Source: Raja brachyura | Taxonomy: Eukaryota | Length of the DNA: 64,000 nt | Assembly: GCA_963514005.1 (NCBI GenBank) | Contig: OY740804.1 | Coordinates: forward strand, 5,146,001-5,210,000 | Direction of reading: 5' to 3' | In this document: positions 1 through 64,000 of the stretch, in pieces | Position numbering within the stretch: the stretch's first letter is position 1 | Layout of the letters: every line of letters begins with the position of its first letter | Made by a program: the position numbers and the translations under genes | Notes under the pieces: model-generated | What the model was told of the DNA's origin: nothing | Seen by the model: the letters and a program-made list of their open reading frames with translations, nothing else | The model's database searches: none

Positions 1-345
1 TACGGACCGAGCGAAGGTGTTCGGCGAAACGATCGCCCAGCCTCCGCTTGGTCTCACCGATGTAGATCAGCTGGCATCTGGAGCAATGGATGCAGTAGAT
101 GAGGTTGGAGGAGGTGCAGGTGAACCTCTGTCGGACTTGGAATGAGTGCTTGGGTCCCTGAAAGGAGTGGATGGGGGAGGTGAAGGGACAAGTGTAGCAT
201 CTCTTGCGGTTGCAAGGGAAAGTGCCCGGGGAAGGAGTGGAGCGGGAGGGAAGGGAAGAATTGACAAGGGAGTTGCGGAGGGAGCGGTCTTTGCGGAAGG
301 CAGACAGGGGGGGGGGGGGGGGGGAGATGGGAAGATGTGGCGAGT
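1..345 (-). mobile_element. Penelope-like retroelement fragment (GIY-YIG endonuclease region)
   Basis: Reverse complement of 1-70 translates LIYIGETKRRLGDRFAEHLRSV, the GIY-YIG signature of Penelope elements. Confidence 0.8.
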
Positions 346-351
346 GGAGCA

Positions 352-3075
352 GTCAGAGTAATAAGCATCTTTAAGATCAATGAATGCCATAAAACATCCC
401 CTGCAAATTAGCTGTTTTGCCATTATTAAACTTTCCATTTTGAAATGTTTGTACTGCACAAAGGTATTAAGTTGGGTTAAGTCCAAAATAATGCGACCCC
501 ATCCTTCTTATCCCTAGGGAAAATATTGGATACAAATTCATGAGGTTCATGACTGTTTCATTCAATCACTCTTTTAGCACATAACTTTACAATTTCAGCC
601 TGAACTTCCAAATCATCTTGTTTTGAATGAGCAAAGGTACAGTTTGGAGCATGCTGCGTGGGTGGGAGAGAGCCCACAAATTCAATTTTGAACCCCTCTA
701 TATAGCAATGTTACAAAATTTTGAGATTTTAAAAATCAAGTCAGCAATTTATTCCATCAAATAAAGCTTAAAAAGAAGTTTAATTTGACACCTAATTCAC
801 TTTCATATCTTCAGTATTAAGAAAGCTATGACCATTTTCATACTCGGAAATTAGCATCTTGTTCCCCATTGCCTTTCAATTGACTTAACTCAAAAGCTGT
901 GATCTAGAACCGTTAAAAGCCCGTAACTTTCTTAAAAATTAAGAGAACGGAATGAAATTTTCAGTTATTATAGATTGAAGCATTCTGAAACAAATATGAA
1001 ACCATCTTACTTGGATGACCTGAAATTAAAGCATATAATTAGTTAGTTATCTAATTGTAGCTAATTACAAAATCCAATGAGTAGATCTAAACATCTATCC
1101 ATTTCTTAAGAAAAGATAAACTTTTTTTAAATTGCCTAAGTGTCCAAATAACATACACACAATAATCCACAATATATCATAATTTTTAAATCTCATTTTC
1201 ATGAATTTCTGGGCCAAATTGAATGAATTAATGACCATTTAAATCAACTAGCGAGTGGGTTTTAGTGGAATGCGGTGGATTGGAACGTTGTGGTTTGCTG
1301 TGAAGACGGTATAAAAAATACAGCCGGTTCATACATTTTTTTTGGACCCCATTTCGCAACATGAAAATATTATTAAAGCCTCCATAAAAAACAACTTTTA
1401 ATATAAAAATAAACTATTTACCTTTTTTTCTCCCCTACGCAAAATCCTTCCCGTTGTCGGCTCTCACGGCTTTTGAAGGTGATTTTTAAATTACTCTAGA
1501 TAATAAATAATCTAGCGTAATTTAAAAATACCTTCATTAATGAAATGCCGGAGCGATTTTTCTTCCGCAACGAAATCGCCCGACATTGATCGATTTGCCC
1601 AGTCTGCAGAAAAACGGCACTTTAAGCCCGCCCCCCTCTGAAAGGCGCCAATGTCGCGCACACGGGGAGCGGCAGAACTGCAGCGCTGCTCAAGGTAAGT
1701 TTTGTAACATACCTACTCTATATTGTGCAGTATGAACAAGTCAGAAGTTAACCACTGCCACTCATGCACAAAGAAACGTAACCTACCACCAACATGCAAT
1801 GGACCCACACCCAGTATGTTACATTGAGACCCAGACCCACCTACCTCCGCATTGGTCGGTGGATTCTGGACATTTATTTCCTTCCCCGATGTTTGGGGAG
1901 TTGAGGTGCTGGTGAGCGCCAGCTGTGCATCTTGGCTGTAGGCCAGCTCGGGCCATGTCCTAAAAAAGATCTCTGGCCGATTCTTTGGTTCTTCAAGTTG
2001 GAGGTAGTCTCCGCAGTAGGTTTTCCGCTGGTCGAGGCGTAGGGGTGCTGGCGTCAGAACGATGACTGTCTGTTAGGTGGTGGAGCCCGCAGTAGCACCA
2101 CAGCCTTCAACTCATAGTCCAAATCCTTCACCTGCCTGGACAGGTCTTCTCCAAACAGCAAATTGGGCGGCTGCACATTACTGGCCTTACACAACTTGGG
2201 GTTGAGAACAGGACGAATGGCATTCTTACGAAAATAATTAATTTCGAACTGTGCATTGCACAACAATGCCATTGCGTCCCGTTGAGCCTCCGATAATTGC
2301 TAGGAGCATGGTACTTCATGGCTGTCTCCATCATGACTTGCTCCTGAAACTGATGGGAAGCAAGATAGTTAATGCTGGCTGCGAGCTCTTCTTCCAGCGG
2401 CTCCCCAACCAGCGACGGCATTGCAAACTTAGTGACCATAGTTGGCACTTCCGCATCCCGCGGGTCTCGCACCGAGCGGTCCTCCGCCCGTGACTGGTGG
2501 TCTATGCTCCCGTCCTCTGACGGGGACACATAATGCAGCCCTGCACCAGGCGCTGCTGCGAGCTCTCGAGGCCCGCTGAGATATGCCTCCTGACCAGAGG
2601 GCACATCATGTTGGAGCATCTTCTCCAGAAGATGCTCCATGTGGGAAAGGCATCTGCCGACGCTTCCCGCTCGGGGAGGCGAACACTCACGGCCGGACTC
2701 ATTGCAGTCCACTGGCCTGTTGGACTTGCACTTGGCCTTCCCGACCTGCGGGGCAGCCACAGTGCTGTCCATGGGCACCGAGCCCGGGGTCACTGGCTGT
2801 GGAGTCAGCGACCTCGACGGTGAAGCGGACTGCCGCCCGCTGACCACACTGCCACGGTCTTCGGAAGCGGTTCTCCCTGCAGCCCGTCGAGACTTCACCT
2901 TTTCCATGACCTTCTTGCTGTAAAACAGAAGAAGGAAAAACGACCGCAGACTAAGTTTGAGACTTACCTGGAGGCCTTTTTAAAACTACCGCTGGTGGAG
3001 CGACGCGCCACCAGCCAGTCAGAACGCCATGCGTTAGACATAAATGGACGCGCGTGCGCGGCTGACGGGTTCTTC
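352..3075 (-). mobile_element. DIRS retrotransposon copy 1, truncated (gag and N-terminal RT), interrupted by a MITE
   Basis: ORF 2128-2907 is homologous to the gag of the other two DIRS copies (LAASINYL, IRPVLNPK..CK, LLFGEDL). ORF 67-486 gives DLTQLNTFVQYKHFKME..IDLKDAYYS (RT). ITR-like sequence lies at ~3040-3075. Confidence 0.88.
703..1715. mobile_element. ~1 kb non-autonomous DNA transposon (MITE), 16-bp imperfect TIR, 7-bp TSD
   Basis: Termini TAGCAATGTTACAAAA ... TTTTGTAACATACCTA, flanked by CTCTATA at 696-702 and 1716-1722. It splits the DIRS RT region. Confidence 0.88.
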
Positions 3076-4340
3076 CCAGAAAAGTGCTGGAGTTGGTCAG
3101 GCAGCATCTCTGCGGAACATTGATGGGCGACGATTTGGGTCGGGACCCTTCTGGGGACTTGGAACATCGTGGTGTGGGCACGGGTACAAAGGTAAGGCCT
3201 CTGCTGAGGACTGAGGGGAGAAATCGGTGTGAGTTCAGCTGGGGAACAGGGGAGGGGGATGTGGGGGAGAAAGGGGAGGGGAAAGTACGGGGTGTTAGAG
3301 GTTGCGTAAAATTGGAGAATTCAATGTTCATACCACTGGGTTGGAAGCTCCCCATTCAGAATATGAGCAGCATGGCTGCTGGAAATTACTTTCAAGAGTG
3401 CATCATTTGAATTGTTAGTGCTTTAAATGTTTCCTCTATTTAATAATTCACTATTATAAAACTATTATCATCATTTGAAACCATTCTTCCTCAATATGTC
3501 ACCCATTCCTTCTCTCCAGAGGTGCTGCCTGTGTCGCTGAGTTACTTCAGCATCTTGTGTCTAGCTTTGATTTAAACCAGCATCTTCATTTATTTCCTGC
3601 ACACTTCCTCAATCCTATCCCTTTATCATGCACGCTCTTTGTATAACTTTAGCTTATAGTTCCCTGCTTCCTAGTTACAGTATTGGGGGACCATCAAAAA
3701 GCTCGGTGACTAGATTTACCTGTTGTTTTGATTATTTCTATAAAATGTTTCACATCACTGCTGTATAAAAACTGATTACTACGTAAAATTGTTATATATG
3801 TTGTTATATGTTAAGTGTCGGAAACAAATGTTGTGTGGGAGTGAAGATAGACACAAAAAGCAAAAGTAACTCAGCGGGTTAGGCGACATCTCTGGAGAAA
3901 AGGAATAGGTGACCTTTTGGATCGAGACCCTTCTTCAGACTGATAGTCAGGGAGGGAGAAATTGTTTAGAATTTACAATTTTAGAATAACGTTTATTGTC
4001 ATTTGAACCTAGGTTCAAACAAAATTACGTTTCTGCAGTCATACAAACAAGAAAAAAACCCAAGACACTTAATTAACACAATTTACATAAACACCTCCTC
4101 ACTGTGATGGAAGGCAAAGTCTTGTCTCTCCTCTGTACTTTATTCTTCTCCCGATGTTAAATGAGCGATATGAAAAGGTGCGTAGAACAAATGAATGAAA
4201 TGTATGAAATGAAAAAACAAATCAAAGCCAGCATTGATGATCAAGGAAACGTGGAGCCCACAATGATCCATTGTTGGCTGTGGAGAACGTGATAAGGAGT
4301 GAGACAGCGAAACTGTGCAGGATGATAGTTAACCAATATG

Positions 4341-5348
4341 TAGCAATTTTACAAAATGTTGAGATTTAAAAAATCAAGTCTGCAATTTATCCCATCAGAT
4401 AAAGCATAAAAAGAAGTTTAATTTTACACCAGGTTTAATTTGGCCATTTTCATTAGCATCTTGTTCCTTATTGCTTTTCCATTGACTTAACACAAAAGCT
4501 GTGATCAAGGACATTCAAAAGCCCATAACTTTCTTAAAAATTAAGAGAACAGAATGAAATTTTCAGTTATTATAGATTGAAGCATTTTGAAACAAATATG
4601 AAACAATCCTAATTGGATGACCTGAAATTAAAGCATATAATTAGTTAGTTACCTAATTGTAGCTAATTACAAAATTCAATTACTAGATCTAAACATCTAT
4701 CCATTTCTTAAGAAAAGGTTAACATTTAAAAAAAACCTAAGTGTCCAAATAACATTCACACAAAAATTCACAATATAACATGATTTTTAAATCTCATTAT
4801 CATGAATTTATAGGCCAAATTGAAGGAATTTAGTGTTTAATTCTCGTAAATCAATGGCCATTTAAATCAACTTGCGAGTGGGTTTTTGTGGAAAGCGATC
4901 CTTCGGAACGTTGCGGTTTGCGGTGAATTTAACGCCCAGTCGACAGGAAAAAGACTGCCGGTTCGTATATTTTTTTTGTCACCTTTTCGCAACATGAAAT
5001 TTTGATTAAAGGCTTCCTAAGAAGCACGTTTTTATGTAAAAATAAACTGTGTACCTTCTTTTGTCCGCTACGTAAGATCCGTCCCGTTGTCGGCGTTCAC
5101 GGCTTTAGAAGATGATTTTTAAATTACTCATGCTAATACATTATTCAGTGTAGTTTAAAAATAACTCCATAAAACAAATGTCGGAGCGATTTCTCTTCAG
5201 CAACTAAATCCCCTGAGATTAATCGATTTGAATGGTCTGGAGAAAAACGGCATTTTAAACCCGCCCCCCTCTCAAAGGCACCAAAGTCGCGCACACGGGC
5301 AGTGGCAGAAGTGCAGCGCCGCTAGAGGTAAGTTTTGTAACATACCTA
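4341..5348. mobile_element. Second copy of the ~1 kb MITE with 7-bp TSD
   Basis: Colinear with 703-1715 along its length, same termini, TSD CAATATG at 4334-4340 and 5349-5355. Confidence 0.88.
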
Positions 5349-5700
5349 CAATATGACGACTAGGCTGGGTGGAGAGGGGATGCAAGGGTTACCTGAAGTT
5401 GGAGAAATCAATATTCATACCGCTGGGTTGTAAGCTGCCCCAGTGATAGATGTTCCTCTAATTTATGTGTGGCCTCACTTTGACTGTGAAGGAGGCCCAG
5501 CTCAGAATGGGAAGGGGAGTGAAAGTGTTTAGCAACAGGGAGTTCACTTTGTGTGTCGTTGTACATCGTGTGGTTTGCTGCAGCCACAGTTCTTGAATCA
5601 GTAACTTCCTGTCTGCTGTAGATCTGCCCACATGCAAAACCAACATCAATATAACTGAGCTGAGCACTAGTTTTAACCACAGGCTTTGCTTTTAACTAGA

Positions 5701-8700
5701 ATTTTACTTCGGAGTCACGTGAGTGACTACGTGAAGACCCCGCCAGCACGCATGCGCGACATATCGTCGTTCGCATGCGGAAGCGACAGTCGGGAGGAGC
5801 GGGGCTCCTCCAGTGTAAGTTTTAAAAAACTTACGAAAGGTAAGACTCACCGGAGTGGTGAGCGTGGCATTTCAGGATGGAATCGCGAAGAGCAGCGGCA
5901 AGAGCTGCTGCCATGGAGAGCAGCAAGCAGCGTGCCGCTTCTCCTGAGCTGCAGGTGCTACCTGCAGCTCCCGACTTCTCGCCCGTAAGGGCCGCTGGTT
6001 CGCCACGGACAGGCGGTAAATCCACCCGAGGACACCCCGCTCGCTGATAGCGACGGAGGTTGGTTTGCCCGCATGGAGCGGATGGTGGAGCAATTGCTCC
6101 AGTGTGACCTGCTTTTGCAGGGGCAGGGTCACGGTGGGCCTCTTCGCAGGCCCACGGCAGGATCCTATTATGGACTGCCTAATGTCTCACCCTCTTCGCA
6201 GGGGAGCATTGGGGGTCAGAACTGGGCTGACCCTGAAGAGGGGGAGTTGGCTGAACAACCAACAGTGTCAGGGGTGCAAGAAGAGTTACTGGATATGGTA
6301 AGCAAACATGCAGTTCCTTCTCAAAAAGGTCTACCTATCCACCCTAAGCTGGCAGCTAGTATCAATTATATGACTACAAACCAGCTTCAGGAGCAAGCCA
6401 TCAATGCTACAGCTGATAAGTATCTTGCTCCTGAAAATTGTAACTCGCTGATTGTTCCCGCGGTGAATAACCCTATTTGGGGGAACATGAGCCCTACGAT
6501 TAGAGGGCAAGAAGTCAAACTTCAGAGGATCCTGAAGCTTTTGACCGCCGGAATTACAGCAGTGGCCAGAACTGCGGTGGGAATAGAGCTACCGGAAGAA
6601 TTACAGGATGCTCTGGCCTTACTGTGTAACACACAGTTTGAGATAAAAAACTACAGGAAGAGCATTATCAAACCGGCACTCAACCCCAAATTTGCGGGGT
6701 TATGCAAACCAGGTAACGCTCAACCACCAAATCTGCTGTTCGGAGATAACCTCCCCAAACAGGTGAAAGACCTGGACGAAGAGGCCAAGGCCCGCACTAC
6801 CAACAGCGACAGCACCCCTACACACCCACCGGACAGCGATATCACAACAGATCGTCCGGTGGTGAAAGCTCGAAGGCCGGCCCACCTGCACAACAGCCTT
6901 TTTTAGGCCATGGCCCAGCCCGGCCTTCTTGGAAAATGCGCCACCCCTACAACGCAGCAACTCAACAGATGAAACACCGGCAATAACCTTGGAGGTAGGT
7001 GGGTCTGCCTCCCCCAGGAACATCGTTTGTCTAAATTCATCTTATGTGGGAGGCCGGTTGCACTTGTTTTATGAAGTATGGCGCACTTTTACCTCTGATC
7101 CTTACATACTCGGAAGTATTCAGGGCTATAAAATTGAATTCATTTACGAACTCCCTACCCCGGTCCAGCATTCGCCTAGCTGAAGGTTTATACTTTCACA
7201 AAAAGAAAGAACGGCGGGCCATGCTGAACTATTAAGACTAATTAGCAAAGGGGTAATTGAGAGAACCACCAGAGAATCACAGGAGTTCGTATCTAATATA
7301 TTTACCAAAAATAAAAAGACGGCGGATGCCGCATAATCATAGATCTGACCGAACTGAATACTTCTGTTCAGTATGTTCATTTCAAAATGGACACTTTCGA
7401 CACAGCCAGACAGCTAATAGCTTATGGGTACTACATGGCATGCATTGACCTCAAAGATGCATACTATTCAGTACCAATACACAAGGATCATAGGAAATAC
7501 CTTAAATTTATCTGGATGGGACAATTATGGCAATATAAAGCCTTACACAATGGGTTATCATCAGCACCCAGGCTGTTCACCAAATTATTGAAACCAGCTT
7601 TGGCCTATTTAAGGAAACAAAATCATACTGTTATGGCCTACTTTGATGATATCCTCATTGTCGGGGAGAATTTGGAAACGGCTACATTGGCAGTTCTAGC
7701 CACAAAACATCTCTTTCAAAAGCTGGGGTTCATCATACATCCAGATAAATCAAAGTTGGAACCCTCTACTACCATGGATTACTTGGGGTTCACCATTGAC
7801 TCGGTGCAAATGTCTACCACCTTACCACCGAACAAGGTGGTGGACTTGATAGGAGCTTGCAGAAGCCTTTCTGGCATCAGGGATCCATCCATACGGCAGG
7901 TGGCCATGGTAATTGGGAAGATAGTGGCTGCTTTTCCCGCAGCGCAATTCGGACCACTACATTATCAAAACCTACAAAGAGCTAAAATTATAGCTCTCAA
8001 TAGTCATGCATGCCATTTCGACAGGCCTATGAAGTTATCAGAAAAGGCTTGAATTGAATTGGTGGATGGGAAATGCTCAATTCTGTTCCAAACCCATCAC
8101 TATCATGAATCCCTCGGTTACATTACAGACTGATGCCAGTGTTAAAGGTGGGGAGCAGCTAATACCACCACTAGTTGTGGTGGCAGATGGAGTGCACAAG
8201 ATTTAACCCTGTTGGGAGCACTAGGGGTTAATTATCTAGAAATGCTGGGAGCATTTCATGGACTCCGGGCCTACTGCTTAGATATGCACCAGTTGCATGT
8301 ACGGTTACAAATTAATAATACCACAGTGGTGGCCTATATTAATCATATGTGTGGAATAAAAACAATATCATGTGATGAATTGCCTAATTACATCTGGCAC
8401 TGGTGTCTGGATAGAGAGATTTGGATCTCAGCCACTTACCTTTCAGATAAACTAAATACGGTGGCGAACACCAGGTCATGCTATTCAACGACAGCATTGA
8501 ATGGATGTTGGATCGGGACCCGGGGCCAGCAGCGATGGATGTTTCTCGCTGCATTGGGGGGGATTGTTTGCTATGAATTCCCCCCTTTTGCCTCATCAGT
8601 CGGGTCTTACAAAAAATGTAATAGACTCCGCAACGGGTATTTCGGGTTTCCCGACTGGCCTACCCAACCATGGTCCCCAGCAGTACTAAGATGGCCGCAG

Positions 8701-10243
8701 AACACTGCTTTCGGATCCTCAAACGGCCGGGCCTGTTGGCACACCCTGTGACGGGTAAGTCATCCGTGCCATGATCGCATTAACCTATTGATGCTGTTTC
8801 TGAACAGGCCATTTCTGGACTTCGGATACTCCGACAGGACGATCAATGTCATCACATCGTCGTGCAGGGAGTCCACCAGGGACAGCACTGACATATGTCA
8901 GAAGATGGGAGTGTTCTGCTTTAGAACAAACACTTCATATGACTCGGCCACCATCACTGCAGTGCTGGAGTTCTGGCCACCCTTCATTCCATGAAGGTTT
9001 GAGCTACAGTGCCATTAAATTTGCAAGGAATGCCCTACCTACTAACCTGGACCGAGGGAGTGATCACCTGCCTATAGGATCACACCCACTGGTATCATAC
9101 TTATGAGGGGTATTAATTCTATTCCCCCAGGGCCAGATACACCCATACATGGGACTTAGGCATAGAATTTATTATGCTTCGAGGATGGACACCAATATCG
9201 GGGCTCACTCTGGATAACTACATATAATATGGTTATGTTTATGGCACTTGTAACAGCACAACGGGTCCAGTCTTTATAAAGCTAAGTATGTATGCCATGT
9301 GTTTACCTATGGTAGATAACCTTTCTGATACAGGGGTACTCAAACTATATCGACCCAGTTCCTCTGGCCTTAAATTATCATTCTGGCCTACCCTGCAGAT
9401 AGTCGTCTCTGCATTGTGACATATATTTTACGATATAGAAGGAACCAAGAATCTAGGGGCACGGAGAGGACTTTACCCATAAGCCACAAACGCCCTCATC
9501 ATAAGGTCACAGTGCAAGCCACTTCGAGTTGGTTAAGGGTGGTATTGGGTGCAGCGGAGATGGACACTGATGATTTAAATCTCACTCCACCAGGGCTGCA
9601 TCCACGTCGGCGGCTAGGATGATGGGAGTTCCTATGGACCACATCCTTGCTACAGCGGGTTGGAGCAGTGAACGGACTTTTCAGCACTTTTATTATAAAC
9701 CCGTGGCCGCTCCTGAGACGTTTGCAGGGGAAAATGTTAAGTTTCTGTTACATGATTTACCCAATGTGGGGCATATCATTTTAGGTATGATTAAATACCT
9801 TCTTTGTTTTTCAGCACAGTATCATGTCTGAAATACGTTCATCCTCCATCACTAGCATGGCAGTGTGTGACCATGGACTCGTTCCAGGGCATGAAATCAC
9901 AGAGCTTTGAAATCTTCACGTAGTCACTCACGTGACTCCGAAGTAAAATAGTAGGATTAAATGAGAACTTACCAGTTTGAAGTTTGATTTTTATTTTATG
10001 AGGAGTTACGATGAGGGATTACGTGCCCTCCGCTCCCAGAACCCTCTATTATAAAGTTCAACTGGTATGGAAGTTCTCTCTTATCTTACTATATTAGTCT
10101 ACGTTGCTATCTGTGATTTCACACCACTGCTTTGAAGAATGTCGCGCATGCGTGCTGGCGGGGTCTTCACGTAATCCCTCATCGTAACTCCTCATAAAAT
10201 AAAGATCAAACTTCAAACTGGTAAGTTCTCATTTAATCTTACT
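5701..10243 (+). mobile_element. DIRS retrotransposon copy 2, full-length but degenerate (gag, RT/RNaseH, MT, tyrosine recombinase)
   Basis: Left end 5701-5762 and right ITR ~10139-10173 are inverted. The internal complementary region 9914-10025 matches both termini, and ATT is repeated at both junctions. gag is 5877-6906, RT has YFDD in 7387-8052, and YR remnants (ATAGWS..FQHFYYKP) lie at 8800-9740. Many frameshifts. Confidence 0.93.
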
Positions 10244-10753
10244 ATTTAATGTGTTTTCTTAACCACCACTGTAGTCATATAAGGGCTCCTTTGTTCTGAC
10301 GATAAGAATGATTGGTCAAAGCTGTTTAACAAAAAGTTAAGTGGCTCTGAGTTCCTCCCACATCCCAAAGACGTGCGGGTTTGTGGGACAATTGGCCTCT
10401 GTAAATTGCACCTGGTGTATAGGGAGTGGATGTGTAAGTGGTTACGTATTTTCAAGAACGAACTGCAGATGCTGGCAAAATCGACGGTAGACAAAAATGC
10501 TGGAGGAACTCAGCGTGTGAGGCAGCATCTATGGAGCAAAGGAATAGGTGACGTTTTGGGTCAAGCCCCTTCTTCAGACTGTGTAACAGAACTAGTGTTA
10601 ACGGGTGATTGATTGACGGTCGACGTGAACTGGATTTCATGCTTTATCTCTGGACTCCAAACAAAGCCCAATGTGCCGCTAAGGGGGAGAGAAATCCTCA
10701 ATTATATTTAAGAGCCCTGTCCCAAATAACAATAACAAGCTCAGATTTGTTAC

Positions 10754-11050
10754 CTTTGCTTTCTCTCTGATTTATCTTGGCGCGGGATTAACTGGTTTAT
10801 GCCAGTCAATGTGCCAACTGCATGGATAATGTTTCCCCATCTCTGCTCGACGCCACACATGAAACAACTTGCACAACTCTGAAATGGGGCCCTTCGATCT
10901 GTCACCTCCATGCTAAACCTTGTACTCTGATCTAGTTTGCCTGCAGTAGGTCCATTTCCATCAGTGCTTTGCATACTTAAGGGTCTAAATATAATACAGT
11001 AAACCTTTGTTGTAACGGGGAGAATGGTGTCCGTTATAGCTGATTGTCTG
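10754..11050 (-). pseudogene. Possible degenerate Ig-V/stalk exon of a third CD300/pIgR-like paralog
   Basis: 297-nt open segment bounded by TTGTAG and GTAAC. Translation includes STDG..TRFSMEVTD..FMCGVEQRWGNIIHAV (E/F/G-strand-like). Ends AAAGCAAAG|gt like the stalk exon AAAGCAAG|gt. Lacks the B-strand Cys and C-strand Trp. Confidence 0.3.
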
Positions 11051-11161
11051 CTACAACAGAGTGTAATATGTGGCATTTCATGTGTAGAGACCCAACAATA
11101 ACATTTAGGCTGAGCAAGGATTGTACTGACAGAGGCGCCTGTTCTTCAGCTGAAACATTAA

Positions 11162-11456
11162 AGCACGGTGGCGCAGCGGTAGAGTCGCTGCCTCGCAGCT
11201 ACAGCGCCAGAGACCCGGGTTCGATCCTGACTACGGGGTGCTGTCTGTATGGAGTTTTCACCTTCTCCCCGTGACCCGCTTCGGTTTCCTGCCACACTCC
11301 TAAGACGTACAAGTTTGTAGGCTAATTGGTATAAATGTAAATCGTGTCCAGTGTGTGTGTAGGATAGTGTTAATGTGCAGGGATCGCTGGTCGGTGCGGA
11401 CTCGGTGGGCGGAAGGGCCTGTTTCCGTTCTGTATCTCTAAACTAACCTAAACTAA
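11162..11456 (+). mobile_element. tRNA-derived SINE (HE1/V-SINE-like); representative of many copies, e.g. 14787-15090, 15835-16115, 26040-26300(-), 28130-28400, 31297-31560, 47709-48115, 49698-49975
   Basis: A box (GGTGGCGCAGCGGTAGAG) and B box (GGTTCGATCC), conserved body, (CTAAA)n tail. Confidence 0.85.
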
Positions 11457-11559
11457 GCAAAGGTCCAAGGCCGAGGAAGTGGCACGGGGTGGCGTCGGCA
11501 GCCCAGCCTGGCAGTGAAGTTCGGTCGGTCTCTCCGCTATAATCGGTGCCATATAAAGA

Positions 11560-11946
11560 GAGGGGATCTGATAGAAACATATAAAATTCCTAAGGGATTG
11601 GACAGGCTCGATGCAGGAAAAATGTTTCCCGTGTCGGGGGAGTCCAGAACCAGGTTTCACACAGCTTAAGAATAAGAGGTAGGCCATTTAGGACTGAGAT
11701 GCGGAAAATCTTTCTCACCCAGAGAGTCGTGAATCTGTGGAATTCTCTGCCACAGAAGGTAGTGGAGGCCAATTCACTGGATGTACTCAAGAAAGTATTA
11801 GATATTCTTAGGGCTAATGGAATCAAGGGATATGGGGAGAAAGCAGGAACGGGAACTGATTCTGGATGATCAGCCATGATCATATTGAATGGTGGTGCTG
11901 GCTCAAAGGTCCGAATGGCCTACTCCACCTATTTTCTATGTTTCTA
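11560..11946 (+). mobile_element. CR1-clade LINE 3' fragment (HER1-like)
   Basis: GDLIETYKIL..FF.QRVVNLWNSLP-type C-terminus, conserved 3'UTR hairpin, TTTCTATG tail. Confidence 0.8.
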
Positions 11947-12645
11947 CAAAGAGGTCTGTAAAAACGAGGTGTTTCCTGTAATTGTATCGGACTCCACCAC
12001 TCATTTATCATTCAAGTCAGGAGGTGTGACTTGATGGGGAACTTGGTGACCCTGTGGTCCATCAACCACTTTCTTCAAATCAAATTAAAGAACATTTTTC
12101 AGGAACTTCATGAGTTCCCCAAATTCAAAACCAAATGACACGTCAATTAAAAAAAAATATTCATTCATAAGGTTATAAGTGCAAGGAGTAGAATTAGGCC
12201 TTTCGGCCCATCAAGTCTACTCTGCCATTCAATCATGGCTGATCTGTCTCTCCTTCCTAACCCCATTCTCCTGCCTTCTGGCCATAACATCTGACATCTG
12301 CACCTATTCTGCAGAATCAGAGTGAACATTAATAGCGAAGAGCAGAGAACTCAGATGGTTAATTGGAAATGATGGGTGAAAGGACGTTGGTTAACTTTCG
12401 ATCAAGGTCTGGTAAAAAGGCAAATTGGAAAAAGAATTAGCACATTAACCACAATAGTCTTTTTTTTGAAGAGTGCTCGAACAATTTATTTGTTGCTTTG
12501 CAGATACATATGACAATTAAACACACAGGAGGTTAAGGGGTGGTTCTATAGAGATGTTTAAAATCATGAGGGGAATTGATGGGATGAATACACAGTCTTT
12601 TGCTCAGAGTGGAGGAATCAAGAACCAGCGGGCATGGGCTCAAGG

Positions 12646-13014
12646 CAAGGGTTCCCAACCTGGGGTAAATTTTGTCTAACCCGGGGTTACATTTGTTGAT
12701 TTGGGATTTATTTGTACATATTTGTTCTCATTGATTGACTATGTTTGGTTCTGGTATAGCGGTATCTGTTCATCATTAGTTGGTCATGAATAAGTGAAAT
12801 AACATTGGTATGTGCTATTAAAGTTGCCAGGAGGGTAGGAGATTGCAACCTTCACGTGGTCCGCCCTGTTTCAACCAATACAATCAACCTGGCGTGTACA
12901 ATCAAATAAGATCAAATAGAACAAGTTGTCCGACAACTTTAGGATGTGTGCGCCATACGCAAGAAGAAGAAGGTTGCCAGGGTTAAACGGGACGAAAAAG
13001 GTTGGGAACCCCTG
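12646..13014. mobile_element. hAT (Charlie-like) MITE inserted in a CR1 fragment
   Basis: TIR CAAGGGTTCCCAACCT / AGGTTGGGAACCCCTG; degenerate 8-bp TSD GCTCAAGG/GTTTAAGG. Confidence 0.75.
12832..12972 (+). mobile_element. ~140-bp GAA-tailed short retroposon (second copy at 30586-30720)
   Basis: TSD GTTGCCAGG (12823-12831, 12973-12981), (GAA)n tail. The second copy has a 14-bp TSD AGGAGGCTGAGGGG. Confidence 0.75.
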
Positions 13015-14539
13015 GTTTAAGGTGAGAGGGGAAAGGTTTAAAAGATACCCGAGTGGCAACTTTTTCACTCAAGGGGTGGTAGGTTACATCAAACGAGCTT
13101 CCAGAGGAGGTAGTTGAGGCAGGTACTAAAACAACATTTAAAAGACACTTGGACAGGTACATGGACAGGGCAGATTTAGAGGGAAATGGACCAAACACAA
13201 GCAAATTGGACTCGCTTCGATGGGGCATCATTGGCAAGTTGGGTGAAAGGGCTGTTTCTGTTCTCTAGGATTCTCGCACTCTTGAGTCGTGAGCACTCTG
13301 TTTTGTCTGCTCAAAGCGGATTATCATCAGGCGGGATATAGACAACGTTTGTAGCCTCTCCATACCTCTTAATTACAACCTTTTGTATTGCAGAGATCGC
13401 TTGGATCCTTGTGGAAATCTGTCTTGTTTAGTCATGTGATTGAACTTTGATTCCTTCCTGCTGCCCCTGATATTATATTATGGTGTAAAACCACGTGACA
13501 AATAGGGATGACCAAGCGTGTGCTTGGCTGCCACTCTTGCGTGAGAGAAAAACGAGGAAGGATTATGTCTAAGCCTTTCCTGTAGACCAGGAGTACTGCA
13601 ATAGTGTGTATGAGTCAAGCGTGGAGTAGATGTCTCGGTTTATTCTCACGTGTACTGAGATACAGTGGGGAAAAACGTTGTTTCCTTTCTCATTTTTCCC
13701 TCAAGTAGAATAGTTCATAAGTTCTATATAGTTCAATAGTTCAAGTCCACGCCGCCATTCAATCAACCGGGTTCGGTTCTGACTGTGGGTACTGTCTGAA
13801 CGGAGGGTTACACAAAAAGCTGGAGAAACTCAGCGGGTGCAGCGAAGGAGATAGGCGACGTTTTGGGTCGAGACCCTTCTTCAGACTGCTGTCTGAACGG
13901 AGTTTGCTTGTTCTCCCTATGTCACACACAGCAGTCGTCATTATTCTCTTTGTATCTTCTTTTCTACAGAATTTTATCCACGAGTTATATCGCTGTTTAC
14001 TATAATATATTAAAAAAACGTTTTGGTAAATACTCTTCTTTGTCAAAGTTATGCCTGAGATTTAAAGCAGGAAGTGAGTTATCAATCAGACAATTATCTT
14101 TTCATGATTTTGTTATGTTGCATTGTTGTTTTCATGTGGGTTTCCTCCGGGTGCTCCGGTTTCCGTCCCACACTCCAAAGACGTGCGGGTTTGGTTTATG
14201 CGTAAACATTATCCCGAGTGTGTGGCATAGAACAAGTGTCCAAAGATGATCCATGCTCGGTGTGGATCTGGTGGGCTGAAGGACCTGTTTCCACACTATA
14301 TCTAAAACTAGAAAGCCAAGCAGAGATTACAATCCAGGCAAACTTCAGTGATCTCTAGATCTTGGAAAAACTTATTTTTGCTTGTAATAATTTCTTAAGA
14401 ACTATGTTGAAATGTGAACGGGGTGATCAGTGGATGACGTGGACTCGATGGGTCAAAGGGCCTGTTTCCATGTTGCAAATGTAAATGTTTACGAGAATGG
14501 CGTTAGCTTGGGATGTTTATGGAAGCTGGAGCAATTACA

Positions 14540-14719
14540 CTAAGATCGGAACACCAGAGCAGAATATTCCACCGATTCTGACGAATGGATCTTGACGTCT
14601 TCATTTTGCTCTTTTAGATCCTTAAGATTGGAATAAATTGCAGGGCTTGCTGCGGTCTGAGCTGACGACTGAATGGTCACGGTGGAATATGCAACCGTAT
14701 CTTCAGTTTCTCCTTCAGA
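14540..14719 (-). CDS. Gene A terminal exon, ITIM-bearing tail
   Basis: Acceptor TTTTTTTGTTTCAG; encodes SEGETEDTVAYSTVTIQ...PAIYSNL...SVEYSALVFRS*. VAYSTV and VEYSAL fit the (I/V/L/S)xYxx(L/V) consensus. Confidence 0.85.
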   Translation of the reverse strand, partial: SEGETEDTVAYSTVTIQSSAQTAASPAIYSNLKDLKEQNEDVKIHSSESVEYSALVFRS

Positions 14720-17700
14720 CTGAAACAAAAAAAGTCAGTTAGATGTTTAAGGACAAAAGCAAAATACTGTGGAAATCTGAGAATAAGGGTGGCGCAGCGG
14801 TAGAGTTGCTGCCTCACAGCGCCAGAGACCCAGGTTCAATCCCGACTACGGGCGCTGTCTGTACGGAGTTTGTACATTCTCCCGGTGAGCCGCGTGGGTT
14901 TTCTCCAAGATCTTCGGTTTCCTCCCACACTCCAAAGACGTACAGGTTTGTATGTTAATTGGTTTGGTATAAATATAAAATTGTTCCCATTGTGTGTAGG
15001 GCCGTGTTCAATGTGCAGGAATCGCTGGTCTGCACGGGCTCGGTGGGCCGAAGGGCCTGTTTCTGCGGTGTATCTCTAAATAAACTAACTGCAGGAAATG
15101 CTCAACAGGTCAGGCAGCAAACGTAGAGAGGGAAACTGAATCAAAGGGCAGTGTTTTGTTGTAATTTGTTAAAGAAAATGACACAAAGTGCTGGATTAAC
15201 TCAGCGGGTCAGGCAGCATCTCTGGAGAATATGAATCGGTCAGGACCCTGCTTCAGACTCACAGGTCCCGACCTGAAATGTCACCGATCCATGTTCTCCA
15301 GAAATGCTGCCTGACCGGCTGAGCTACTCCAGCACTCTGTCTGGTTCTGTAAATCAGACTCTACAGTTCAACACGTGTAAGGAAGAGATGTATCCTGTTC
15401 AGAATTTGAGGAGAGAAATAATACAGAATGGTTTCATACAGTTTACATTCTTACCTTGGCTGTGGTGGGAGTTTCTGAGTTTTTGCAACCATCTGCAAAG
15501 AAGGTAACAGCATGTAATTTAGAATAACAATAGTTCTCATATTTCCCCGAGTAGCAGAAAAACATTGAACAGTACAGTACAGGAAACGGGCCCTTCGGCC
15601 CACATTGTCTATACCCGACATGGTGCCAGGTTAAACTAATCCCCTCGGCCTTCAAGTGATCCACATCCCTCCATTCCCAGCATATCCATGTGCCTATCTA
15701 AAAGCCTCGTAAATGCCGCTATCGTATCTGCCTCCACCACCACCCCTCGCAGCACGTTCCAGGAGTCTCCGACTCTCCCCGCACTTGCCCCGCACGTCTC
15801 CTTTAAATTTTGCCCCGCAGTGCTGGCCATAAAGCTATGGTAGAGTTGCTGCCTCACAGTGCCAGAAACCCGAGTTCGATCCTGACTACGGGTGGTGTCT
15901 GTGTGGAGTTTGTACCTTCTCCCTGTAACCATGTGGATTTTCTACGGGTGCTCCGGTTTCCACCCACACTCCAAAGATGTACAAGTTTGTAGGTTAATTG
16001 GCTCCTGTAATATTGTACATTGTCCCTGGTGTGTAGATACTGCTCGTGTACCGGGGTGATCGCCGGTTGGCGCGGATTCAATGGGCCAAAGGGCCTGTTT
16101 CCATGCTGTATCTATACCTCCCACATTACAAAGTTGTGCAGGTTTGTTGGTGAATTGGCTTCTGTAAATTGTCCCTAATGTGTAGGATAGAACTAGTGTA
16201 TGGGTGAGTGTTGATCGATGTGGACCCGGTGGGCCAAGGGCCCTGTTTGCACACTGTTTCTCTTAAAAATAAATACTGTAGCTCTGGGGAACAAGGAGAT
16301 GGTAGAGGTCTTGATGGAGGTGGTTGGAAGCAGGTTTGTTCCGCTTGTGATGAGGTGTCAACCGCAGCACACATCTCAGTTCCCCACTCTCTTCCGCACT
16401 CATGCTCCCCCCTCCCCCCTCCCACTAACCAACCGACAACCTTACCAGAAGCTGCAACCACATGTTACTTTCCTGTCTTAGCAACCGAGCACCACTTCCT
16501 TTTCACTGTCAAACACTGAGGAGACGCTCGTGGTTGTGGGTTCAAGACCCACCACTGAAACCTGACTCTTCACACTGAGAGTCAGGGGAGAGGGAAACGA
16601 GAGATATGAAAAGGTACATAGAATGAATGATAGAAAGCCACGTAAAAAGACAGATCAAAGCCAGCACCGATGGTCAAGGAAATGTGGAGCCCACAATGGT
16701 TTATTGTTGGCTGTGGGGAAGGTGTTAATGAGAGGGAATCTTATTGAAATGTATAAAGGGCATGTCCTACAAGCATGCAACTCTATGCGATTAGCGTGAC
16801 CTAACGTGGTCGCTTGAGCCGTCCGGCGTCGCGGGGCCGGTCCCACTTCAATCGCTGGAGCCGTGCGGAATTGTGCAGAGTTCGTTCCGATATCGCGCGG
16901 GGCAAAACTGAATATGTTCGAAAATTCCGCGCGGCGACGGCTTGTCGGATCGCAGTCGCCTCGACGCATTACACACCGCCCCGACATCGTGCCTCCGTGA
17001 CCCTAACTGTAGGTGCCTCCGTGACCCTCTATGTGTGTGGCTCCATGGCCCTGTGTGTGTGTGTGCGCCTCTGTGCCCCTCTCTGTGTGCCCCTCTCTGT
17101 CCTGGCGAACTTACCTTAGACTTCGCTCCAAGTTCGCCTCACTTTGCGCCGCGTTGCGCCACTCACCCGACCTCCGCGCGGCCCCTGCTGCCGGTTTGGT
17201 CGCGCTTACCGCATGCAGGCACATGCTGGTGGGAACGGCCCTGTACAAGGGATCACCCAACCTCCGCACGGCCCCCGCTTCTAGTTTGACTGTGTTCATC
17301 GCATAGAGTTGCATGCTTGTAGGACAGGCCCTTAAGATTATTAAGGGTTTGGACAAGCAAGGGCAGGAAACATGTTCCCGATGTTGGGGGAGTCCAGAAC
17401 CAAGGGCCACATTTTAAGACTAAGGGTTAAGCCATTTAGAACAGAGATGAGGAAACACATTTTCACACAGAGAGTTGTGAGTCTGTGGAATTTCATTTTT
17501 GAGTCACGTGAGTGACTTCGTGAAGAGCCCGCCGGCGCGCATGCTCGACATATCGTCGTATCGCGTTGCTGCGACGGCTGGCGGTGGAGCGCGCTCCTTG
17601 CCAGCCCTTCATAAGGGAACCACTGAGGTAAGTATCCTACCTTAAGTTGGTGGTCCTTGTTGTATTGATTTGTTTCTTGCAGCAAGGACATGGATGGGAG

Positions 17701-20700
17701 TTCCAAGGGCCGGAGGACGTCTGGACGAGGTCGCCGGTCAGCAGTCCCGGAGCCATTGATATCGGCGGTACCTGCAACGCAGGCCGGGACACAGGCGGGA
17801 ATATCGGTAAGCCCTGTGTTTACAGGTCCGGATCCGCCAGCACACCACAGTTCGGAGGAGTTCGACGAGGAGGAGTGTGGTGTGCCGCCAGAGCAGGAGG
17901 ATCCTGCCATGGCAGTCAGGTCGTCAGCAGGCTTGCTGGCGACCTCGAGCAGAGGGGTGCGTGCAGCTGCACGGCCCTTTTCACTCAGCCCTCCGAGTAG
18001 GGGAAGGGCAGGAGCCCGGAAGCCTAACCCTGTCGGGGCTTAGGCTTTGCCTGCCGCCGAGGAGCGGTCAGGTTCCAGGGAGGGACCCGGGGCGGCTGTG
18101 AGGTCCAGTCGATGCCCCCCAACTCTCGACGCCGGGACGGGTCAGTTCGGTCGGGTCTCGTCACGGTCGCCGAGTCCCCCATGGATGGGTGGGCGAGACC
18201 ATGCGTCGGCGAGGTCCACGACGTGGGCAGCCGGCAAGCCCGCGCGGGCATCAGGTATCCATGCTACGGCTGGTGCCGACACCACGCCGCAAGTGCCCTT
18301 AGTGGCAGCGGCTTCAGCTCCCGCTAAACGGAGGTGGTTGAACACAGCCGCGCGGGAATCGCGCAGTTTCGCTTCAGCGGCTGTTAGCGACGACTACCGG
18401 CACCGGGTGGGCCTCGATGAGGTGCGGGCCGATGATAGGGGCCCCGGCAATTTCTCAGAGCCGGAGGACTCCGACCACCCGAGTGTTCAGGGTGAAGGGC
18501 GTATTGACCGTATGGAGCGGCTGCTGGAGCTCCTGCTTCACGGTCAACAGCAGCAAGCGTCCAGCAGCGACAGGCACAGGGCTGTTTCACCAACTTCCAC
18601 CATCAGCCTGGAGCAGCAGGATGAGGAGGTTTTGGTTGATCCCATACCACCTCCGTCAGATTTACCAGCGGAGGAACTTCTCGATGTGGCCACTAAGTTC
18701 GCGGCCCCACACACATCTGGGCTTCCCCTGAACTCGAAATTGGCAGCCACAGTGGACTTCCTCAACAACCATCAGCTCCAGGAAGAAGTTCTCATTCAGG
18801 CCATGAGCCGTCACAAGGCTCCATCCAACTGCAACTCCCTCAACGTGCCTGTGGTCAATACGCCGATATGGGGCAACATCAGTGCGGCTATCCGTCAACA
18901 GGAGCTGAAACTTCAGCGGATTCTGAAGCTCCTCACGGCCGGTATTACCGCCTTTGTGCGGTCGGTTGATGGGGATGAATTAAATTTGGATCAGGAGGAT
19001 GCTCTGGCTCTATTGTGCGTAACTCAACATGAGATCAATGGGTTTCCGCAAAAGCAGCATCCGCCCGGCGCTCAACCCTAAGTTTGCAGGGTTGTGCAAA
19101 CCACCGCCGCCGCCGCCGCCCCGTCAGCTCTTTGGAGAAGATCTCTCGAAGAGGGTCAAAGAGCTTGACGAACAAGCCAAAACGGTGGGACTCATGCGCT
19201 CTCACAGTGCCCCCACGCCGTCGGGCTCGAAAGCTCCACTTGTTCGTCCATGAGGGTCTGCCAGCACCTCTACAAGGACCTACCCTCCAGCTCCACCCCG
19301 TTACCAACAGCCCCAGCAGCAGGGGGCTTTTTTAGGACAAGGTCGGCAGAAACCCTGGTGGAAGATGAGGACGCCGCGCCCTCAAGCCAACCCAGCACCT
19401 CCACGTCCACCCACACGTGTCAAGGACCGCCAGTAACCACGGAGGTGAGGCGGTCTGGTTCTCTCTTTTCTCTTTGTCTAACCTCACATGTTGGTGGGCG
19501 CCTTCGGTTCTTTTTGGGTGCATGGGGTGATATTACTGGTGACGAGTATGTGTTACAAAATATTCAGGGTCATAAAATTGAGTTTCTTAATGGGGACATT
19601 CCTCCATCCCAGCACAGGCCTGGTCGAACATTTACACTGTCTGCTGCAGAACAGGCAGCAGGCTATAAGGAAATTTTGAGGCTAGAACAGAAGGGAGTGA
19701 TAGAGAAAACGGTTCATGAGCCAGTTGAATTTGTTTCTAATATATTCACTCGACCAAAGAAGGATGGAGGCTGTCGAGTCATTATTGACCTGACTCGTTT
19801 AAATACTTTTGTAACATATACTCATTTCAAAATGGACACTTTTGAAACAGCCAAATCATTGATTTCACATGGTTGCTTTATGGCATGCATTGATTTACAA
19901 GATGCGTACTATTCTGTATCCATTCAAAAATATTATAGGAGGTTTCTGAAATTTATCTGGATGGGTCAACTCTGGCAATATAGGGCTTTGCCAAACGGGC
20001 TTACCACAGCCCCTAGATTATTCACTAAATTGGTGAAACCAATTATGGCTTATTTACGACAACGACACCATATAGCAATGGCCTATTTAGATGATATCTT
20101 AATTGTCGGCCACACCCTGGAATTGGCTGAACAGGGAGTTGCAGCTGCTGTCAATATATTTCAGCAGCTGGGGTTTATTGTCCATCCAGCAAAATCAAAG
20201 TTCTGCCCTTCCCAGGTAATACATTATCTGGGGTTTACGGTGGACTCTATTCGCATGAGGGTCACCATACCAACTAATAAGGTTGAGGAGGTCACCCAGG
20301 TGTGTCAAGGTTTAATCTGCGCTAGTATACCATCGATTCGACATACAGCTACAGCAATTTCCAAACTTGTAGCATTGTTTCCGGCAGCCCGATATGGGCC
20401 TTTACATTATCAGAATTTGCAAAGAGCCAAGATAGCTGCGTTAAAACAGCACGCTGGTCATTATGATCGACCAATGCAGCTGCCGCCCGAAGCGAAGGAT
20501 GAGTTACGATGGTGGATGCGTCACATTAGTAACTCATTTAAGCCTATTATTGAGGCTAATCTGGTGGTATACTTGCAAACTGATGCGAGCTCTTATGGCT
20601 GGGGAGCTACGGATCATTACTCTAGTTGCGGGGGCAGATGGGATACCCTTGAGGCTACTATGTTGTTGTCACAAGGGATAAACTATTTGCAGCTACTTGC

Positions 20701-23700
20701 AGCATTCCACGGACTTCGTGCTTATTGTTCCAAGCTTTTTGGAGCACATGTCCGTCTCCAAATAGACAACACCACAGCGGTGGCATATTTAAACCATATG
20801 GGCGGTACCAGGTCAGTTTCGTGTGATAAATTGGCTAACTCAATTTGGCTCTGGTGTGTTCAAAGAGACATTTGGATTTCAGCTACCTATTTGCCAGGTG
20901 AGCTTAATACTGTGGCGGACACCAGGTCACGCAAGTTTAATGACAATATTGAATGGATGTTGCATCCTGAAATTTTTGCCAAAGTCACAGCCAAATTTGG
21001 GAAACCGGATATTGACCTTTTTTGCGTCACGGTTGAACCATCAGGTACCAACATACGTCTCGTGGGAACCAGATCCTGGGGCTATGGCGCTAGATGCATT
21101 CTCGCTGGACTGGGGGAATTGTTTTTTCTATGCATTCCCCCCGTTCTGCCTCATCAGTCGGGTATTACGAAAGGTTCAGATGGATGCAGCCAAGGGCATC
21201 CTTATTATACCTGACTGGCCTACACAGCCGTGGTATCCGGTGGTCTTTGACATGCTCAGTGAGCCTTGGGTCCTTTTGAAGGGTTGCCCAGAATTGGTTA
21301 CTCACCCTGTCTCAGGGGAGCCACATCCCTGCCATGGCTATTTAAATTTGTTGGCTTGCAGGTTTTGAACAGGCCGTTAGTCCAATACGGCCTTTCAACT
21401 CGGACCATGGATACCATTGGGGCGTCGTGTCGAGAGTCAACAAGGCGAAGATACCGCTCACATATCAAGAAGTGGGAAGCCTACTGCAGCCGCTCTCGCA
21501 TCACGTACGATGACGTGACTATAACCGACGTCCTGGAATTCCTTGCGGGGTTGCACCATGATGAACACTTAAGTTACAGTGCCATCAACAGCGCCAGGAG
21601 CGCGCTGTCATTCTACCTCAAGATTGAGGTGGGATCCAACAGGCTAGTGTCCAGATTCATGCGGGGTATATTCAATATGAATCCGCCTACACCACGCTAC
21701 AATATCACCTGGGATGTCAGGGACGTATTAACCCTGCTCAGGTCTCCCATGGAAGGGCTCCAGCTGGACAAACTCACCATGAAGCTGGTGATGTTACTAG
21801 CGCTGACTTCAGCACAGAGGGTACAGACACTGCATAAACTACGTGTCGACAGAATGATGTCTACCCCTACAGAAGTAGTCTTCTTTGTTGATGAGCTACT
21901 AAAGCAGCATAGACCTGGGTGCACAGGGCTGTAGCTGAAGTTCCCGGCATACCCCGCAGATGCTAGGCTGTGTTTAGCCTCACATATCCGTCACTATGTC
22001 AAGGTGACGGCATGCATCAGAGGAATGGAGAGATACCTGCTTGTCACTCATAAGAGACCTCGTCATCGAGTGACAGTCCAGACGATATCCAGGTGGCTCC
22101 GGGTCGTCTTGGGTAAGTCAGGTATCGACACTAATGTGTTCAAGTCTCATTCCACCAGGGCTGCATCGACGTCAGCGGCGAGGATTATGGAGGTGCCTAT
22201 GGACCATATTCTCGCCACAGCAGGATGGGCCAATGAAGCTGTGTTTCAGCGATTTTATAACAAGCCTGTTGCTGCTCCTCTACAGTTCGCGGAAGCCTTG
22301 CTGAATGCAGGTCAAGAACGTGGAGGTGTCCCTGCATGAGGGGTTTTTGATTTGTTGTTAATAAATATGCTCTTGTTTTGCAGTATGAACTATTTGAGCA
22401 AGTTTGTTCCTCCCATCCATCCCTGCTAGTGGTGTGTCAGCATGGACGTGGTCCAGGGCGTGTAATCACAGAAGCTTTGAAGTCACTCACGTGACTCCGA
22501 AATGAAATAGTAAGATTGAATGAGAACTTACCAGTTCGAAGGTTGATCGTTATTTCATGAGGAGTCGCGGTGAGGGATTTCGTGCCCTCCACGCCCAACC
22601 CTCAATCACCTTCACCTGGTAATTTGAGTCTCTTTCATCTTACTATGCCAAGTCATTTCTGTTACTGGTTTCTGTGATTCCACACCGCTACTTTGAAGAA
22701 TGTCGAGCATGCGCGCCGGCGGGCTCTTCACGAAATCCCTCACCGCGACTCCTCATGAAATAACGATCAACCTTCGAACTGGTAAGTTCTCGTTCAATCT
22801 TACTATTCTCTGCCTCAGAAGGTGGTGGAGGCAGGTTCTCTGTGTATGAGGAACAGCAATCGCAAGTTAGAGATTGTGTAAGTATGTACAAATGTTTTGT
22901 AATGAAACATCTACAGATGACATGGGAGATGTTGTAAGCATACAATAAAGTACACTTGGCTTCTGATTACCTGGTGAGCCCAAGATCTTCCCGACTTTGT
23001 CGAAGGTGGTTTTACGGATGGACGTAGAACACAGAACAGCACAGGAACAGGCCCTTCGGCCCACATTGTCCATGCCAAACATGAGGCAAAATTAAACTGA
23101 TCTCATCTGCCTGCACATAGTCCACTGTCCCTCCACACCCTGCATATCTATGTGCCTATCTTATACTTGTACTGAAATGTATACAAAAATGAATTTCACT
23201 GTACCTCGTTACATGACAAATAAAGTACCATACCATACTATCTAAAAGCCTCAGTGGGCCGAAGGGCCTCCATCTCCAAAGTCTAAAGCAAAGAGTGCAC
23301 AGCGGTAGAAGGTGCACAGGTCTGTTGGTTAATAAGCTTGGTAAAATAACAAATTGTCCCTAGTGTGTGTAGGATAGTGCCAGTGTAAGTGGATGGATTA
23401 TTGGTGCAGACCCAGTGGGCCGAAGGGCATATTTCCTCACTGTATCCCTAATCTAAACTAAACTAAACCTCACACTGAGGATAATTTACAGAAATGTATT
23501 GCAATTGAAGCCTCTTTTAAGTCCTTCAACATGTTTATTGGCATTTTCACTGACGCTGTAACACCATATTATTTTATGCACAACCTGATGTAGAAGATAG
23601 GCACAAAATGCTGGAGTAACTCAGTGGGACGGGCAGCATCTATGGAGAGAAGGAATGGGTGACGTTTTGTGTCGCGACCCTTCTTCAGATGGGACGAAAC

Positions 23701-26700
23701 ATCCGACTCGAAACATCACCCATCCTTCTCTCCAGAGATGCTGCCTGTCCCGTTGAGTTACTCCAGCTTTTTGAGTTTATCTTCAGTGTAAACCAGCATC
23801 TGCAGTTCCTTCCTACACATACTCGTGCCCAGTGTGATTTGACTGGGTGGCATGCAAAACAACGTTTTTTCACTTTACGACAATAATAAATCCATACGCA
23901 GTTACTGTTCTATTATCATTTTAACTGCAGAAGAAATATTTTGTTGGCTACTTACTTTCTTGAGGGATAGTTTCTGACTGTTTCCTCTTCTTTACAAGTA
24001 GAACTATCGGTAGTACAATCAATAGTCCCAACACGAGTGGAAGTATAATGTGCCATATCTGTGGGGTGCCGCTATTAAAACATGATGGAGAAACATTCAA
24101 TGAGACAAGGAAAAATATATAAAACTAAATTGAACTAGAATGAGGAAGGACACAAAGTGCTGGAATAGCTCAGCAGGTCAGGGCAGCATCCCTGGAGAAT
24201 GTGGAACAGGTGATGTTTCGGGTCGAGACCTTTCTTCAGATCAAAGAAGGGTGTCGACCCGAAACGTGAATCTGAAGAACGTCACCTATCCATGTTCTCT
24301 AGCGATGCTGCCTGACCCGTTGAGTTACTCCAGCACTTTGTATCCCTTTCTGTATTAACCAACTTCTGCAGTTCTTTGTGTTGACAAACTAGAATGTGGT
24401 TGAAACTGGAAGCAAGATGCGAGGAACTGCAGATGCTGGTTTAGATTAAGAGACGGTGTGGCACAATGGCGCAGCGCCAGAGACCCGGGTTCGGAGTTTG
24501 TGCGTTGCCCCCGTGACCTGCGTGGGTTTTCTCCGAGATCCTCGGTTTCCTCCCACACTCCAAAGAGGTGCATAAATGCCTTGGCTTGGTATAAATGTAA
24601 CTTGTCCCTGGTATGTGTAGGATACGTAACCCCTGTCCCACGGTACGACTTCATTCCAAAAGTTCTCCCGAGTTTGCCGACGTTCCCGCTACGTTCATTC
24701 TCCGTGCTTACCACAAGTTTGATTTTTTAAACTCGGGAGAGCTCTTGGGATGAACCCGTACCGTGGGACAGGGCTAGTGTGCGGGGATCGCTGGTCCATG
24801 CGGACTCGGTGGCCGAAGGGCCTGTTTCAGCTCTATATCTAGACAAAACTAAACTAAACATGACGTATTGAACCAATACCAACAACAATCAGTAAATAAT
24901 TATTAGATTGAGGATGACTGCAGAAATCTTACCTTGCTTTGTTGCTTGGTACCTCTGCTTTTGTTATTGTTCCTGAGGTGGGATTTTAAAATAAACATAT
25001 TATACCAATTCATATCAATTGCAACACAACATAACTTAATCTCAAGGAACTGCAGATGCTGCAAATTGCCCTTTAGTCTGTAAGGAGTATATTCAAAAAT
25101 GGGATAACATAAATCTAGTGTGAATGGATGATGGATGGTTGGCATGGACTAGATGGGCTGAAGAGCCTGTTTCTATGTTGCATCTTTCAATTCAATTAAT
25201 ATGTATATTAACAAGAGGTTCAGAATGTCTGTCTAAGAGTAATAAACATATGTGAAATATTTAGTAATAAATTCCACAGGACAAGGTTTAGGGAAAGCTT
25301 TGAAGATATGAGGTTGGGGGAGATGAGAAGAATTAGAAGGCTGTGGAGGCCAAGTCAATGGATATTGTTAAGGCAGAGATTGATAGATTCTTCATTAGTA
25401 CGTGAGTAAGGGGTTATGGGGAGAAGGCAGGAGACTGGGGTTGAGAGGGAAAGATAGATCAGCCATGATTGAATGGCGGAGTAGACTTGATGGGCCGAAT
25501 GGCCTAATTCTGCTCCAACAACCTACCAGAATGGAGAGAGATATGTGGAATATAATATCAGTAAAGACTGTTTGCATGCTGAATTTCTACATAAATGTTG
25601 AATCACAGTAATCTTATGTTGATTTATACCTTTAAACATCACGGTTTTAACCTGTGAGATCTCAAAGTCGACTGGTGTCCTGGCCCCACACCAATATTCC
25701 CCCACATCTCCTTCATCAGTGTGCCTGATCGTGACAGCAAAGTTGTTGAATTTGTTCCCACTGATTGATAATTTGCTGCTGTTGTAGTGTTGAGGCGTCG
25801 CTATGATGCTGCAACTATTCACAGAGACGGCTTTACACAAGAATTTCTCATATTCTTCAAATTGCACCTTGTACTGGCAATGTATAGTGGTGGCATTGCC
25901 CATTATGCCCTTGACTGTGGTACGGTTTAGTATCCGTGAATCTGCTGTAATGGAAACAAAATGAGGCTATGAGAGATCAGAGATGCTGACTGTTGACTTT
26001 AGTGGGGAAGAGCCAAGGATGCACAAACCTTAGTTTAGAGATACAGCCCACCGAGTCTGCACCGACCAGCGATCCCCGCACATTAACACTTTCCTACACA
26101 CACTAGGGATGAGTTATAATTTTACTGAAGCCAATTAACCTACAAACCTTGGAGTGTGGGAGGAAACCGGAGCACCCGGGGAAAACCCACGAAGGCCACG
26201 GGGAGAACGTACAAACTCCGTACAGACAGCACCCGTGGTCAGGATCGAACCCGGGTCTCTGGGGCTGGAAGGCGGAACTCTTCCGCTGTGCCACGGGGTG
26301 GCACCCTCATTAATGGGATGCTGAAGATGGAGAGATAACGAGGTGAAATCAAACGTAGACTCGGTGACCGTTTTGCCGAACACTTGTGCTCGGTCCGCCA
26401 AGGCCTACAGGATCTCCCACTTGTCAACCATTTCAACTCCCCTTCCCATTCCCACATTGATCTTTCTGTCCTGGGCCTCCTCCATTATCAGAGAGAGGCC
26501 CTGGGCAAATTGGAGGAACAGCACTTCATATTTTGCTTGGTTCGCTTACAACCCAGCGGTATGAATGTTGAATTCCCTAATTTTAAATAACTTCCACTAA
26601 CACTCCACTCTCCTCCCCCCCTTGCCCCCTTCCACCCTAGTTCCACCAGCTCTTCCCCATCTCCAAACGTACAGTCTGAGGAATTGCCCTGACCCGCAGC

Positions 26701-29360
26701 GGCTGGCCTTGTTTGTATACTCTAGAATTTAGAAGGAGATCTTATTGAAACATATAAGATTATTAAGGGTTTGGACACGCTAGAGGCAGGAAACTTGTTC
26801 ACGATGTTTGTGGAATCCAGAACCAGGGGCCACAGTTTAAGAATAAGGGGAAAGCCATTTAGAATGGAAATGAGGAAACACTTTTTGTTGTGAGTCTGTG
26901 GAATTCTCTGCCTCAGAGGGCGGTGGAGGCCGGTTCTCTGGATACTTTCAAGAAAGAGCTCGGTAGGGCTCTTAAAGATAGCAGAGTCAGGGGATATGGG
27001 GAGAAGGCAGGAACGGGGTACTGATTGGGGATGATCAGCCATGATCACATTGATCACACTGGCTCGAAGGGCTGAATGGCCTACCCCTGCACCTATTGTC
27101 TATTGTCTATTGACCGAAAATGTCACCTATTCCATTTCTCCTGGGTGCTGCCTATCCCGCTGAATTACTCCAGCATTTTGTGTCTATCTTCGGTGTAAAC
27201 CAGCATCCTTCCTACACACCTTTGTAAGTTAAACTTGCTTAACAATCGGTAGACATAAGGAACTGCAGATGCTGGAATCTGTGTAGAAAGTGCTGCAGCA
27301 ACTCAGCGGGACGGGCAGCACCTCTCCATAACAATCAGTATGCTCATTATCGCACAGCAGTCCAAGTGTATATTATCAGTGAAGCATATTATCAGTCTTA
27401 AAATCTTCAGAAAATCTCTTACCTGTGAAAACATCCAACATGACAATATCTGAAACATTGATTTTCTTTGCCTGACTTTTTCCACACCAGTATGTTCCTG
27501 CATCTTTCTTCTGAAGTTGACTTGTTACAAAAACAGACCCATTGAGTCTTCTCATTGATATCCTTCCACTACGGTCCTCTTCTTTCTCAGTGTTGACTAT
27601 TACTTGACACTCCTCTCCAGAATAGGCTTTGCACCAGCTGACATGTCCTGTTTTCTGAGCGTTTGGACATTCTATAGTCACTGTTTCTCCCTCGCCAGCT
27701 CTTATCACCATCAAGTGAAGCTGTGCTATGGAACCTGTTGGGTGAAATTTAATGCTGGAAATTTTACAGAATCACATCAAAATATTCCCATAACCACCCC
27801 CCCCCCCCCCCCCCCCCCCGGACATAATCTCAGGTTCATAAATTATAGGAGAACATTTAATCCATTCAGTTCATCGTCTGCCCCACCATTTGATAATGGC
27901 TGATCTATCTCTCCCTCTCAACCCAATTCTCCTGCCTTCTTCCCAAAACACCTAACACCCTCTTTACTGACCAAGAATTGGAGAATCTATGCCTTAAAAA
28001 TACCCAATGACTTGACCTCCACAGCCATCTGTGGCAATGGATTCCACTGATTCACCACCCTCTGACTAAATAAATTAATCCGCAACTCCTTTGTACAGGT
28101 ATGTTCTTTGTAACAGGTACAGGTACAGGTCAGTAGCGAAGCGGTAGAGATGCTGCCTTACAGCGCCAGAGACCCGGGTATGTGTTCAGTCTGTATGGTG
28201 TTTGTACGTTCTCCCTGTGACCTGCATAGTTTTTCTCCGGGTGCTCCAGTTTCCTCCCACACTCCAAAGACGTGCAGGTTTGTAGGTTAATTGGCTTAGG
28301 TAAAAATCTTTCCTCGTGTGTAAGATAGAACTAATGTGCGGATATCGCTGGTGGTTCGAAGCGCCTGTTTCCACGCTGTATCTCCAAACTAAACTAAACG
28401 TCCTGTTATTCTGAGGCTGTGCACTCTGGTCCTAGACTCTCCCACCAGTGGAAACATCCTCTCCACATCCACTCTATCCAGGCCTTTCACTATTCGGTAG
28501 GTTTCAATGCCCCCCTCATCCTAAAATGGGAGGTGGGAGGAAACTCGAGCATCCGGAAGAAACCCATATGGTGAAGGGGAGAAACTCCACAAAGACAGCA
28601 TCCGAGGAAAGATTACCGTAAAAATCTTCTGTGCTGCATCTTAACTGAAAATCATAGAACAGTACAGCACAGGAACAGGCCATTTGGCCCACAATCGCCA
28701 TGCTGAACATGATGCCATGACCAACCCCTATCTGCCTGCTCATCATCCATATCTTTCCATTCCCTGCATTTCCATCTGCCCCTGAAGACTGATTGTGGTG
28801 GGGTATTCTCCACACCCCTCTTGCCCCAACGCAATCAGTCTGAAGAAGGGTCCTGGCCCAAGTTATCACCTATCCATGTTCTCTAGAGATGCTGCCTGAC
28901 CCGCTGAGTTACTCCAGCACTTTGTGTCTTTTTTCTCTTACATGCATGTGCCAGTCCGAAAGTCTCTTAAATCCTCTGCTAAATCCCATGCACTTGTCAC
29001 AGTTTGTTTTAACTCTTGCTGAAATGTAAAGTTAATTGGTTCCTTTCTAGGCTCCTGGTCCTTTGGCTGAACAGCAGTGTATCATCACTTATTTAAATAA
29101 CAAGAGCTAATCTTCGGGTTAACATATAACTGCGCTATGGTTCCATGACCATAAGTTAATGGGGCAGAATTAGGCTGTTCGGCCCATCATGTCTTCTCCG
29201 CCATTCAATCATGGCTGATCTATCTCTCCCTCCTAACCCCATTCTCCTGCCTTCTCCCCATAACTCCAGGCACCCGTACTAATCATGAATCTGTCCATCT
29301 TAGCTTTAAGTGGAAAAACTTACTTGAAGTCACAGTGAGAAACAGCAGAATGTAAAACAT
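14540..29360 (-). CDS. Gene A: two-Ig-V-domain CD300/pIgR-like (MDIR-like) inhibitory receptor, ~345 aa; exons 29324-29360, 27423-27734, 25630-25944, 24933-24972, 23956-24071, 15455-15492, 14540-14719
   Basis: All seven exons have GT/AG boundaries with compatible phases (1,1,1,2,1,0) and join into one open 1038-nt frame: leader, IgV, IgV, stalk, TM, tail, ITIM exon. Confidence 0.85.
15455..15492 (-). CDS. Gene A short cytoplasmic exon
   Basis: CTTCTTTGCAG|ATGGTTGC...GCCAAG|GTAAGA; 38 nt, phase 1 to phase 0, encodes GCKNSETPTTAK. Confidence 0.75.
16757..17332. mobile_element. PIF/Harbinger-type MITE
   Basis: ~36-bp TIR AGGGC(A/C)TGTCCTACAAGCATGCAACTCTATGCGAT; 3-bp TAA TSD (16754-16756, 17333-17335); inserted in a CR1 fragment. 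Confidence 0.88.
17690..19253 (+). pseudogene. DIRS gag (ORF1) with in-frame TAG at 18041-18043 and a frameshift near 19040
   Basis: ORFs 17690-18043 and 18047-19081 share a frame; the conserved tail IRPALNPKFAGLCK continues in 19029-19253. Confidence 0.85.
19250..21368 (+). pseudogene. DIRS pol: reverse transcriptase, RNase H and DNA adenine-methylase-like domain (frameshift at T run ~21018-21024)
   Basis: RT motifs IDLQDAYY, LPNGL, YLDD; RNase H TDAS and IDNTTAV; MT-like DLFASRLN, YAFPPF, PDWPTQPWY. Confidence 0.92.
21362..22339 (+). pseudogene. DIRS tyrosine recombinase with one in-frame TAG (21932-21934)
   Basis: ORFs 21266-21934 and 22004-22339 are in the same frame. Catalytic motifs: SAQRVQTL (R), HSTRAAS (HxxR), TAGW, FYNKP (Y). 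Confidence 0.9.
23592..23820. repeat. Penelope-terminus-derived inverted repeat (similar pairs at 15175-15345 and 24140-24378)
   Basis: ~100-bp arms (GCTGGAGTAACTCAG..GCAGCATC..GGAGA..GGTGACG) facing their reverse complements. Confidence 0.7.
23956..24071 (-). CDS. Gene A transmembrane exon (no charged residue)
   Basis: TTTTAATAG|...|GTAAGT; encodes SGTPQIWHIILPLVLGLLIVLPIVLLVKKRKQSETIPQE. Not present in the ORF track. Confidence 0.88.
24631..24773. mobile_element. Small MITE (Harbinger-like) inside a SINE; absent from the paralogous SINE near 52925
   Basis: 17-bp perfect TIR CCCTGTCCCACGGTACG / CGTACCGTGGGACAGGG. Confidence 0.8.
24933..24972 (-). CDS. Gene A stalk exon
   Basis: CCCACCTCAG|GAACAAT...GCAAG|GTAAGA; 40 nt, phase 1 to phase 2, encodes GTITKAEVPSNKA. 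Confidence 0.8.
25630..25944 (-). CDS. Gene A Ig V domain 2
   Basis: TTIHC.Y...KFLCK...C...FAVTI...DVGEYWCG; the extra C-C' cysteine pair is typical of CD300/pIgR/TREM. 315 nt, phase 1-1, NAGNAG acceptor. Confidence 0.92.
26330..26640 (+). mobile_element. Penelope GIY-YIG C-terminal fragment (duplicate at ~54490-54800)
   Basis: GEIKRRLGDRFAEHL...NHFNSPSHSH...LEEQHFIF...QPSGMNVEF. Confidence 0.8.
27423..27734 (-). CDS. Gene A Ig V domain 1
   Basis: GETVTIEC...SWCK....C...DAGTYWCG; 312 nt, phase 1-1, CCCAACAG acceptor and GTAAG donor. Confidence 0.92.
29324..29360 (-). CDS. Gene A signal-peptide exon
   Basis: CCACGATG start, MFYILLFLTVTS, phase-1 GTAAGT donor. Confidence 0.85.
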
Positions 29361-32082
29361 CGTGGTTCCAGTGAGTGAGAGGTCCTTGTTTGCCGATGAA
29401 GCGGTCTCCAATTCGTGCTGTTCACGACTTACTCTTGTTTGATTTAACTCTTGTTCGAATGAACAAATGCTTAGCAATGTGACATAGAGTAAGGAACATT
29501 GACCCATATCCTGTTTTGCAACCTGTTGCATGCACATTGTCAACGGTTCCACTTTGGGGGATTAACTGTGGTTGGCAGAGGTTTGAGGAGAAGACAAGCT
29601 GAACTGAAGCAGGTTTCCAGTGAGGGTATCCACACTTACGTGGTCATATCCCAATCCTGTCCTCCTTAAAGATCAGTGTTGGGAGATGCACTTTTTAAAA
29701 TTAATACTTTGTAATCCAATGTAGAATAAGGAACATTGACAAACATCCTGTTTCACAACTTGCTGAACTTACAGTGCCAGAGACCTGGGTTCAATTGTGA
29801 CTATGGGTGCTGTCTGTACGGGGTTTGTACGTTCTCCCCATGACCGCGTGATTTTCTCCCAGCGTGTTCCGGTTTCCTCGCACTATCCAAAGACGTGTGG
29901 ATTTGTAGGTTATCTGGCTTCACTAAGTTGTAGATTGTCCCTCGTGTGTCGGATGGTCCTAGCGTACGGGGTTGTCTACAGAGATGCTGTCTGACCCGCT
30001 GGGTTACTCTGGCTTTTTGTGTCTACCTTCCGTTTAAACCGGCATCGGCAGTTCCTTTCTAAACAGTTGAAATTATTCCTTCATGGCTTGGAAGAGTGCT
30101 GAGAAGATTTATCAGGATTTTGCCAGGACTCGAAGATCTGAGCTACAAGGAGGATGTGTCTCACCCTGGCCACTCCCTCTTCTCCCCTCTCTCATCAGGC
30201 AAGAGGTACAGAAGTTTGAAAACGCACACCTGCAGATTCACGGAGTTTCTTCCTTCCTTCATGTTATCATGAAACGGAACCTTCTTATTACTAACTAGAG
30301 ACTGATCCTGACCTACCATCCACCTCATTGGAGACCCTTGCACCATCTTTAATTGGACTTTACTGGACTTTATCTTGCACGGAACCTACAGTATTTCCCT
30401 TTATCCTGTATCTGTACACTGTGGATGGCTTGGTTGTAATCACGTATAGTCCTTTTGCTGACTGGATAGCATGCAAGAAAAAAGTTTTCCATTGTGCCTT
30501 GGACCATGTGATAAACTAAATGATAAACTAAACTAAATTTGGATAATCTAGGACTTTATTCCTTGGAGCACAGGAGGCTGAGGGGGGTGGAAGATTGCAA
30601 CCTTCACGTGGTCCGCCCTGTTTCGACTAATGCAATCAACTCAACGTGCACACGCAGAAGATCAAATAGAACAAGTTGTCCTACAACTTTAGGGTGTGCA
30701 TGCCATACGAAAGAAGACGAAGGAGGCTGAGGGGTGATCTTATAGAGGTGTATACACTCATGAGGAGGAATTGATAGGGTGAGTTCACAGAGCCTTTTAC
30801 CCAGAGTAAAAGGGGAATCAAAATCCAGAGGACAAGTTTAAATTGAGGGGGGAGGGATTTAATAGGAACCTGAGGGGCAAGCATTTCACTCAGAATGTGG
30901 TGGGTGTATGGAACGAGCTGTCAAAGGAGGTAGCTAATGCACTTACTATAACAACATTTAAAAGACAATTGGACAGGTACATGGATAAGAATGATTTAGA
31001 GGGATATGGATCAAATGCTGCCAAATGGGACTAAATAGGTGGGGCATTTTGGTCAGCATGGATGGGTGAAGGGTCTATTTCCGTGCGATATAATTATGCG
31101 TCTATGATTCTAATTAATTACCATGATAACCTCTCTGATGCTGCGGAGACATGCTGCCTCGATGGTCAAATCCTACGACTAGGAAGATGAAAGTCAATGT
31201 GATCTTGACCTCCATGGATGGAGTAGACCAGGTATGAAGGTCTTCTTGTATCTCAATGTAGACAGACTTGGAATATCATAAGGTATCATAATATCTAGGG
31301 GCGCAGCGGTAGAGTTGCTGCCTCACAGCACCAGAGACCTGGGTTCGATCCTAACTACAGGTGCCTGTCTGTATGAAGTTTGTACATCCTCCCCGTAACC
31401 TGTGTGGGTTTTCTTCAGGATCTCCAGTTTCCTCCCACACTCCAAAGATGTGCAGGATTGTGGACTAATGGACTTGGTATAATTGTAAATTGTCCCTGAT
31501 GTGTAGGATGGTGTTAGTGTGCAGGGATCGCTGGTCGCCGCAGACTTGGTAGGCCTAAGCGGTTGGTTCAATAGCCAATAGACAATAGATACAGGAGTAG
31601 GCCATTCGGCCTTTTGAGCCAGCACCGCCATTCAATGTGATCATGGCTGACCATCCCCAATCAGTACCCCGTTCCTGCCTTCTCCCCATATCCCCTGACT
31701 CCGCCATCGTTAAGAGCCCTATCTCGCTCTCTCTTGAAAGTATCCAGAGATCCGGCCTCCACCGCCACTGTTCCTCTAAACTAAACCAAACTTAGAAATG
31801 CCAGTGTCAGCTGAGTGGCCTTTCAGTAATAAGGAGAGTACTGTGCCTTGAATTTCAATGGGACAGTTCTGGTTTGCAGTTTTGAGCAATTTGGTATTGG
31901 TATGAGTAAAAATTGTGGTTGTGCAATGAATGCAATCATTTACTGCATGTCAGCGGTGCTGGGAAAGTGTCAAGCATAGTGTGCCCAGGAACGAGAGCTC
32001 CAATTGCAGAACTTTACATTGCGAAATTGTAAGCATGATTGACTCAGGGTAAGAGAGTCAAAGGTTATGGGAACCACTCGAG

Positions 32083-34100
32083 CATGTGAAAACGAGGAAT
32101 TATAGACCAGTTAGTCTTACATTGGTAGTGGGGAAGATGCTGAAATCGATTATTAAGGATGTTATAGCAGCGCATTTGGAACGCAATGACAGGATCGGCC
32201 AAAGTCAGCATGGATTTATGAAGGGGAAATCATGCTTGACTAATCTTTTGGATTTTTTTGAGGATGTAACAAGTAGAATGGATAAGGGAGAGCCAGTGAA
32301 TGTGGAGTATCTGGACTTTCAAAATGCCTTTGACAAAGTCCCACACAAGAGATTAGTGTGCAAAATTAGAGCACATGGTATTGGGGGTAGGGCATTGAAA
32401 TGGATAGAGAACTGTTGGCAGACAGGAAGCAAAGAGTAGGAATTAACAGGTCCTTTTCAGAATGGCAGGCAGTGACTGGTGGGATGCCACAAGGTTCGGT
32501 GCTGGGACCCCGTTATTTACAATATATTATCGATTTAGACGAGGGAATTAAATGTAACATTACTAAGTTTGCAATTGACACAAAATTTGCTGGGTGGCAG
32601 TGTGATATGCAAGGAAGATGCTAAGAGGCTGCAGGGTGACTTGGACTGGTTGGGTGAGTGGGCAGAAGCATGGCAGATGCAGTAAAATGTGGATAAATGT
32701 GAGGTTATGCACTTTGGTGGCAACAGGAAGGCAGATTATTATCTGAATGGTGACAGATTAGGAGAAGGGGAGGAGCATCAAGACCTGGGTGTGCTTGTAC
32801 ATCAGTCACTGAAAGTAAGCATGCTGGTACAACAGACAGTGAAGAAAGCCAATGGCATGGTGGCCTTTATTTGAGAGGATTTGAGTTTAGGAGCAAGGAG
32901 GTCCTACTGCAGTTGTACAAGGCCCTGGTGTGACCACACCTGGAGTATTACGTGCAATTTTGGTCTCCTAATTTGAGGAAGGACATTATTGCTATTGAGG
33001 CAGTGCAGCGTACATTCATCAGGTTAATTTCCAGGATGACGGGACTGACATATGATGATAGAATGTGTCGACTGGGCTTTTATTCATTGGAATTTAGAAG
33101 GTTGAGAGGGTATCTTATAGAAACATATAAAATGGAGCGCAGAAGGTTAAGGGGGGACTTGATAGAGGTCTTTAAAATGATGAGAGGGATAGACAGAGTT
33201 AATGTGGACAAGCTTTTCCCTTTGAGAATAGGGAAGATTCAAACAAGAGGACATGACTTTAGAATTAAGGGACAGAGGTTTAGGGGTAACATGAGGGGGA
33301 ACTTCTTTACTCAGAGAGTGGTAGCGGTGTGGAATGAGCTTCCAGTGGAAGTGGTGGCGGCAGGTTCGTTGGTATCATTTAAAAATAAATTGGATAGGCA
33401 TATGGATGAGAAGGGTATGGAGGGTTATGGTATGAGTGCAGGCAGGTGGGACTAGGGGAAAAAAGTTGTTCGGCACGGACTTGAAGGGCCGAGATGGCCT
33501 GTTTCCGTGCTGTAATTGTTATATGGTTATATGGTTATTCTTAGAGTATTGGACAGGTTAGATGCAGGAAAAATGTTCTCGATGTTGGGGGAGTCAGAAC
33601 CAAGGGACATAGTTTAAAAATAAGTGGTAGGCCATTTAGGACTGAGATGAAGGAAAACCTTTTCACCCGGAGAGTTGTGAATCTGTAGAAGGCAGTGGAG
33701 GCCAATTCATGAAACTTAGTTTAGAAATACAAAATGTAAACAGGCCCTTCGGCCCAACGAGTCCACACTGACCGTTGATCAACCGTTCATATTAGTTCTC
33801 CCGGAGACACACTTTTCACCCGGAGAGTTGTGAATCTGTGGAATTCTCTGCCATCGAAGGCAGCGATCGCCAATTCACTGGATGTATTCAAGAGAGAGTT
33901 AGATTTAGCTCTTAGGGTTAAGGAATCAGGGGATATGGGGAAATAGCTGGAACGGGGTACTGATGTCACTGAACCTTAATTGGTGCATGTGACAATAAAT
34001 GTGAACTTGAACTTGATTGTGGATGATCAGCCTTGATCATATTGAATGGCTCAAAGAGCCGAATGGCCTCATCCTGCACCTATTGTCTATGTTTCGATGT
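32083..34100 (+). mobile_element. CR1-clade LINE RT fragment with a nested second CR1 3' end (~33133-33536); duplicate at ~60457-62395
   Basis: NYRPVSLT, QHGFMKGKSCLTNL, YLDFQNAFDKVPH, PQGSVLGP motifs with frameshifts; the nested piece ends in (TATGGT)n. Confidence 0.9.
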
Positions 34101-34101
34101 T

Positions 34102-34920
34102 TGGAGTGGCAGCTGCGGCTCGCCTGCAGTCCGTCTGTTTTTTCTTTTTTTGTTGTTGTCTTGTCCTGTTTTAGCATGTTAATTTGAGTTATTATGTTGT
34201 GTATGTGTGTGGGAGGGGTGGGAGAAACGTTTTTAGTCTCTTCCTTCGGGGGGACGCGACTTTTCTTGTCGTATCCCCCGTCTCCGTCTCCGTCTGCGCT
34301 GAGGCCTAATGGCGGAGCTGGTAGCTTCCAACTGCGACCGACCTCGAGGCTCCGGAGGCATGCCAGCCAGGACTTACCAGCTCGAGGCTGGCCGACTTCG
34401 GGGCCGCGGCGGGTTCAGGCATTCCGGCGTTCCGGCGGCCCGACTCGGAGCTGTGGCGGCTTTCCGTTGCCGGCGGCAGCGACTTCGGAGGCCCGGCCGC
34501 GGGCCCAGTGGACGACATCATCGGGAGCTCACAGGTCACAGGTTGGTGACCTGTTTTTCCGGTCCACCCGTGGCAACAGCTGAGTCGGCTGGACTGGAGG
34601 GCGGCAGCTTCGGCAGCTTCGACCGCCCCAGGCCGCGGAGTTGAACCGGCCCGTTCGCAGAGCACGGTTCAGCCACGGGACTTACTTACATCACCCGGTG
34701 GGGTCACAACATCGGAGGCCTGGGTCGCCTCAGCGCAGAGGAAGAACAAGAAGGGAAGAGACAAAGATTTTGCCTTCCATCACAGTGAGGCGGTGTCTGG
34801 TGAACTCACTGTGCTGGATGTTAAATTTGTGTTTATTGTGTGTTTTGTTATTTTATTACATGTATGACTGCAAGGCAACGAAATTTCGTTCAGACCGAAA
34901 GGTCTGAATGACAATAAAGT
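34102..34920 (+). repeat. GC-rich non-coding interspersed repeat with a LINE-type 3' tail (duplicate at ~62396-63215)
   Basis: GC-rich body ending in hairpin TTCAGACCGAAAGGTCTGAA followed by TGACAATAAA, the same tail type as the Rex1-like fragment. Confidence 0.55.
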
Positions 34921-35614
34921 TTCCACGATTCCATGATATACTGGTCAGTACAAGTATCCCTATACCTAAGCACTTGGATACATCTTAGATAAGCATCTCA
35001 GATACAGTGCAAGTGTATATATAGCACTGGTACACAGAGACAGTGTGCAGAGTTAGCTCCCATACATGCCTGGAAAACCATGGAAAACCATGAAAACATG
35101 CAAACATGAAAAACGATGAAATGCAACAAAATGTGTCTGTTCTCCTTCTGTTAGACGGACAAGAGCAATGAGAATTACCAGCGGAAATGAGTTTTGCTTA
35201 AATATTTAAAGTTGTTTGGATGGTGAGTAATCAATAATTGCATTCAATCAACCCCCCCCCCCCCCCACTCCTCACTCGCACATTTTGTGCCCCCCACTCC
35301 CCACGTCTCTTCCAGTTTAATAACCAGAGGCTTTTTCACGGGGTAGCACGGTGGCGCAGCGGTAGAGTTGCTGCATGAAGGACGTTGCAATTGTAACAAC
35401 TTCTCTTTCCACATGCGTTGTGAAGCTCGATTGAATACCGATGGTGGCGTCAATGGTGGGCTGAGAGACGTTGTTGTTTCGCTCTGCTCCCAAAGACTGT
35501 TTTAATGAGCTAAAATATGAAGACGGAAGAGTTATAAAAATAACTACCGGAGCTGTTATTTAATTGTGTGTTATCAGAAGTCCTGCTGATAACAGAGAAT
35601 AACGGCAGTTTTAA

Positions 35615-36658
35615 ATGAAAAAGACTAAAACCCGCCAGAAGCCTTCGAAAGCTGCTACAAGATCTGCACAAACTTATCTGAAAAAATCTGGAAAGACTCC
35701 TCAATCCCCGCAAGCATCAGCTGGAAGTTCAGAAGAAGAAACTGACTTTGAAAACCCTTCTACAGAAATGACTTCAATGGAGGAACAACTGGTAAAGTCA
35801 GTAACAGCTTTAGTCACTGAAAACATCTCTAAAGTGATACGAGAGGGGAATGTTGCGCTGGAAAAAAGACTTTCCAAAAGCCTCTCTGAAAAAATTAAAC
35901 AAGGTAATGATAAGCTGATGGGGAAAATTGACGACTTAGCCAAACGTGTGGTCGAGATTGAGGAGGACTTAAACAATAAAATTAAGCGGGTTGATAAGAA
36001 CTGGAATAAAAAGCTGGACGCGATGTCAAAGTCCACTGAAGCGGCGATAGAAGGAATGGATAATTCGTTAACTGAGATGGCTAAGGAGATAAAGAGACTA
36101 AAAAAGGAACAAGAAAGTACTGGGAGGGAGCTTGCTAAAATGAAATATAAATGTATGGACCTGGAAGCAAGATCGGGGAGACAAAACTTGAGGATAGTTG
36201 GAGTAAAAGAAGGAATGGAGAGTGGACAAAACTTTCAGGAGTTTGCTGCCAACTTACTCAAACAAGTACTTAAGCTGCCTGAAGCCCCGAGAATAGATAT
36301 GGTTCACTGGGTCCAACGTAAGGCTCAAGCAAGCTCAAATGGCCCCCCAAGACAGATTATTATGAAATTCTATGATATTTCAACCCTGGAAGGAATTATG
36401 AAAAAGATCCCATATGGAGTGAATTTGATGTTTGGAGAAGACAAACTAAGATTCTTCCGTGATTTTCCAGCTGAAGTCATGGAAAAGAGGGACCAGTTTA
36501 CAAACACGAGAAGGCTACTGAAGGAGGTCGAGGGAGTAAGATATAGGATAGTATATCCCGCGAAATTGAGAATTACTTATAACTCTGTCGAACGTGCATT
36601 CATGGATCCAGTAGAGGCATTTAAATATGCACAAAGTATCACACAGGAGGCCTACTGA
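35615..36658 (+). CDS. L1 ORF1p (coiled coil, RRM, CTD)
   Basis: 347-aa open frame with DLEARSGRQNLRIVGVKEG, PRQIIMKF and YPAKLRI motifs. Confidence 0.9.
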   Translation: MKKTKTRQKPSKAATRSAQTYLKKSGKTPQSPQASAGSSEEETDFENPSTEMTSMEEQLVKSVTALVTENISKVIREGNVALEKRLSKSLSEKIKQGNDKLMGKIDDLAKRVVEIEEDLNNKIKRVDKNWNKKLDAMSKSTEAAIEGMDNSLTEMAKEIKRLKKEQESTGRELAKMKYKCMDLEARSGRQNLRIVGVKEGMESGQNFQEFAANLLKQVLKLPEAPRIDMVHWVQRKAQASSNGPPRQIIMKFYDISTLEGIMKKIPYGVNLMFGEDKLRFFRDFPAEVMEKRDQFTNTRRLLKEVEGVRYRIVYPAKLRITYNSVERAFMDPVEAFKYAQSITQEAY

Positions 36659-37289
36659 TAATTAGAAGTTGGTCTCCCACAATAACACAGAAGAATTGTG
36701 TTTCCCTTTTTTTTTAACATACAAAAAAGACGGCTCTGGTTCATCATGGCGAATTTTCATCGAAGCGCTGACTAGACATCTTATCTTTGGAATGTTAATT
36801 CAAGGTCGGATTTTAAGTTTCGCTTCAGCAAAGGATTGGAAAAGAAAAACACAGTGGCAGGGAAAATAACTTGAGAATATGGAAAAATATTATCAGTGGA
36901 CTTGCAGATAGAAACTTATGACTTAAGAAACACACAATTATATACTAACATAAAATATAATTAATAAAATGGTGTAATATTAAGACATAGCGTAATAATG
37001 GCTGTTGTTTATTTCATGATGTTAATTACTTGCTAAATATAAGAATAACGAGTTAAATATGATTATAAGTATTAACATACTAATAAATGTTATGGATATA
37101 GTAGATTTAGTTTAAATTGCGAGCAAAGTGGAGGGGAGGAGACTCAGATACTTGGAAGTTATCCATGGGTACTTGGAAGTTATCCGGGCTTTTGTGTCGG
37201 ACAACAGCGGGCTCCAAGGTTAACCCCTTGGGGACCACTGTTGTCTGATACAAATGTTTGAGACTTAATTGTAATAGATCTTGGTAACC

Positions 37290-38287
37290 CCGTATTGGTG
37301 GAAATGTGTCAGACTCGATAACAATCAGCACGGGAGCACCTCAGGGCTGCGTGCTCAGCCCCCTGCTGTACTCACTCTATACTCATGACTGCGTAGCCGG
37401 TCATAGCGCGAACTCCATCATCAAGTTCGCTCATGACACCACTATTGTGGGACGTATCACTGATGGGGATGAGTCCGAGTATAGGAGAGAGATCGAGCGA
37501 CTGTCCATATGGTGCCAACACAACAACCTGGTCATCAACACCAGCAAAACCAAGGAACTGATTGTGGACTTTGGAAGGAGTAGGATGGGGACCCACAGTC
37601 CTGTTTATATCAATGGGTCGATGGTTGAAAGGGTCAAGAGCTTCAAATTCCTGGGCGTGCACATCTGTGAAGATCTTTCCTGGTCCGAGAACACAGATGC
37701 AATTATTAAGAAAGCTCATCAGCGCCTCTACTTCCTGAGAAGATTACGGAGGGTTGGTCTGTCAAAGAGGACTCTCTCTAACTTCTACAGGTGTACAGTA
37801 GAGAGCTTGCTGACTGGTTGCATCGTGGCTTGGTTCGGCAACTTGAGCGCCCTGGAGAGGAAAAGACTCCAAAAAGTGGTAAACACTGCCCAGTCCATCA
37901 TCGGCTCTGACCTTCCTTCCATCGAGGGGATTTATCACAGTGGCTGCCTCAAAAAGGCTGGCAGCATCATCAAGGACCCACACCACCCTAGCCACACACT
38001 CATCTCCCTGCTACCTTCGGGTAGAAGGTACAGGAGCCTGAAGACTGCAACAACCCGGTTTAAGAATAGCTACTTCCCCACAGCCATCAGGCTATTAAAC
38101 CTGGCTCGGAACTCTAATCATTAATATCCCTCCATCTGTTATTTGCACTTTATTAATTTATTAAGTCATGGGTGTATTTATGTATAGAATTGTAGTCAAT
38201 GCCTTCTATGTTCTGTCGTGCTATGCAAAGAAAGATTTTCATTGTCCTGTCAGGGACACATGACAATAAACTCTTTTGACTCTTTGA
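37290..38287 (+). mobile_element. Rex1/Babar-type non-LTR 3' fragment nested in the L1 spacer
   Basis: STGAPQGCVLSPLLYSLYTHDC, KFAHDTT (FADD mutated), QRLYFLRRL, LLPSGRRYRS; tail TGACAATAAA plus short repeats. Confidence 0.85.
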
Positions 38288-38754
38288 TAATTAACATAAT
38301 CACTGTTATATCTAAGTATATACTTAATGTTGGAAATTCTCTTTTATTTTGTTTTTTCTCTTTGAAGATACATTTCTAATCTATCTATCGAAGTGTGTTT
38401 TATTTTATATATTTATATTTTTTAACTTTGTATTGCTCTCTCTTCCAAATAATAATAATTGGTCAAGGGGGCAGAGCAAAACATATAGAAACATCTACGG
38501 AAGTCGATAAGAATTTTTCTACCACCTGTTGGTGGTTTGTTTTTAGTTATAATATCTTTATTTTTGGATATTATAATTTCACTTTTTGTTTGTTAATTAT
38601 CTTTTCACGATTCTACACTTTCTGGTTTTTTTCAAGGTCTATTCTGAAGGGGAGATGCCAACAAAATCTAATAGCTGGGGATGATCATCCCTCACCTAGA
38701 GTAATGAGGTTCTTGGTTGCACCATATGAAGTAAAGGTATTAACACGACCCATA

Positions 38755-41700
38755 ATGCAAGACAATAAACAAAAGAAAATTGGAGGAATCACGTTCTGCA
38801 GTTGGAATACAAGGGGCGCTAATGAACCAATTAAAAGGGGTAAGATCTTTGCCCAATTAAAAGCTTTAAATAGTGATGTCATTTTCTTACAAGAGACGCA
38901 CCTGAAATATCAAACACAGATAAGATTGAAGGCAAATTGGATCGGGCACACATACTACTCTTCATTTACTTCTAAATCTAGAGGCACGGCCATTATCATT
39001 CGTAAAGGTATACCATTTAAATTAAAGAATACCATAGCAGATAAAGAGGGGAGGTACGTCATAGTCACGGGAGAAATGTATTCTACTCCACTTACTTTGA
39101 TAAATATTTATGCTCCTAATTTTGACAACCCTCAATTTTTTAGTAAAATTCTGGATACAATTTCAGAACATAACTATCAAAATGTGGTAATAGGGGGAGA
39201 TTTGAATTGTGTTTTAGATCCATATTTGGATAAAGCTACAAAACAAAAAAGGATTAACATAAAATCTAAAACAAGTGAACTCATAAATACATACATGAAA
39301 AATACCAATATGACAGATGTATGGAGGATCGCTAACCCAGTAGGTAGAGAATATTCATTTTATTCAACAGTACATAAAACATACTCACGTATTGATTATT
39401 TCTTAGCGGACACAATAATTCCATACACATATAATGCTAAATATCACAATAGTATTATTTCTGATCATTCCCCGTTAACTTTCTCTTTAAAATTCGAAGG
39501 AATGCCTGACAAAAAATCGTTTTTGGAGGTTTAACCCCCAAATATTAAACAACTCACAAGGTTGTAGATATTTAAAAGAGCAGATGAAATTCTTCTTTGA
39601 GACAAATGAAACACCAGGTATTTCACCCTCCTTATTATGGGAAACTTTTAAGGCATTTATAAGAGGAACTAATCTCATATCAAGCTTTCCAAAATAAAAA
39701 GAATAATACTGAACAATTACAGCTAGAACAAGAAATTAGACAATTAGATTTAGAAAATGCTAAAGAACCAACTATAGATAAACACAATAAGATAACAATA
39801 CTAAAATATAAATTAAATAAAATGTTATCGGCCAGAATAATAAGATTATTTCAAATTACAAAACAAGAAAATTTTGAATTTGGTGATAAACCACATAAAC
39901 TCTTAGCACGCCAACTGAAAAAATGGGAAACAGAAAACACAATTACTAAAATTAAATCAGACAAAGGGGAATTACTAACACTACCTAGAGATATAAATGA
40001 AAGATTTGCTCAATATTATCAAAATTTATATACATCGAAAACCTCTGCAAATAATACTCAAATTACAAATTTCTTAGACAATTGTAATCTTCCAAAATTA
40101 AATAGGGTGGAACAAGAGGGATTAGGAGCTCAGATTACACTTCAGGAAATAGAAGAAACAATAAGTTTGTTGAAGAATGGCAAAACGCCAGGACCAGACG
40201 GCTTTAGTGATGAATTCTATAAAAGATTCCATAAGATAATTTCTCCACACTTGCAAGAATTATATATATATGCTTTTAAAGAAAATAAATTACCAGAAAC
40301 ACTAACTGAGTCAACTATTACACTTATACCAAAAAAGGATAAAGATCTAGAAGACCCAGGCTCATATAGAGCTATTGCACTCCTAAATACAGATCAAAAA
40401 ATATTAGCAAAGACACTAGCGAGAAGATTGAGTAAATATATTAGCAAACTAATAAACCCGGATCAAACTGGGTTTATACCAAAGAGATACTCATTTAACA
40501 ATTTGAGACGGCTGTCTAATATAATGTACTCACATAATACTGAAGAAGACCTAGCAATTATCTCATTGGATGCAGAAAAAGCTTTCGATCAAGTAGAATG
40601 GCAATATTTATTCAAAGTATTGCAAAAATTTAACATGGGAGATAATTTTATCTCATGGGTAAAATTATTATATGATAAGCCAACGGCTAGAATACTGACT
40701 AATAATTTATTATCCCCGAAATTCCAATTGGCAAGGGGCAATAGGCAGGGGTGCGCACTATCACCTCTGCTATTTGCACTAGTGATAGAGCCTTTAGCAG
40801 AAAGTATAAGAAGTCATCCGAATATTCATGGATACAATACCAAACACTCAAATAATAAAATTTCATTATATGCAGACGACATATTATTATATATTACAAA
40901 TTCACAAATTAGCATACCAAATATACTAAATTTAATAGAGGAATTTGGTTCTTTTTCTGGATATAGAATAAACTGGAACAAAAGCGAAATTATGACGATA
41001 AAACCTCAAGAGCCGCTACATCTGTTGAAATTCCCCTTTAGAATTGCAACAGAAAAATTTAAGTATTTGGGCATCCAAATTACTAGGAAATATAAATCAT
41101 TACTCAACGCAAACTATATGCCTTTAATAACTAAATTAAATGGGTTGATTAAATTCTGGAAAACACTGCCGATGTCCTTAATAGGTAGAATAAATGCGAT
41201 AAAAATGATCTTCTTGCCACAAATACTGTACCTATTTCAATCAATACCAATATACTTACCTATAAAATTCTTTAAAAAATTAGACTTTGATATTATAAAC
41301 TTCATATGGGATTATAAATCACATAGAATTAAGAAAAAACACTTGTGTAAATCTAAAGAATCAGGGGGACTGACACTCCCTAACTTATTGCATTACTATT
41401 GGGCAGTGAATATTAAAAATATAATCTACTGGTTGGACAGTTCTGCCCAACAGGTAGATTGGATAAGAATGGAGAAAGAGGATTGTTCCCCTTATAATAT
41501 AGGAGCGATCCTTCTTTCCCCGATGAAACTGAACAACATAATATATAAGAAGAATCCAATTATTCACAGTACAATACGAATTTGGAATCAAATAAAATTA
41601 TCTTTAAAATTAAGAAAATTATCGCTTCTTTCTCCAATAACTAATAATCCCTCATTTAATCCATCCATTATTGATAAAACGTTTATCCATTGGGAAAGAT

Positions 41701-42552
41701 TAGGAATTAAAACAATGGGAGATATGTATGATATGGGAAAACTTTTATCATTCCAACAATTACAACTAAAATATAATTTGAAAAATAATCAATATTTCAA
41801 ATATCTTCAAATTCAAGATTATTTGAAGAAATATATACAAGGATATCAAACCTTAACCCCAGATTTATTGGAGGAAGGAATGAATAGAAAGGCAGAATCA
41901 AGCAATTTAATATCTTACTTATCTAATATAATTTTAAATATAGAAACGCCAACGACAGAGACAATTAGAAGGGACTGGGAACAAGAGTTATTGATAAAAA
42001 TTCGTAACGATAGATGGGAAAAAAATCTATTATATGTAAATAAATGTTCAATTAATATAAGACAAAACATAATTCAATTTTAAATTTTACATAGATTATA
42101 TTATTCTAAAACTAGACTGAATAAAATATTCCCAAATGTTTCCCCCATCTGTGACAAATGTCTTACTCAAAATGCCACTATAGCACATTCCTTTGTCTCG
42201 TGTATAAAACTGTATACATTTTGGAATGAAATTTTTGGAATTTTTACAAAACTATTTAACACAAAATTGAACCCCAATACAGAACTGATTATCTTTGGAT
42301 CAATGGAAGATGGAAGTAAACTAACTATATTCCAAGAAACTTTTCTTAATTATGGTCTAATAACAGCAAAAAAACGTATACTCAAATTTTGGAAAAAACG
42401 CAACTACGCCAACATTCAAAATGTGGATTTCAAACATGTCTGAAACGCTTCATCTTGAAGAAATGAGATTTCTCCTAATAGGCAAAGTAGACCAATTCTC
42501 AAAGACTTGGTCTCCTTTTATCAACTTTTTGCAAGCATATGGTGCAACATAA
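38755..42552 (+). pseudogene. L1 ORF2 (APE endonuclease and RT), disrupted by frameshifts (~39520-39680, ~42395) and a stop at 42081-42083
   Basis: SWNTRG, LQETH, GGDLN, SRIDY, SDHSP (APE); PGPDG, LDAEKAFD, RQGCALSP, YADD (RT); CDKC..H..C at the C-terminus. Confidence 0.93.
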
Positions 42553-43047
42553 CATAACCTCAGAAATTATATGGTTTAGAACCGGGTGATGGATGGGCAA
42601 AAATACGAAATAGGTAGATCTCCCCTAATCTCTCTTTTCTTTACTTTCTCCTTCTATTTCAATCTTCTTAGCTTCCCTTATATGCCCTTTATTTCACTTG
42701 CTATCTGTTTCTACTCGCTTTTCTATCTATTCCAACACTCTTTATTTCTTTTTTCTTTCACTGTTCTTTTATTATTAAATCAAAAGTATGAAGTTGTACA
42801 AGAATGGAAATATGTATGTATGTATTAGGTACTCATGTACCACACTATTGTACTTACTTCTAACAAAAATAAACAAAAAAACAAAAAAAAGAGAGTTGAA
42901 CAGCAGGTGTCCTGCCTTGGCCGGAGGCCGACTAGATTTCGAGGCCCTAAGGTTAAGCTTGTCAAGCTTGTACGTAAATTGAGCTCCGAGTACCCCGTTC
43001 TGCTTGCTCCCCATATCCCATGATTCCATTAGCCCTAAGAGTTATAT

Positions 43048-43777
43048 TAGGATAAAAGCCTAAAATATCCTGATTTTAAATTGTCTGACAACAATCTTAG
43101 TGTCTGTAATAAGATAAAATATCTAGGGCATATTATTATAGAACAAATGACAGATGATGAGGATATCTATAGGCAACGACGCATGCTGTATATGCAGGCG
43201 AATATCCTCTTGCGTAAATTTGGTGCGTGTGCAGATGTGGTGAAGATGTCGCTATTTAGAGCATACTGCACACCCCTCTACACAGTGCACGTGTGGTCGA
43301 ACTATTTAAAGACAAGTATGCAGAGACTAAAGGTGGCGTATAACGATGCCATGAGAACACTGCTAAGGCAACCAAGATGGTGTAGTACCAGTAATATGTT
43401 TGTGGCTGCAGGAGTCAGTACTTTAGAAGCTATCCTAAGACACCACATGTATAAATTCATTTGCAGGATAAATTACTCTAAAAATGTGCTTATTGTGGCC
43501 TTGACAAACGTAAGGGTTAGCACTACACGCTACGAATCCCAGCTGTGGAGACACTGGTATCGTTGTCTCGTTGTACGACATTGATCATCTTTTACCCTGG
43601 ATTTTTAACTTAAGTATTGTGGGTTTTTTAAATATATAAATTATGATGTTTTTATGTGACTTACCATGATTTTATATATATTTATGATATTTGATATGCA
43701 ATGCATTTTTAATGTAATGTTGCCCCTTGTCTGGACCTTGTGTCCGTAATAAAGTTATTATTATTATTATTATTATA
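43048..43777 (+). mobile_element. Non-LTR retrotransposon 3' fragment (RTEX/L2-group-like)
   Basis: KYLGHII..DDEDIYRQRR.LY.QANILLRKF..C..VK.SLF.AYC post-RT region; AATAAA and (TTA)n tail. Confidence 0.7.
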
Positions 43778-44845
43778 TCTAACTCTCTCTTGACTACACC
43801 CAGTAAATTGGCCTCCACTGCCCTCTGTGGCAGAGAATTCTACAGATTCACAAATCTGGGTGAAAAGGTTTTCCCTCATCAGACCTACTCCTTATTCAGG
43901 TCTCAACCCAAAACATCACCTATCCATGTTTTCCAGAGATGCTGCCTGACCTGCTGCCTTACTCCAGCACTTTGTGCTTTACTAAAGCTGAATAGCCAGT
44001 TGCCTGTGATGCCAGTGGTGACTCAGCAGGTCAGGCAGCATCTGTGGAGAACATGGATAGGTGGGACGTTTCAAGTCAAGACCATGAGATACTGCCTGAC
44101 CTATTGAGTTACGCCAGCACTTTGCCCCATTGAACCAAACTTCCCGGCCTGTGGTGGATCTGCCACTGATGTTTCAAACTCCACGTCCACCTGGAATAAT
44201 CATGAGGTGTCTTTTTCACACAAAGGCTGGTGGGTGTATGGATGAAGCTGCCAGAGGAGCTAGTTGAGGCAGGGACAGTTAGACATGTACATGGATAGGA
44301 CAGGTTTGAAGGGACTTGGACCAAACGTGGACAGGTGGGACTGGTGTTGCTGAGACATGTTGGCCGGTGTGGGCAAGTTGGGCGGAAGGGCTTGTTTCCA
44401 CACTGTATCACTCTATGACTCTAACACATGTGAAACTCTGCAGATTCAGGAGCTGGGGTGGAGACACATCATCAGATCAGTCCAGGTCCACTCACAAGCC
44501 ACAAGACAAATGCCTTGAAGGAGAACTCAGAGGCTGGGGAAAGCACGGTGTGGAGAACAGCTCGAGCAGCAGAGTCTGTTGTAAGGCAGCTGGTTTTTCT
44601 CAGAAGGGAGTGATTACCACAACTTCTCCAAATGCTAAATTGGACAGTCACTCTGGTGCTTCCTCATTTGAGACGCCCGCCTGTTCCCAATGGCTGGCTT
44701 TCACAGGTTTTTTCTTTGAATGTGCTAAGGTTTAGGTTCAACATTTCCCATTGCAGTGCGTGGAGGGAGTGCCGTGTGTCTTTGATAGACACTAAATGCT
44801 GGAGTAACGCAGCGGGTCAGGCGGCATCTCTGGAGAGAAGCAATG

Positions 44846-44879
44846 GGTGACGTTTCGGGTCGAGACCCTTCTTCAGACC
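44846..44879 (-). ncRNA. Minimal type-I hammerhead ribozyme motif in a Penelope-derived terminus
   Basis: Minus strand reads GGU-CUGAAGA-A-GGGUC-UC-GACCC-GAAA-C-GUC-ACC: conserved core, stem II, GUC cleavage triplet and short stem I. Confidence 0.6.
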
Positions 44880-45484
44880 AACAGTCAGGGAAGGAGGAAG
44901 TCAAGAGATATGCAAGGGGTAAAGCATTTAGCTGATCTGCTGTCAAATCACTGAGAAAGTTCACCTGGAGATAGTTTGCACCAGAATAGTGGAGCAAACT
45001 CTCTGGTCTGGGGGCAAGAGTTACCCCTACGCCCATAATCAACAAGGCCAGCTGTCGGGTCATTTTCTACAGGGAGTAAGCTGTGTGCAATTTGGCTGCG
45101 CACAGCTACACAACAGTCATTAGTGCAGAAAAGAACAAGTCTGCAAGCACTTTATCTTTAGCAGCTCGTAGCCCAGTAGTCTGCTCTGTTGCTCAAAATA
45201 ATTCACGGTGCTAGTAAATACTTCTGAAGAACACATCATAAGTTCATTAGTACTAGGAGCAGAATTAGGCCATTTGGCCCATCAAGTCTACTCTCCACCA
45301 TTCAATCATGTCTGATCTACCTTTCCCTCTCAACTCAATCTTCCTGCCTTCTCCCTAACATTCCTGACCTCAGTACTAATCAAGAATCTATCCATCTCTG
45401 CCTTAGAAATATCTATTGACGGCCTCCACAGCATTCTGTGGCAATGAATTCCACATTTTTACTAAAGAAATCACTATTCGGTAA

Positions 45485-46039
45485 AGGGCCGGTCCTACAA
45501 GCATGCAACTCTATGCGATTAGCGCAACCTAACGTGGTCGCTTGAGCCGTCCGGCGTCGCGGGGCCGGTCCCACGTCAATTGCTGGAGCCGTGCGGAATT
45601 GTGCGGAGTTTGTCCCGACATCGCGCGGGACTCCGAAAAACTGACTGTGTTCAAAAATTCCACGCGGCAATGGCTTGTCGGCTCGCAGTCGCCTCGACGC
45701 ATGACACACCGCCCCGACATCACGCCTCCATGCACCTATCTGTAGGTGCCTCTGTGACCCTCTATGTGTGTGAGCCTCTGTGCCCCTCTCTGTGTGCCCC
45801 TCTCTGTCCTGGCGAACTTACCTTAGACTTCGCTCCAAGTTCGCCTCACTTTGAGCCGCGTTGCGCCACTCACCCGACCTCCGCGCGGCCCCTGCTGCCG
45901 GTTTGGTCGTGTTTCCCGCATGCAGGCGCATGCTGGTGGGAACGGCCCTGTACAGGGGATCACCTGACCTCCGCGCGGCCCCCGCTTCTAGTTTGATCGC
46001 GTTCATCGCATAGAGTTGCATGCTTGTAGGACAGGCCCT
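45485..46039. mobile_element. Second copy of the PIF/Harbinger-type MITE
   Basis: Same TIR and body as 16757-17332; TAA TSD at 45482-45484 and 46040-46042. Confidence 0.88.
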
Positions 46040-46288
46040 TAAGTTTCAGTGAGGTCCACAAGGCAAGCTGTAGGTAGTTATCTCCCTTCTCCACAGGGAG
46101 CTAGCTGTGCAATTTGGCTGCACACAACATGACAACAACCGCTGATGGAAGTCTTTACAGGAACTAACGAGTGTTGAGCAATTTATCATCAGCTCCTCAC
46201 ACAGTACAGAGAGTCTGTGGTTACAAATAATTCAAGGCGCTGGTAAATAATTCTAAAGAACAGAGCATTTTGTAAAACAACGATTTAC

Positions 46289-46385
46289 CTGGTGTGAGAC
46301 CAACAGCAACAAGAACCAACAGAGCGACTGTTCCCCTGGATCTGGGCCGTTTCTGGTGGGTGAATTCTCCCTGTCCCACTGCCAT
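46289..46385 (-). other. Candidate orphan or alternative signal-peptide exon
   Basis: GACATGG start; MAVGQGEFTHQKRPRSRGTVALLVLVAVGLTP then phase-1 CAG|GTAAAT donor. Confidence 0.45.
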
Positions 46386-46639
46386 GTCTCGGCTGCGTTG
46401 GATCGGTTTGGTCCCTGCACTGCGTTTGAGTTGTCCTCTTCCTCATTCACAACAGAAGTCAAACAGTCAATTTCCGTTTACTCAGGAAACGACTTTGCTG
46501 TGGTTCGAGACTAAGTTGGTGACTCACTTGCCACCTCCCCCAGCCTCCTCACTACGGACAATGCACCTATCAGGAGTGGGCTGCAACGCTCTCCTGTTGC
46601 CTGAATTGGAGCATCTCCTCGAAGCTCTGCTTCATCCTG

Positions 46640-46920
46640 GACTGAGGGAGTGCGGTACTGAGGGAGCTCGCCACTGCTGGAGGTGAAGTCACTTTGCCGA
46701 GGCATTTAGCTGATCTGCTGTCTGCTCTGTGGCTAAATATAATTCAAGGCGCTAAGTAAATAATTCTAAAGAACAGAGCATTTTATAATGGTTCACACCA
46801 GAATAGTGGAGGATCTCCTTGTTCTTGGGCAAGAGGTATCCCATCAACCAAGGACACAAAAGTAATCTGTAGGATATTTGTTGTTGTTTAAAGGGAGCTT
46901 GTTGTGTCCAAATTAGATGC
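46640..46920 (+). mobile_element. Old Deu-domain-like SINE remnants (related pieces at 44925-45230, 46090-46270, 47410-47680)
   Basis: Recurrent degenerate GTACTGAGGGAGC..GGAGGTG, CACCAGAATAGTGGA and GGGAGCT.GCTGTG..AA.TTGGCTGC blocks, resembling DeuSINE cores as recalled from memory. Confidence 0.4.
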
Positions 46921-49900
46921 ACACAGAATGCAAGGGCGGAAATGTAGAAACAAGGAACTGTAGATACTGGTTTATACCAAAGATGGACACAAAGTGCTGG
47001 TGCATCTCAGTGGGTCAAGCAGCTTCTCTGGAGGATGGGCACCATTTCAGGATGGGATCCTTCAGAGTGGTCCTGACCTCCCAACTACCCCATTCGAGAC
47101 CTTGGAACTATCTTTAATCGGATTTTACTAGACTATCTTGCAACAGATTCCTTGAATGCAAACATGAAAAGTCATCATGGTGCTTCCTCATTTCACAAGC
47201 GGCTGGGTCTCACATGCATCTTCTATGTGTGACCTGTGTTCTAGGTTCAACATTTCCCACGCTGTTTCTAGCAAGAGTCCTGTGTGACTTTACCACGCTA
47301 ACCGAGCCACACCAAGGACCAGTGTTGGGTTCTGCAGTGCAAGTTCAGTGGGTGAAAACTATTGAGTGAGTTAGAGAGTTGTTGGTTCAGTTCCCTCTGC
47401 AGACGCCGAGCACAGAGGGAGAGCTGTACTGAGGGAGCTCTGCATTGGAAACATAGAAGCATAGAAGCATAGAAAATAGGCGCTGGAGTAGGCCATTCGG
47501 CCCTTCAAACCAGCACCGCCATTCAATATGATCATGGCTGATCATCCTAAATCAGTACCCAGTTCCTGCTTTCTCCCCATATCCCTTGATTCCGTTTGTC
47601 CTAAGCGCTGTGTCTAAAGTTGCTGGAGGTGCTGTCACTCTGATGAGGCATTTATCTGGTCTGCTGCTCTGCTGTCTGCTCTCTCAAGCCTGCTCTCTCC
47701 CTTCAGAGCGGCACGGTGGTGCAGCGGTTAGCTGCTGCCTCACAGCGCCAGAGACCCGGGTTCGATCTTGACTACGGGTGCTGTCTGTGTGGAGTTGGAA
47801 CGTTCTCCCTGTGACCTCGTGGGTTTCCTCCATGTGCACCGGATTCCTCCCACATCCCTAATCCATGCGAGTTTGTACGTTAAACACCTCTACAAGATTG
47901 TCGCAAATGTGTAGGGAATGGATGAGAAAGTGGGATAACAGAACTAGTGTGTACAGGTAGACAAAAATGCTGGAGAAACTGCGTTTTTGTCTAGCTTCGC
48001 TTTTCCAGCATCTGCAGTTCCTTCTTAAACATAGTGTGTACAGGTGATCAATGGTTGGCGTGGACTCGGTGGATCAATGGGCCTGTTTCCATGCGGTATC
48101 TCTAAACCAAACTAATTCTACTCGTATCACTTATGACCTTATGACAAAAATTCAGAAACGTTACCCAGGAGAAATAAGACAACGCCAAACGTGATCAGGT
48201 AAGTCCACTCACGTCACCAGATAAACACCAGATAGATTCTTAATTAGTAATTAGTACATGTGTCAGAGGTTATGGAGAGAAGGCAGGAGAATGGGGTTGG
48301 GAGGGAGAGATAGATCAGCCATGATTGAATGGTGAAGTAAACTTCATGGGCCGAATGGCCTAATTCTACTCTTATCACATGGCCTTATGACAAAAATTCA
48401 GCCATCTTTATTTACGTTCGATTATATTAACCATTATTCAATGTGCAGGGTTTTACACAGCAATTCAATTAGTAGTAAAGTTAAAAGTTCACATTCTGGA
48501 GAGCCAGCTTTGAGTTCTAGTCTATGTACTGCTGTCTTTTGGGTGAATGTCAGGATGTACAGACATGTCTGCAAACATAGGTACAGAATTCGGCAATTTG
48601 CTCCATCGAGTCTACTCCACCACTCAATCATGGATGATCTATCTTTCCCCCTCCATCCCATTCTCCTGTCTTCTCCCCACAACTTTTGACACCCTGAGTG
48701 AACCTGTCTCCAATTTTAAAATATCCATTGACTTGGCCTCCACAGCCGTCTGTGGCAATGGATTCCACAGATTCATCACCCTCTGGCTAAAGAAATTCCT
48801 CCTCAAGTGGTCAAGTTAGATTGGACATAGGTGGGGTGTGGTGATGCTGTAGGGTCAAGGTGATGAGATTTGTACATCTCCAACTGGTGAACACCCTCTC
48901 TGGCCCTGAAAAGCTAAACGATGATTATTCCATCAGAATAACAATATTGATATAAAGTTTACCTTTAATTTTTATCTTATTCTTCTAACGTGTGTCCACA
49001 GTTCAATACTTGTAATCATTTAACCATTTTTATATCCCCATTGCTCAATGGTTCAATGGTACTTTATTGTCTAATGCACGTGGGTACAGTGACATTTCTT
49101 TTGCATAGAATTCAGTCAAAATCTTACTTTATATAAGCACAGCTGAAGCTAAGAACAAGAGTATTAATAGCAGATTATATGATGCAGTGCACAAAAGTTG
49201 CCACATTTCTGGCGGTATCTTATATTTTTAACGATCAAATTGGTAAAAAAGTAGTCTTATTTTGGGTTTAAAGGCCCGTTGTCGTGGAGACGGCACTGGG
49301 TGGGAGTTGCAGGGTTCAGCCTGGCCTGGCGATGTTGTCGGTGCCTCCACCACCGCCGCTCCGTGCCGCTCCAGGCCGTGTCCGGTCCGCGCGCTCGTCC
49401 CCGACCTCTGTGGGACCTCCAGCGGCACCCGATCCATCGGCTGCTGCAGGGCCTCCAGCAGCCCACTCGCACTCCGCCCACACCTCGACCCACCAACGCA
49501 CCCTTTTCCCCTCGCCTCCCACGGCCGTCTCCATGCGAGGTGAGGCCCCACCCAGCCAGCTCACCGGCGCTGTTCCTCTCCTCCCTCCACCACTGCTGAC
49601 CCCATCTCCAAGGTCTCGGCTGTTTTTTCCCTTGAATAAAAATTAAAACACAATTTATAATCTCTACCATCAAATTTTACCCGAGGATATGACCCTGGGC
49701 GGCACAGTGGCGCAGCGGTAGAGTTGCTGCCTTACAGCGCCAGAGACCCGGGTTTGATCATGACTACGGGTGCTGTCTGTACGGAGTTTGTATGCTCTGC
49801 CTGTGACAGCGTGGGTTTTCTCCGGGTGCTCCGGTTTCCTCCCACAATCCAAAGACGTGTAGTTTTGTAGGTTAATTGGCCTCTGTATAATTGTAAATTG

Positions 49901-49975
49901 TCCCTCGTGTGTATGATAGTGCGAGAGTACAAGGTGATCATTGGTTGGCGCGGACTTGGTTGGATGTTGGGCCTA

Positions 49976-51601
49976 CAGCGCCCTCCATAATGTTTGGGAC
50001 AAAGAGCCATCATTTATTTATTTGCCTCTGTACTCCATAATTTGAGAATTGCAATAGAAAAAAATCACATGTGGTTAAAGGCACATTGTCAAATATTAAT
50101 AAAGGCCAATTTTACACATTTTGGTTTCACCATATAGAAATTACAGCAGTGTTTATACAAAGTACCCCCATTTCAGGGCACCATAATGTTCAGGACACAG
50201 CAATGTCATGTAAATGAAAGTAGTCATGTTTAGTATTTTGTTGCAAATCCTTTACATGCAATGACTGCTTGAAGTCTGCGGTTCATGGACATCACCAGTT
50301 GCTGGGTGTCTTCTCTGGTGATGCTCTGCCAGGCCTGTATTGCATCCATCTTTAGTTTATGCTTGTTTTGGGGGCGAGTCACCTTCCGTTTTCTCTTCAG
50401 CATATAAAAGGCATGCTCAATTGGGTTCAGAATGACTTGGCCACTCAAGAATTGATCATTTTTTAGCTTTGAAAAATTCCTTTGTTGCTTTTGCAATATG
50501 TTTGGAATCATTGTCTTGCTGAAGAATTAACTGCCGGCCTATGGGTTTTGAGGCATTTGTTTGAACTTCAGCAGATAGGATGTGTCTATACACTTCAGAA
50601 TTCATTGTGCTACCACCATCAGCAGTTGTATCATCAATGAAGATAAGTGAGTCAGTACCTTCAGCAGCCATGCATGCCCAGGCCATAACACCCCCACCAC
50701 TGTGCTTCACAGATGAGGTGGTATGCTTTGGATCTTGGGCAGTTCCTCCTCTTCTCCATACTTTGCTCTTGCCATTAATCTGATATAAGTTAATCTTCGT
50801 CTCATCTGTCCACAGGATCTTTTTCCAGAACTGTGGTTGCTCTGTTAAGTACTTTGTGCGAAACTGTAACCTGGCCATCCTATTTTTGTGGCTAACCAGT
50901 AGTTTGTATCTTGCAGTGTAGCCTCTGTATTTCTGTTCATGGAGTCTTCTGCAGACAGTGGTCATTGCAAATCAACCTCTGACTCCTGAAGAGTGTTTCT
51001 GATCTGTCGGACAGGTGTTTGGGTTTTTTCTTTATTATAGAGAGAATTCTTCTGTCATCAGCTATGGAGATCTTCCTTGGCCTGCCAGTCCCTTTGCGAT
51101 TAGTAAGCTCACCAGTGCTCTCTTTCTTCTTAGTGATGTTCCAAACAGTTGAGTTCGGTAAGCCCAATGTTTGGCTGGTTTCTAACAGTTTTATTCTTGT
51201 TTCTCAGTCTCATAATGGCTTCTTTGACTTTCATTGGCACAACTTTGGTCCTCATGTTGATAAACAGCAATAAAAGTTTCCAAAGGTGATGGAAAGACTG
51301 GAGGAAAGACTAGGTGCTGAGAGATGTCTTATACCTGCATTAAGGAGGCAATTAAACACACCTGAGCAATTACAAACACCTGAAAAGCCGTGAGTCCAAA
51401 ACATTATGGTGCCCTGAAATGGGGGGACAGCTGTAATTTCTACATGATGAAACCAAAATGTATAAAAATACCCTGTAATAAAATCTGACAATGTGCACTT
51501 TCACCACATGTGATTTTTTCTATTACAAATTTCAAATTGTGGAATGCAGAGGCAAATAAATAAATGAAGGGTCTTTGTCCCATACATTATGGAGGGCACT
51601 G
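49976..51601 (-). mobile_element. Tc1-family DNA transposon, degenerate transposase
   Basis: ~215-bp TIRs starting CAG(C/T)GCCCTCCATAATGT; TA on the left flank. Transposase fragments GRPRK, WTDETKI, QQDNDSKH, LNPIEH at ~50230-51256. Confidence 0.93.
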
Positions 51602-51699
51602 AATGTCCACACTTTATCTCTACAATTCTAAAGTAAATTCCCATCATTCCCAATTGAATTTAATGTGAACACCAGAGTGAAGAGATTGCAAACTTTTAC

Positions 51700-51807
51700 C
51701 TTTTAAAAGTTGTCACACAGCTGATGGAAAGCGGGAAGAGAAGCAGAACTCCAAAGAGTACCCAGCGTAACACACCCCAAACACGGCGAACATTCAGCAC
51801 GATGTCC
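51700..51807 (-). CDS. Gene B transmembrane exon with an intramembrane arginine
   Basis: TTGGATTTCCAG|G...AAAAG|GTAAAA; encodes RDIVLNVRRVWGVLRWVLFGVLLLFPLSISCVTTFK. Not present in the ORF track. Confidence 0.8.
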
Positions 51808-54800
51808 CTGGAAATCCAAGGAAATATTATTACTTCCACACAGAATTATCAAAGGTCAAGGCTGGCAATTTGTTTTCATCATATTGCACACGGAATCATT
51901 CAGTGTGATCCAAGGTTGTGGCGTAGACATTGGTGAGATGTTTATATCGCAACATGCACCCATTCCTTGGAGGTGTTCCATGACTACATACATTAACAAC
52001 TTAGATGTTCATGTTGGTGGTCAGACATACAGCACGAAAACATGTCCTTTGACCCAATTTCCCCACGATGACCAAGACGCCGTTATCTACACTAGTCCCA
52101 TCTGCCGGCCTTAGATGTTATTGTTGGAAGTATGATTAACGAGTTTACAGATTACACCAAAATTGTATCATTTTGGATAGTACGATAATCATAGACCACA
52201 GAGGGATAAGAAGCAACTGGTATGTTGGGCAGAGCAATGCCAGCAGGCATTGAACCGTGATATGTGTGAAGTTATTTGTTTTTGGCATCAAATAAGGGTA
52301 GACGTTCACAATGGTAGGGCCACTGGGTGTACTAAGGACAGAGGGACTTTAGTCAGGGCCAAGGAGTATTTATCAATGGACTGGAATGTGATCAGCCACG
52401 CTTTCTCAAAGTACTGGGACTGATTTTACAGACAACAGGATACGTTTCCCCTCTACTCAAACTTTCACAACTGAGAAAGGTTGTAGATGGTCACAAAATG
52501 CTGGAGTAACTCAGCGGGTCAGGCAGCAGGAATGCTGCCCTCACCCGATGTAGCAAAGTCCACCTGGTCTGTACTCTTCCAGGACAGCACCAAGAGAGGA
52601 AGATCAGGCTGTGGAGATTGGAACGTAGATGATTTTGAACAATGTGTCTGCTGTTGTATAGTAAGTAACAATAACCCACTGCGATCGCCAGTAAACTCGC
52701 TGATTGTATTTATCCTTCTTGTTAATCATGGGCTGCTCGCTTCAGCCGTTGCCTGTGGTGAAGCTGTGCACGGCTGAGTTGGTCCTTTGAGTCTGTATGG
52801 AGTTTCTACGTTCTCCCCGTGACTGGGGTTTTCTCCGAGATCTTCGGTTTCCTCCCATAATCCAAAGAAGTGCATAAATGTCTTGGCTTGGTATAAATGT
52901 AAATTGTCCCTGGTATGTGTAGGATACTGTTAGTGTGCGGGGATCGCTGCTCCGTACGGACTCGGTGGGCCGAAGGGCCTGTTTCTGTGCTCTATCTCTA
53001 AACTAAACTAAACTAAACATGACGTATTGAACCAATACCAACAACAATCAGTAAATAATTATTAGATTGAGGATGACTGCAGAAATCTTACCTTGCTTTG
53101 TTGCTTGGTACCTCTGGTTTTGTTATCGTTCCTGAGGTGGGTTGTTAAAATAAACATATTATACCAATTCATATCAATTACAACACAACATAACCTAATC
53201 TCAAGGAACTACAGATGCTGCAAATTGCCCTTTAGTCTGTAAGGAGTAGATGCAAAAATGGGATAACATAAATCTAGTGTGAATGGATGATGGATGGTTG
53301 GCATGGACTAGATGGGCTGAAGAGCCTGTTTCCATGTTGCATCTTTCAATTCAATTAATATGTATATTAACAAGAGGTTCAGAATGTCTGTCTAAGAGTA
53401 ATAAACATATGTGAAATATTTAGTAATAAATTCCACAGGACAAGGTTTAGGGAAAGCTTTGAAGATATGAGGTTGGGGGAGATGAGAAGAATTAGAAGGC
53501 TGTGGAGGCCAAGTCAATGGATATTTTTAAGGCAGAGATTGATAGATTCTTCATTAGTACGTGAGTAAGGGGTTATGGGGAGAAGGCAGGAAACTGGGGT
53601 TGAGAGGGAAAGATAGATCAGCCATGATTGAATGGCGGAGTAGACTTGATGGGCCGAATGGCCTAATTCTGCTCCAACAACCTACCAGAATGGAGAGAGA
53701 TATGTGGAATATAATATCAGTAAAGACTGTTTGCATGCTGAATTTCTACATAAATGTTGAATCACAGTAATCTTATGTTGATTTATACCTTTAAACATCA
53801 CGGTTTTAACCTGTGAGATCTCAAAGTCGACTGGTGTCCTGGCCCCACACCAATATTCCCCCACATCTCCTTCATCAGTGTGCCTGATCGTGAAAGCAAA
53901 GTTGTTGAATTTGTTCCCACTGATTGATAATTTGCTGCTGTTGTAGTGTTGAGGCGTCACTATGATGCTGCAACTATTCACAGAGACGACTTTACACAAG
54001 AATTTCTCATATTCTTCAAATTGCACCTTGTATCGGCAATGTATAGTGGTGGCATTGCCCATTATGCCCTTGACTGTGGTACGGTTTAGTATCCGTGAAT
54101 CTGCTGTAATGGAAACAAAATGAGGGTATGAGAGATCAGAGATGCTGACTGTTGACTTTATTAGGCCAAGAGCCAAGGATGCACAAACCTTAGTTTAGAG
54201 ATACAGCCCACCGAGTCTGCACCGACCAGCGATCCCCGCACATTAACACTTTCCTACACACACTAGGGATGAGTTATAATTTTACTGAAGCCAATTAACC
54301 TACAAACCTTGGAGTGTGGGAGGAAACCGGAGCACCCGGGGAAAACCCACGAAGGTCATGGCGAGAACGTACAAACTCCGTACAGACAGCACCCGTGGCC
54401 AGGATCGAACCCGGGTCACTGGGGCTGGAAGGCGGAACTCTTCCGCTGTGCCACGGGGTGGCACCCTCATTAATGGGATGCTGAAGATGGAGAGATAACG
54501 AGGTGAAATCAAACGTAGACTCGGCGACCGTTTTGCCGAACACTTGTGCTCGGTCCGCCAAGGCCTACAGGATCTCCCACTTGTCAACCATTTCAACTCC
54601 CCTTCCCATTCCCACATTGATCTTTCTGTCCTGGGCCTCCTCCATTATCAGAGAGAGGCCCTGGGCAAATTGGAGGAACAGCACTTCATATTTTGCTTGG
54701 TTCGCTTACAACCCAGCGGTATGAATGTTGAATTCCCTAATTTTAAGTAACTTCCACTAACACTCCACTCTCCTCCCCACCTTGCCCCCTTCCACCCTAG

Positions 54801-57509
54801 TTCCACCAGCTCTTCCCCATCTCCAAACTTACAGTCTGAGGAATTGCCCTGACCCGCAGCGGCTGGCCTTGTTTGTATACTCTAGAATTTAGAAGGAGAT
54901 CTTATTGAAACATATAAGATTATTAAGGGTTTGGACACGCTAGAGGCAGGAAACTTGTTCACAATGTTTGTGGAATCCAGAACCAGGGGCCACAGTTTAA
55001 GAATAAGGGGAAAGCCATTTAGAATGGAGATGAGGAAACACTTTTTGTTGTGAGTCTGTGAAATTCTCTGCCTCAGAGGGCGGTGGAGGCCGGTTCTCTG
55101 GATACTTTCAAGAAAGAGCTCGGTAGGGCTCTTAAAGATAGCAGAGTCGGGGGATATGGGGAGAAGGCAGGAACGAGGTACTGATTGGGGATGATCAGCC
55201 ATGATCACATTGATCACACTGGCTCGAAGGGCTGAATGGCCTACCCCTGCACCTATTGTCTATTGTCTATTGACCGAAAATGTCACCTATTCCATTTCTC
55301 CTGGGTGCTGCCTATCCCCCTGAATTACTCCGGCATTTTGTATCTATCTTCGGTGTAAACAAGCACCCTCCTACACACCTTTGTAAGTTAAACTTGCTTA
55401 ACAATCGGTAGACATAAGGAACTGCAGATGCTGGAATCTGTGTAGAAAGTGCTGCAGTAACTCAGCGGGACGGGCAGCACCTCTCCATAACAATCAGTAT
55501 GCTCATTATGGCACAGTAGTCCAAGTGTATATTATCAGTGAAGCATATTATCAGTCTTAAAATCTTCAGAAAATCTCTTACCTGTGAAAACATCCAACAT
55601 GACAATATCTGAAACATTGATTTTCTTTGCCTGAAGTGTTCCACACCAGTATGTTCCTGCATCATTCTTCTGAAGTTGACTTGTTACAAAAACAGACCCA
55701 TTGAGTCTTCTCATTGATATCCTTCCACTACGGTCCTCTTCTTTCTCAGTGTTGACTATTACTTGACACCCCACTCGAGAATAGGCTTTGCACCAGCTGA
55801 CATGTCCTGTTTTCTGAGCGTTTGGACATTCTATAGTCACTGTTTCTCCCTCGCCAGCTCTTATCACCATCAAGTGAAGCTGTGCTATGGAACCTGTTGG
55901 GTGAAATTTAATGCTGTAAATTTTACAGAATCACATCAAAATATTCCCATAACCACCCCCCCCCCACCCCCCCCCCGGACATAATCTCAGGTTCATAAAT
56001 TATAGGAGAACATTTAATCCATTCAGTTCATCGTCTGCCCCATAATGGCTGATCTATCTCTCCCTCTCAACCCAATTCTCCTGCCTTCTTCCCAAAACAC
56101 CTAACACCCTTTTAACTGACCAAGAATTGGAGAATCTATGCCTTAAAAATACCCAATGACTTGACCTCCACAGCCATCTGTGGCAATGGATTCCACTGAT
56201 TCACCACCCTCTGACTAAATAAATTAATCCGCAACTCCTTTGTACAGGTATGTTCTTTGTAACAGGTACAGGTACAGGTCAGTAGCGAAGCGGTAGAGAT
56301 GCTGCCTTACAGCGCCAGAGACCCGGGTATGTGTTCAGTCTGTATGGTGTTTGTACGTTCTCCCTGTGACCTGCATAGTTTTTCTCCGGGTGCTCCAGTT
56401 TCCTCCCACACTCCAAAGACGTGCAGGTTTGTAGGTTAATTGGCTTAGGTAAAAATCTTTCCTCGTGTGTAAGATAGAACTAATGTGCGGATATCGCTGG
56501 TGGTTCGAAGCGCCTGTTTCCACGCTGTATCTCCAAACTAAACTAAACGTCCTGTTATTCTGAGGCTGTGCACTCTGGTCCTAGACTCTCCCACCAGTGG
56601 AAACATCCTCTCCACATCCACTCTATCCAGGCCTTTCACTATTCGGTAGGTTTCAATGCCCCCCTCATCCTAAAATGGGAGGTGGGAGGAAACTCGAGCA
56701 TCCGGAAGAAACCCATATGGTGACGGGGAGAAACTCCACAAAGACAGCATCCGAGGAAAGATTACCGTAAAAATCTTCTGTGCTGCATCTTAACTGAAAA
56801 TCATAGAACAGTACAGCACAGGAACAGGCCATTTGGCCCACAATCGCCATGCTGAACATGATGCCATGACCAACCCCTATCTGCCTGCTCATCATCCATA
56901 TCTTTCCATTCCCTGCATTTCCATCTGCCCCTGCAGACTGATTGTGGTGGGGTATTCTCCACACCCCTCTTGCCCCAACGCAATCAGTCTGAAGAAGGGT
57001 CCTGGCCCAAGTTATCACCTATCCATGTTCTCTAGAGATGCTGCCTGACCCGCTGAGTTACTCCAGCACTTTGTGTCTTTTTTCTCTTACATGCATGTGC
57101 CAGTCCGAAAGTCTCTTAAATCCTCTGCTAAATCCCATGCACTTGTCACAGTTTGTTTTAACTCTTGCTGAAATGTAAAGTTAATTGGTTCCTTTCTAGG
57201 CTCCTGGTCCTTTGGCTGAACAGCAGTGTATCATCACTTATTTAAATAACAAGAGCTAATCTTCGGGTTAACATATAACTGCGCTATGGTTCCATGACCA
57301 TAAGTTAATGGGGCAGAATTAGGCTGTTCGGCCCATCATGTCTTCTCCGCCATTCAATCATGGCTGATCTATCTCTCCCTCCTAACCCCATTCTCCTGCC
57401 TTCTCCCCATAACTCCAGGCACCCGTACTAATCATGAATCTGTCCATCTTAGCTTTAAGTGGAAAAACTTACTTGAAGTCACAGTGAGAAACAGCAGAAT
57501 GTAAAACAT
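51700..57509 (-). CDS. Gene B: two-Ig-V-domain CD300/pIgR-like putative activating receptor; exons 57473-57509, 55582-55893, 53789-54103, 53092-53131, 51700-51807, terminal exon unresolved
   Basis: Exons 1-4 duplicate gene A with intact splice sites. The phase-2 stalk exon joins in frame to a distinct TM exon. Confidence 0.82.
53789..54103 (-). CDS. Gene B Ig V domain 2
   Basis: Same exon structure as 25630-25944; 4 amino-acid differences. Confidence 0.92.
55582..55893 (-). CDS. Gene B Ig V domain 1
   Basis: Same exon structure as 27423-27734; 6 amino-acid differences. Confidence 0.92.
57473..57509 (-). CDS. Gene B signal-peptide exon
   Basis: Identical to the gene A leader MFYILLFLTVTS with a GTAAGT donor. 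Confidence 0.85.
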
Positions 57510-57713
57510 CGTGGTTCCAGTGAGTGAGAGGTCCTTGTTTGCCGATGAAGCGGTCTCCAATTCGTGCTGTTCACGACTTACTCTTGTTTGATTTAACTCT
57601 TGTTCGAATGAACAAATGCTTTGCAATGTGACATAGAGTAAGGAACATTGACCCATATCCTGTTTTGCAACCTGTTGCATGCACATTGTCAACGGTTCCA
57701 CTTTGGGGGATTA

Positions 57714-58081
57714 GAAACATAGAAACATAGAAATTAGGTGCAGGAGTAGGCCATTCGGCCCTTCGAGCCTGCACCGCCATTCAATGTGATCATGGCTGAT
57801 CATCCAACTCAGTATCCCGTACCTGCCTTCTCTCCATACCCCCTGATCCCTTTAGCCACAAGTGCCACATCTAACGCCCTCTTAAATATAGCCAATGAAC
57901 TGGCCTCAACTACCTTCTGTGGCAGAGAATTCCAGAGACTCACCACTCTCTGTGTAAAGAATGTTTTCCTCATTTCGGTCCTAAAGGAATTCCCCCTTAT
58001 CCTTAGACTGTGACCCCTTGTTCTGGACTCCCCCAACATCGGGAACAATCTTCCAGCATCTAGCTTGTCCAACCCCTTAAC
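57714..58081 (-). mobile_element. CR1 3' fragment present only in the gene B upstream region
   Basis: Empty site in copy A reads GGGATTA|ACTGTGGTT (~29563); (TAGAAACA)n tail and CR1 C-terminal ORF 57809-58171. Confidence 0.9.
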
Positions 58082-61000
58082 ACTGTGGTTGGCAGAGGTT
58101 TGAGGAGAAGACAAGCTGAACTGAAGCAGGTTTCCAGTGAGGGTATCCACACTTACGTGGTCATATCCCAATCCTGTCCTCCTTAAAGATCAGTGTTGGG
58201 AGATGCACTTTTTAAAATTAATACTTTGTAATCCAATGTAGAATAAGGAACATTGACAAACATCCTGTTTCACAACTTGCTGAACTTACAGTGCCAGAGA
58301 CCTGGGTTCAATTGTGACTATGGGTGCTGTCTGTACGGGGTTTGTACGTTCTCCCCATGACCGCGTGATTTTCTCCCAGCGTGTTCCGGTTTCCTCGCAC
58401 TATCCAAAGACGTGTGGATTTGTAGGTTATCTGGCTTCACTAAGTTGTAGATTGTCCCTCGTGTGTCGGATGGTCCTAGCGTACGGGGTTGTCTACAGAG
58501 ATGCTGTCTGACCCGCTGGGTTACTCTGGCTTTTTGTGTCTACCTTCCGTTTAAACCGGCATCGGCAGTTCCTTTCTAAACAGTTGAAATTATTCCTTCA
58601 TGGCTGCGAAGAGTGCTGAGAAGATTTATCAGGATTTTGCCAGGACTCGAAGATCTGAGCTACAAGGAGGATGTGTCTCACCCTGGCCACTCCCTCTTCT
58701 CCCCTCTCTCATCAGGCAAGAGGTACAGAAGTTTGAAAACGCACACCTGCAGATTCACGGAGTTTCTTCCTTCCTTCATGCTATCATGAAACGGAACCTT
58801 CTTATTACTAACTAGAGACTGATCCTGACCTACCATCCACCTCATTGGAGACCCTTGCACCATCTTTAATTGGACTTTACTGGACTTTATCTTGCACGGA
58901 ACCTACAGTATTTCCCTTTATCCTGTATCTGTACACTGTGGATGGCTTGGTTGTAATCACGTATAGTCCTTTTGCTGACTGGATAGCATGCAAGAAAAAA
59001 GTTTTCCGTTGTGCCTTGGACCATGTGATAAACTAAATGATAAACTAAACTAAATTTGGATAATCTAGGACTTTATTCCTTGGAGCACAGGAGGCTGAGG
59101 GGTGATCTTATAGAGGTTTATACAATCATGAGGAGGAATTGATAGGGTGAGTTCACAGAGCCTTTTACCCAGAGTAAAAGGGGAATCAAAATCCAGACAA
59201 GTTTAAATTGAGGGGGGAGGGATTTAATAGGAACCTGAGGGGCAAGCATTTCACTCAGAATGTGGTGGGTGTATGGAACGAGCTGTCAAAGGAGGTAGCT
59301 AAGGCGCCTACTATAACAACATTTAAAATGCAATTGGACAGGTACATGGATAAGAATGATTTAGAGGGATATGGATCAAATGCTGCCAAATGGGACTAAA
59401 TAGGTGGGGCATTTTGGTCAGCATGGATGGGTGAAGGGTCTATTTCCGTGCGATATAATTATGCGTCTATGATTCTAATTCATTACCATGATAACCTCTC
59501 TGATGCTGCGGAGACATGCTGCCTCGATGGTCAAATCCTACGACTAGGAAGATGAAAGTCAATGTGATCTTGACCTCCATGGATGGAGTAGACCAGGTAT
59601 GAAGGTCTTCTTGTATCTCAATGTAGACAGACTTGGAATATCATAAGGTATCATAATATCTAGGGGCGCAGCGGTAGAGTTGCTGCCTCACAGCACCAGA
59701 GACCTGGGTTCGATCCTAACTACAGGTGCCTGTCTGTATGAAGTTTGTACATCCTCCCCATAACCTGTGTGGGTTTTCTTCAGGATCTCCAGTTTCCTCC
59801 CACACTCCAAAGACGTGCAGGATTGTAGACTAATGGACTTGGTATAATTGTAAATTGTCCCTGATGTGTAGGATGGTGTTAGTGTGCAGGGATCGCTGGT
59901 CGCCGCAGACTTGGTAGGCCTAAGCGGTTGGTTCAATAGCCAATAGACAATAGACAATAGATACAGGAGTAGGCCATTCGGCCTTTTGAGCCAGCACCGC
60001 CATTCAATGTGATCATGGCTGACCATCCCCAATCAGTACCCCGTTCCTGCCTTCTCCCCATATCCCCTGACTCCGCCATCGTTAAGAGCCCTATCTCGCT
60101 CTCTCTTGAAAGTATCCAGAGATCCGGCCTCCACCGCCACTGTTCCTCTAAACTAAACCAAACTTAGAAATGCCAGTGTCAGCTGAGTGGCCTTTCAGTA
60201 ATAAGGAGAGTACTGTGCCTTGAATTTCAATGGGACAGTTCTGGTTTGCAGTTTTGAGCAATTTGGTATTGGTATGAGTAAAAATTGTGGTTGTGCAATG
60301 AATGCAATCATTTACTGCATGTCAGCGGTGCTGGGAAAGTGTCAAGCATAGTGTGCCCAGGAACGAGAGCTCCAATTGCAGAACTTTACATTGCGAAATT
60401 GTAAGCATGATTGACTCAGGGTAAGAGAGTCAAAGGTTATGGGAACCACTCGAGCATGTGAAAACGAGGAATTATAGACCAGTTAGTCTTACATTGGTAG
60501 TGGGGAAGATGCTGAAATCGATTATTAAGGATGTTATAGCAGCGCATTTGGAACGCAATGACAGGATCGGCCAAAGTCAGCATGGATTTATGAAGGGGAA
60601 ATCTGGACTTTCAAAATGCCTTTGACAAAGTCCCACACAAGAGATTAGTGTGCAAAATTAGAGCACATGGTATTGGGGGTAGGGCATTGAAATGGATAGA
60701 GAACTGTTGGCAGACAGGAAGCAAAGAGTAGGAATTAACGGGTCCTTTTCAGAATGGCAGGCAGTGACTGGTGGGATGCCACAAGGTTCGGTGCTGGGAC
60801 CCCGTTATTTACAATATATTATCGATTTAGACGAGGGAATTAAATGTAACATTACTAAGTTTGCAATTGACACAAAATTTGCTGGGTGGCAGTGTGATAT
60901 GCAAGGAAGATGCTAAGAGGCTGCAGGGTGACTTGGACTGGTTGGGTGAGTGGGCAGAAGCATGGCAGATGCAGTAAAATGTGGATAAATGTGAGGTTAT

Positions 61001-63732
61001 GCACTTTGGTGGCAACAGGAAGGCAGATTATTATCTGAATGGTGACAGATTAGGAGAAGGGGAGGAGCATCAAGACCTGGGTGTGCTTGTACATCAGTCA
61101 CTGAAAGTAAGCATGCTGGTACAACAGACAGTGAAGAAAGCCAATGGCATGGTGGCCTTTATTGTGAGAGGATTTGAGTTTAGGAGCAAGGAGGTCCTAC
61201 TGCAGTTGTACAAGGCCCTGGTGTGACCACACCTGGAGTATTACGTGCAATTTTGGTCTCCTAATTTGAGGAAGGACATTATTGCTATTGAGGCAGTGCA
61301 GCGTACATTCATCAGGTTAATTTCCAGGATGACGGGACTGACATATGATGATAGAATGTGTCGACTGGGCTTTTATTCATTGGAATTTAGAAGGTTGAGA
61401 GGGTATCTTATAGAAACATATAAAATGGAGCGCAGAAGGTTAAGGGGGGACTTGATAGAGGTCTTTAAAATGATGAGAGGGATAGACAGAGTTAATGTGG
61501 ACAAGCTTTTCCCTTTGAGAATAGGGAAGATTCAAACAAGAGGACATGACTTTAGAATTAAGGGACAGAGGTTTAGGGGTAACATGAGGGGGAACTTCTT
61601 TACTCAGAGAGTGGTAGCGGTGTGGAATGAGCTTCCAGTGGAAGTGGTGGCGGCAGGTTCGTTGGTATCATTTAAAAATAAATTGGATAGGCATATGGAT
61701 GAGAAGGGTATGGAGGGTTATGGTATGAGTGCAGGCAGGTGGGACTAGGGGAAAAAAGTTGTTCGGCACGGACTTGAAGGGCCGAGATGGCCTGTTTCCG
61801 TCCTGTAATTGTTATATGGTTATATGGTTATTCTTAGAGGATTGGACAGGTTAGATGCAGGAAAAATGTTCTCGATGTTGGGTGAGTCCAGAACCAAGGG
61901 ACATAGTTTAAAAATAAGTGGTAGGCCATTTAGGACTGAGATGAGGGAAAACCTTTTCACCCAGAGAGTTGTGAATCTGTAGAAGGCAGTGGAGGCCAAT
62001 TCATGAAACTTAGTTTAGAAATACAAAATGTAAACAGGCCCTTTGGCCCAACGAGTCTACACTGACCGTTGATCAACCGTTCATATTAGTTCTCCCGGAG
62101 ACGCACTTTTCACCCGGAGAGTTGTGAATCTGTGGAATTCTCTGCCATCGAAGGCAGCGAACGCCAATTCACTGGATGTATTCAAGAGAGAGTTAGATTT
62201 AGCTCTTAGGGTTAAGGAATCAGGGGATATGGGGAAATAGCTGGAACGGGGTACTGATGTCACTGAACCTTAATTGGTGCATGTGACAATAAATGTGAAC
62301 TTGAACTTGATTGTGGATGATCAGCCTTGATCATATTGAATGGCTCAAAGAGCCGAATGGCCTCATCCTGCACCTATTGTCTATGTTTCGATGTTTGGAG
62401 TGGCAGCTGCGGCTCGCCTGCAGTCCGTCTGTTTTTTCTTTTTTTGTTGTTGTCTTGTCCTGTTTTAGCATGTTAATTTGAGTTATTATGTTGTGTATGT
62501 GTGTGGGAGGGGTGGGAGAAACGTTTTTAGTCTCTTCCTTCGGGGGGACGCGACTTTTCTTGTCGTATCCCCCGTCTCCGTCTCCGTCTGCGCTGAGGCC
62601 TAATGGCGGAGCTGGTAGCTTCCAACTGCGACCGACCTCGAGGCTCCGGAGGCTGAGCCAGCCAGGACTTACCAGCTCGAAGCTGGCCGACTTCGGGGCC
62701 GCGGCGGGTTCAGGCATTCCGGCGTTCCGGCGGCCCGACTCGGAGCTGTGGCAGCTTTCCGTTGCCGGCGGCAGCAACTTCGGAGGCCCGGCCGCGGGCC
62801 CAGTGGACGACATCATCGGGAGCTCACAGGTCACAGGTTGGTGACCTGTTTTTCCGGTCCACCCGTGGCAACAGCTGAGTGGGCTGGACTGGAGGGCGGC
62901 AGCTTCGGCAGCTTCAACCGCCCCAGGCCGCGGAGTTGAACCGGCCCGTTCGCAGAGCACGGTTCAGCCACGGGACTTACTTACATCACCCGGTGGGGTC
63001 ACAACATCGGAGGCCTGGGTCGCCTCAGCGCAGAGGAAGAACAAGAAGGGAAGAGACAAAGATTTTGCCTTCCATCACAGTGAGGAGGTGTCTGGTGAAC
63101 TCACTGTGCTGCATGTTAAATTTGTGTTTATTGTGTGTTTTGTTATTTTATTACATGTATGACTGCAAGGCAACGAAATTTCGTTCAGACCGAAAGGTCT
63201 GAATGACAATAAAGTTTCCACGATTCCATGATATACTGGTCAGTACATGTATCCCTATACCTAAGCACTTGGATACATCTTAGATAAGCATCTCAGATAC
63301 AGTGCAAGTGTATATATAGCACTGGTACACAGAGACAGTGTGCAGAGTTAGCTCCCATACATGCCTGGAAAACCATGGAAAACCATGAAAACATGCAAAC
63401 ATGAAAAACGATGAAATGCAACAAAATGTGTCTGTTCTCCTTCTGTTAGACGGACAAGAGCAATGAGAATTGCCAGCGGAAATGAGTTTTGCTTAAATAT
63501 TTAAAGTTGTTTGGATGGTGAGTAATCAATAATTGCATTCAATCAACCCCCCCCCCCCCACTCCTCACTCGCACATTTTGTGCCCCCCACTCCCCACGTC
63601 TCTTCCAGTTTAATAACCAGAGGCTTTTTCACGGGGTAGCACGGTGGCGCAGCGGTAGAGTTGCTGCATGAAGGACGTTGCAATTGTAACAACTTCTCTT
63701 TCCACATGCGTTGTGAAGCTCGATTGAATACC

Positions 63733-64000
63733 GATGGTGGCGTCAATGGTGGGCTGAGAGACGTTGTTGTTTCGCTCTGCTCCCAAAGACTGTTTTAATG
63801 AGCTAAAATATGAAGACGGAAGAGTTATAAAAATAACTACCGGAGCTGTTATTTAATTGTGTGTTATCAGAAGTCCTGCTGATAACAGAGAATAACGGCA
63901 GTTTTAAATGAAAAAGACTAAAACCCGCCAGAAGCCTTCGAAAGCTGCTACAAGATCTGCACAAACTTATCTGAAAAAATCTGGAAAGACTCCTCAATCC
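63733..64000 (+). mobile_element. 5' end of the duplicated L1 (ORF1 ATG at 63908), truncated by the window
   Basis: Matches 35440-35707. Confidence 0.92.

What the first reader, a model, noticed from the sequence alone, without database searches (positions are those of the whole stretch)
14540..57509. Hidden paired activating/inhibitory Ig receptor system with a shared ectodomain
Seen: two minus-strand genes share an almost identical leader, IgV, IgV and stalk, but the phase-2 stalk exon splices onto unrelated TM exons. Gene A has an uncharged TM (IWHIILPLVLGLLIVLPIVLLV-KKRK) and a tail with ITIMs VAYSTV and VEYSAL plus AIYSNL. Gene B has VWGVLRWVLFGVLLLFPLSI with an Arg near the outer leaflet, and no ITIM exon was found. 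Established: the extra C-C' disulfide V domain marks the CD300/pIgR/TREM group (skate MDIRs), and a TM Arg in this position pairs with ITAM adaptors such as FcR-gamma in activating receptors (LILRA, NKp46, GPVI). Inference: this is a recently generated paired-receptor locus in a cartilaginous fish, analogous to KIR, Ly49 or CD300a/c pairs. Neither TM exon is in the ORF track.
Basis: partly seen in the sequence, partly recalled or inferred. Interest (0 to 1): 0.9.

Follow-up and report, generated by a model that had tools for sequence, protein, structure and literature searches.

The report
Young inhibitory/activating skate receptor pair
Two neighbouring immune-receptor genes of a skate-like fish share a 95%-identical outer part, but one ends in an inhibitory tail and the other in an arginine-bearing membrane anchor of the type carried by a neighbouring receptor gene family: a young example of the well-known "paired receptor" design, with expression of the second gene still unproven.

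Summary
A direct duplication (24775-35707 vs 52931-64000, 98.4-99.6% identical, cut by the window end) carries promoter, leader, two V-set Ig exons and stalk of a minus-strand receptor gene. Both TM exons lie outside the duplicated block.

Gene A is a complete 7-exon, 345-aa ITIM receptor. Its closest full-length relative is the annotated Amblyraja radiata "pIgR-like" protein.

Gene B is a complete 6-exon, 293-aa reading frame. The same ectodomain (11 aa differences) joins in phase to an Arg-containing TM exon (51807-51700).

That TM and tail are 92% and about 73% identical to those of a different, three-V-domain Leucoraja erinacea pIgR-like protein. The W-x3-R-W TM module recurs in chimaera, sharks and rays. 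Stingray models pair the homologous two-V ectodomain with either module.

So gene B is most likely a young chimera made at the duplication junction.

The adaptor is unknown, and FcR-gamma was reported absent from cartilaginous fish in 2014. Skate MDIRs are already cited as activating/inhibitory families. This is a new member of a known kind. The scan has not reported this pair on other DNA.

The parts
29324..29360 (-). Gene A exon 1: leader (MFYILLFLTVTS, ends phase 1)
   Evidence: identical to gene B leader
27423..27734 (-). Gene A exon 2: V-set Ig domain 1 with four cysteines (extra C-C' pair)
   Evidence: Pfam V-set E 2.6e-10; pIgR/CD300 best PDB relatives; AG/GT flanks
25630..25944 (-). 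Gene A exon 3: V-set Ig domain 2 with four cysteines
24933..24972 (-). Gene A exon 4: 40-nt stalk (phase 1 to phase 2)
23956..24071 (-). Gene A exon 5: uncharged TM plus KKRK stop-transfer
   Evidence: 85% identical to A. radiata P0161
15455..15492 (-).
   Evidence: same residues as in A. radiata P0161
14540..14719 (-). Gene A exon 7: tail with ITIMs VAYSTV and VEYSAL, plus AIYSNL, and stop
   Evidence: 92% identical to P0161, 74% to Pristis P0002
57473..57509 (-). Gene B exon 1: leader, identical to gene A
55582..55893 (-). Gene B exon 2: V-set Ig domain 1 (6 aa differences from A)
53789..54103 (-). Gene B exon 3: V-set Ig domain 2 (4 aa differences from A)
53092..53131 (-). Gene B exon 4: stalk (1 aa difference), ends phase 2
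51700..51807 (-). Gene B exon 5: Arg-containing TM module (W-x3-R-W), phase 2 to phase 2, pyrimidine-rich AG acceptor, GTAAAA donor
   Evidence: 92% identical to L. erinacea XP_055510911.1 TM
49561..49630 (-).
   Evidence: 16 of 22 residues identical to the last residues of P0042, by eye from the alignment
24775..35707 (.). Duplicated block, copy 1 (gene A 5' part and at least 6.3 kb upstream)
52931..64000 (.). Duplicated block, copy 2 (gene B 5' part and upstream); homology runs to the window end
52791..53011 (.). SINE at the duplication boundary in the stalk-TM intron of gene B. Its body is 89% identical to the SINE body at 24493-24625; to its right identity rises to 94-98%
46289..46385 (-). 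Orphan leader exon of a P0042-type gene (ATG, signal peptide, phase-1 GT donor), downstream of the gene B tail; no cognate Ig exons in the window

Best explanation
A real direct duplication placed a second copy of gene A's promoter, leader, two pIgR/CD300-type V domains and stalk about 1.1 kb upstream of an Arg-TM exon and short-tail exon. That module is the type used by a different neighbouring pIgR-like receptor (L. erinacea XP_055510911.1 type).

The copied stalk exon ends in phase 2 and the Arg-TM exon starts in phase 2. Its acceptor is the first strong one downstream. The junction therefore creates a chimeric 293-aa gene B.

Gene A (345 aa) would signal through two ITIMs by recruiting SHP-type phosphatases. 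Gene B would see nearly the same ligands. It has no signalling motif of its own and would couple through its membrane Arg to an acidic-TM ITAM adaptor of unknown identity.

Shown here: the exons, phases, splice sites, homology of each module and the duplication. Inferred: transcription and splicing of gene B, adaptor coupling, phosphatase recruitment and shared ligand.
For: - Duplication and its boundary.
- Complete open models with canonical splice sites and compatible phases.
- Gene A matches the annotated A. radiata protein exon for exon, including the small exon.
- TM-B and its tail match P0042 at 92% and about 73% identity.
- The Arg-TM module is conserved in 13 distinct representatives, from chimaera to rays, on different ectodomains.
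- Precedent for this combination: Hypanus sabinus XP_059806113-117 and Hemitrygon models carry the homologous two-V ectodomain with either the ITIM tail or the Arg-TM.
- Both copies share at least 6.3 kb of upstream sequence at 98.6-99.6% identity, so similar regulation is plausible.
- An AATAAA lies 493 nt after the gene B stop.
- Only one gene-A-like protein each was found for L. erinacea and A. radiata, and neither has an Arg-TM. This fits a lineage-specific chimera.
Against: - There is no RNA evidence.
- At about 1-2% divergence, intact reading frames do not prove function.
- Coding differences (13 nonsynonymous-codon, 1 synonymous) are no denser than in the local introns (2.1% vs 1.9%). 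There is no sign of purifying selection since the split.
- Gene B has a 368-bp TE-like insertion 205 bp upstream of its ATG.
- The tail exon uses an AAG acceptor, which is weaker than CAG or TAG.
- The right end of the duplication is outside the window.
- FcR-gamma was reported absent from cartilaginous fish (PMC4016189), so the adaptor is unknown.
Confidence: 0.62

Rival explanations
1. Gene B is a by-product of the duplication that is not used as a receptor. It may be silent, mis-spliced, or truncated or secreted, and the Arg-TM and tail exons may be leftovers of a neighbouring P0042-type gene.
For: - No transcript evidence was obtained.
- There is no excess of synonymous over nonsynonymous change.
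- A TE-like insertion sits 205 bp upstream of the ATG.
- An orphan P0042-type leader at 46385-46289 with no Ig exons shows that this neighbourhood already contains gene debris.
- No activating counterpart with this ectodomain is annotated in the two annotated skates.
Against: - All six exons are open and have canonical splice sites and matching phases.
- The TM-B acceptor has a good pyrimidine tract and lies only 1.28 kb from a strong stalk donor.
- The promoter region is a 99% copy of gene A's.
- The same ectodomain/Arg-TM combination is annotated in stingrays.
Confidence: 0.22
2. The second copy is an assembly artefact: a falsely duplicated haplotype. The true locus would have one set of ectodomain exons.
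For: - Divergence upstream of about 27965 is only about 0.2-0.5%, within the range of allelic variation.
- Read-level checks could not be run.
- The far end of copy 2 is outside the window.
Against: - There are no N runs anywhere in the window.
- The copies differ by several indels: a 368-bp TE-like insertion in B and a 143-bp hairpin element in A.
- Homology decays through a SINE (98% to 94% to 89%) and then stops. Alleles would continue on both sides.
- 17 kb of unrelated sequence, including LINE ORFs, separates the copies.
Confidence: 0.07
3. A and B are parts of one complex transcription unit. Ectodomain exons would be joined alternatively to the Arg-TM cassette or, by long-range splicing, to the TM-A/ITIM cassette, so the pair are isoforms rather than two genes.
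For: NCBI models for Hypanus sabinus list ITIM forms (X1, X2) and Arg-TM forms (X3, X4) with identical V domains. Their accessions are consecutive, which suggests isoforms of one gene. In the window, the leader, Ig, stalk and both TM exons are phase-compatible.
Against: - Gene A has its own complete leader and promoter copy.
- For gene B's stalk to reach TM-A, a 29-kb splice would have to skip a polyadenylation signal, the tail exon and all of gene A's 5' exons.
- In Hypanus the two forms have different stalk residues, so even there two cassettes or two genes are involved.
Confidence: 0.06

Closest known systems
Amblyraja radiata polymeric immunoglobulin receptor-like protein XP_032898784.1 (P0161, 354 aa)
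   Same: Same exon-by-exon architecture as gene A: leader, two V domains, stalk, uncharged TM, the GCKNSETPTTAK exon and the ITIM tail. Identity is 78-92% per exon.
   Different: It is from another species or is a paralogue. It has an upstream in-frame ATG, which is AAG in the window. No Arg-TM partner with this ectodomain was found for that species.
Leucoraja erinacea polymeric immunoglobulin receptor-like protein XP_055510911.1 (P0042, 468 aa)
   Same: Its TM (33/36 residues), tail (about 16/22) and leader (32/35) match the window exons at 51807-51700, 49630-49561 and 46385-46289.
   Different: Its ectodomain has three different V domains and a mucin-like stalk, none of which is present in the window. 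In the window its type of TM follows gene A's type of ectodomain.
Hypanus sabinus pIgR-like isoforms X1-X4 (XP_059806113.1 to XP_059806117.1) and Hemitrygon akajei XP_072886333/4
   Same: A homologous two-V ectodomain (44-50% identity to P0001) is joined either to a TM/ITIM tail or to a W-x3-R-W TM with a short tail.
   Different: These are annotated as isoforms of one gene with identical V domains. The two forms differ from the stalk onward, so the switch point lies before the stalk rather than after it. The models are automatic.
Skate modular domain immune-type receptors (MDIR; Cannon et al. 2006, cited in PMC3031540)
   Same: Skate multigene family of activating and inhibitory receptors with V domains resembling CD300, TREM and pIgR (PMC3031540). 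The modular re-use of TM/tail cassettes seen here fits the name.
   Different: No MDIR sequence could be fetched and the paper is not held, so identity with a named MDIR subfamily is untested.
Mammalian CD300a / CD300c (CMRF35) pair
   Same: pIgR-type V domain with an extra disulfide. One partner has ITIMs; the other has a charged TM and short tail. The genes are clustered, and NCBI names the sawfish relative 'CMRF35-like molecule 8'.
   Different: CD300 proteins have one V domain. To my knowledge their activating members use Glu or Lys in the TM, not Arg. No orthology is implied.
Paired receptors kept alike by recombination (Siglec-5/14, KIR3DL1/S1, SIRP); from my own knowledge
   Same: Near-identical ectodomains sit on opposite signalling modules, arising by unequal crossover or gene conversion. 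The divergence here is patchy, 1.9% vs 0.2%.
   Different: They belong to different Ig families (I/C2-set or Siglec V-set) and are known to be expressed. Here expression is unproven.

Membership tests
pIgR/CD300-type V-set domain group | V-set Ig fold | tested here: met
   Ig1 passes Pfam's V-set cut-off: PF07686 E 2.6e-10 (A) and 1.9e-9 (B), 40.9 and 38.1 bits against a cut-off of 26. Ig2 scores below the cut-off, 21.7 and 19.9 bits, but matches pIgR D5 at E 1e-24.
pIgR/CD300-type V-set domain group | Second cysteine pair (C-C') in addition to the B-F pair | tested here: met
   Each domain has four cysteines. The extra pair of Ig1 (WCK...ECQ) aligns with the extra pair of pIgR domains in the alignments.
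pIgR/CD300-type V-set domain group | Closest solved relatives are pIgR, CD300 or NKp44 rather than antibody or TCR V domains | tested here: met
   pIgR E 1.4e-25 and 1.2e-24; CD300 chains E 2e-7 to 3e-9; NKp44 (1hkf) E 4e-5. Antibody V domains score E 1e-5 or weaker.
True pIgR (polymeric Ig transport receptor) | Long cytoplasmic tail with transcytosis signals; binding of J-chain polymeric Ig | tested here: not met
   The gene A tail carries ITIMs and is homologous to CD300A-like tails. The gene B tail is 22 residues. Ig binding is not testable here. 'pIgR-like' is only NCBI's automatic name.
ITIM-bearing inhibitory receptor | At least one cytoplasmic [S/I/V/L]xYxx[I/V/L] | tested here: met
   VAYSTV and VEYSAL fit the consensus. 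AIYSNL does not, because of Ala at -2. The motifs are conserved in 14 relatives.
ITIM-bearing inhibitory receptor | Phosphotyrosine-dependent recruitment of SHP-1, SHP-2 or SHIP | not testable with these tools
   Needs biochemistry.
Adaptor-coupled activating receptor | Basic residue inside the TM helix, with a short tail lacking signalling motifs | tested here: met
   Arg is the 6th residue of a 23-residue hydrophobic stretch. The 22-residue tail has no Tyr. The Arg and both flanking Trp are invariant in all 19 motif instances from family members.
Adaptor-coupled activating receptor | Physical association with an acidic-TM ITAM adaptor (FcR-gamma, DAP12, CD3-zeta) | not testable with these tools
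PMC4016189 reports no FcR-gamma homologue in cartilaginous-fish data of 2014.
Paired activating/inhibitory receptors | Highly similar ectodomains on opposite signalling modules, encoded by linked genes | tested here: met
   About 95% amino-acid identity over leader to stalk (11 differences). The genes are 28 kb apart on the same strand.
Paired activating/inhibitory receptors | Both members expressed, ideally on the same cells | not tested
Skate MDIR family (Cannon et al. 2006) | Sequence membership in one of the described MDIR clusters | not testable with these tools
   MDIR sequences (ABC86796 and others, listed in PMC3031540) could not be retrieved. The paper is not held. The features described for MDIRs in PMC3031540 are matched.

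The most novel reading that the evidence does not exclude
Gene B is a newly born, expressed activating receptor whose origin is still legible in the DNA. A duplication breaking in a SINE of the stalk-TM intron swapped the signalling cassette between two different subfamilies of pIgR/CD300-like receptors. Patchy gene conversion and replacement changes in both copies (13 of 14 coding differences fall in amino-acid-changing codons, several in predicted loops) then followed. The stingray models put the switch point on the other side of the stalk exon. The same ectodomain would therefore have acquired the Arg-TM cassette independently at least twice in batoids, making cassette shuffling a recurrent route to paired receptors in the oldest jawed vertebrates.
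Probability: 0.3. Interest if true: 0.55.

Novelty: new member of a known kind. Interest (0 to 1): 0.4.

Why it matters
Paired inhibitory and activating receptors are thought to arise when pathogens exploit an inhibitory receptor and the host answers with an activating look-alike. Most well-studied pairs are mammalian and old enough that the founding rearrangement is blurred.

Here the founding event can be read directly. The breakpoint, the source type of the activating cassette and the phase-compatible exons are all visible, in a cartilaginous fish. The same Arg-TM cassette is conserved from chimaera to rays.

If gene B is expressed, the locus would be a clean natural example of signalling-cassette shuffling. 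It would also give a handle for finding the unknown ITAM adaptor that this conserved W-x3-R-W membrane segment uses in Chondrichthyes.

The design itself is not new. The family is annotated in related species, so the gain is an instructive case rather than a new principle.

Tried and rejected
- **Read evidence.** Nothing was laid. Those places were sent to no search tool afterwards. I left the SINE copy that overlaps them out of the SINE alignment.
- **Locus comparison.** The L. erinacea locus could not be compared and no dN/dS for the TM exon could be computed.
- **TM and tail search.** The search for homologous proteins on the P0042 TM and tail region found only P0042 itself.
- **ESM Atlas.** The TM and tail gave only sub-threshold leads: TREM-like transcript at 0.81, and unrelated helices by structure. 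I discarded them.
- **Literature.** Two searches for MDIR papers were swamped by unrelated words. The MDIR paper and a review are not held. A search for shark FCER1G/TYROBP found nothing useful.
- **Positive selection.** I considered it, but coding divergence (2.1%) equals local intron divergence (1.9%). Thirteen of 14 nonsynonymous is not significant (my estimate, p about 0.1), so I do not claim it.
- **Joined models.** The joined spliced proteins of A and B were not searched, folded or sent to any tool. All searches were exon by exon or with natural database proteins.
- **Complex prediction.** Complex prediction was not used because no skate adaptor sequence was available.
- I replaced it with the repeat finder.
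Full report
**1. What is in the sequence**

The window is vertebrate DNA rich in SINE, LINE and DIRS-like elements. It has no N runs.

Self-comparison shows that 24775-35707 and 52931-64000 are direct copies with 98.4-99.6% identity. The offset is about 28.16 kb, and the homology runs to the window's last base. The duplication is therefore at least 11 kb long. It may be a full 28-kb tandem unit whose second copy is cut by the window end.

Both copies carry four minus-strand exons: a leader, two Ig exons and a 40-nt stalk. The leaders are identical. Ig1 differs at 7 of 312 nt, Ig2 at 5 of 315 nt, and the stalk at 2 of 40 nt. This gives 11 amino-acid differences in about 234 residues.

**2. Gene models**

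I worked exon by exon. Every exon is flanked by AG/GT and the phases chain correctly.

Gene A has seven exons:
- 29360-29324, leader
- 27734-27423, Ig1
- 25944-25630, Ig2
- 24972-24933, stalk
- 24071-23956, uncharged TM followed by KKRK
- 14719-14540, tail

The CDS is 1038 nt, or 345 aa. The tail holds two consensus ITIMs, VAYSTV and VEYSAL. AIYSNL has Ala at -2 and is not canonical.

Gene B has six exons:
- 57509-57473, leader
- 55893-55582, Ig1
- 54103-53789, Ig2
- 53131-53092, stalk
- 51807-51700, TM with Arg as the sixth residue of a 23-residue hydrophobic stretch

The CDS is 882 nt, or 293 aa. If the TM-B donor were not used, read-through hits a stop at once, which still gives a short-tailed Arg-TM protein. 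An AATAAA lies 493 nt after the gene B stop.

**3. What the domains are**

Both Ig exons hit Pfam V-set. Ig1 passes the curated cut-off; Ig2 scores just below it.

Against solved structures, Ig1 and Ig2 are closest to pIgR (E 1.4e-25 and 1.2e-24). CD300/CMRF35 chains come next (E 2e-7 to 3e-9), then NKp44. Antibody and TCR V domains score far weaker.

Each domain has four cysteines. The extra pair of Ig1 aligns with the extra pair of pIgR domains.

**4. Relatives**

The closest database proteins are from skates. L. erinacea LOC129708894 (P0001, 283 aa) is 80-90% identical per exon. A. radiata XP_032898784.1 (P0161, 354 aa) has exactly gene A's architecture, including the GCKNSETPTTAK exon and the ITIM tail, which is 92% identical. 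The window therefore comes from a skate-like species, or a paralogue, close to both but identical to neither.

The ITIM tail module is conserved in sawfish (NCBI name: CMRF35-like molecule 8), in three sharks and in stingrays.

The gene B TM exon is 33/36 identical to the TM of L. erinacea XP_055510911.1 (P0042). That protein has a different ectodomain of three other V domains and a mucin-like stalk. The exon at 49630-49561 matches its last 22 residues.

A W-x3-R-W-[ILV] membrane motif, with invariant Trp, Arg, Trp, occurs in 13 distinct representatives (19 instances among the fetched proteins, several of them isoforms). The named ones come from Callorhinchus, Mustelus, Hypanus, Hemitrygon, Mobula and Leucoraja, and they carry ectodomains of different lengths. 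The exon is therefore an old, reusable family module and not a chance ORF.

P0001 and P0042 lie on the same 33.95-Mb L. erinacea record. Their accession numbers are eight apart. The two gene types are thus neighbours there too.

**5. Origin of gene B**

The high-identity homology starts at 24775/52931, inside a SINE in the stalk-TM intron.

To the left, the SINE bodies (24493-24625 and 52799-52927) are 89% identical. They share a 6-bp deletion that three other copies lack, and beyond them homology stops. Copy A carries a 143-bp hairpin element at 24631-24773.

Two readings fit:
- Unequal crossover between two related SINEs.
- An older duplication whose interior has been homogenised by gene conversion.

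The second reading fits the patchy divergence: about 1.9% from 24775 to 27965, and about 0.2% from there to 29564.

In both readings gene A is the contiguous ancestral gene and gene B is the junction product. A copy of A's 5' part now sits 1.1 kb upstream of an Arg-TM exon whose acceptor already served a phase-2 stalk exon. In L. erinacea the matching TM belongs to a gene with a different ectodomain, which suggests that the cassette was taken over from a gene of that type.

Downstream of gene B's tail lies an intact but orphan P0042-type leader exon (46385-46289). No matching Ig exons occur anywhere in the window. The neighbourhood has evidently been rearranged before.

**6. Precedent**

In Hypanus sabinus, NCBI models XP_059806113/114 (ITIM tail) and XP_059806115/117 (Arg-TM) have identical V domains homologous to those here, and differ from the stalk onward. 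Hemitrygon has the Arg-TM form.

The combination proposed for gene B therefore exists in annotated relatives. The switch point there is before the stalk rather than after it, which suggests an independent event.

Only one gene-A-like protein each was found for L. erinacea and A. radiata, and neither has an Arg-TM.

**7. How it most likely works**

Gene A is an inhibitory receptor that signals through two ITIMs.

Gene B has a near-identical ligand-binding part and no motif of its own. Its membrane Arg would pair with an acidic-TM ITAM adaptor.

This part is inference from the general rule for such receptors. The adaptor is unknown. Akula et al. 2014 found no FcR-gamma homologue in the cartilaginous-fish data then available (PMC4016189).

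**8. Weak points**

- No transcript evidence could be obtained. No run on record as RNA held the stretch. I sent those places to no search tool afterwards.
- Coding differences are 13 in nonsynonymous codons and 1 synonymous. Their density equals that of the local introns, so neither purifying nor positive selection can be claimed.
- Comparison with the two skate proteins suggests that both copies carry derived changes, rather more in A than in B. This does not look like one-sided decay (by eye).
- Gene B has a 368-bp TE-like insertion 205 bp upstream of its ATG.
- An assembly artefact is unlikely given the indels, the decay of homology within a SINE and the absence of gaps. It is not excluded without reads.

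**9. Comparison with what is known, and verdict**

Skate MDIRs are cited as multigene families of activating and inhibitory receptors with CD300/TREM/pIgR-like V domains (PMC3031540). Paired receptors are a textbook design.

This locus is a new, young member of that kind. Its value is that the founding rearrangement and the source type of the activating cassette can still be read.

Interest is moderate, at 0.4.

Noticed in passing
window 46289-46385 (-): An intact orphan leader exon: ATG, signal peptide, phase-1 GT donor. It is 91% identical to residues 1-35 of L. erinacea XP_055510911.1. It lies downstream of gene B's tail, and no matching Ig exons occur anywhere in the window. Its phase would allow splicing to gene A's Ig1 exon, so it is either a relic or an alternative first exon.
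   Followed up: partly
window 57714-58081: A 368-bp TE-like insertion present only in copy B, 205 bp upstream of gene B's ATG. It resembles other repeats at 11591-11946, 26763-27110 and 54923-55270. It may alter gene B's promoter.
   Followed up: partly
window 24631-24773: A 143-bp hairpin or MITE-like element: 45-nt inverted arms, 89% complementary, 53 nt apart. It is inserted in the SINE of gene A's stalk-TM intron, exactly where BLAST breaks the A/B homology, and is absent from copy B.
   Followed up: partly
window 24775-29564 vs 52931-57713: Divergence between the copies is stepwise. It is about 1.9% from the boundary to about 27965 (exons and introns alike) and about 0.2% from there through the leader and promoter. 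This suggests a gene-conversion tract edge.
   Followed up: partly
window 27476-27479, 27505, 27611-27618 (Ig1); 25735-25875 (Ig2): Thirteen of 14 coding differences between A and B fall in amino-acid-changing codons. Several come as clustered multi-base changes (GEE vs RVG, KS vs TL), next to the extra cysteine pair and just after the YWCG motif. Compared with the two skate proteins, both copies carry derived states. Not statistically distinguishable from neutrality here.
   Followed up: partly
window 23953-23960 (-) and P0001: The L. erinacea model LOC129708894 ends ...ESK. That is what read-through of the TM-exon donor gives in the window as well (GAA A|GT AAG TAG). A tail-less isoform of the inhibitory gene, made by intron retention, is conceivable.
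   Followed up: no
window 57533-57510 / 29384-29361 (-): The upstream in-frame ATG that starts the annotated A. radiata and L. erinacea proteins (MDLSL...) is AAG in both copies here. Translation must start at MFYILL.
   Followed up: no
window 17000-22400 (+) and 35600-42100 (+): Large retroelement ORFs sit inside gene A's TM-to-cytoplasmic intron (a 654-aa reverse-transcriptase-like ORF at 19250-21214 plus neighbours) and between the two genes (LINE-like ORFs at 38395-39534 and 39822-42083). These explain the 8.5-kb intron and much of the 17-kb spacer.
   Followed up: no
PMC4016189: A 2014 survey reported no pIgR homologues in cartilaginous fish. Yet these V domains match solved pIgR structures at E 1e-24 to 1e-25, and NCBI names many chondrichthyan relatives 'pIgR-like'. 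pIgR-type V domains clearly predate bony fish, as the MDIR work already implied.
   Followed up: no

Follow-up and report, generated by a model that had tools for sequence, protein, structure and literature searches.

A likely inhibitory/activating pair of CD300/pIgR-like receptor genes in Raja brachyura and its differences in the predicted Ig1 binding cleft

Described paired receptors and the locus

Paired receptors with fast-changing binding loops are already known from mammals and frogs, so the principle as such is not new. In primates, according to PMC12447643, CD300A and CD300C combine an ITIM-bearing partner with a partner that has a charged transmembrane (TM) segment, and their ectodomains are alike within a species. 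CD300lf and CD300ld likewise work as such a pair. Extracts of PMC2213150 on KIR/Ly49 and of PMC5112662 on the paired CEACAMs of Xenopus describe activating partners that are short-lived and arise repeatedly, with ectodomains that are homogenised while orthologues diversify. For the clearnose skate, PMC3031540 mentions the modular domain immune-type receptors (MDIR), a multigene family whose CD300/TREM/pIgR-like members include activating as well as inhibitory ones.

The window analysed here, a stretch of 64 kb in its full length, contains an 11-kb direct duplication with copies that are 98.4-99.6% identical. The A copy lies at 24847..35707 and the B copy at 53006..64000, continuing past the window end (no strand is assigned to either block). 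Both copies carry a leader, two V-set Ig exons and a stalk exon on the minus strand, where all coding exons of the two genes are found. Gene A consists of the signal-peptide exon (29324..29360, from the ATG), the 312-nt Ig1 exon that is compared with its paralogue in B (27423..27734), the Ig2 exon (25630..25944), the stalk exon (24933..24972), an uncharged TM exon matching Amblyraja XP_032898784.1 (23956..24071), a first cytoplasmic exon (15455..15492) and a last exon encoding a third tyrosine besides two consensus ITIMs (14540..14719), which is 92% identical to the Amblyraja tail. Gene B has the corresponding signal-peptide exon (57473..57509, from the ATG; the exon start may lie further upstream), a 312-nt Ig1 exon for a V-set domain of CD300/pIgR/TREM-like fold (55582..55893), the Ig2 exon (53789..54103) and a stalk exon with one silent and one replacement difference from A (53092..53131). 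They are followed by a TM exon with an arginine (51700..51807), which is predicted to be activating and has a homologue in the TM exon of Leucoraja XP_055510911.1, and by a predicted short tail exon without tyrosine (49561..49630), whose splice is predicted from homology to the same protein. A last exon of gene B at 48905-48803, suggested by splice phase only, was dropped in favour of 49630-49561, which has a homologue. Residues are numbered from the ATG, at 29360 in A and 57509 in B.

The gene models have open frames and AG/GT exon ends, both Ig1 exons included. As in paired receptors, the ectodomains of A and B are linked and nearly identical (10 differences in ~209 Ig residues, or 95% identity, with the genes 28 kb apart). 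A combines ITIMs with an uncharged TM segment, and B has an arginine inside the predicted TM segment and a 23-residue tail without tyrosine, its exon joining being predicted. Gene A matches XP_032898784.1 over its full length. The nearest proteins come from Amblyraja radiata and Leucoraja erinacea, are 81-83% identical in Ig1 and are both of the A type. XP_032898784.1, XP_055510919.1, XP_059806113.1 and others are direct orthologues or co-orthologues of gene A; the name "polymeric immunoglobulin receptor-like" of these batoid models is an automatic annotation. The homology search returned no B-like model for Amblyraja or Leucoraja, and a search for short relatives of gene A Ig1 returned none.

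A comparison with the described systems shows both likeness and difference. The locus resembles CD300A/CD300C in its combination of ITIM and charged-TM partners, in ectodomains that are alike within the species and in fold. However, CD300 receptors have a single extracellular Ig domain (PMC12447643) and the CD300C TM segment has a Glu where B has an Arg; with two Ig exons, the present genes are thus not CD300 proper. B also differs in that its TM and tail apparently come from a different gene. For mouse CD300lf and murine norovirus, ligand, virus and effect were shown (extracts of PMC6166816 and PMC7431780), whereas here a cleft is predicted at 24% identity. True pIgR transports polymeric Ig; gene A has ITIMs instead, and its pIgR-like name in the database is automatic. 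KIR/Ly49 become activating via TM/tail mutation, as described in the extract of PMC2213150, while here a whole TM/tail module seems to have been grafted at a SINE. The MDIR family is likened by its description (PMC3031540, in part), and protein homology searches with the window genes returned no MDIR sequence. No description of this locus was found among the open-access papers searched.

Several repeats accompany the genes. A LINE-like, AT-rich element (L1-like by eye) occupies 35707-43000 and begins at the end of the A copy of the block. At ~5700-10300 and 17500-22750 lie two retroelements that are related to each other, have terminal repeats and tyrosine-recombinase-like frames and are DIRS-like by eye; they gave weak incidental hits in the similarity search, and the second sits in an intron of gene A. 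A Tc1/mariner-like transposon (by eye) is found between the TM and tail exons of gene B at ~50000-51500. Two dispersed repeat pairs, 850-1716 / 4452-5349 and 16754-17336 / 45482-46043, are 83% and 88% identical.

The junction and the origin of gene B

The TM segment and tail of B are identical to Leucoraja XP_055510911.1, a three-Ig receptor of the little skate, in 52 of 59 residues (33 of 36 for the TM exon alone). The Ig domains of that protein are only ~24-33% identical to the Ig domains of the window. A SINE copy at 52800..53005 (strand not assigned), with ~90-92% identity to the SINE of A, marks the right-hand junction of the duplication in B. Past the stalk the two copies show no difference in 86 positions, then 7/72 and 10/131 from the SINE tail onward. 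The SINE at the A-side junction carries an inserted element of ~155 nt with inverted ends (24620-24775), which is absent from B. Gene B looks like a young chimera, judged from these sequences, in which the ectodomain block of A is joined at the SINE tail to the TM and tail of another pIgR-like gene. SIGLEC14/16 are a closer parallel to such a grafted TM/tail module.

Intron divergence between A and B is 0.4-1.8%, as compared with ~4% to the contigs of other organisms. Thus the junction event, or the last conversion, is recent. Stingray and manta (Hypanus and Mobula) have predicted models with the same pairing of ectodomain and Arg-TM, and this counts against a recent origin; a less favoured alternative is that the pair is old and that conversion has kept its members similar. 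The TM exons of the stingray and manta Arg-TM forms are only 34-41% identical to that of B. Cover of the B TM region by the sequencing runs X10 and X19 was considered as proof of an old gene B and rejected, since this TM exon belongs to another gene in Leucoraja.

An orphan leader exon at 46289..46385 on the minus strand belongs to the three-Ig pIgR-like family; across 35 residues it is 91% identical to the N-terminal end of XP_055510911.1. No Ig exons of such a three-Ig gene are present within the 64-kb window. The end of the orphan leader and the Ig1 acceptor agree in splice phase. This exon may be what is left of a deleted gene, or else gene A, 18.5 kb downstream, may use it as an alternative first exon.

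Substitutions in the Ig domains

From A to B the Ig1 exons differ by seven substitutions in six codons (G52R, E53V, E54G, K89N, K98T and S99L), none of them silent, and the exon comparison thereby confirms what the original prediction had stated for these 312-nt exons. For Ig2 it had given five substitutions in four codons, all changing the residue. The counts are correct (Q140R, A155V, A165V and V187F), but codon 140 reads CAG in one copy and CGA in the other, and either mutational path forces one silent step. This codon is CGG in three of four sequencing runs aligned to the window. The common stalk exon adds a silent ACA/ACG change.

The lack of silent changes had been put forward as an argument for selection. 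Non-synonymous sites make up 74-78% of all sites, and seven non-synonymous changes out of seven are at chance level, with binomial P of 0.175, 0.143 and 0.126 at a transition bias of 1, 2 and 3. Ig1 and Ig2 together give 11/12 non-synonymous changes (P 0.15-0.23), and all common exons give 12/14 (P 0.25-0.37). For the whole Ig1 exon dN/dS is thus not significantly above 1, the outcome named beforehand as speaking against the proposal. A comparison with introns had also been proposed. Divergence between the copies is uneven, being 36/2134 (1.69%) in introns 2 and 3 versus 43/7692 (0.56%) in intron 1 and the upstream region (P 3e-6). The local intron rate of 1.69% predicts 5.3 substitutions for Ig1, and the seven observed are ordinary (P 0.28). 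Against three introns pooled the non-synonymous rate of Ig1 reaches P 0.026, but this pooling mixes two divergence strata. The share of transversions, 6/7 in Ig1 versus 37/79, is borderline (P 0.055). Sequencing error is unlikely for the Ig1 exon of B, the copy to which this applies: a spliced contig of run X1, possibly from the same individual, has identical letters over 55582-55896.

An AlphaFold2 model of B Ig1 was built from a 16-row alignment (pLDDT 90.7). The nearest solved folds are those of CD300c, CD300a, TREM2, FcmR, CD300lf and pIgR D1, with Z of 12.5-13.8, rmsd of 1.9-2.7 and 94-102 aligned residues; they are tied within ~1 Z, and antibody V domains come next at Z ~11. The Pfam V-set scores of Ig1 are 38.4 (B) and 41.2 (A) bits against a cut-off of 26, and those of Ig2, 21.5 and 25 bits, are slightly below it. 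Extra C-C' disulphide cysteines, a trait of CD300/TREM/pIgR-like receptors, are found in both domains (C47/C55 in Ig1, C153/C161 in Ig2), and those of Ig1 lie on strands C and C' in the model. In CD300lf, according to an extract of PMC6166816, phosphocholine and norovirus are bound in the cleft between CC' and CDR3, whose floor is made up by Cys36-Cys44, Gln41 and Arg42. Mouse alleles are distinguished by four consecutive CC' residues (39-42), on which virus entry depends (PMC7431780, in part). C47-C55 are spaced like Cys36-Cys44 of CD300lf, so that residues 52-53 correspond to Gln41/Arg42 in our own mapping, and CD300lf residues 39-42 fall on residues 50-53 by the same cysteine spacing. By this analogy and from the model, the CC' and FG/CDR3 loops of Ig1 likely form a binding cleft as in CD300lf.

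The changes had been said to cluster in predicted ligand-binding loops, which is true of most of those in Ig1. Codons 52-54 (55769..55777, minus strand; R-V-G in B, G-E-E in A) form, in the model, the CC' coil between strands C and C', and codons 98-99 (55634..55639, minus strand; T-L in B, K-S in A) lie at the end of strand F and the start of the FG (CDR3) hairpin. The statement fails for codon 89 (55664..55666, minus strand; N in B, K in A), placed by the model in a short EF helix outside the cleft, and for Ig2, where only residue 155 of the four lies in the CC' loop by cysteine positions. In Leucoraja, Amblyraja and Hypanus the residue at 89 also switches an N-glycosylation sequon on or off; here it does not, with Ala at 91. 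Another sequon at 105, on the CDR3 edge, is common to both window copies and absent from both skate outgroups.

With the tested loops taken as residues 48-54 and 98-105, limits that were set after the differences were known, six of the seven Ig1 substitutions fall in the CC' and FG/CDR3 loops, which hold 14% of the non-synonymous sites (P 4e-5). These cleft loops have six substitutions on 33 non-synonymous sites versus 0.56 expected (Poisson P 3e-5), and the loop test with all four loops gives P 0.002. In non-coding DNA none of 8961 overlapping placements of the same shape reaches five substitutions, the maximum being four. The result depends on how neighbouring changes are counted. When each cluster is taken as a single event, the two events give P 0.11 at the rate of introns 2 and 3, and all signal is lost when substitutions at most 10 bp apart are merged into three Ig1 events, although the outgroups divide the clusters between the copies. 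After polarising, at least four separate loop events give P 0.003, a count that depends on two outgroup proteins and on an assumed ATT ancestral codon at 99. The non-coding DNA of the block itself has three places where three substitutions lie within 8 bp, and neighbouring substitutions are at most 10 bp apart in 16 cases versus 5.6 expected.

Which copy has changed was judged from the Amblyraja and Leucoraja orthologues for the 11 residue differences before the TM exon. B has the residue of both outgroups at 52, 98, 140, 155 and 227 and of one outgroup at 89. A agrees with both at 53 and 165 and with one of them at 187. For residues 54 and 99, no match to an outgroup exists in either copy. 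Thus six changes are assigned to A (89 probably), three to B and two stay open; the branch lengths are 0.036 for A and 0.021 for B. The proposal that one partner was retuned finds no support: six of 11 changes are on the inhibitory gene A and three on B, with E53V in the same loop as G52R. Since residue 52 is derived on A but residue 53 on B, the clusters do not each represent a single event. The same alternation of derived states within one loop makes it unlikely that one tract converted from a third paralogue explains the changes; conversion among paralogues or alleles more broadly may still have contributed. V187F (53894) is derived on B and, by its pattern, this position alternates into the E-strand core of Ig2; in a gene this young the change may be drift with a mildly harmful effect.

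The spliced X1 contig (631 nt) equals B over Ig1, has the A residues at 165 and 187 and ends before the TM exon. It is either a further allele of A or B or an assembler chimera, and even as a majority chimera it needs a third sequence. Among 40 of 428 difference rows listed for the runs aligned to the window, none has A-derived letters, and the variants in these 40 rows are replacements in 4/4 cases for Ig1 versus 3/5 for Ig2. In run X6 two contigs differ at three Ig1 replacement sites in 55735-55770 (codons 54, 64 and 66), so two alleles or paralogues exist in that organism too.

Ig1 is also variable in other batoids. In three predicted paralogues of Hypanus sabinus 14 of 103 Ig1 positions vary, six of them in the cleft (P 0.005). 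The variable sites include 53, 89 and 99, three of the six of the window (P 0.03, or 0.055 when restricted to 78 variable sites). One of the Hypanus models is a mosaic of the other two. Cleft positions show 4.3 different residues versus 2.5 elsewhere among 11 batoid sequences (P 7e-5). Hypanus sabinus and Mobula hypostoma differ at 56/104 positions in Ig1, 16/105 in Ig2 and 10/71 in the tail; the ITIM and Arg-TM forms of Mobula birostris differ by 0-1 residues, and in a 12-row tree the paralogues cluster by species. In contigs of runs X10 and X19, from two other organisms, the divergence from B in Ig1 is about twice that of the introns: 23/310 versus 37/984 in largely intronic pieces for X10 (P 0.008) and 25/367 versus 35/936 for X19 (P 0.015), where depth is only 3-4 and errors are possible. 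The intron controls are two of eight listed pieces for X10 and four of eight for X19, with Ig exons, repeat pieces and one overlapping piece left out. Under harsher counts (gaps counted, or four differences removed) the X10 test gives P 0.053-0.055.

Proposed explanation and alternatives

We lean somewhat towards the view that A and B are an inhibitory/activating CD300/pIgR-like pair, with B a recent chimera and the Ig1 cleft under diversifying selection in both lineages. Recombination between SINEs in intron 4 would have placed the promoter region, leader, Ig1, Ig2 and stalk of A before a foreign TM/tail, donated presumably by a neighbouring three-Ig pIgR-like gene. A is predicted to inhibit via its ITIMs. 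B would activate through its TM arginine, which is predicted to bind an ITAM adaptor; FcR-gamma is recruited by an N-terminal TM arginine. Replacements in the cleft would have been favoured repeatedly, more often on A than on B, and the A/B differences would be a snapshot of a fast-changing surface, in part older allelic variation, rather than the retuning of one partner. By analogy with the described systems, the selective agent would most likely be a microbe that binds the inhibitory receptor. The diversifying selection of the original prediction thus finds support at the level of the cleft and not in the whole-exon test. Pressure on the cleft is indicated by the clustering relative to the intron null, by the same sites varying in a stingray and by an exon divergence above that of introns in X10 and X19. 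These loop-level and cross-species proxies are significant under some ways of counting only.

A bolder and tentative version is that B is a newborn activating receptor, in which exon shuffling at a SINE grafted one allele of an inhibitory receptor with balanced polymorphism onto the activating TM module of another gene and so froze its cleft as a pathogen trap. The inhibitory gene would keep cycling its alleles, and the same pair would have evolved separately in rays. The divergence of 1.69% near the Ig exons versus 0.56% and the third haplotype of X1 would then be footprints of balancing selection.

It is possible, though on the unlikely side, that positive selection played no part and that tolerant surface loops of a patchily homogenised duplicate were hit by two multi-nucleotide mutations or short conversion tracts. 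Multi-nucleotide mutations can mimic selection, as an extract of bioRxiv 10.1101/165969 reports. The chance level of 7/7 (P 0.13-0.18), the ~5.3 substitutions expected locally, the two-event P of 0.11, the frequent clusters in introns and the mosaic stingray model are all compatible with this, and weak constraint also predicts loop variability across species. However, weak constraint cannot raise exon divergence above that of introns, as seen in X10 and X19, and it has to face derived states that alternate between copies in one loop (A at 52, B at 53) and the same sites varying in a stingray. Selection on one partner with the other static, whether an activating decoy or an inhibitory receptor in escape, is improbable. 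The longer branch of A and its six of nine polarised changes would fit inhibitory-receptor escape, but the three B-derived changes, E53V among them in the same loop, two sites at which both copies are unlike both outgroups, and the X1 contig with a B-type Ig1 and A-type 165 and 187, either third haplotype or chimera, argue against it.

We consider it very improbable that two alleles of gene A were stacked by the assembly and one of them misjoined to a neighbouring TM exon at the SINE. Such an artefact would agree with the upstream divergence of merely 0.56%, with a junction inside a repeat, with the lack of a B-like model from Amblyraja and Leucoraja, and with the B stalk-to-TM splice being absent from the 15 of 2593 joints listed. 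Yet the SINE copies differ by 8-10% over ~200 bp, which we infer is too short to mislead a long-read assembler. The chimeric model is also intact in frame and splice phase, Hypanus and Mobula have annotated models with the same architecture, and run X1 has depth on the B TM exon and zero on the adjoining intron.

If the paired, chimeric origin with a selected cleft is true, it would extend the principle of paired receptors with fast-changing loops to cartilaginous fish and to a CD300/pIgR-like family. It would also offer an activating partner whose birth can be dated and whose breakpoint is mapped, and residues 52-54 and 98-99 would be the place to seek a ligand or pathogen. Indels between the copies upstream of the leader, one of 368 nt in B only (57714-58081) and two of 149 nt (30573-30721) and 80 nt (32230-32309) in A only, are usable as dating or phasing markers.
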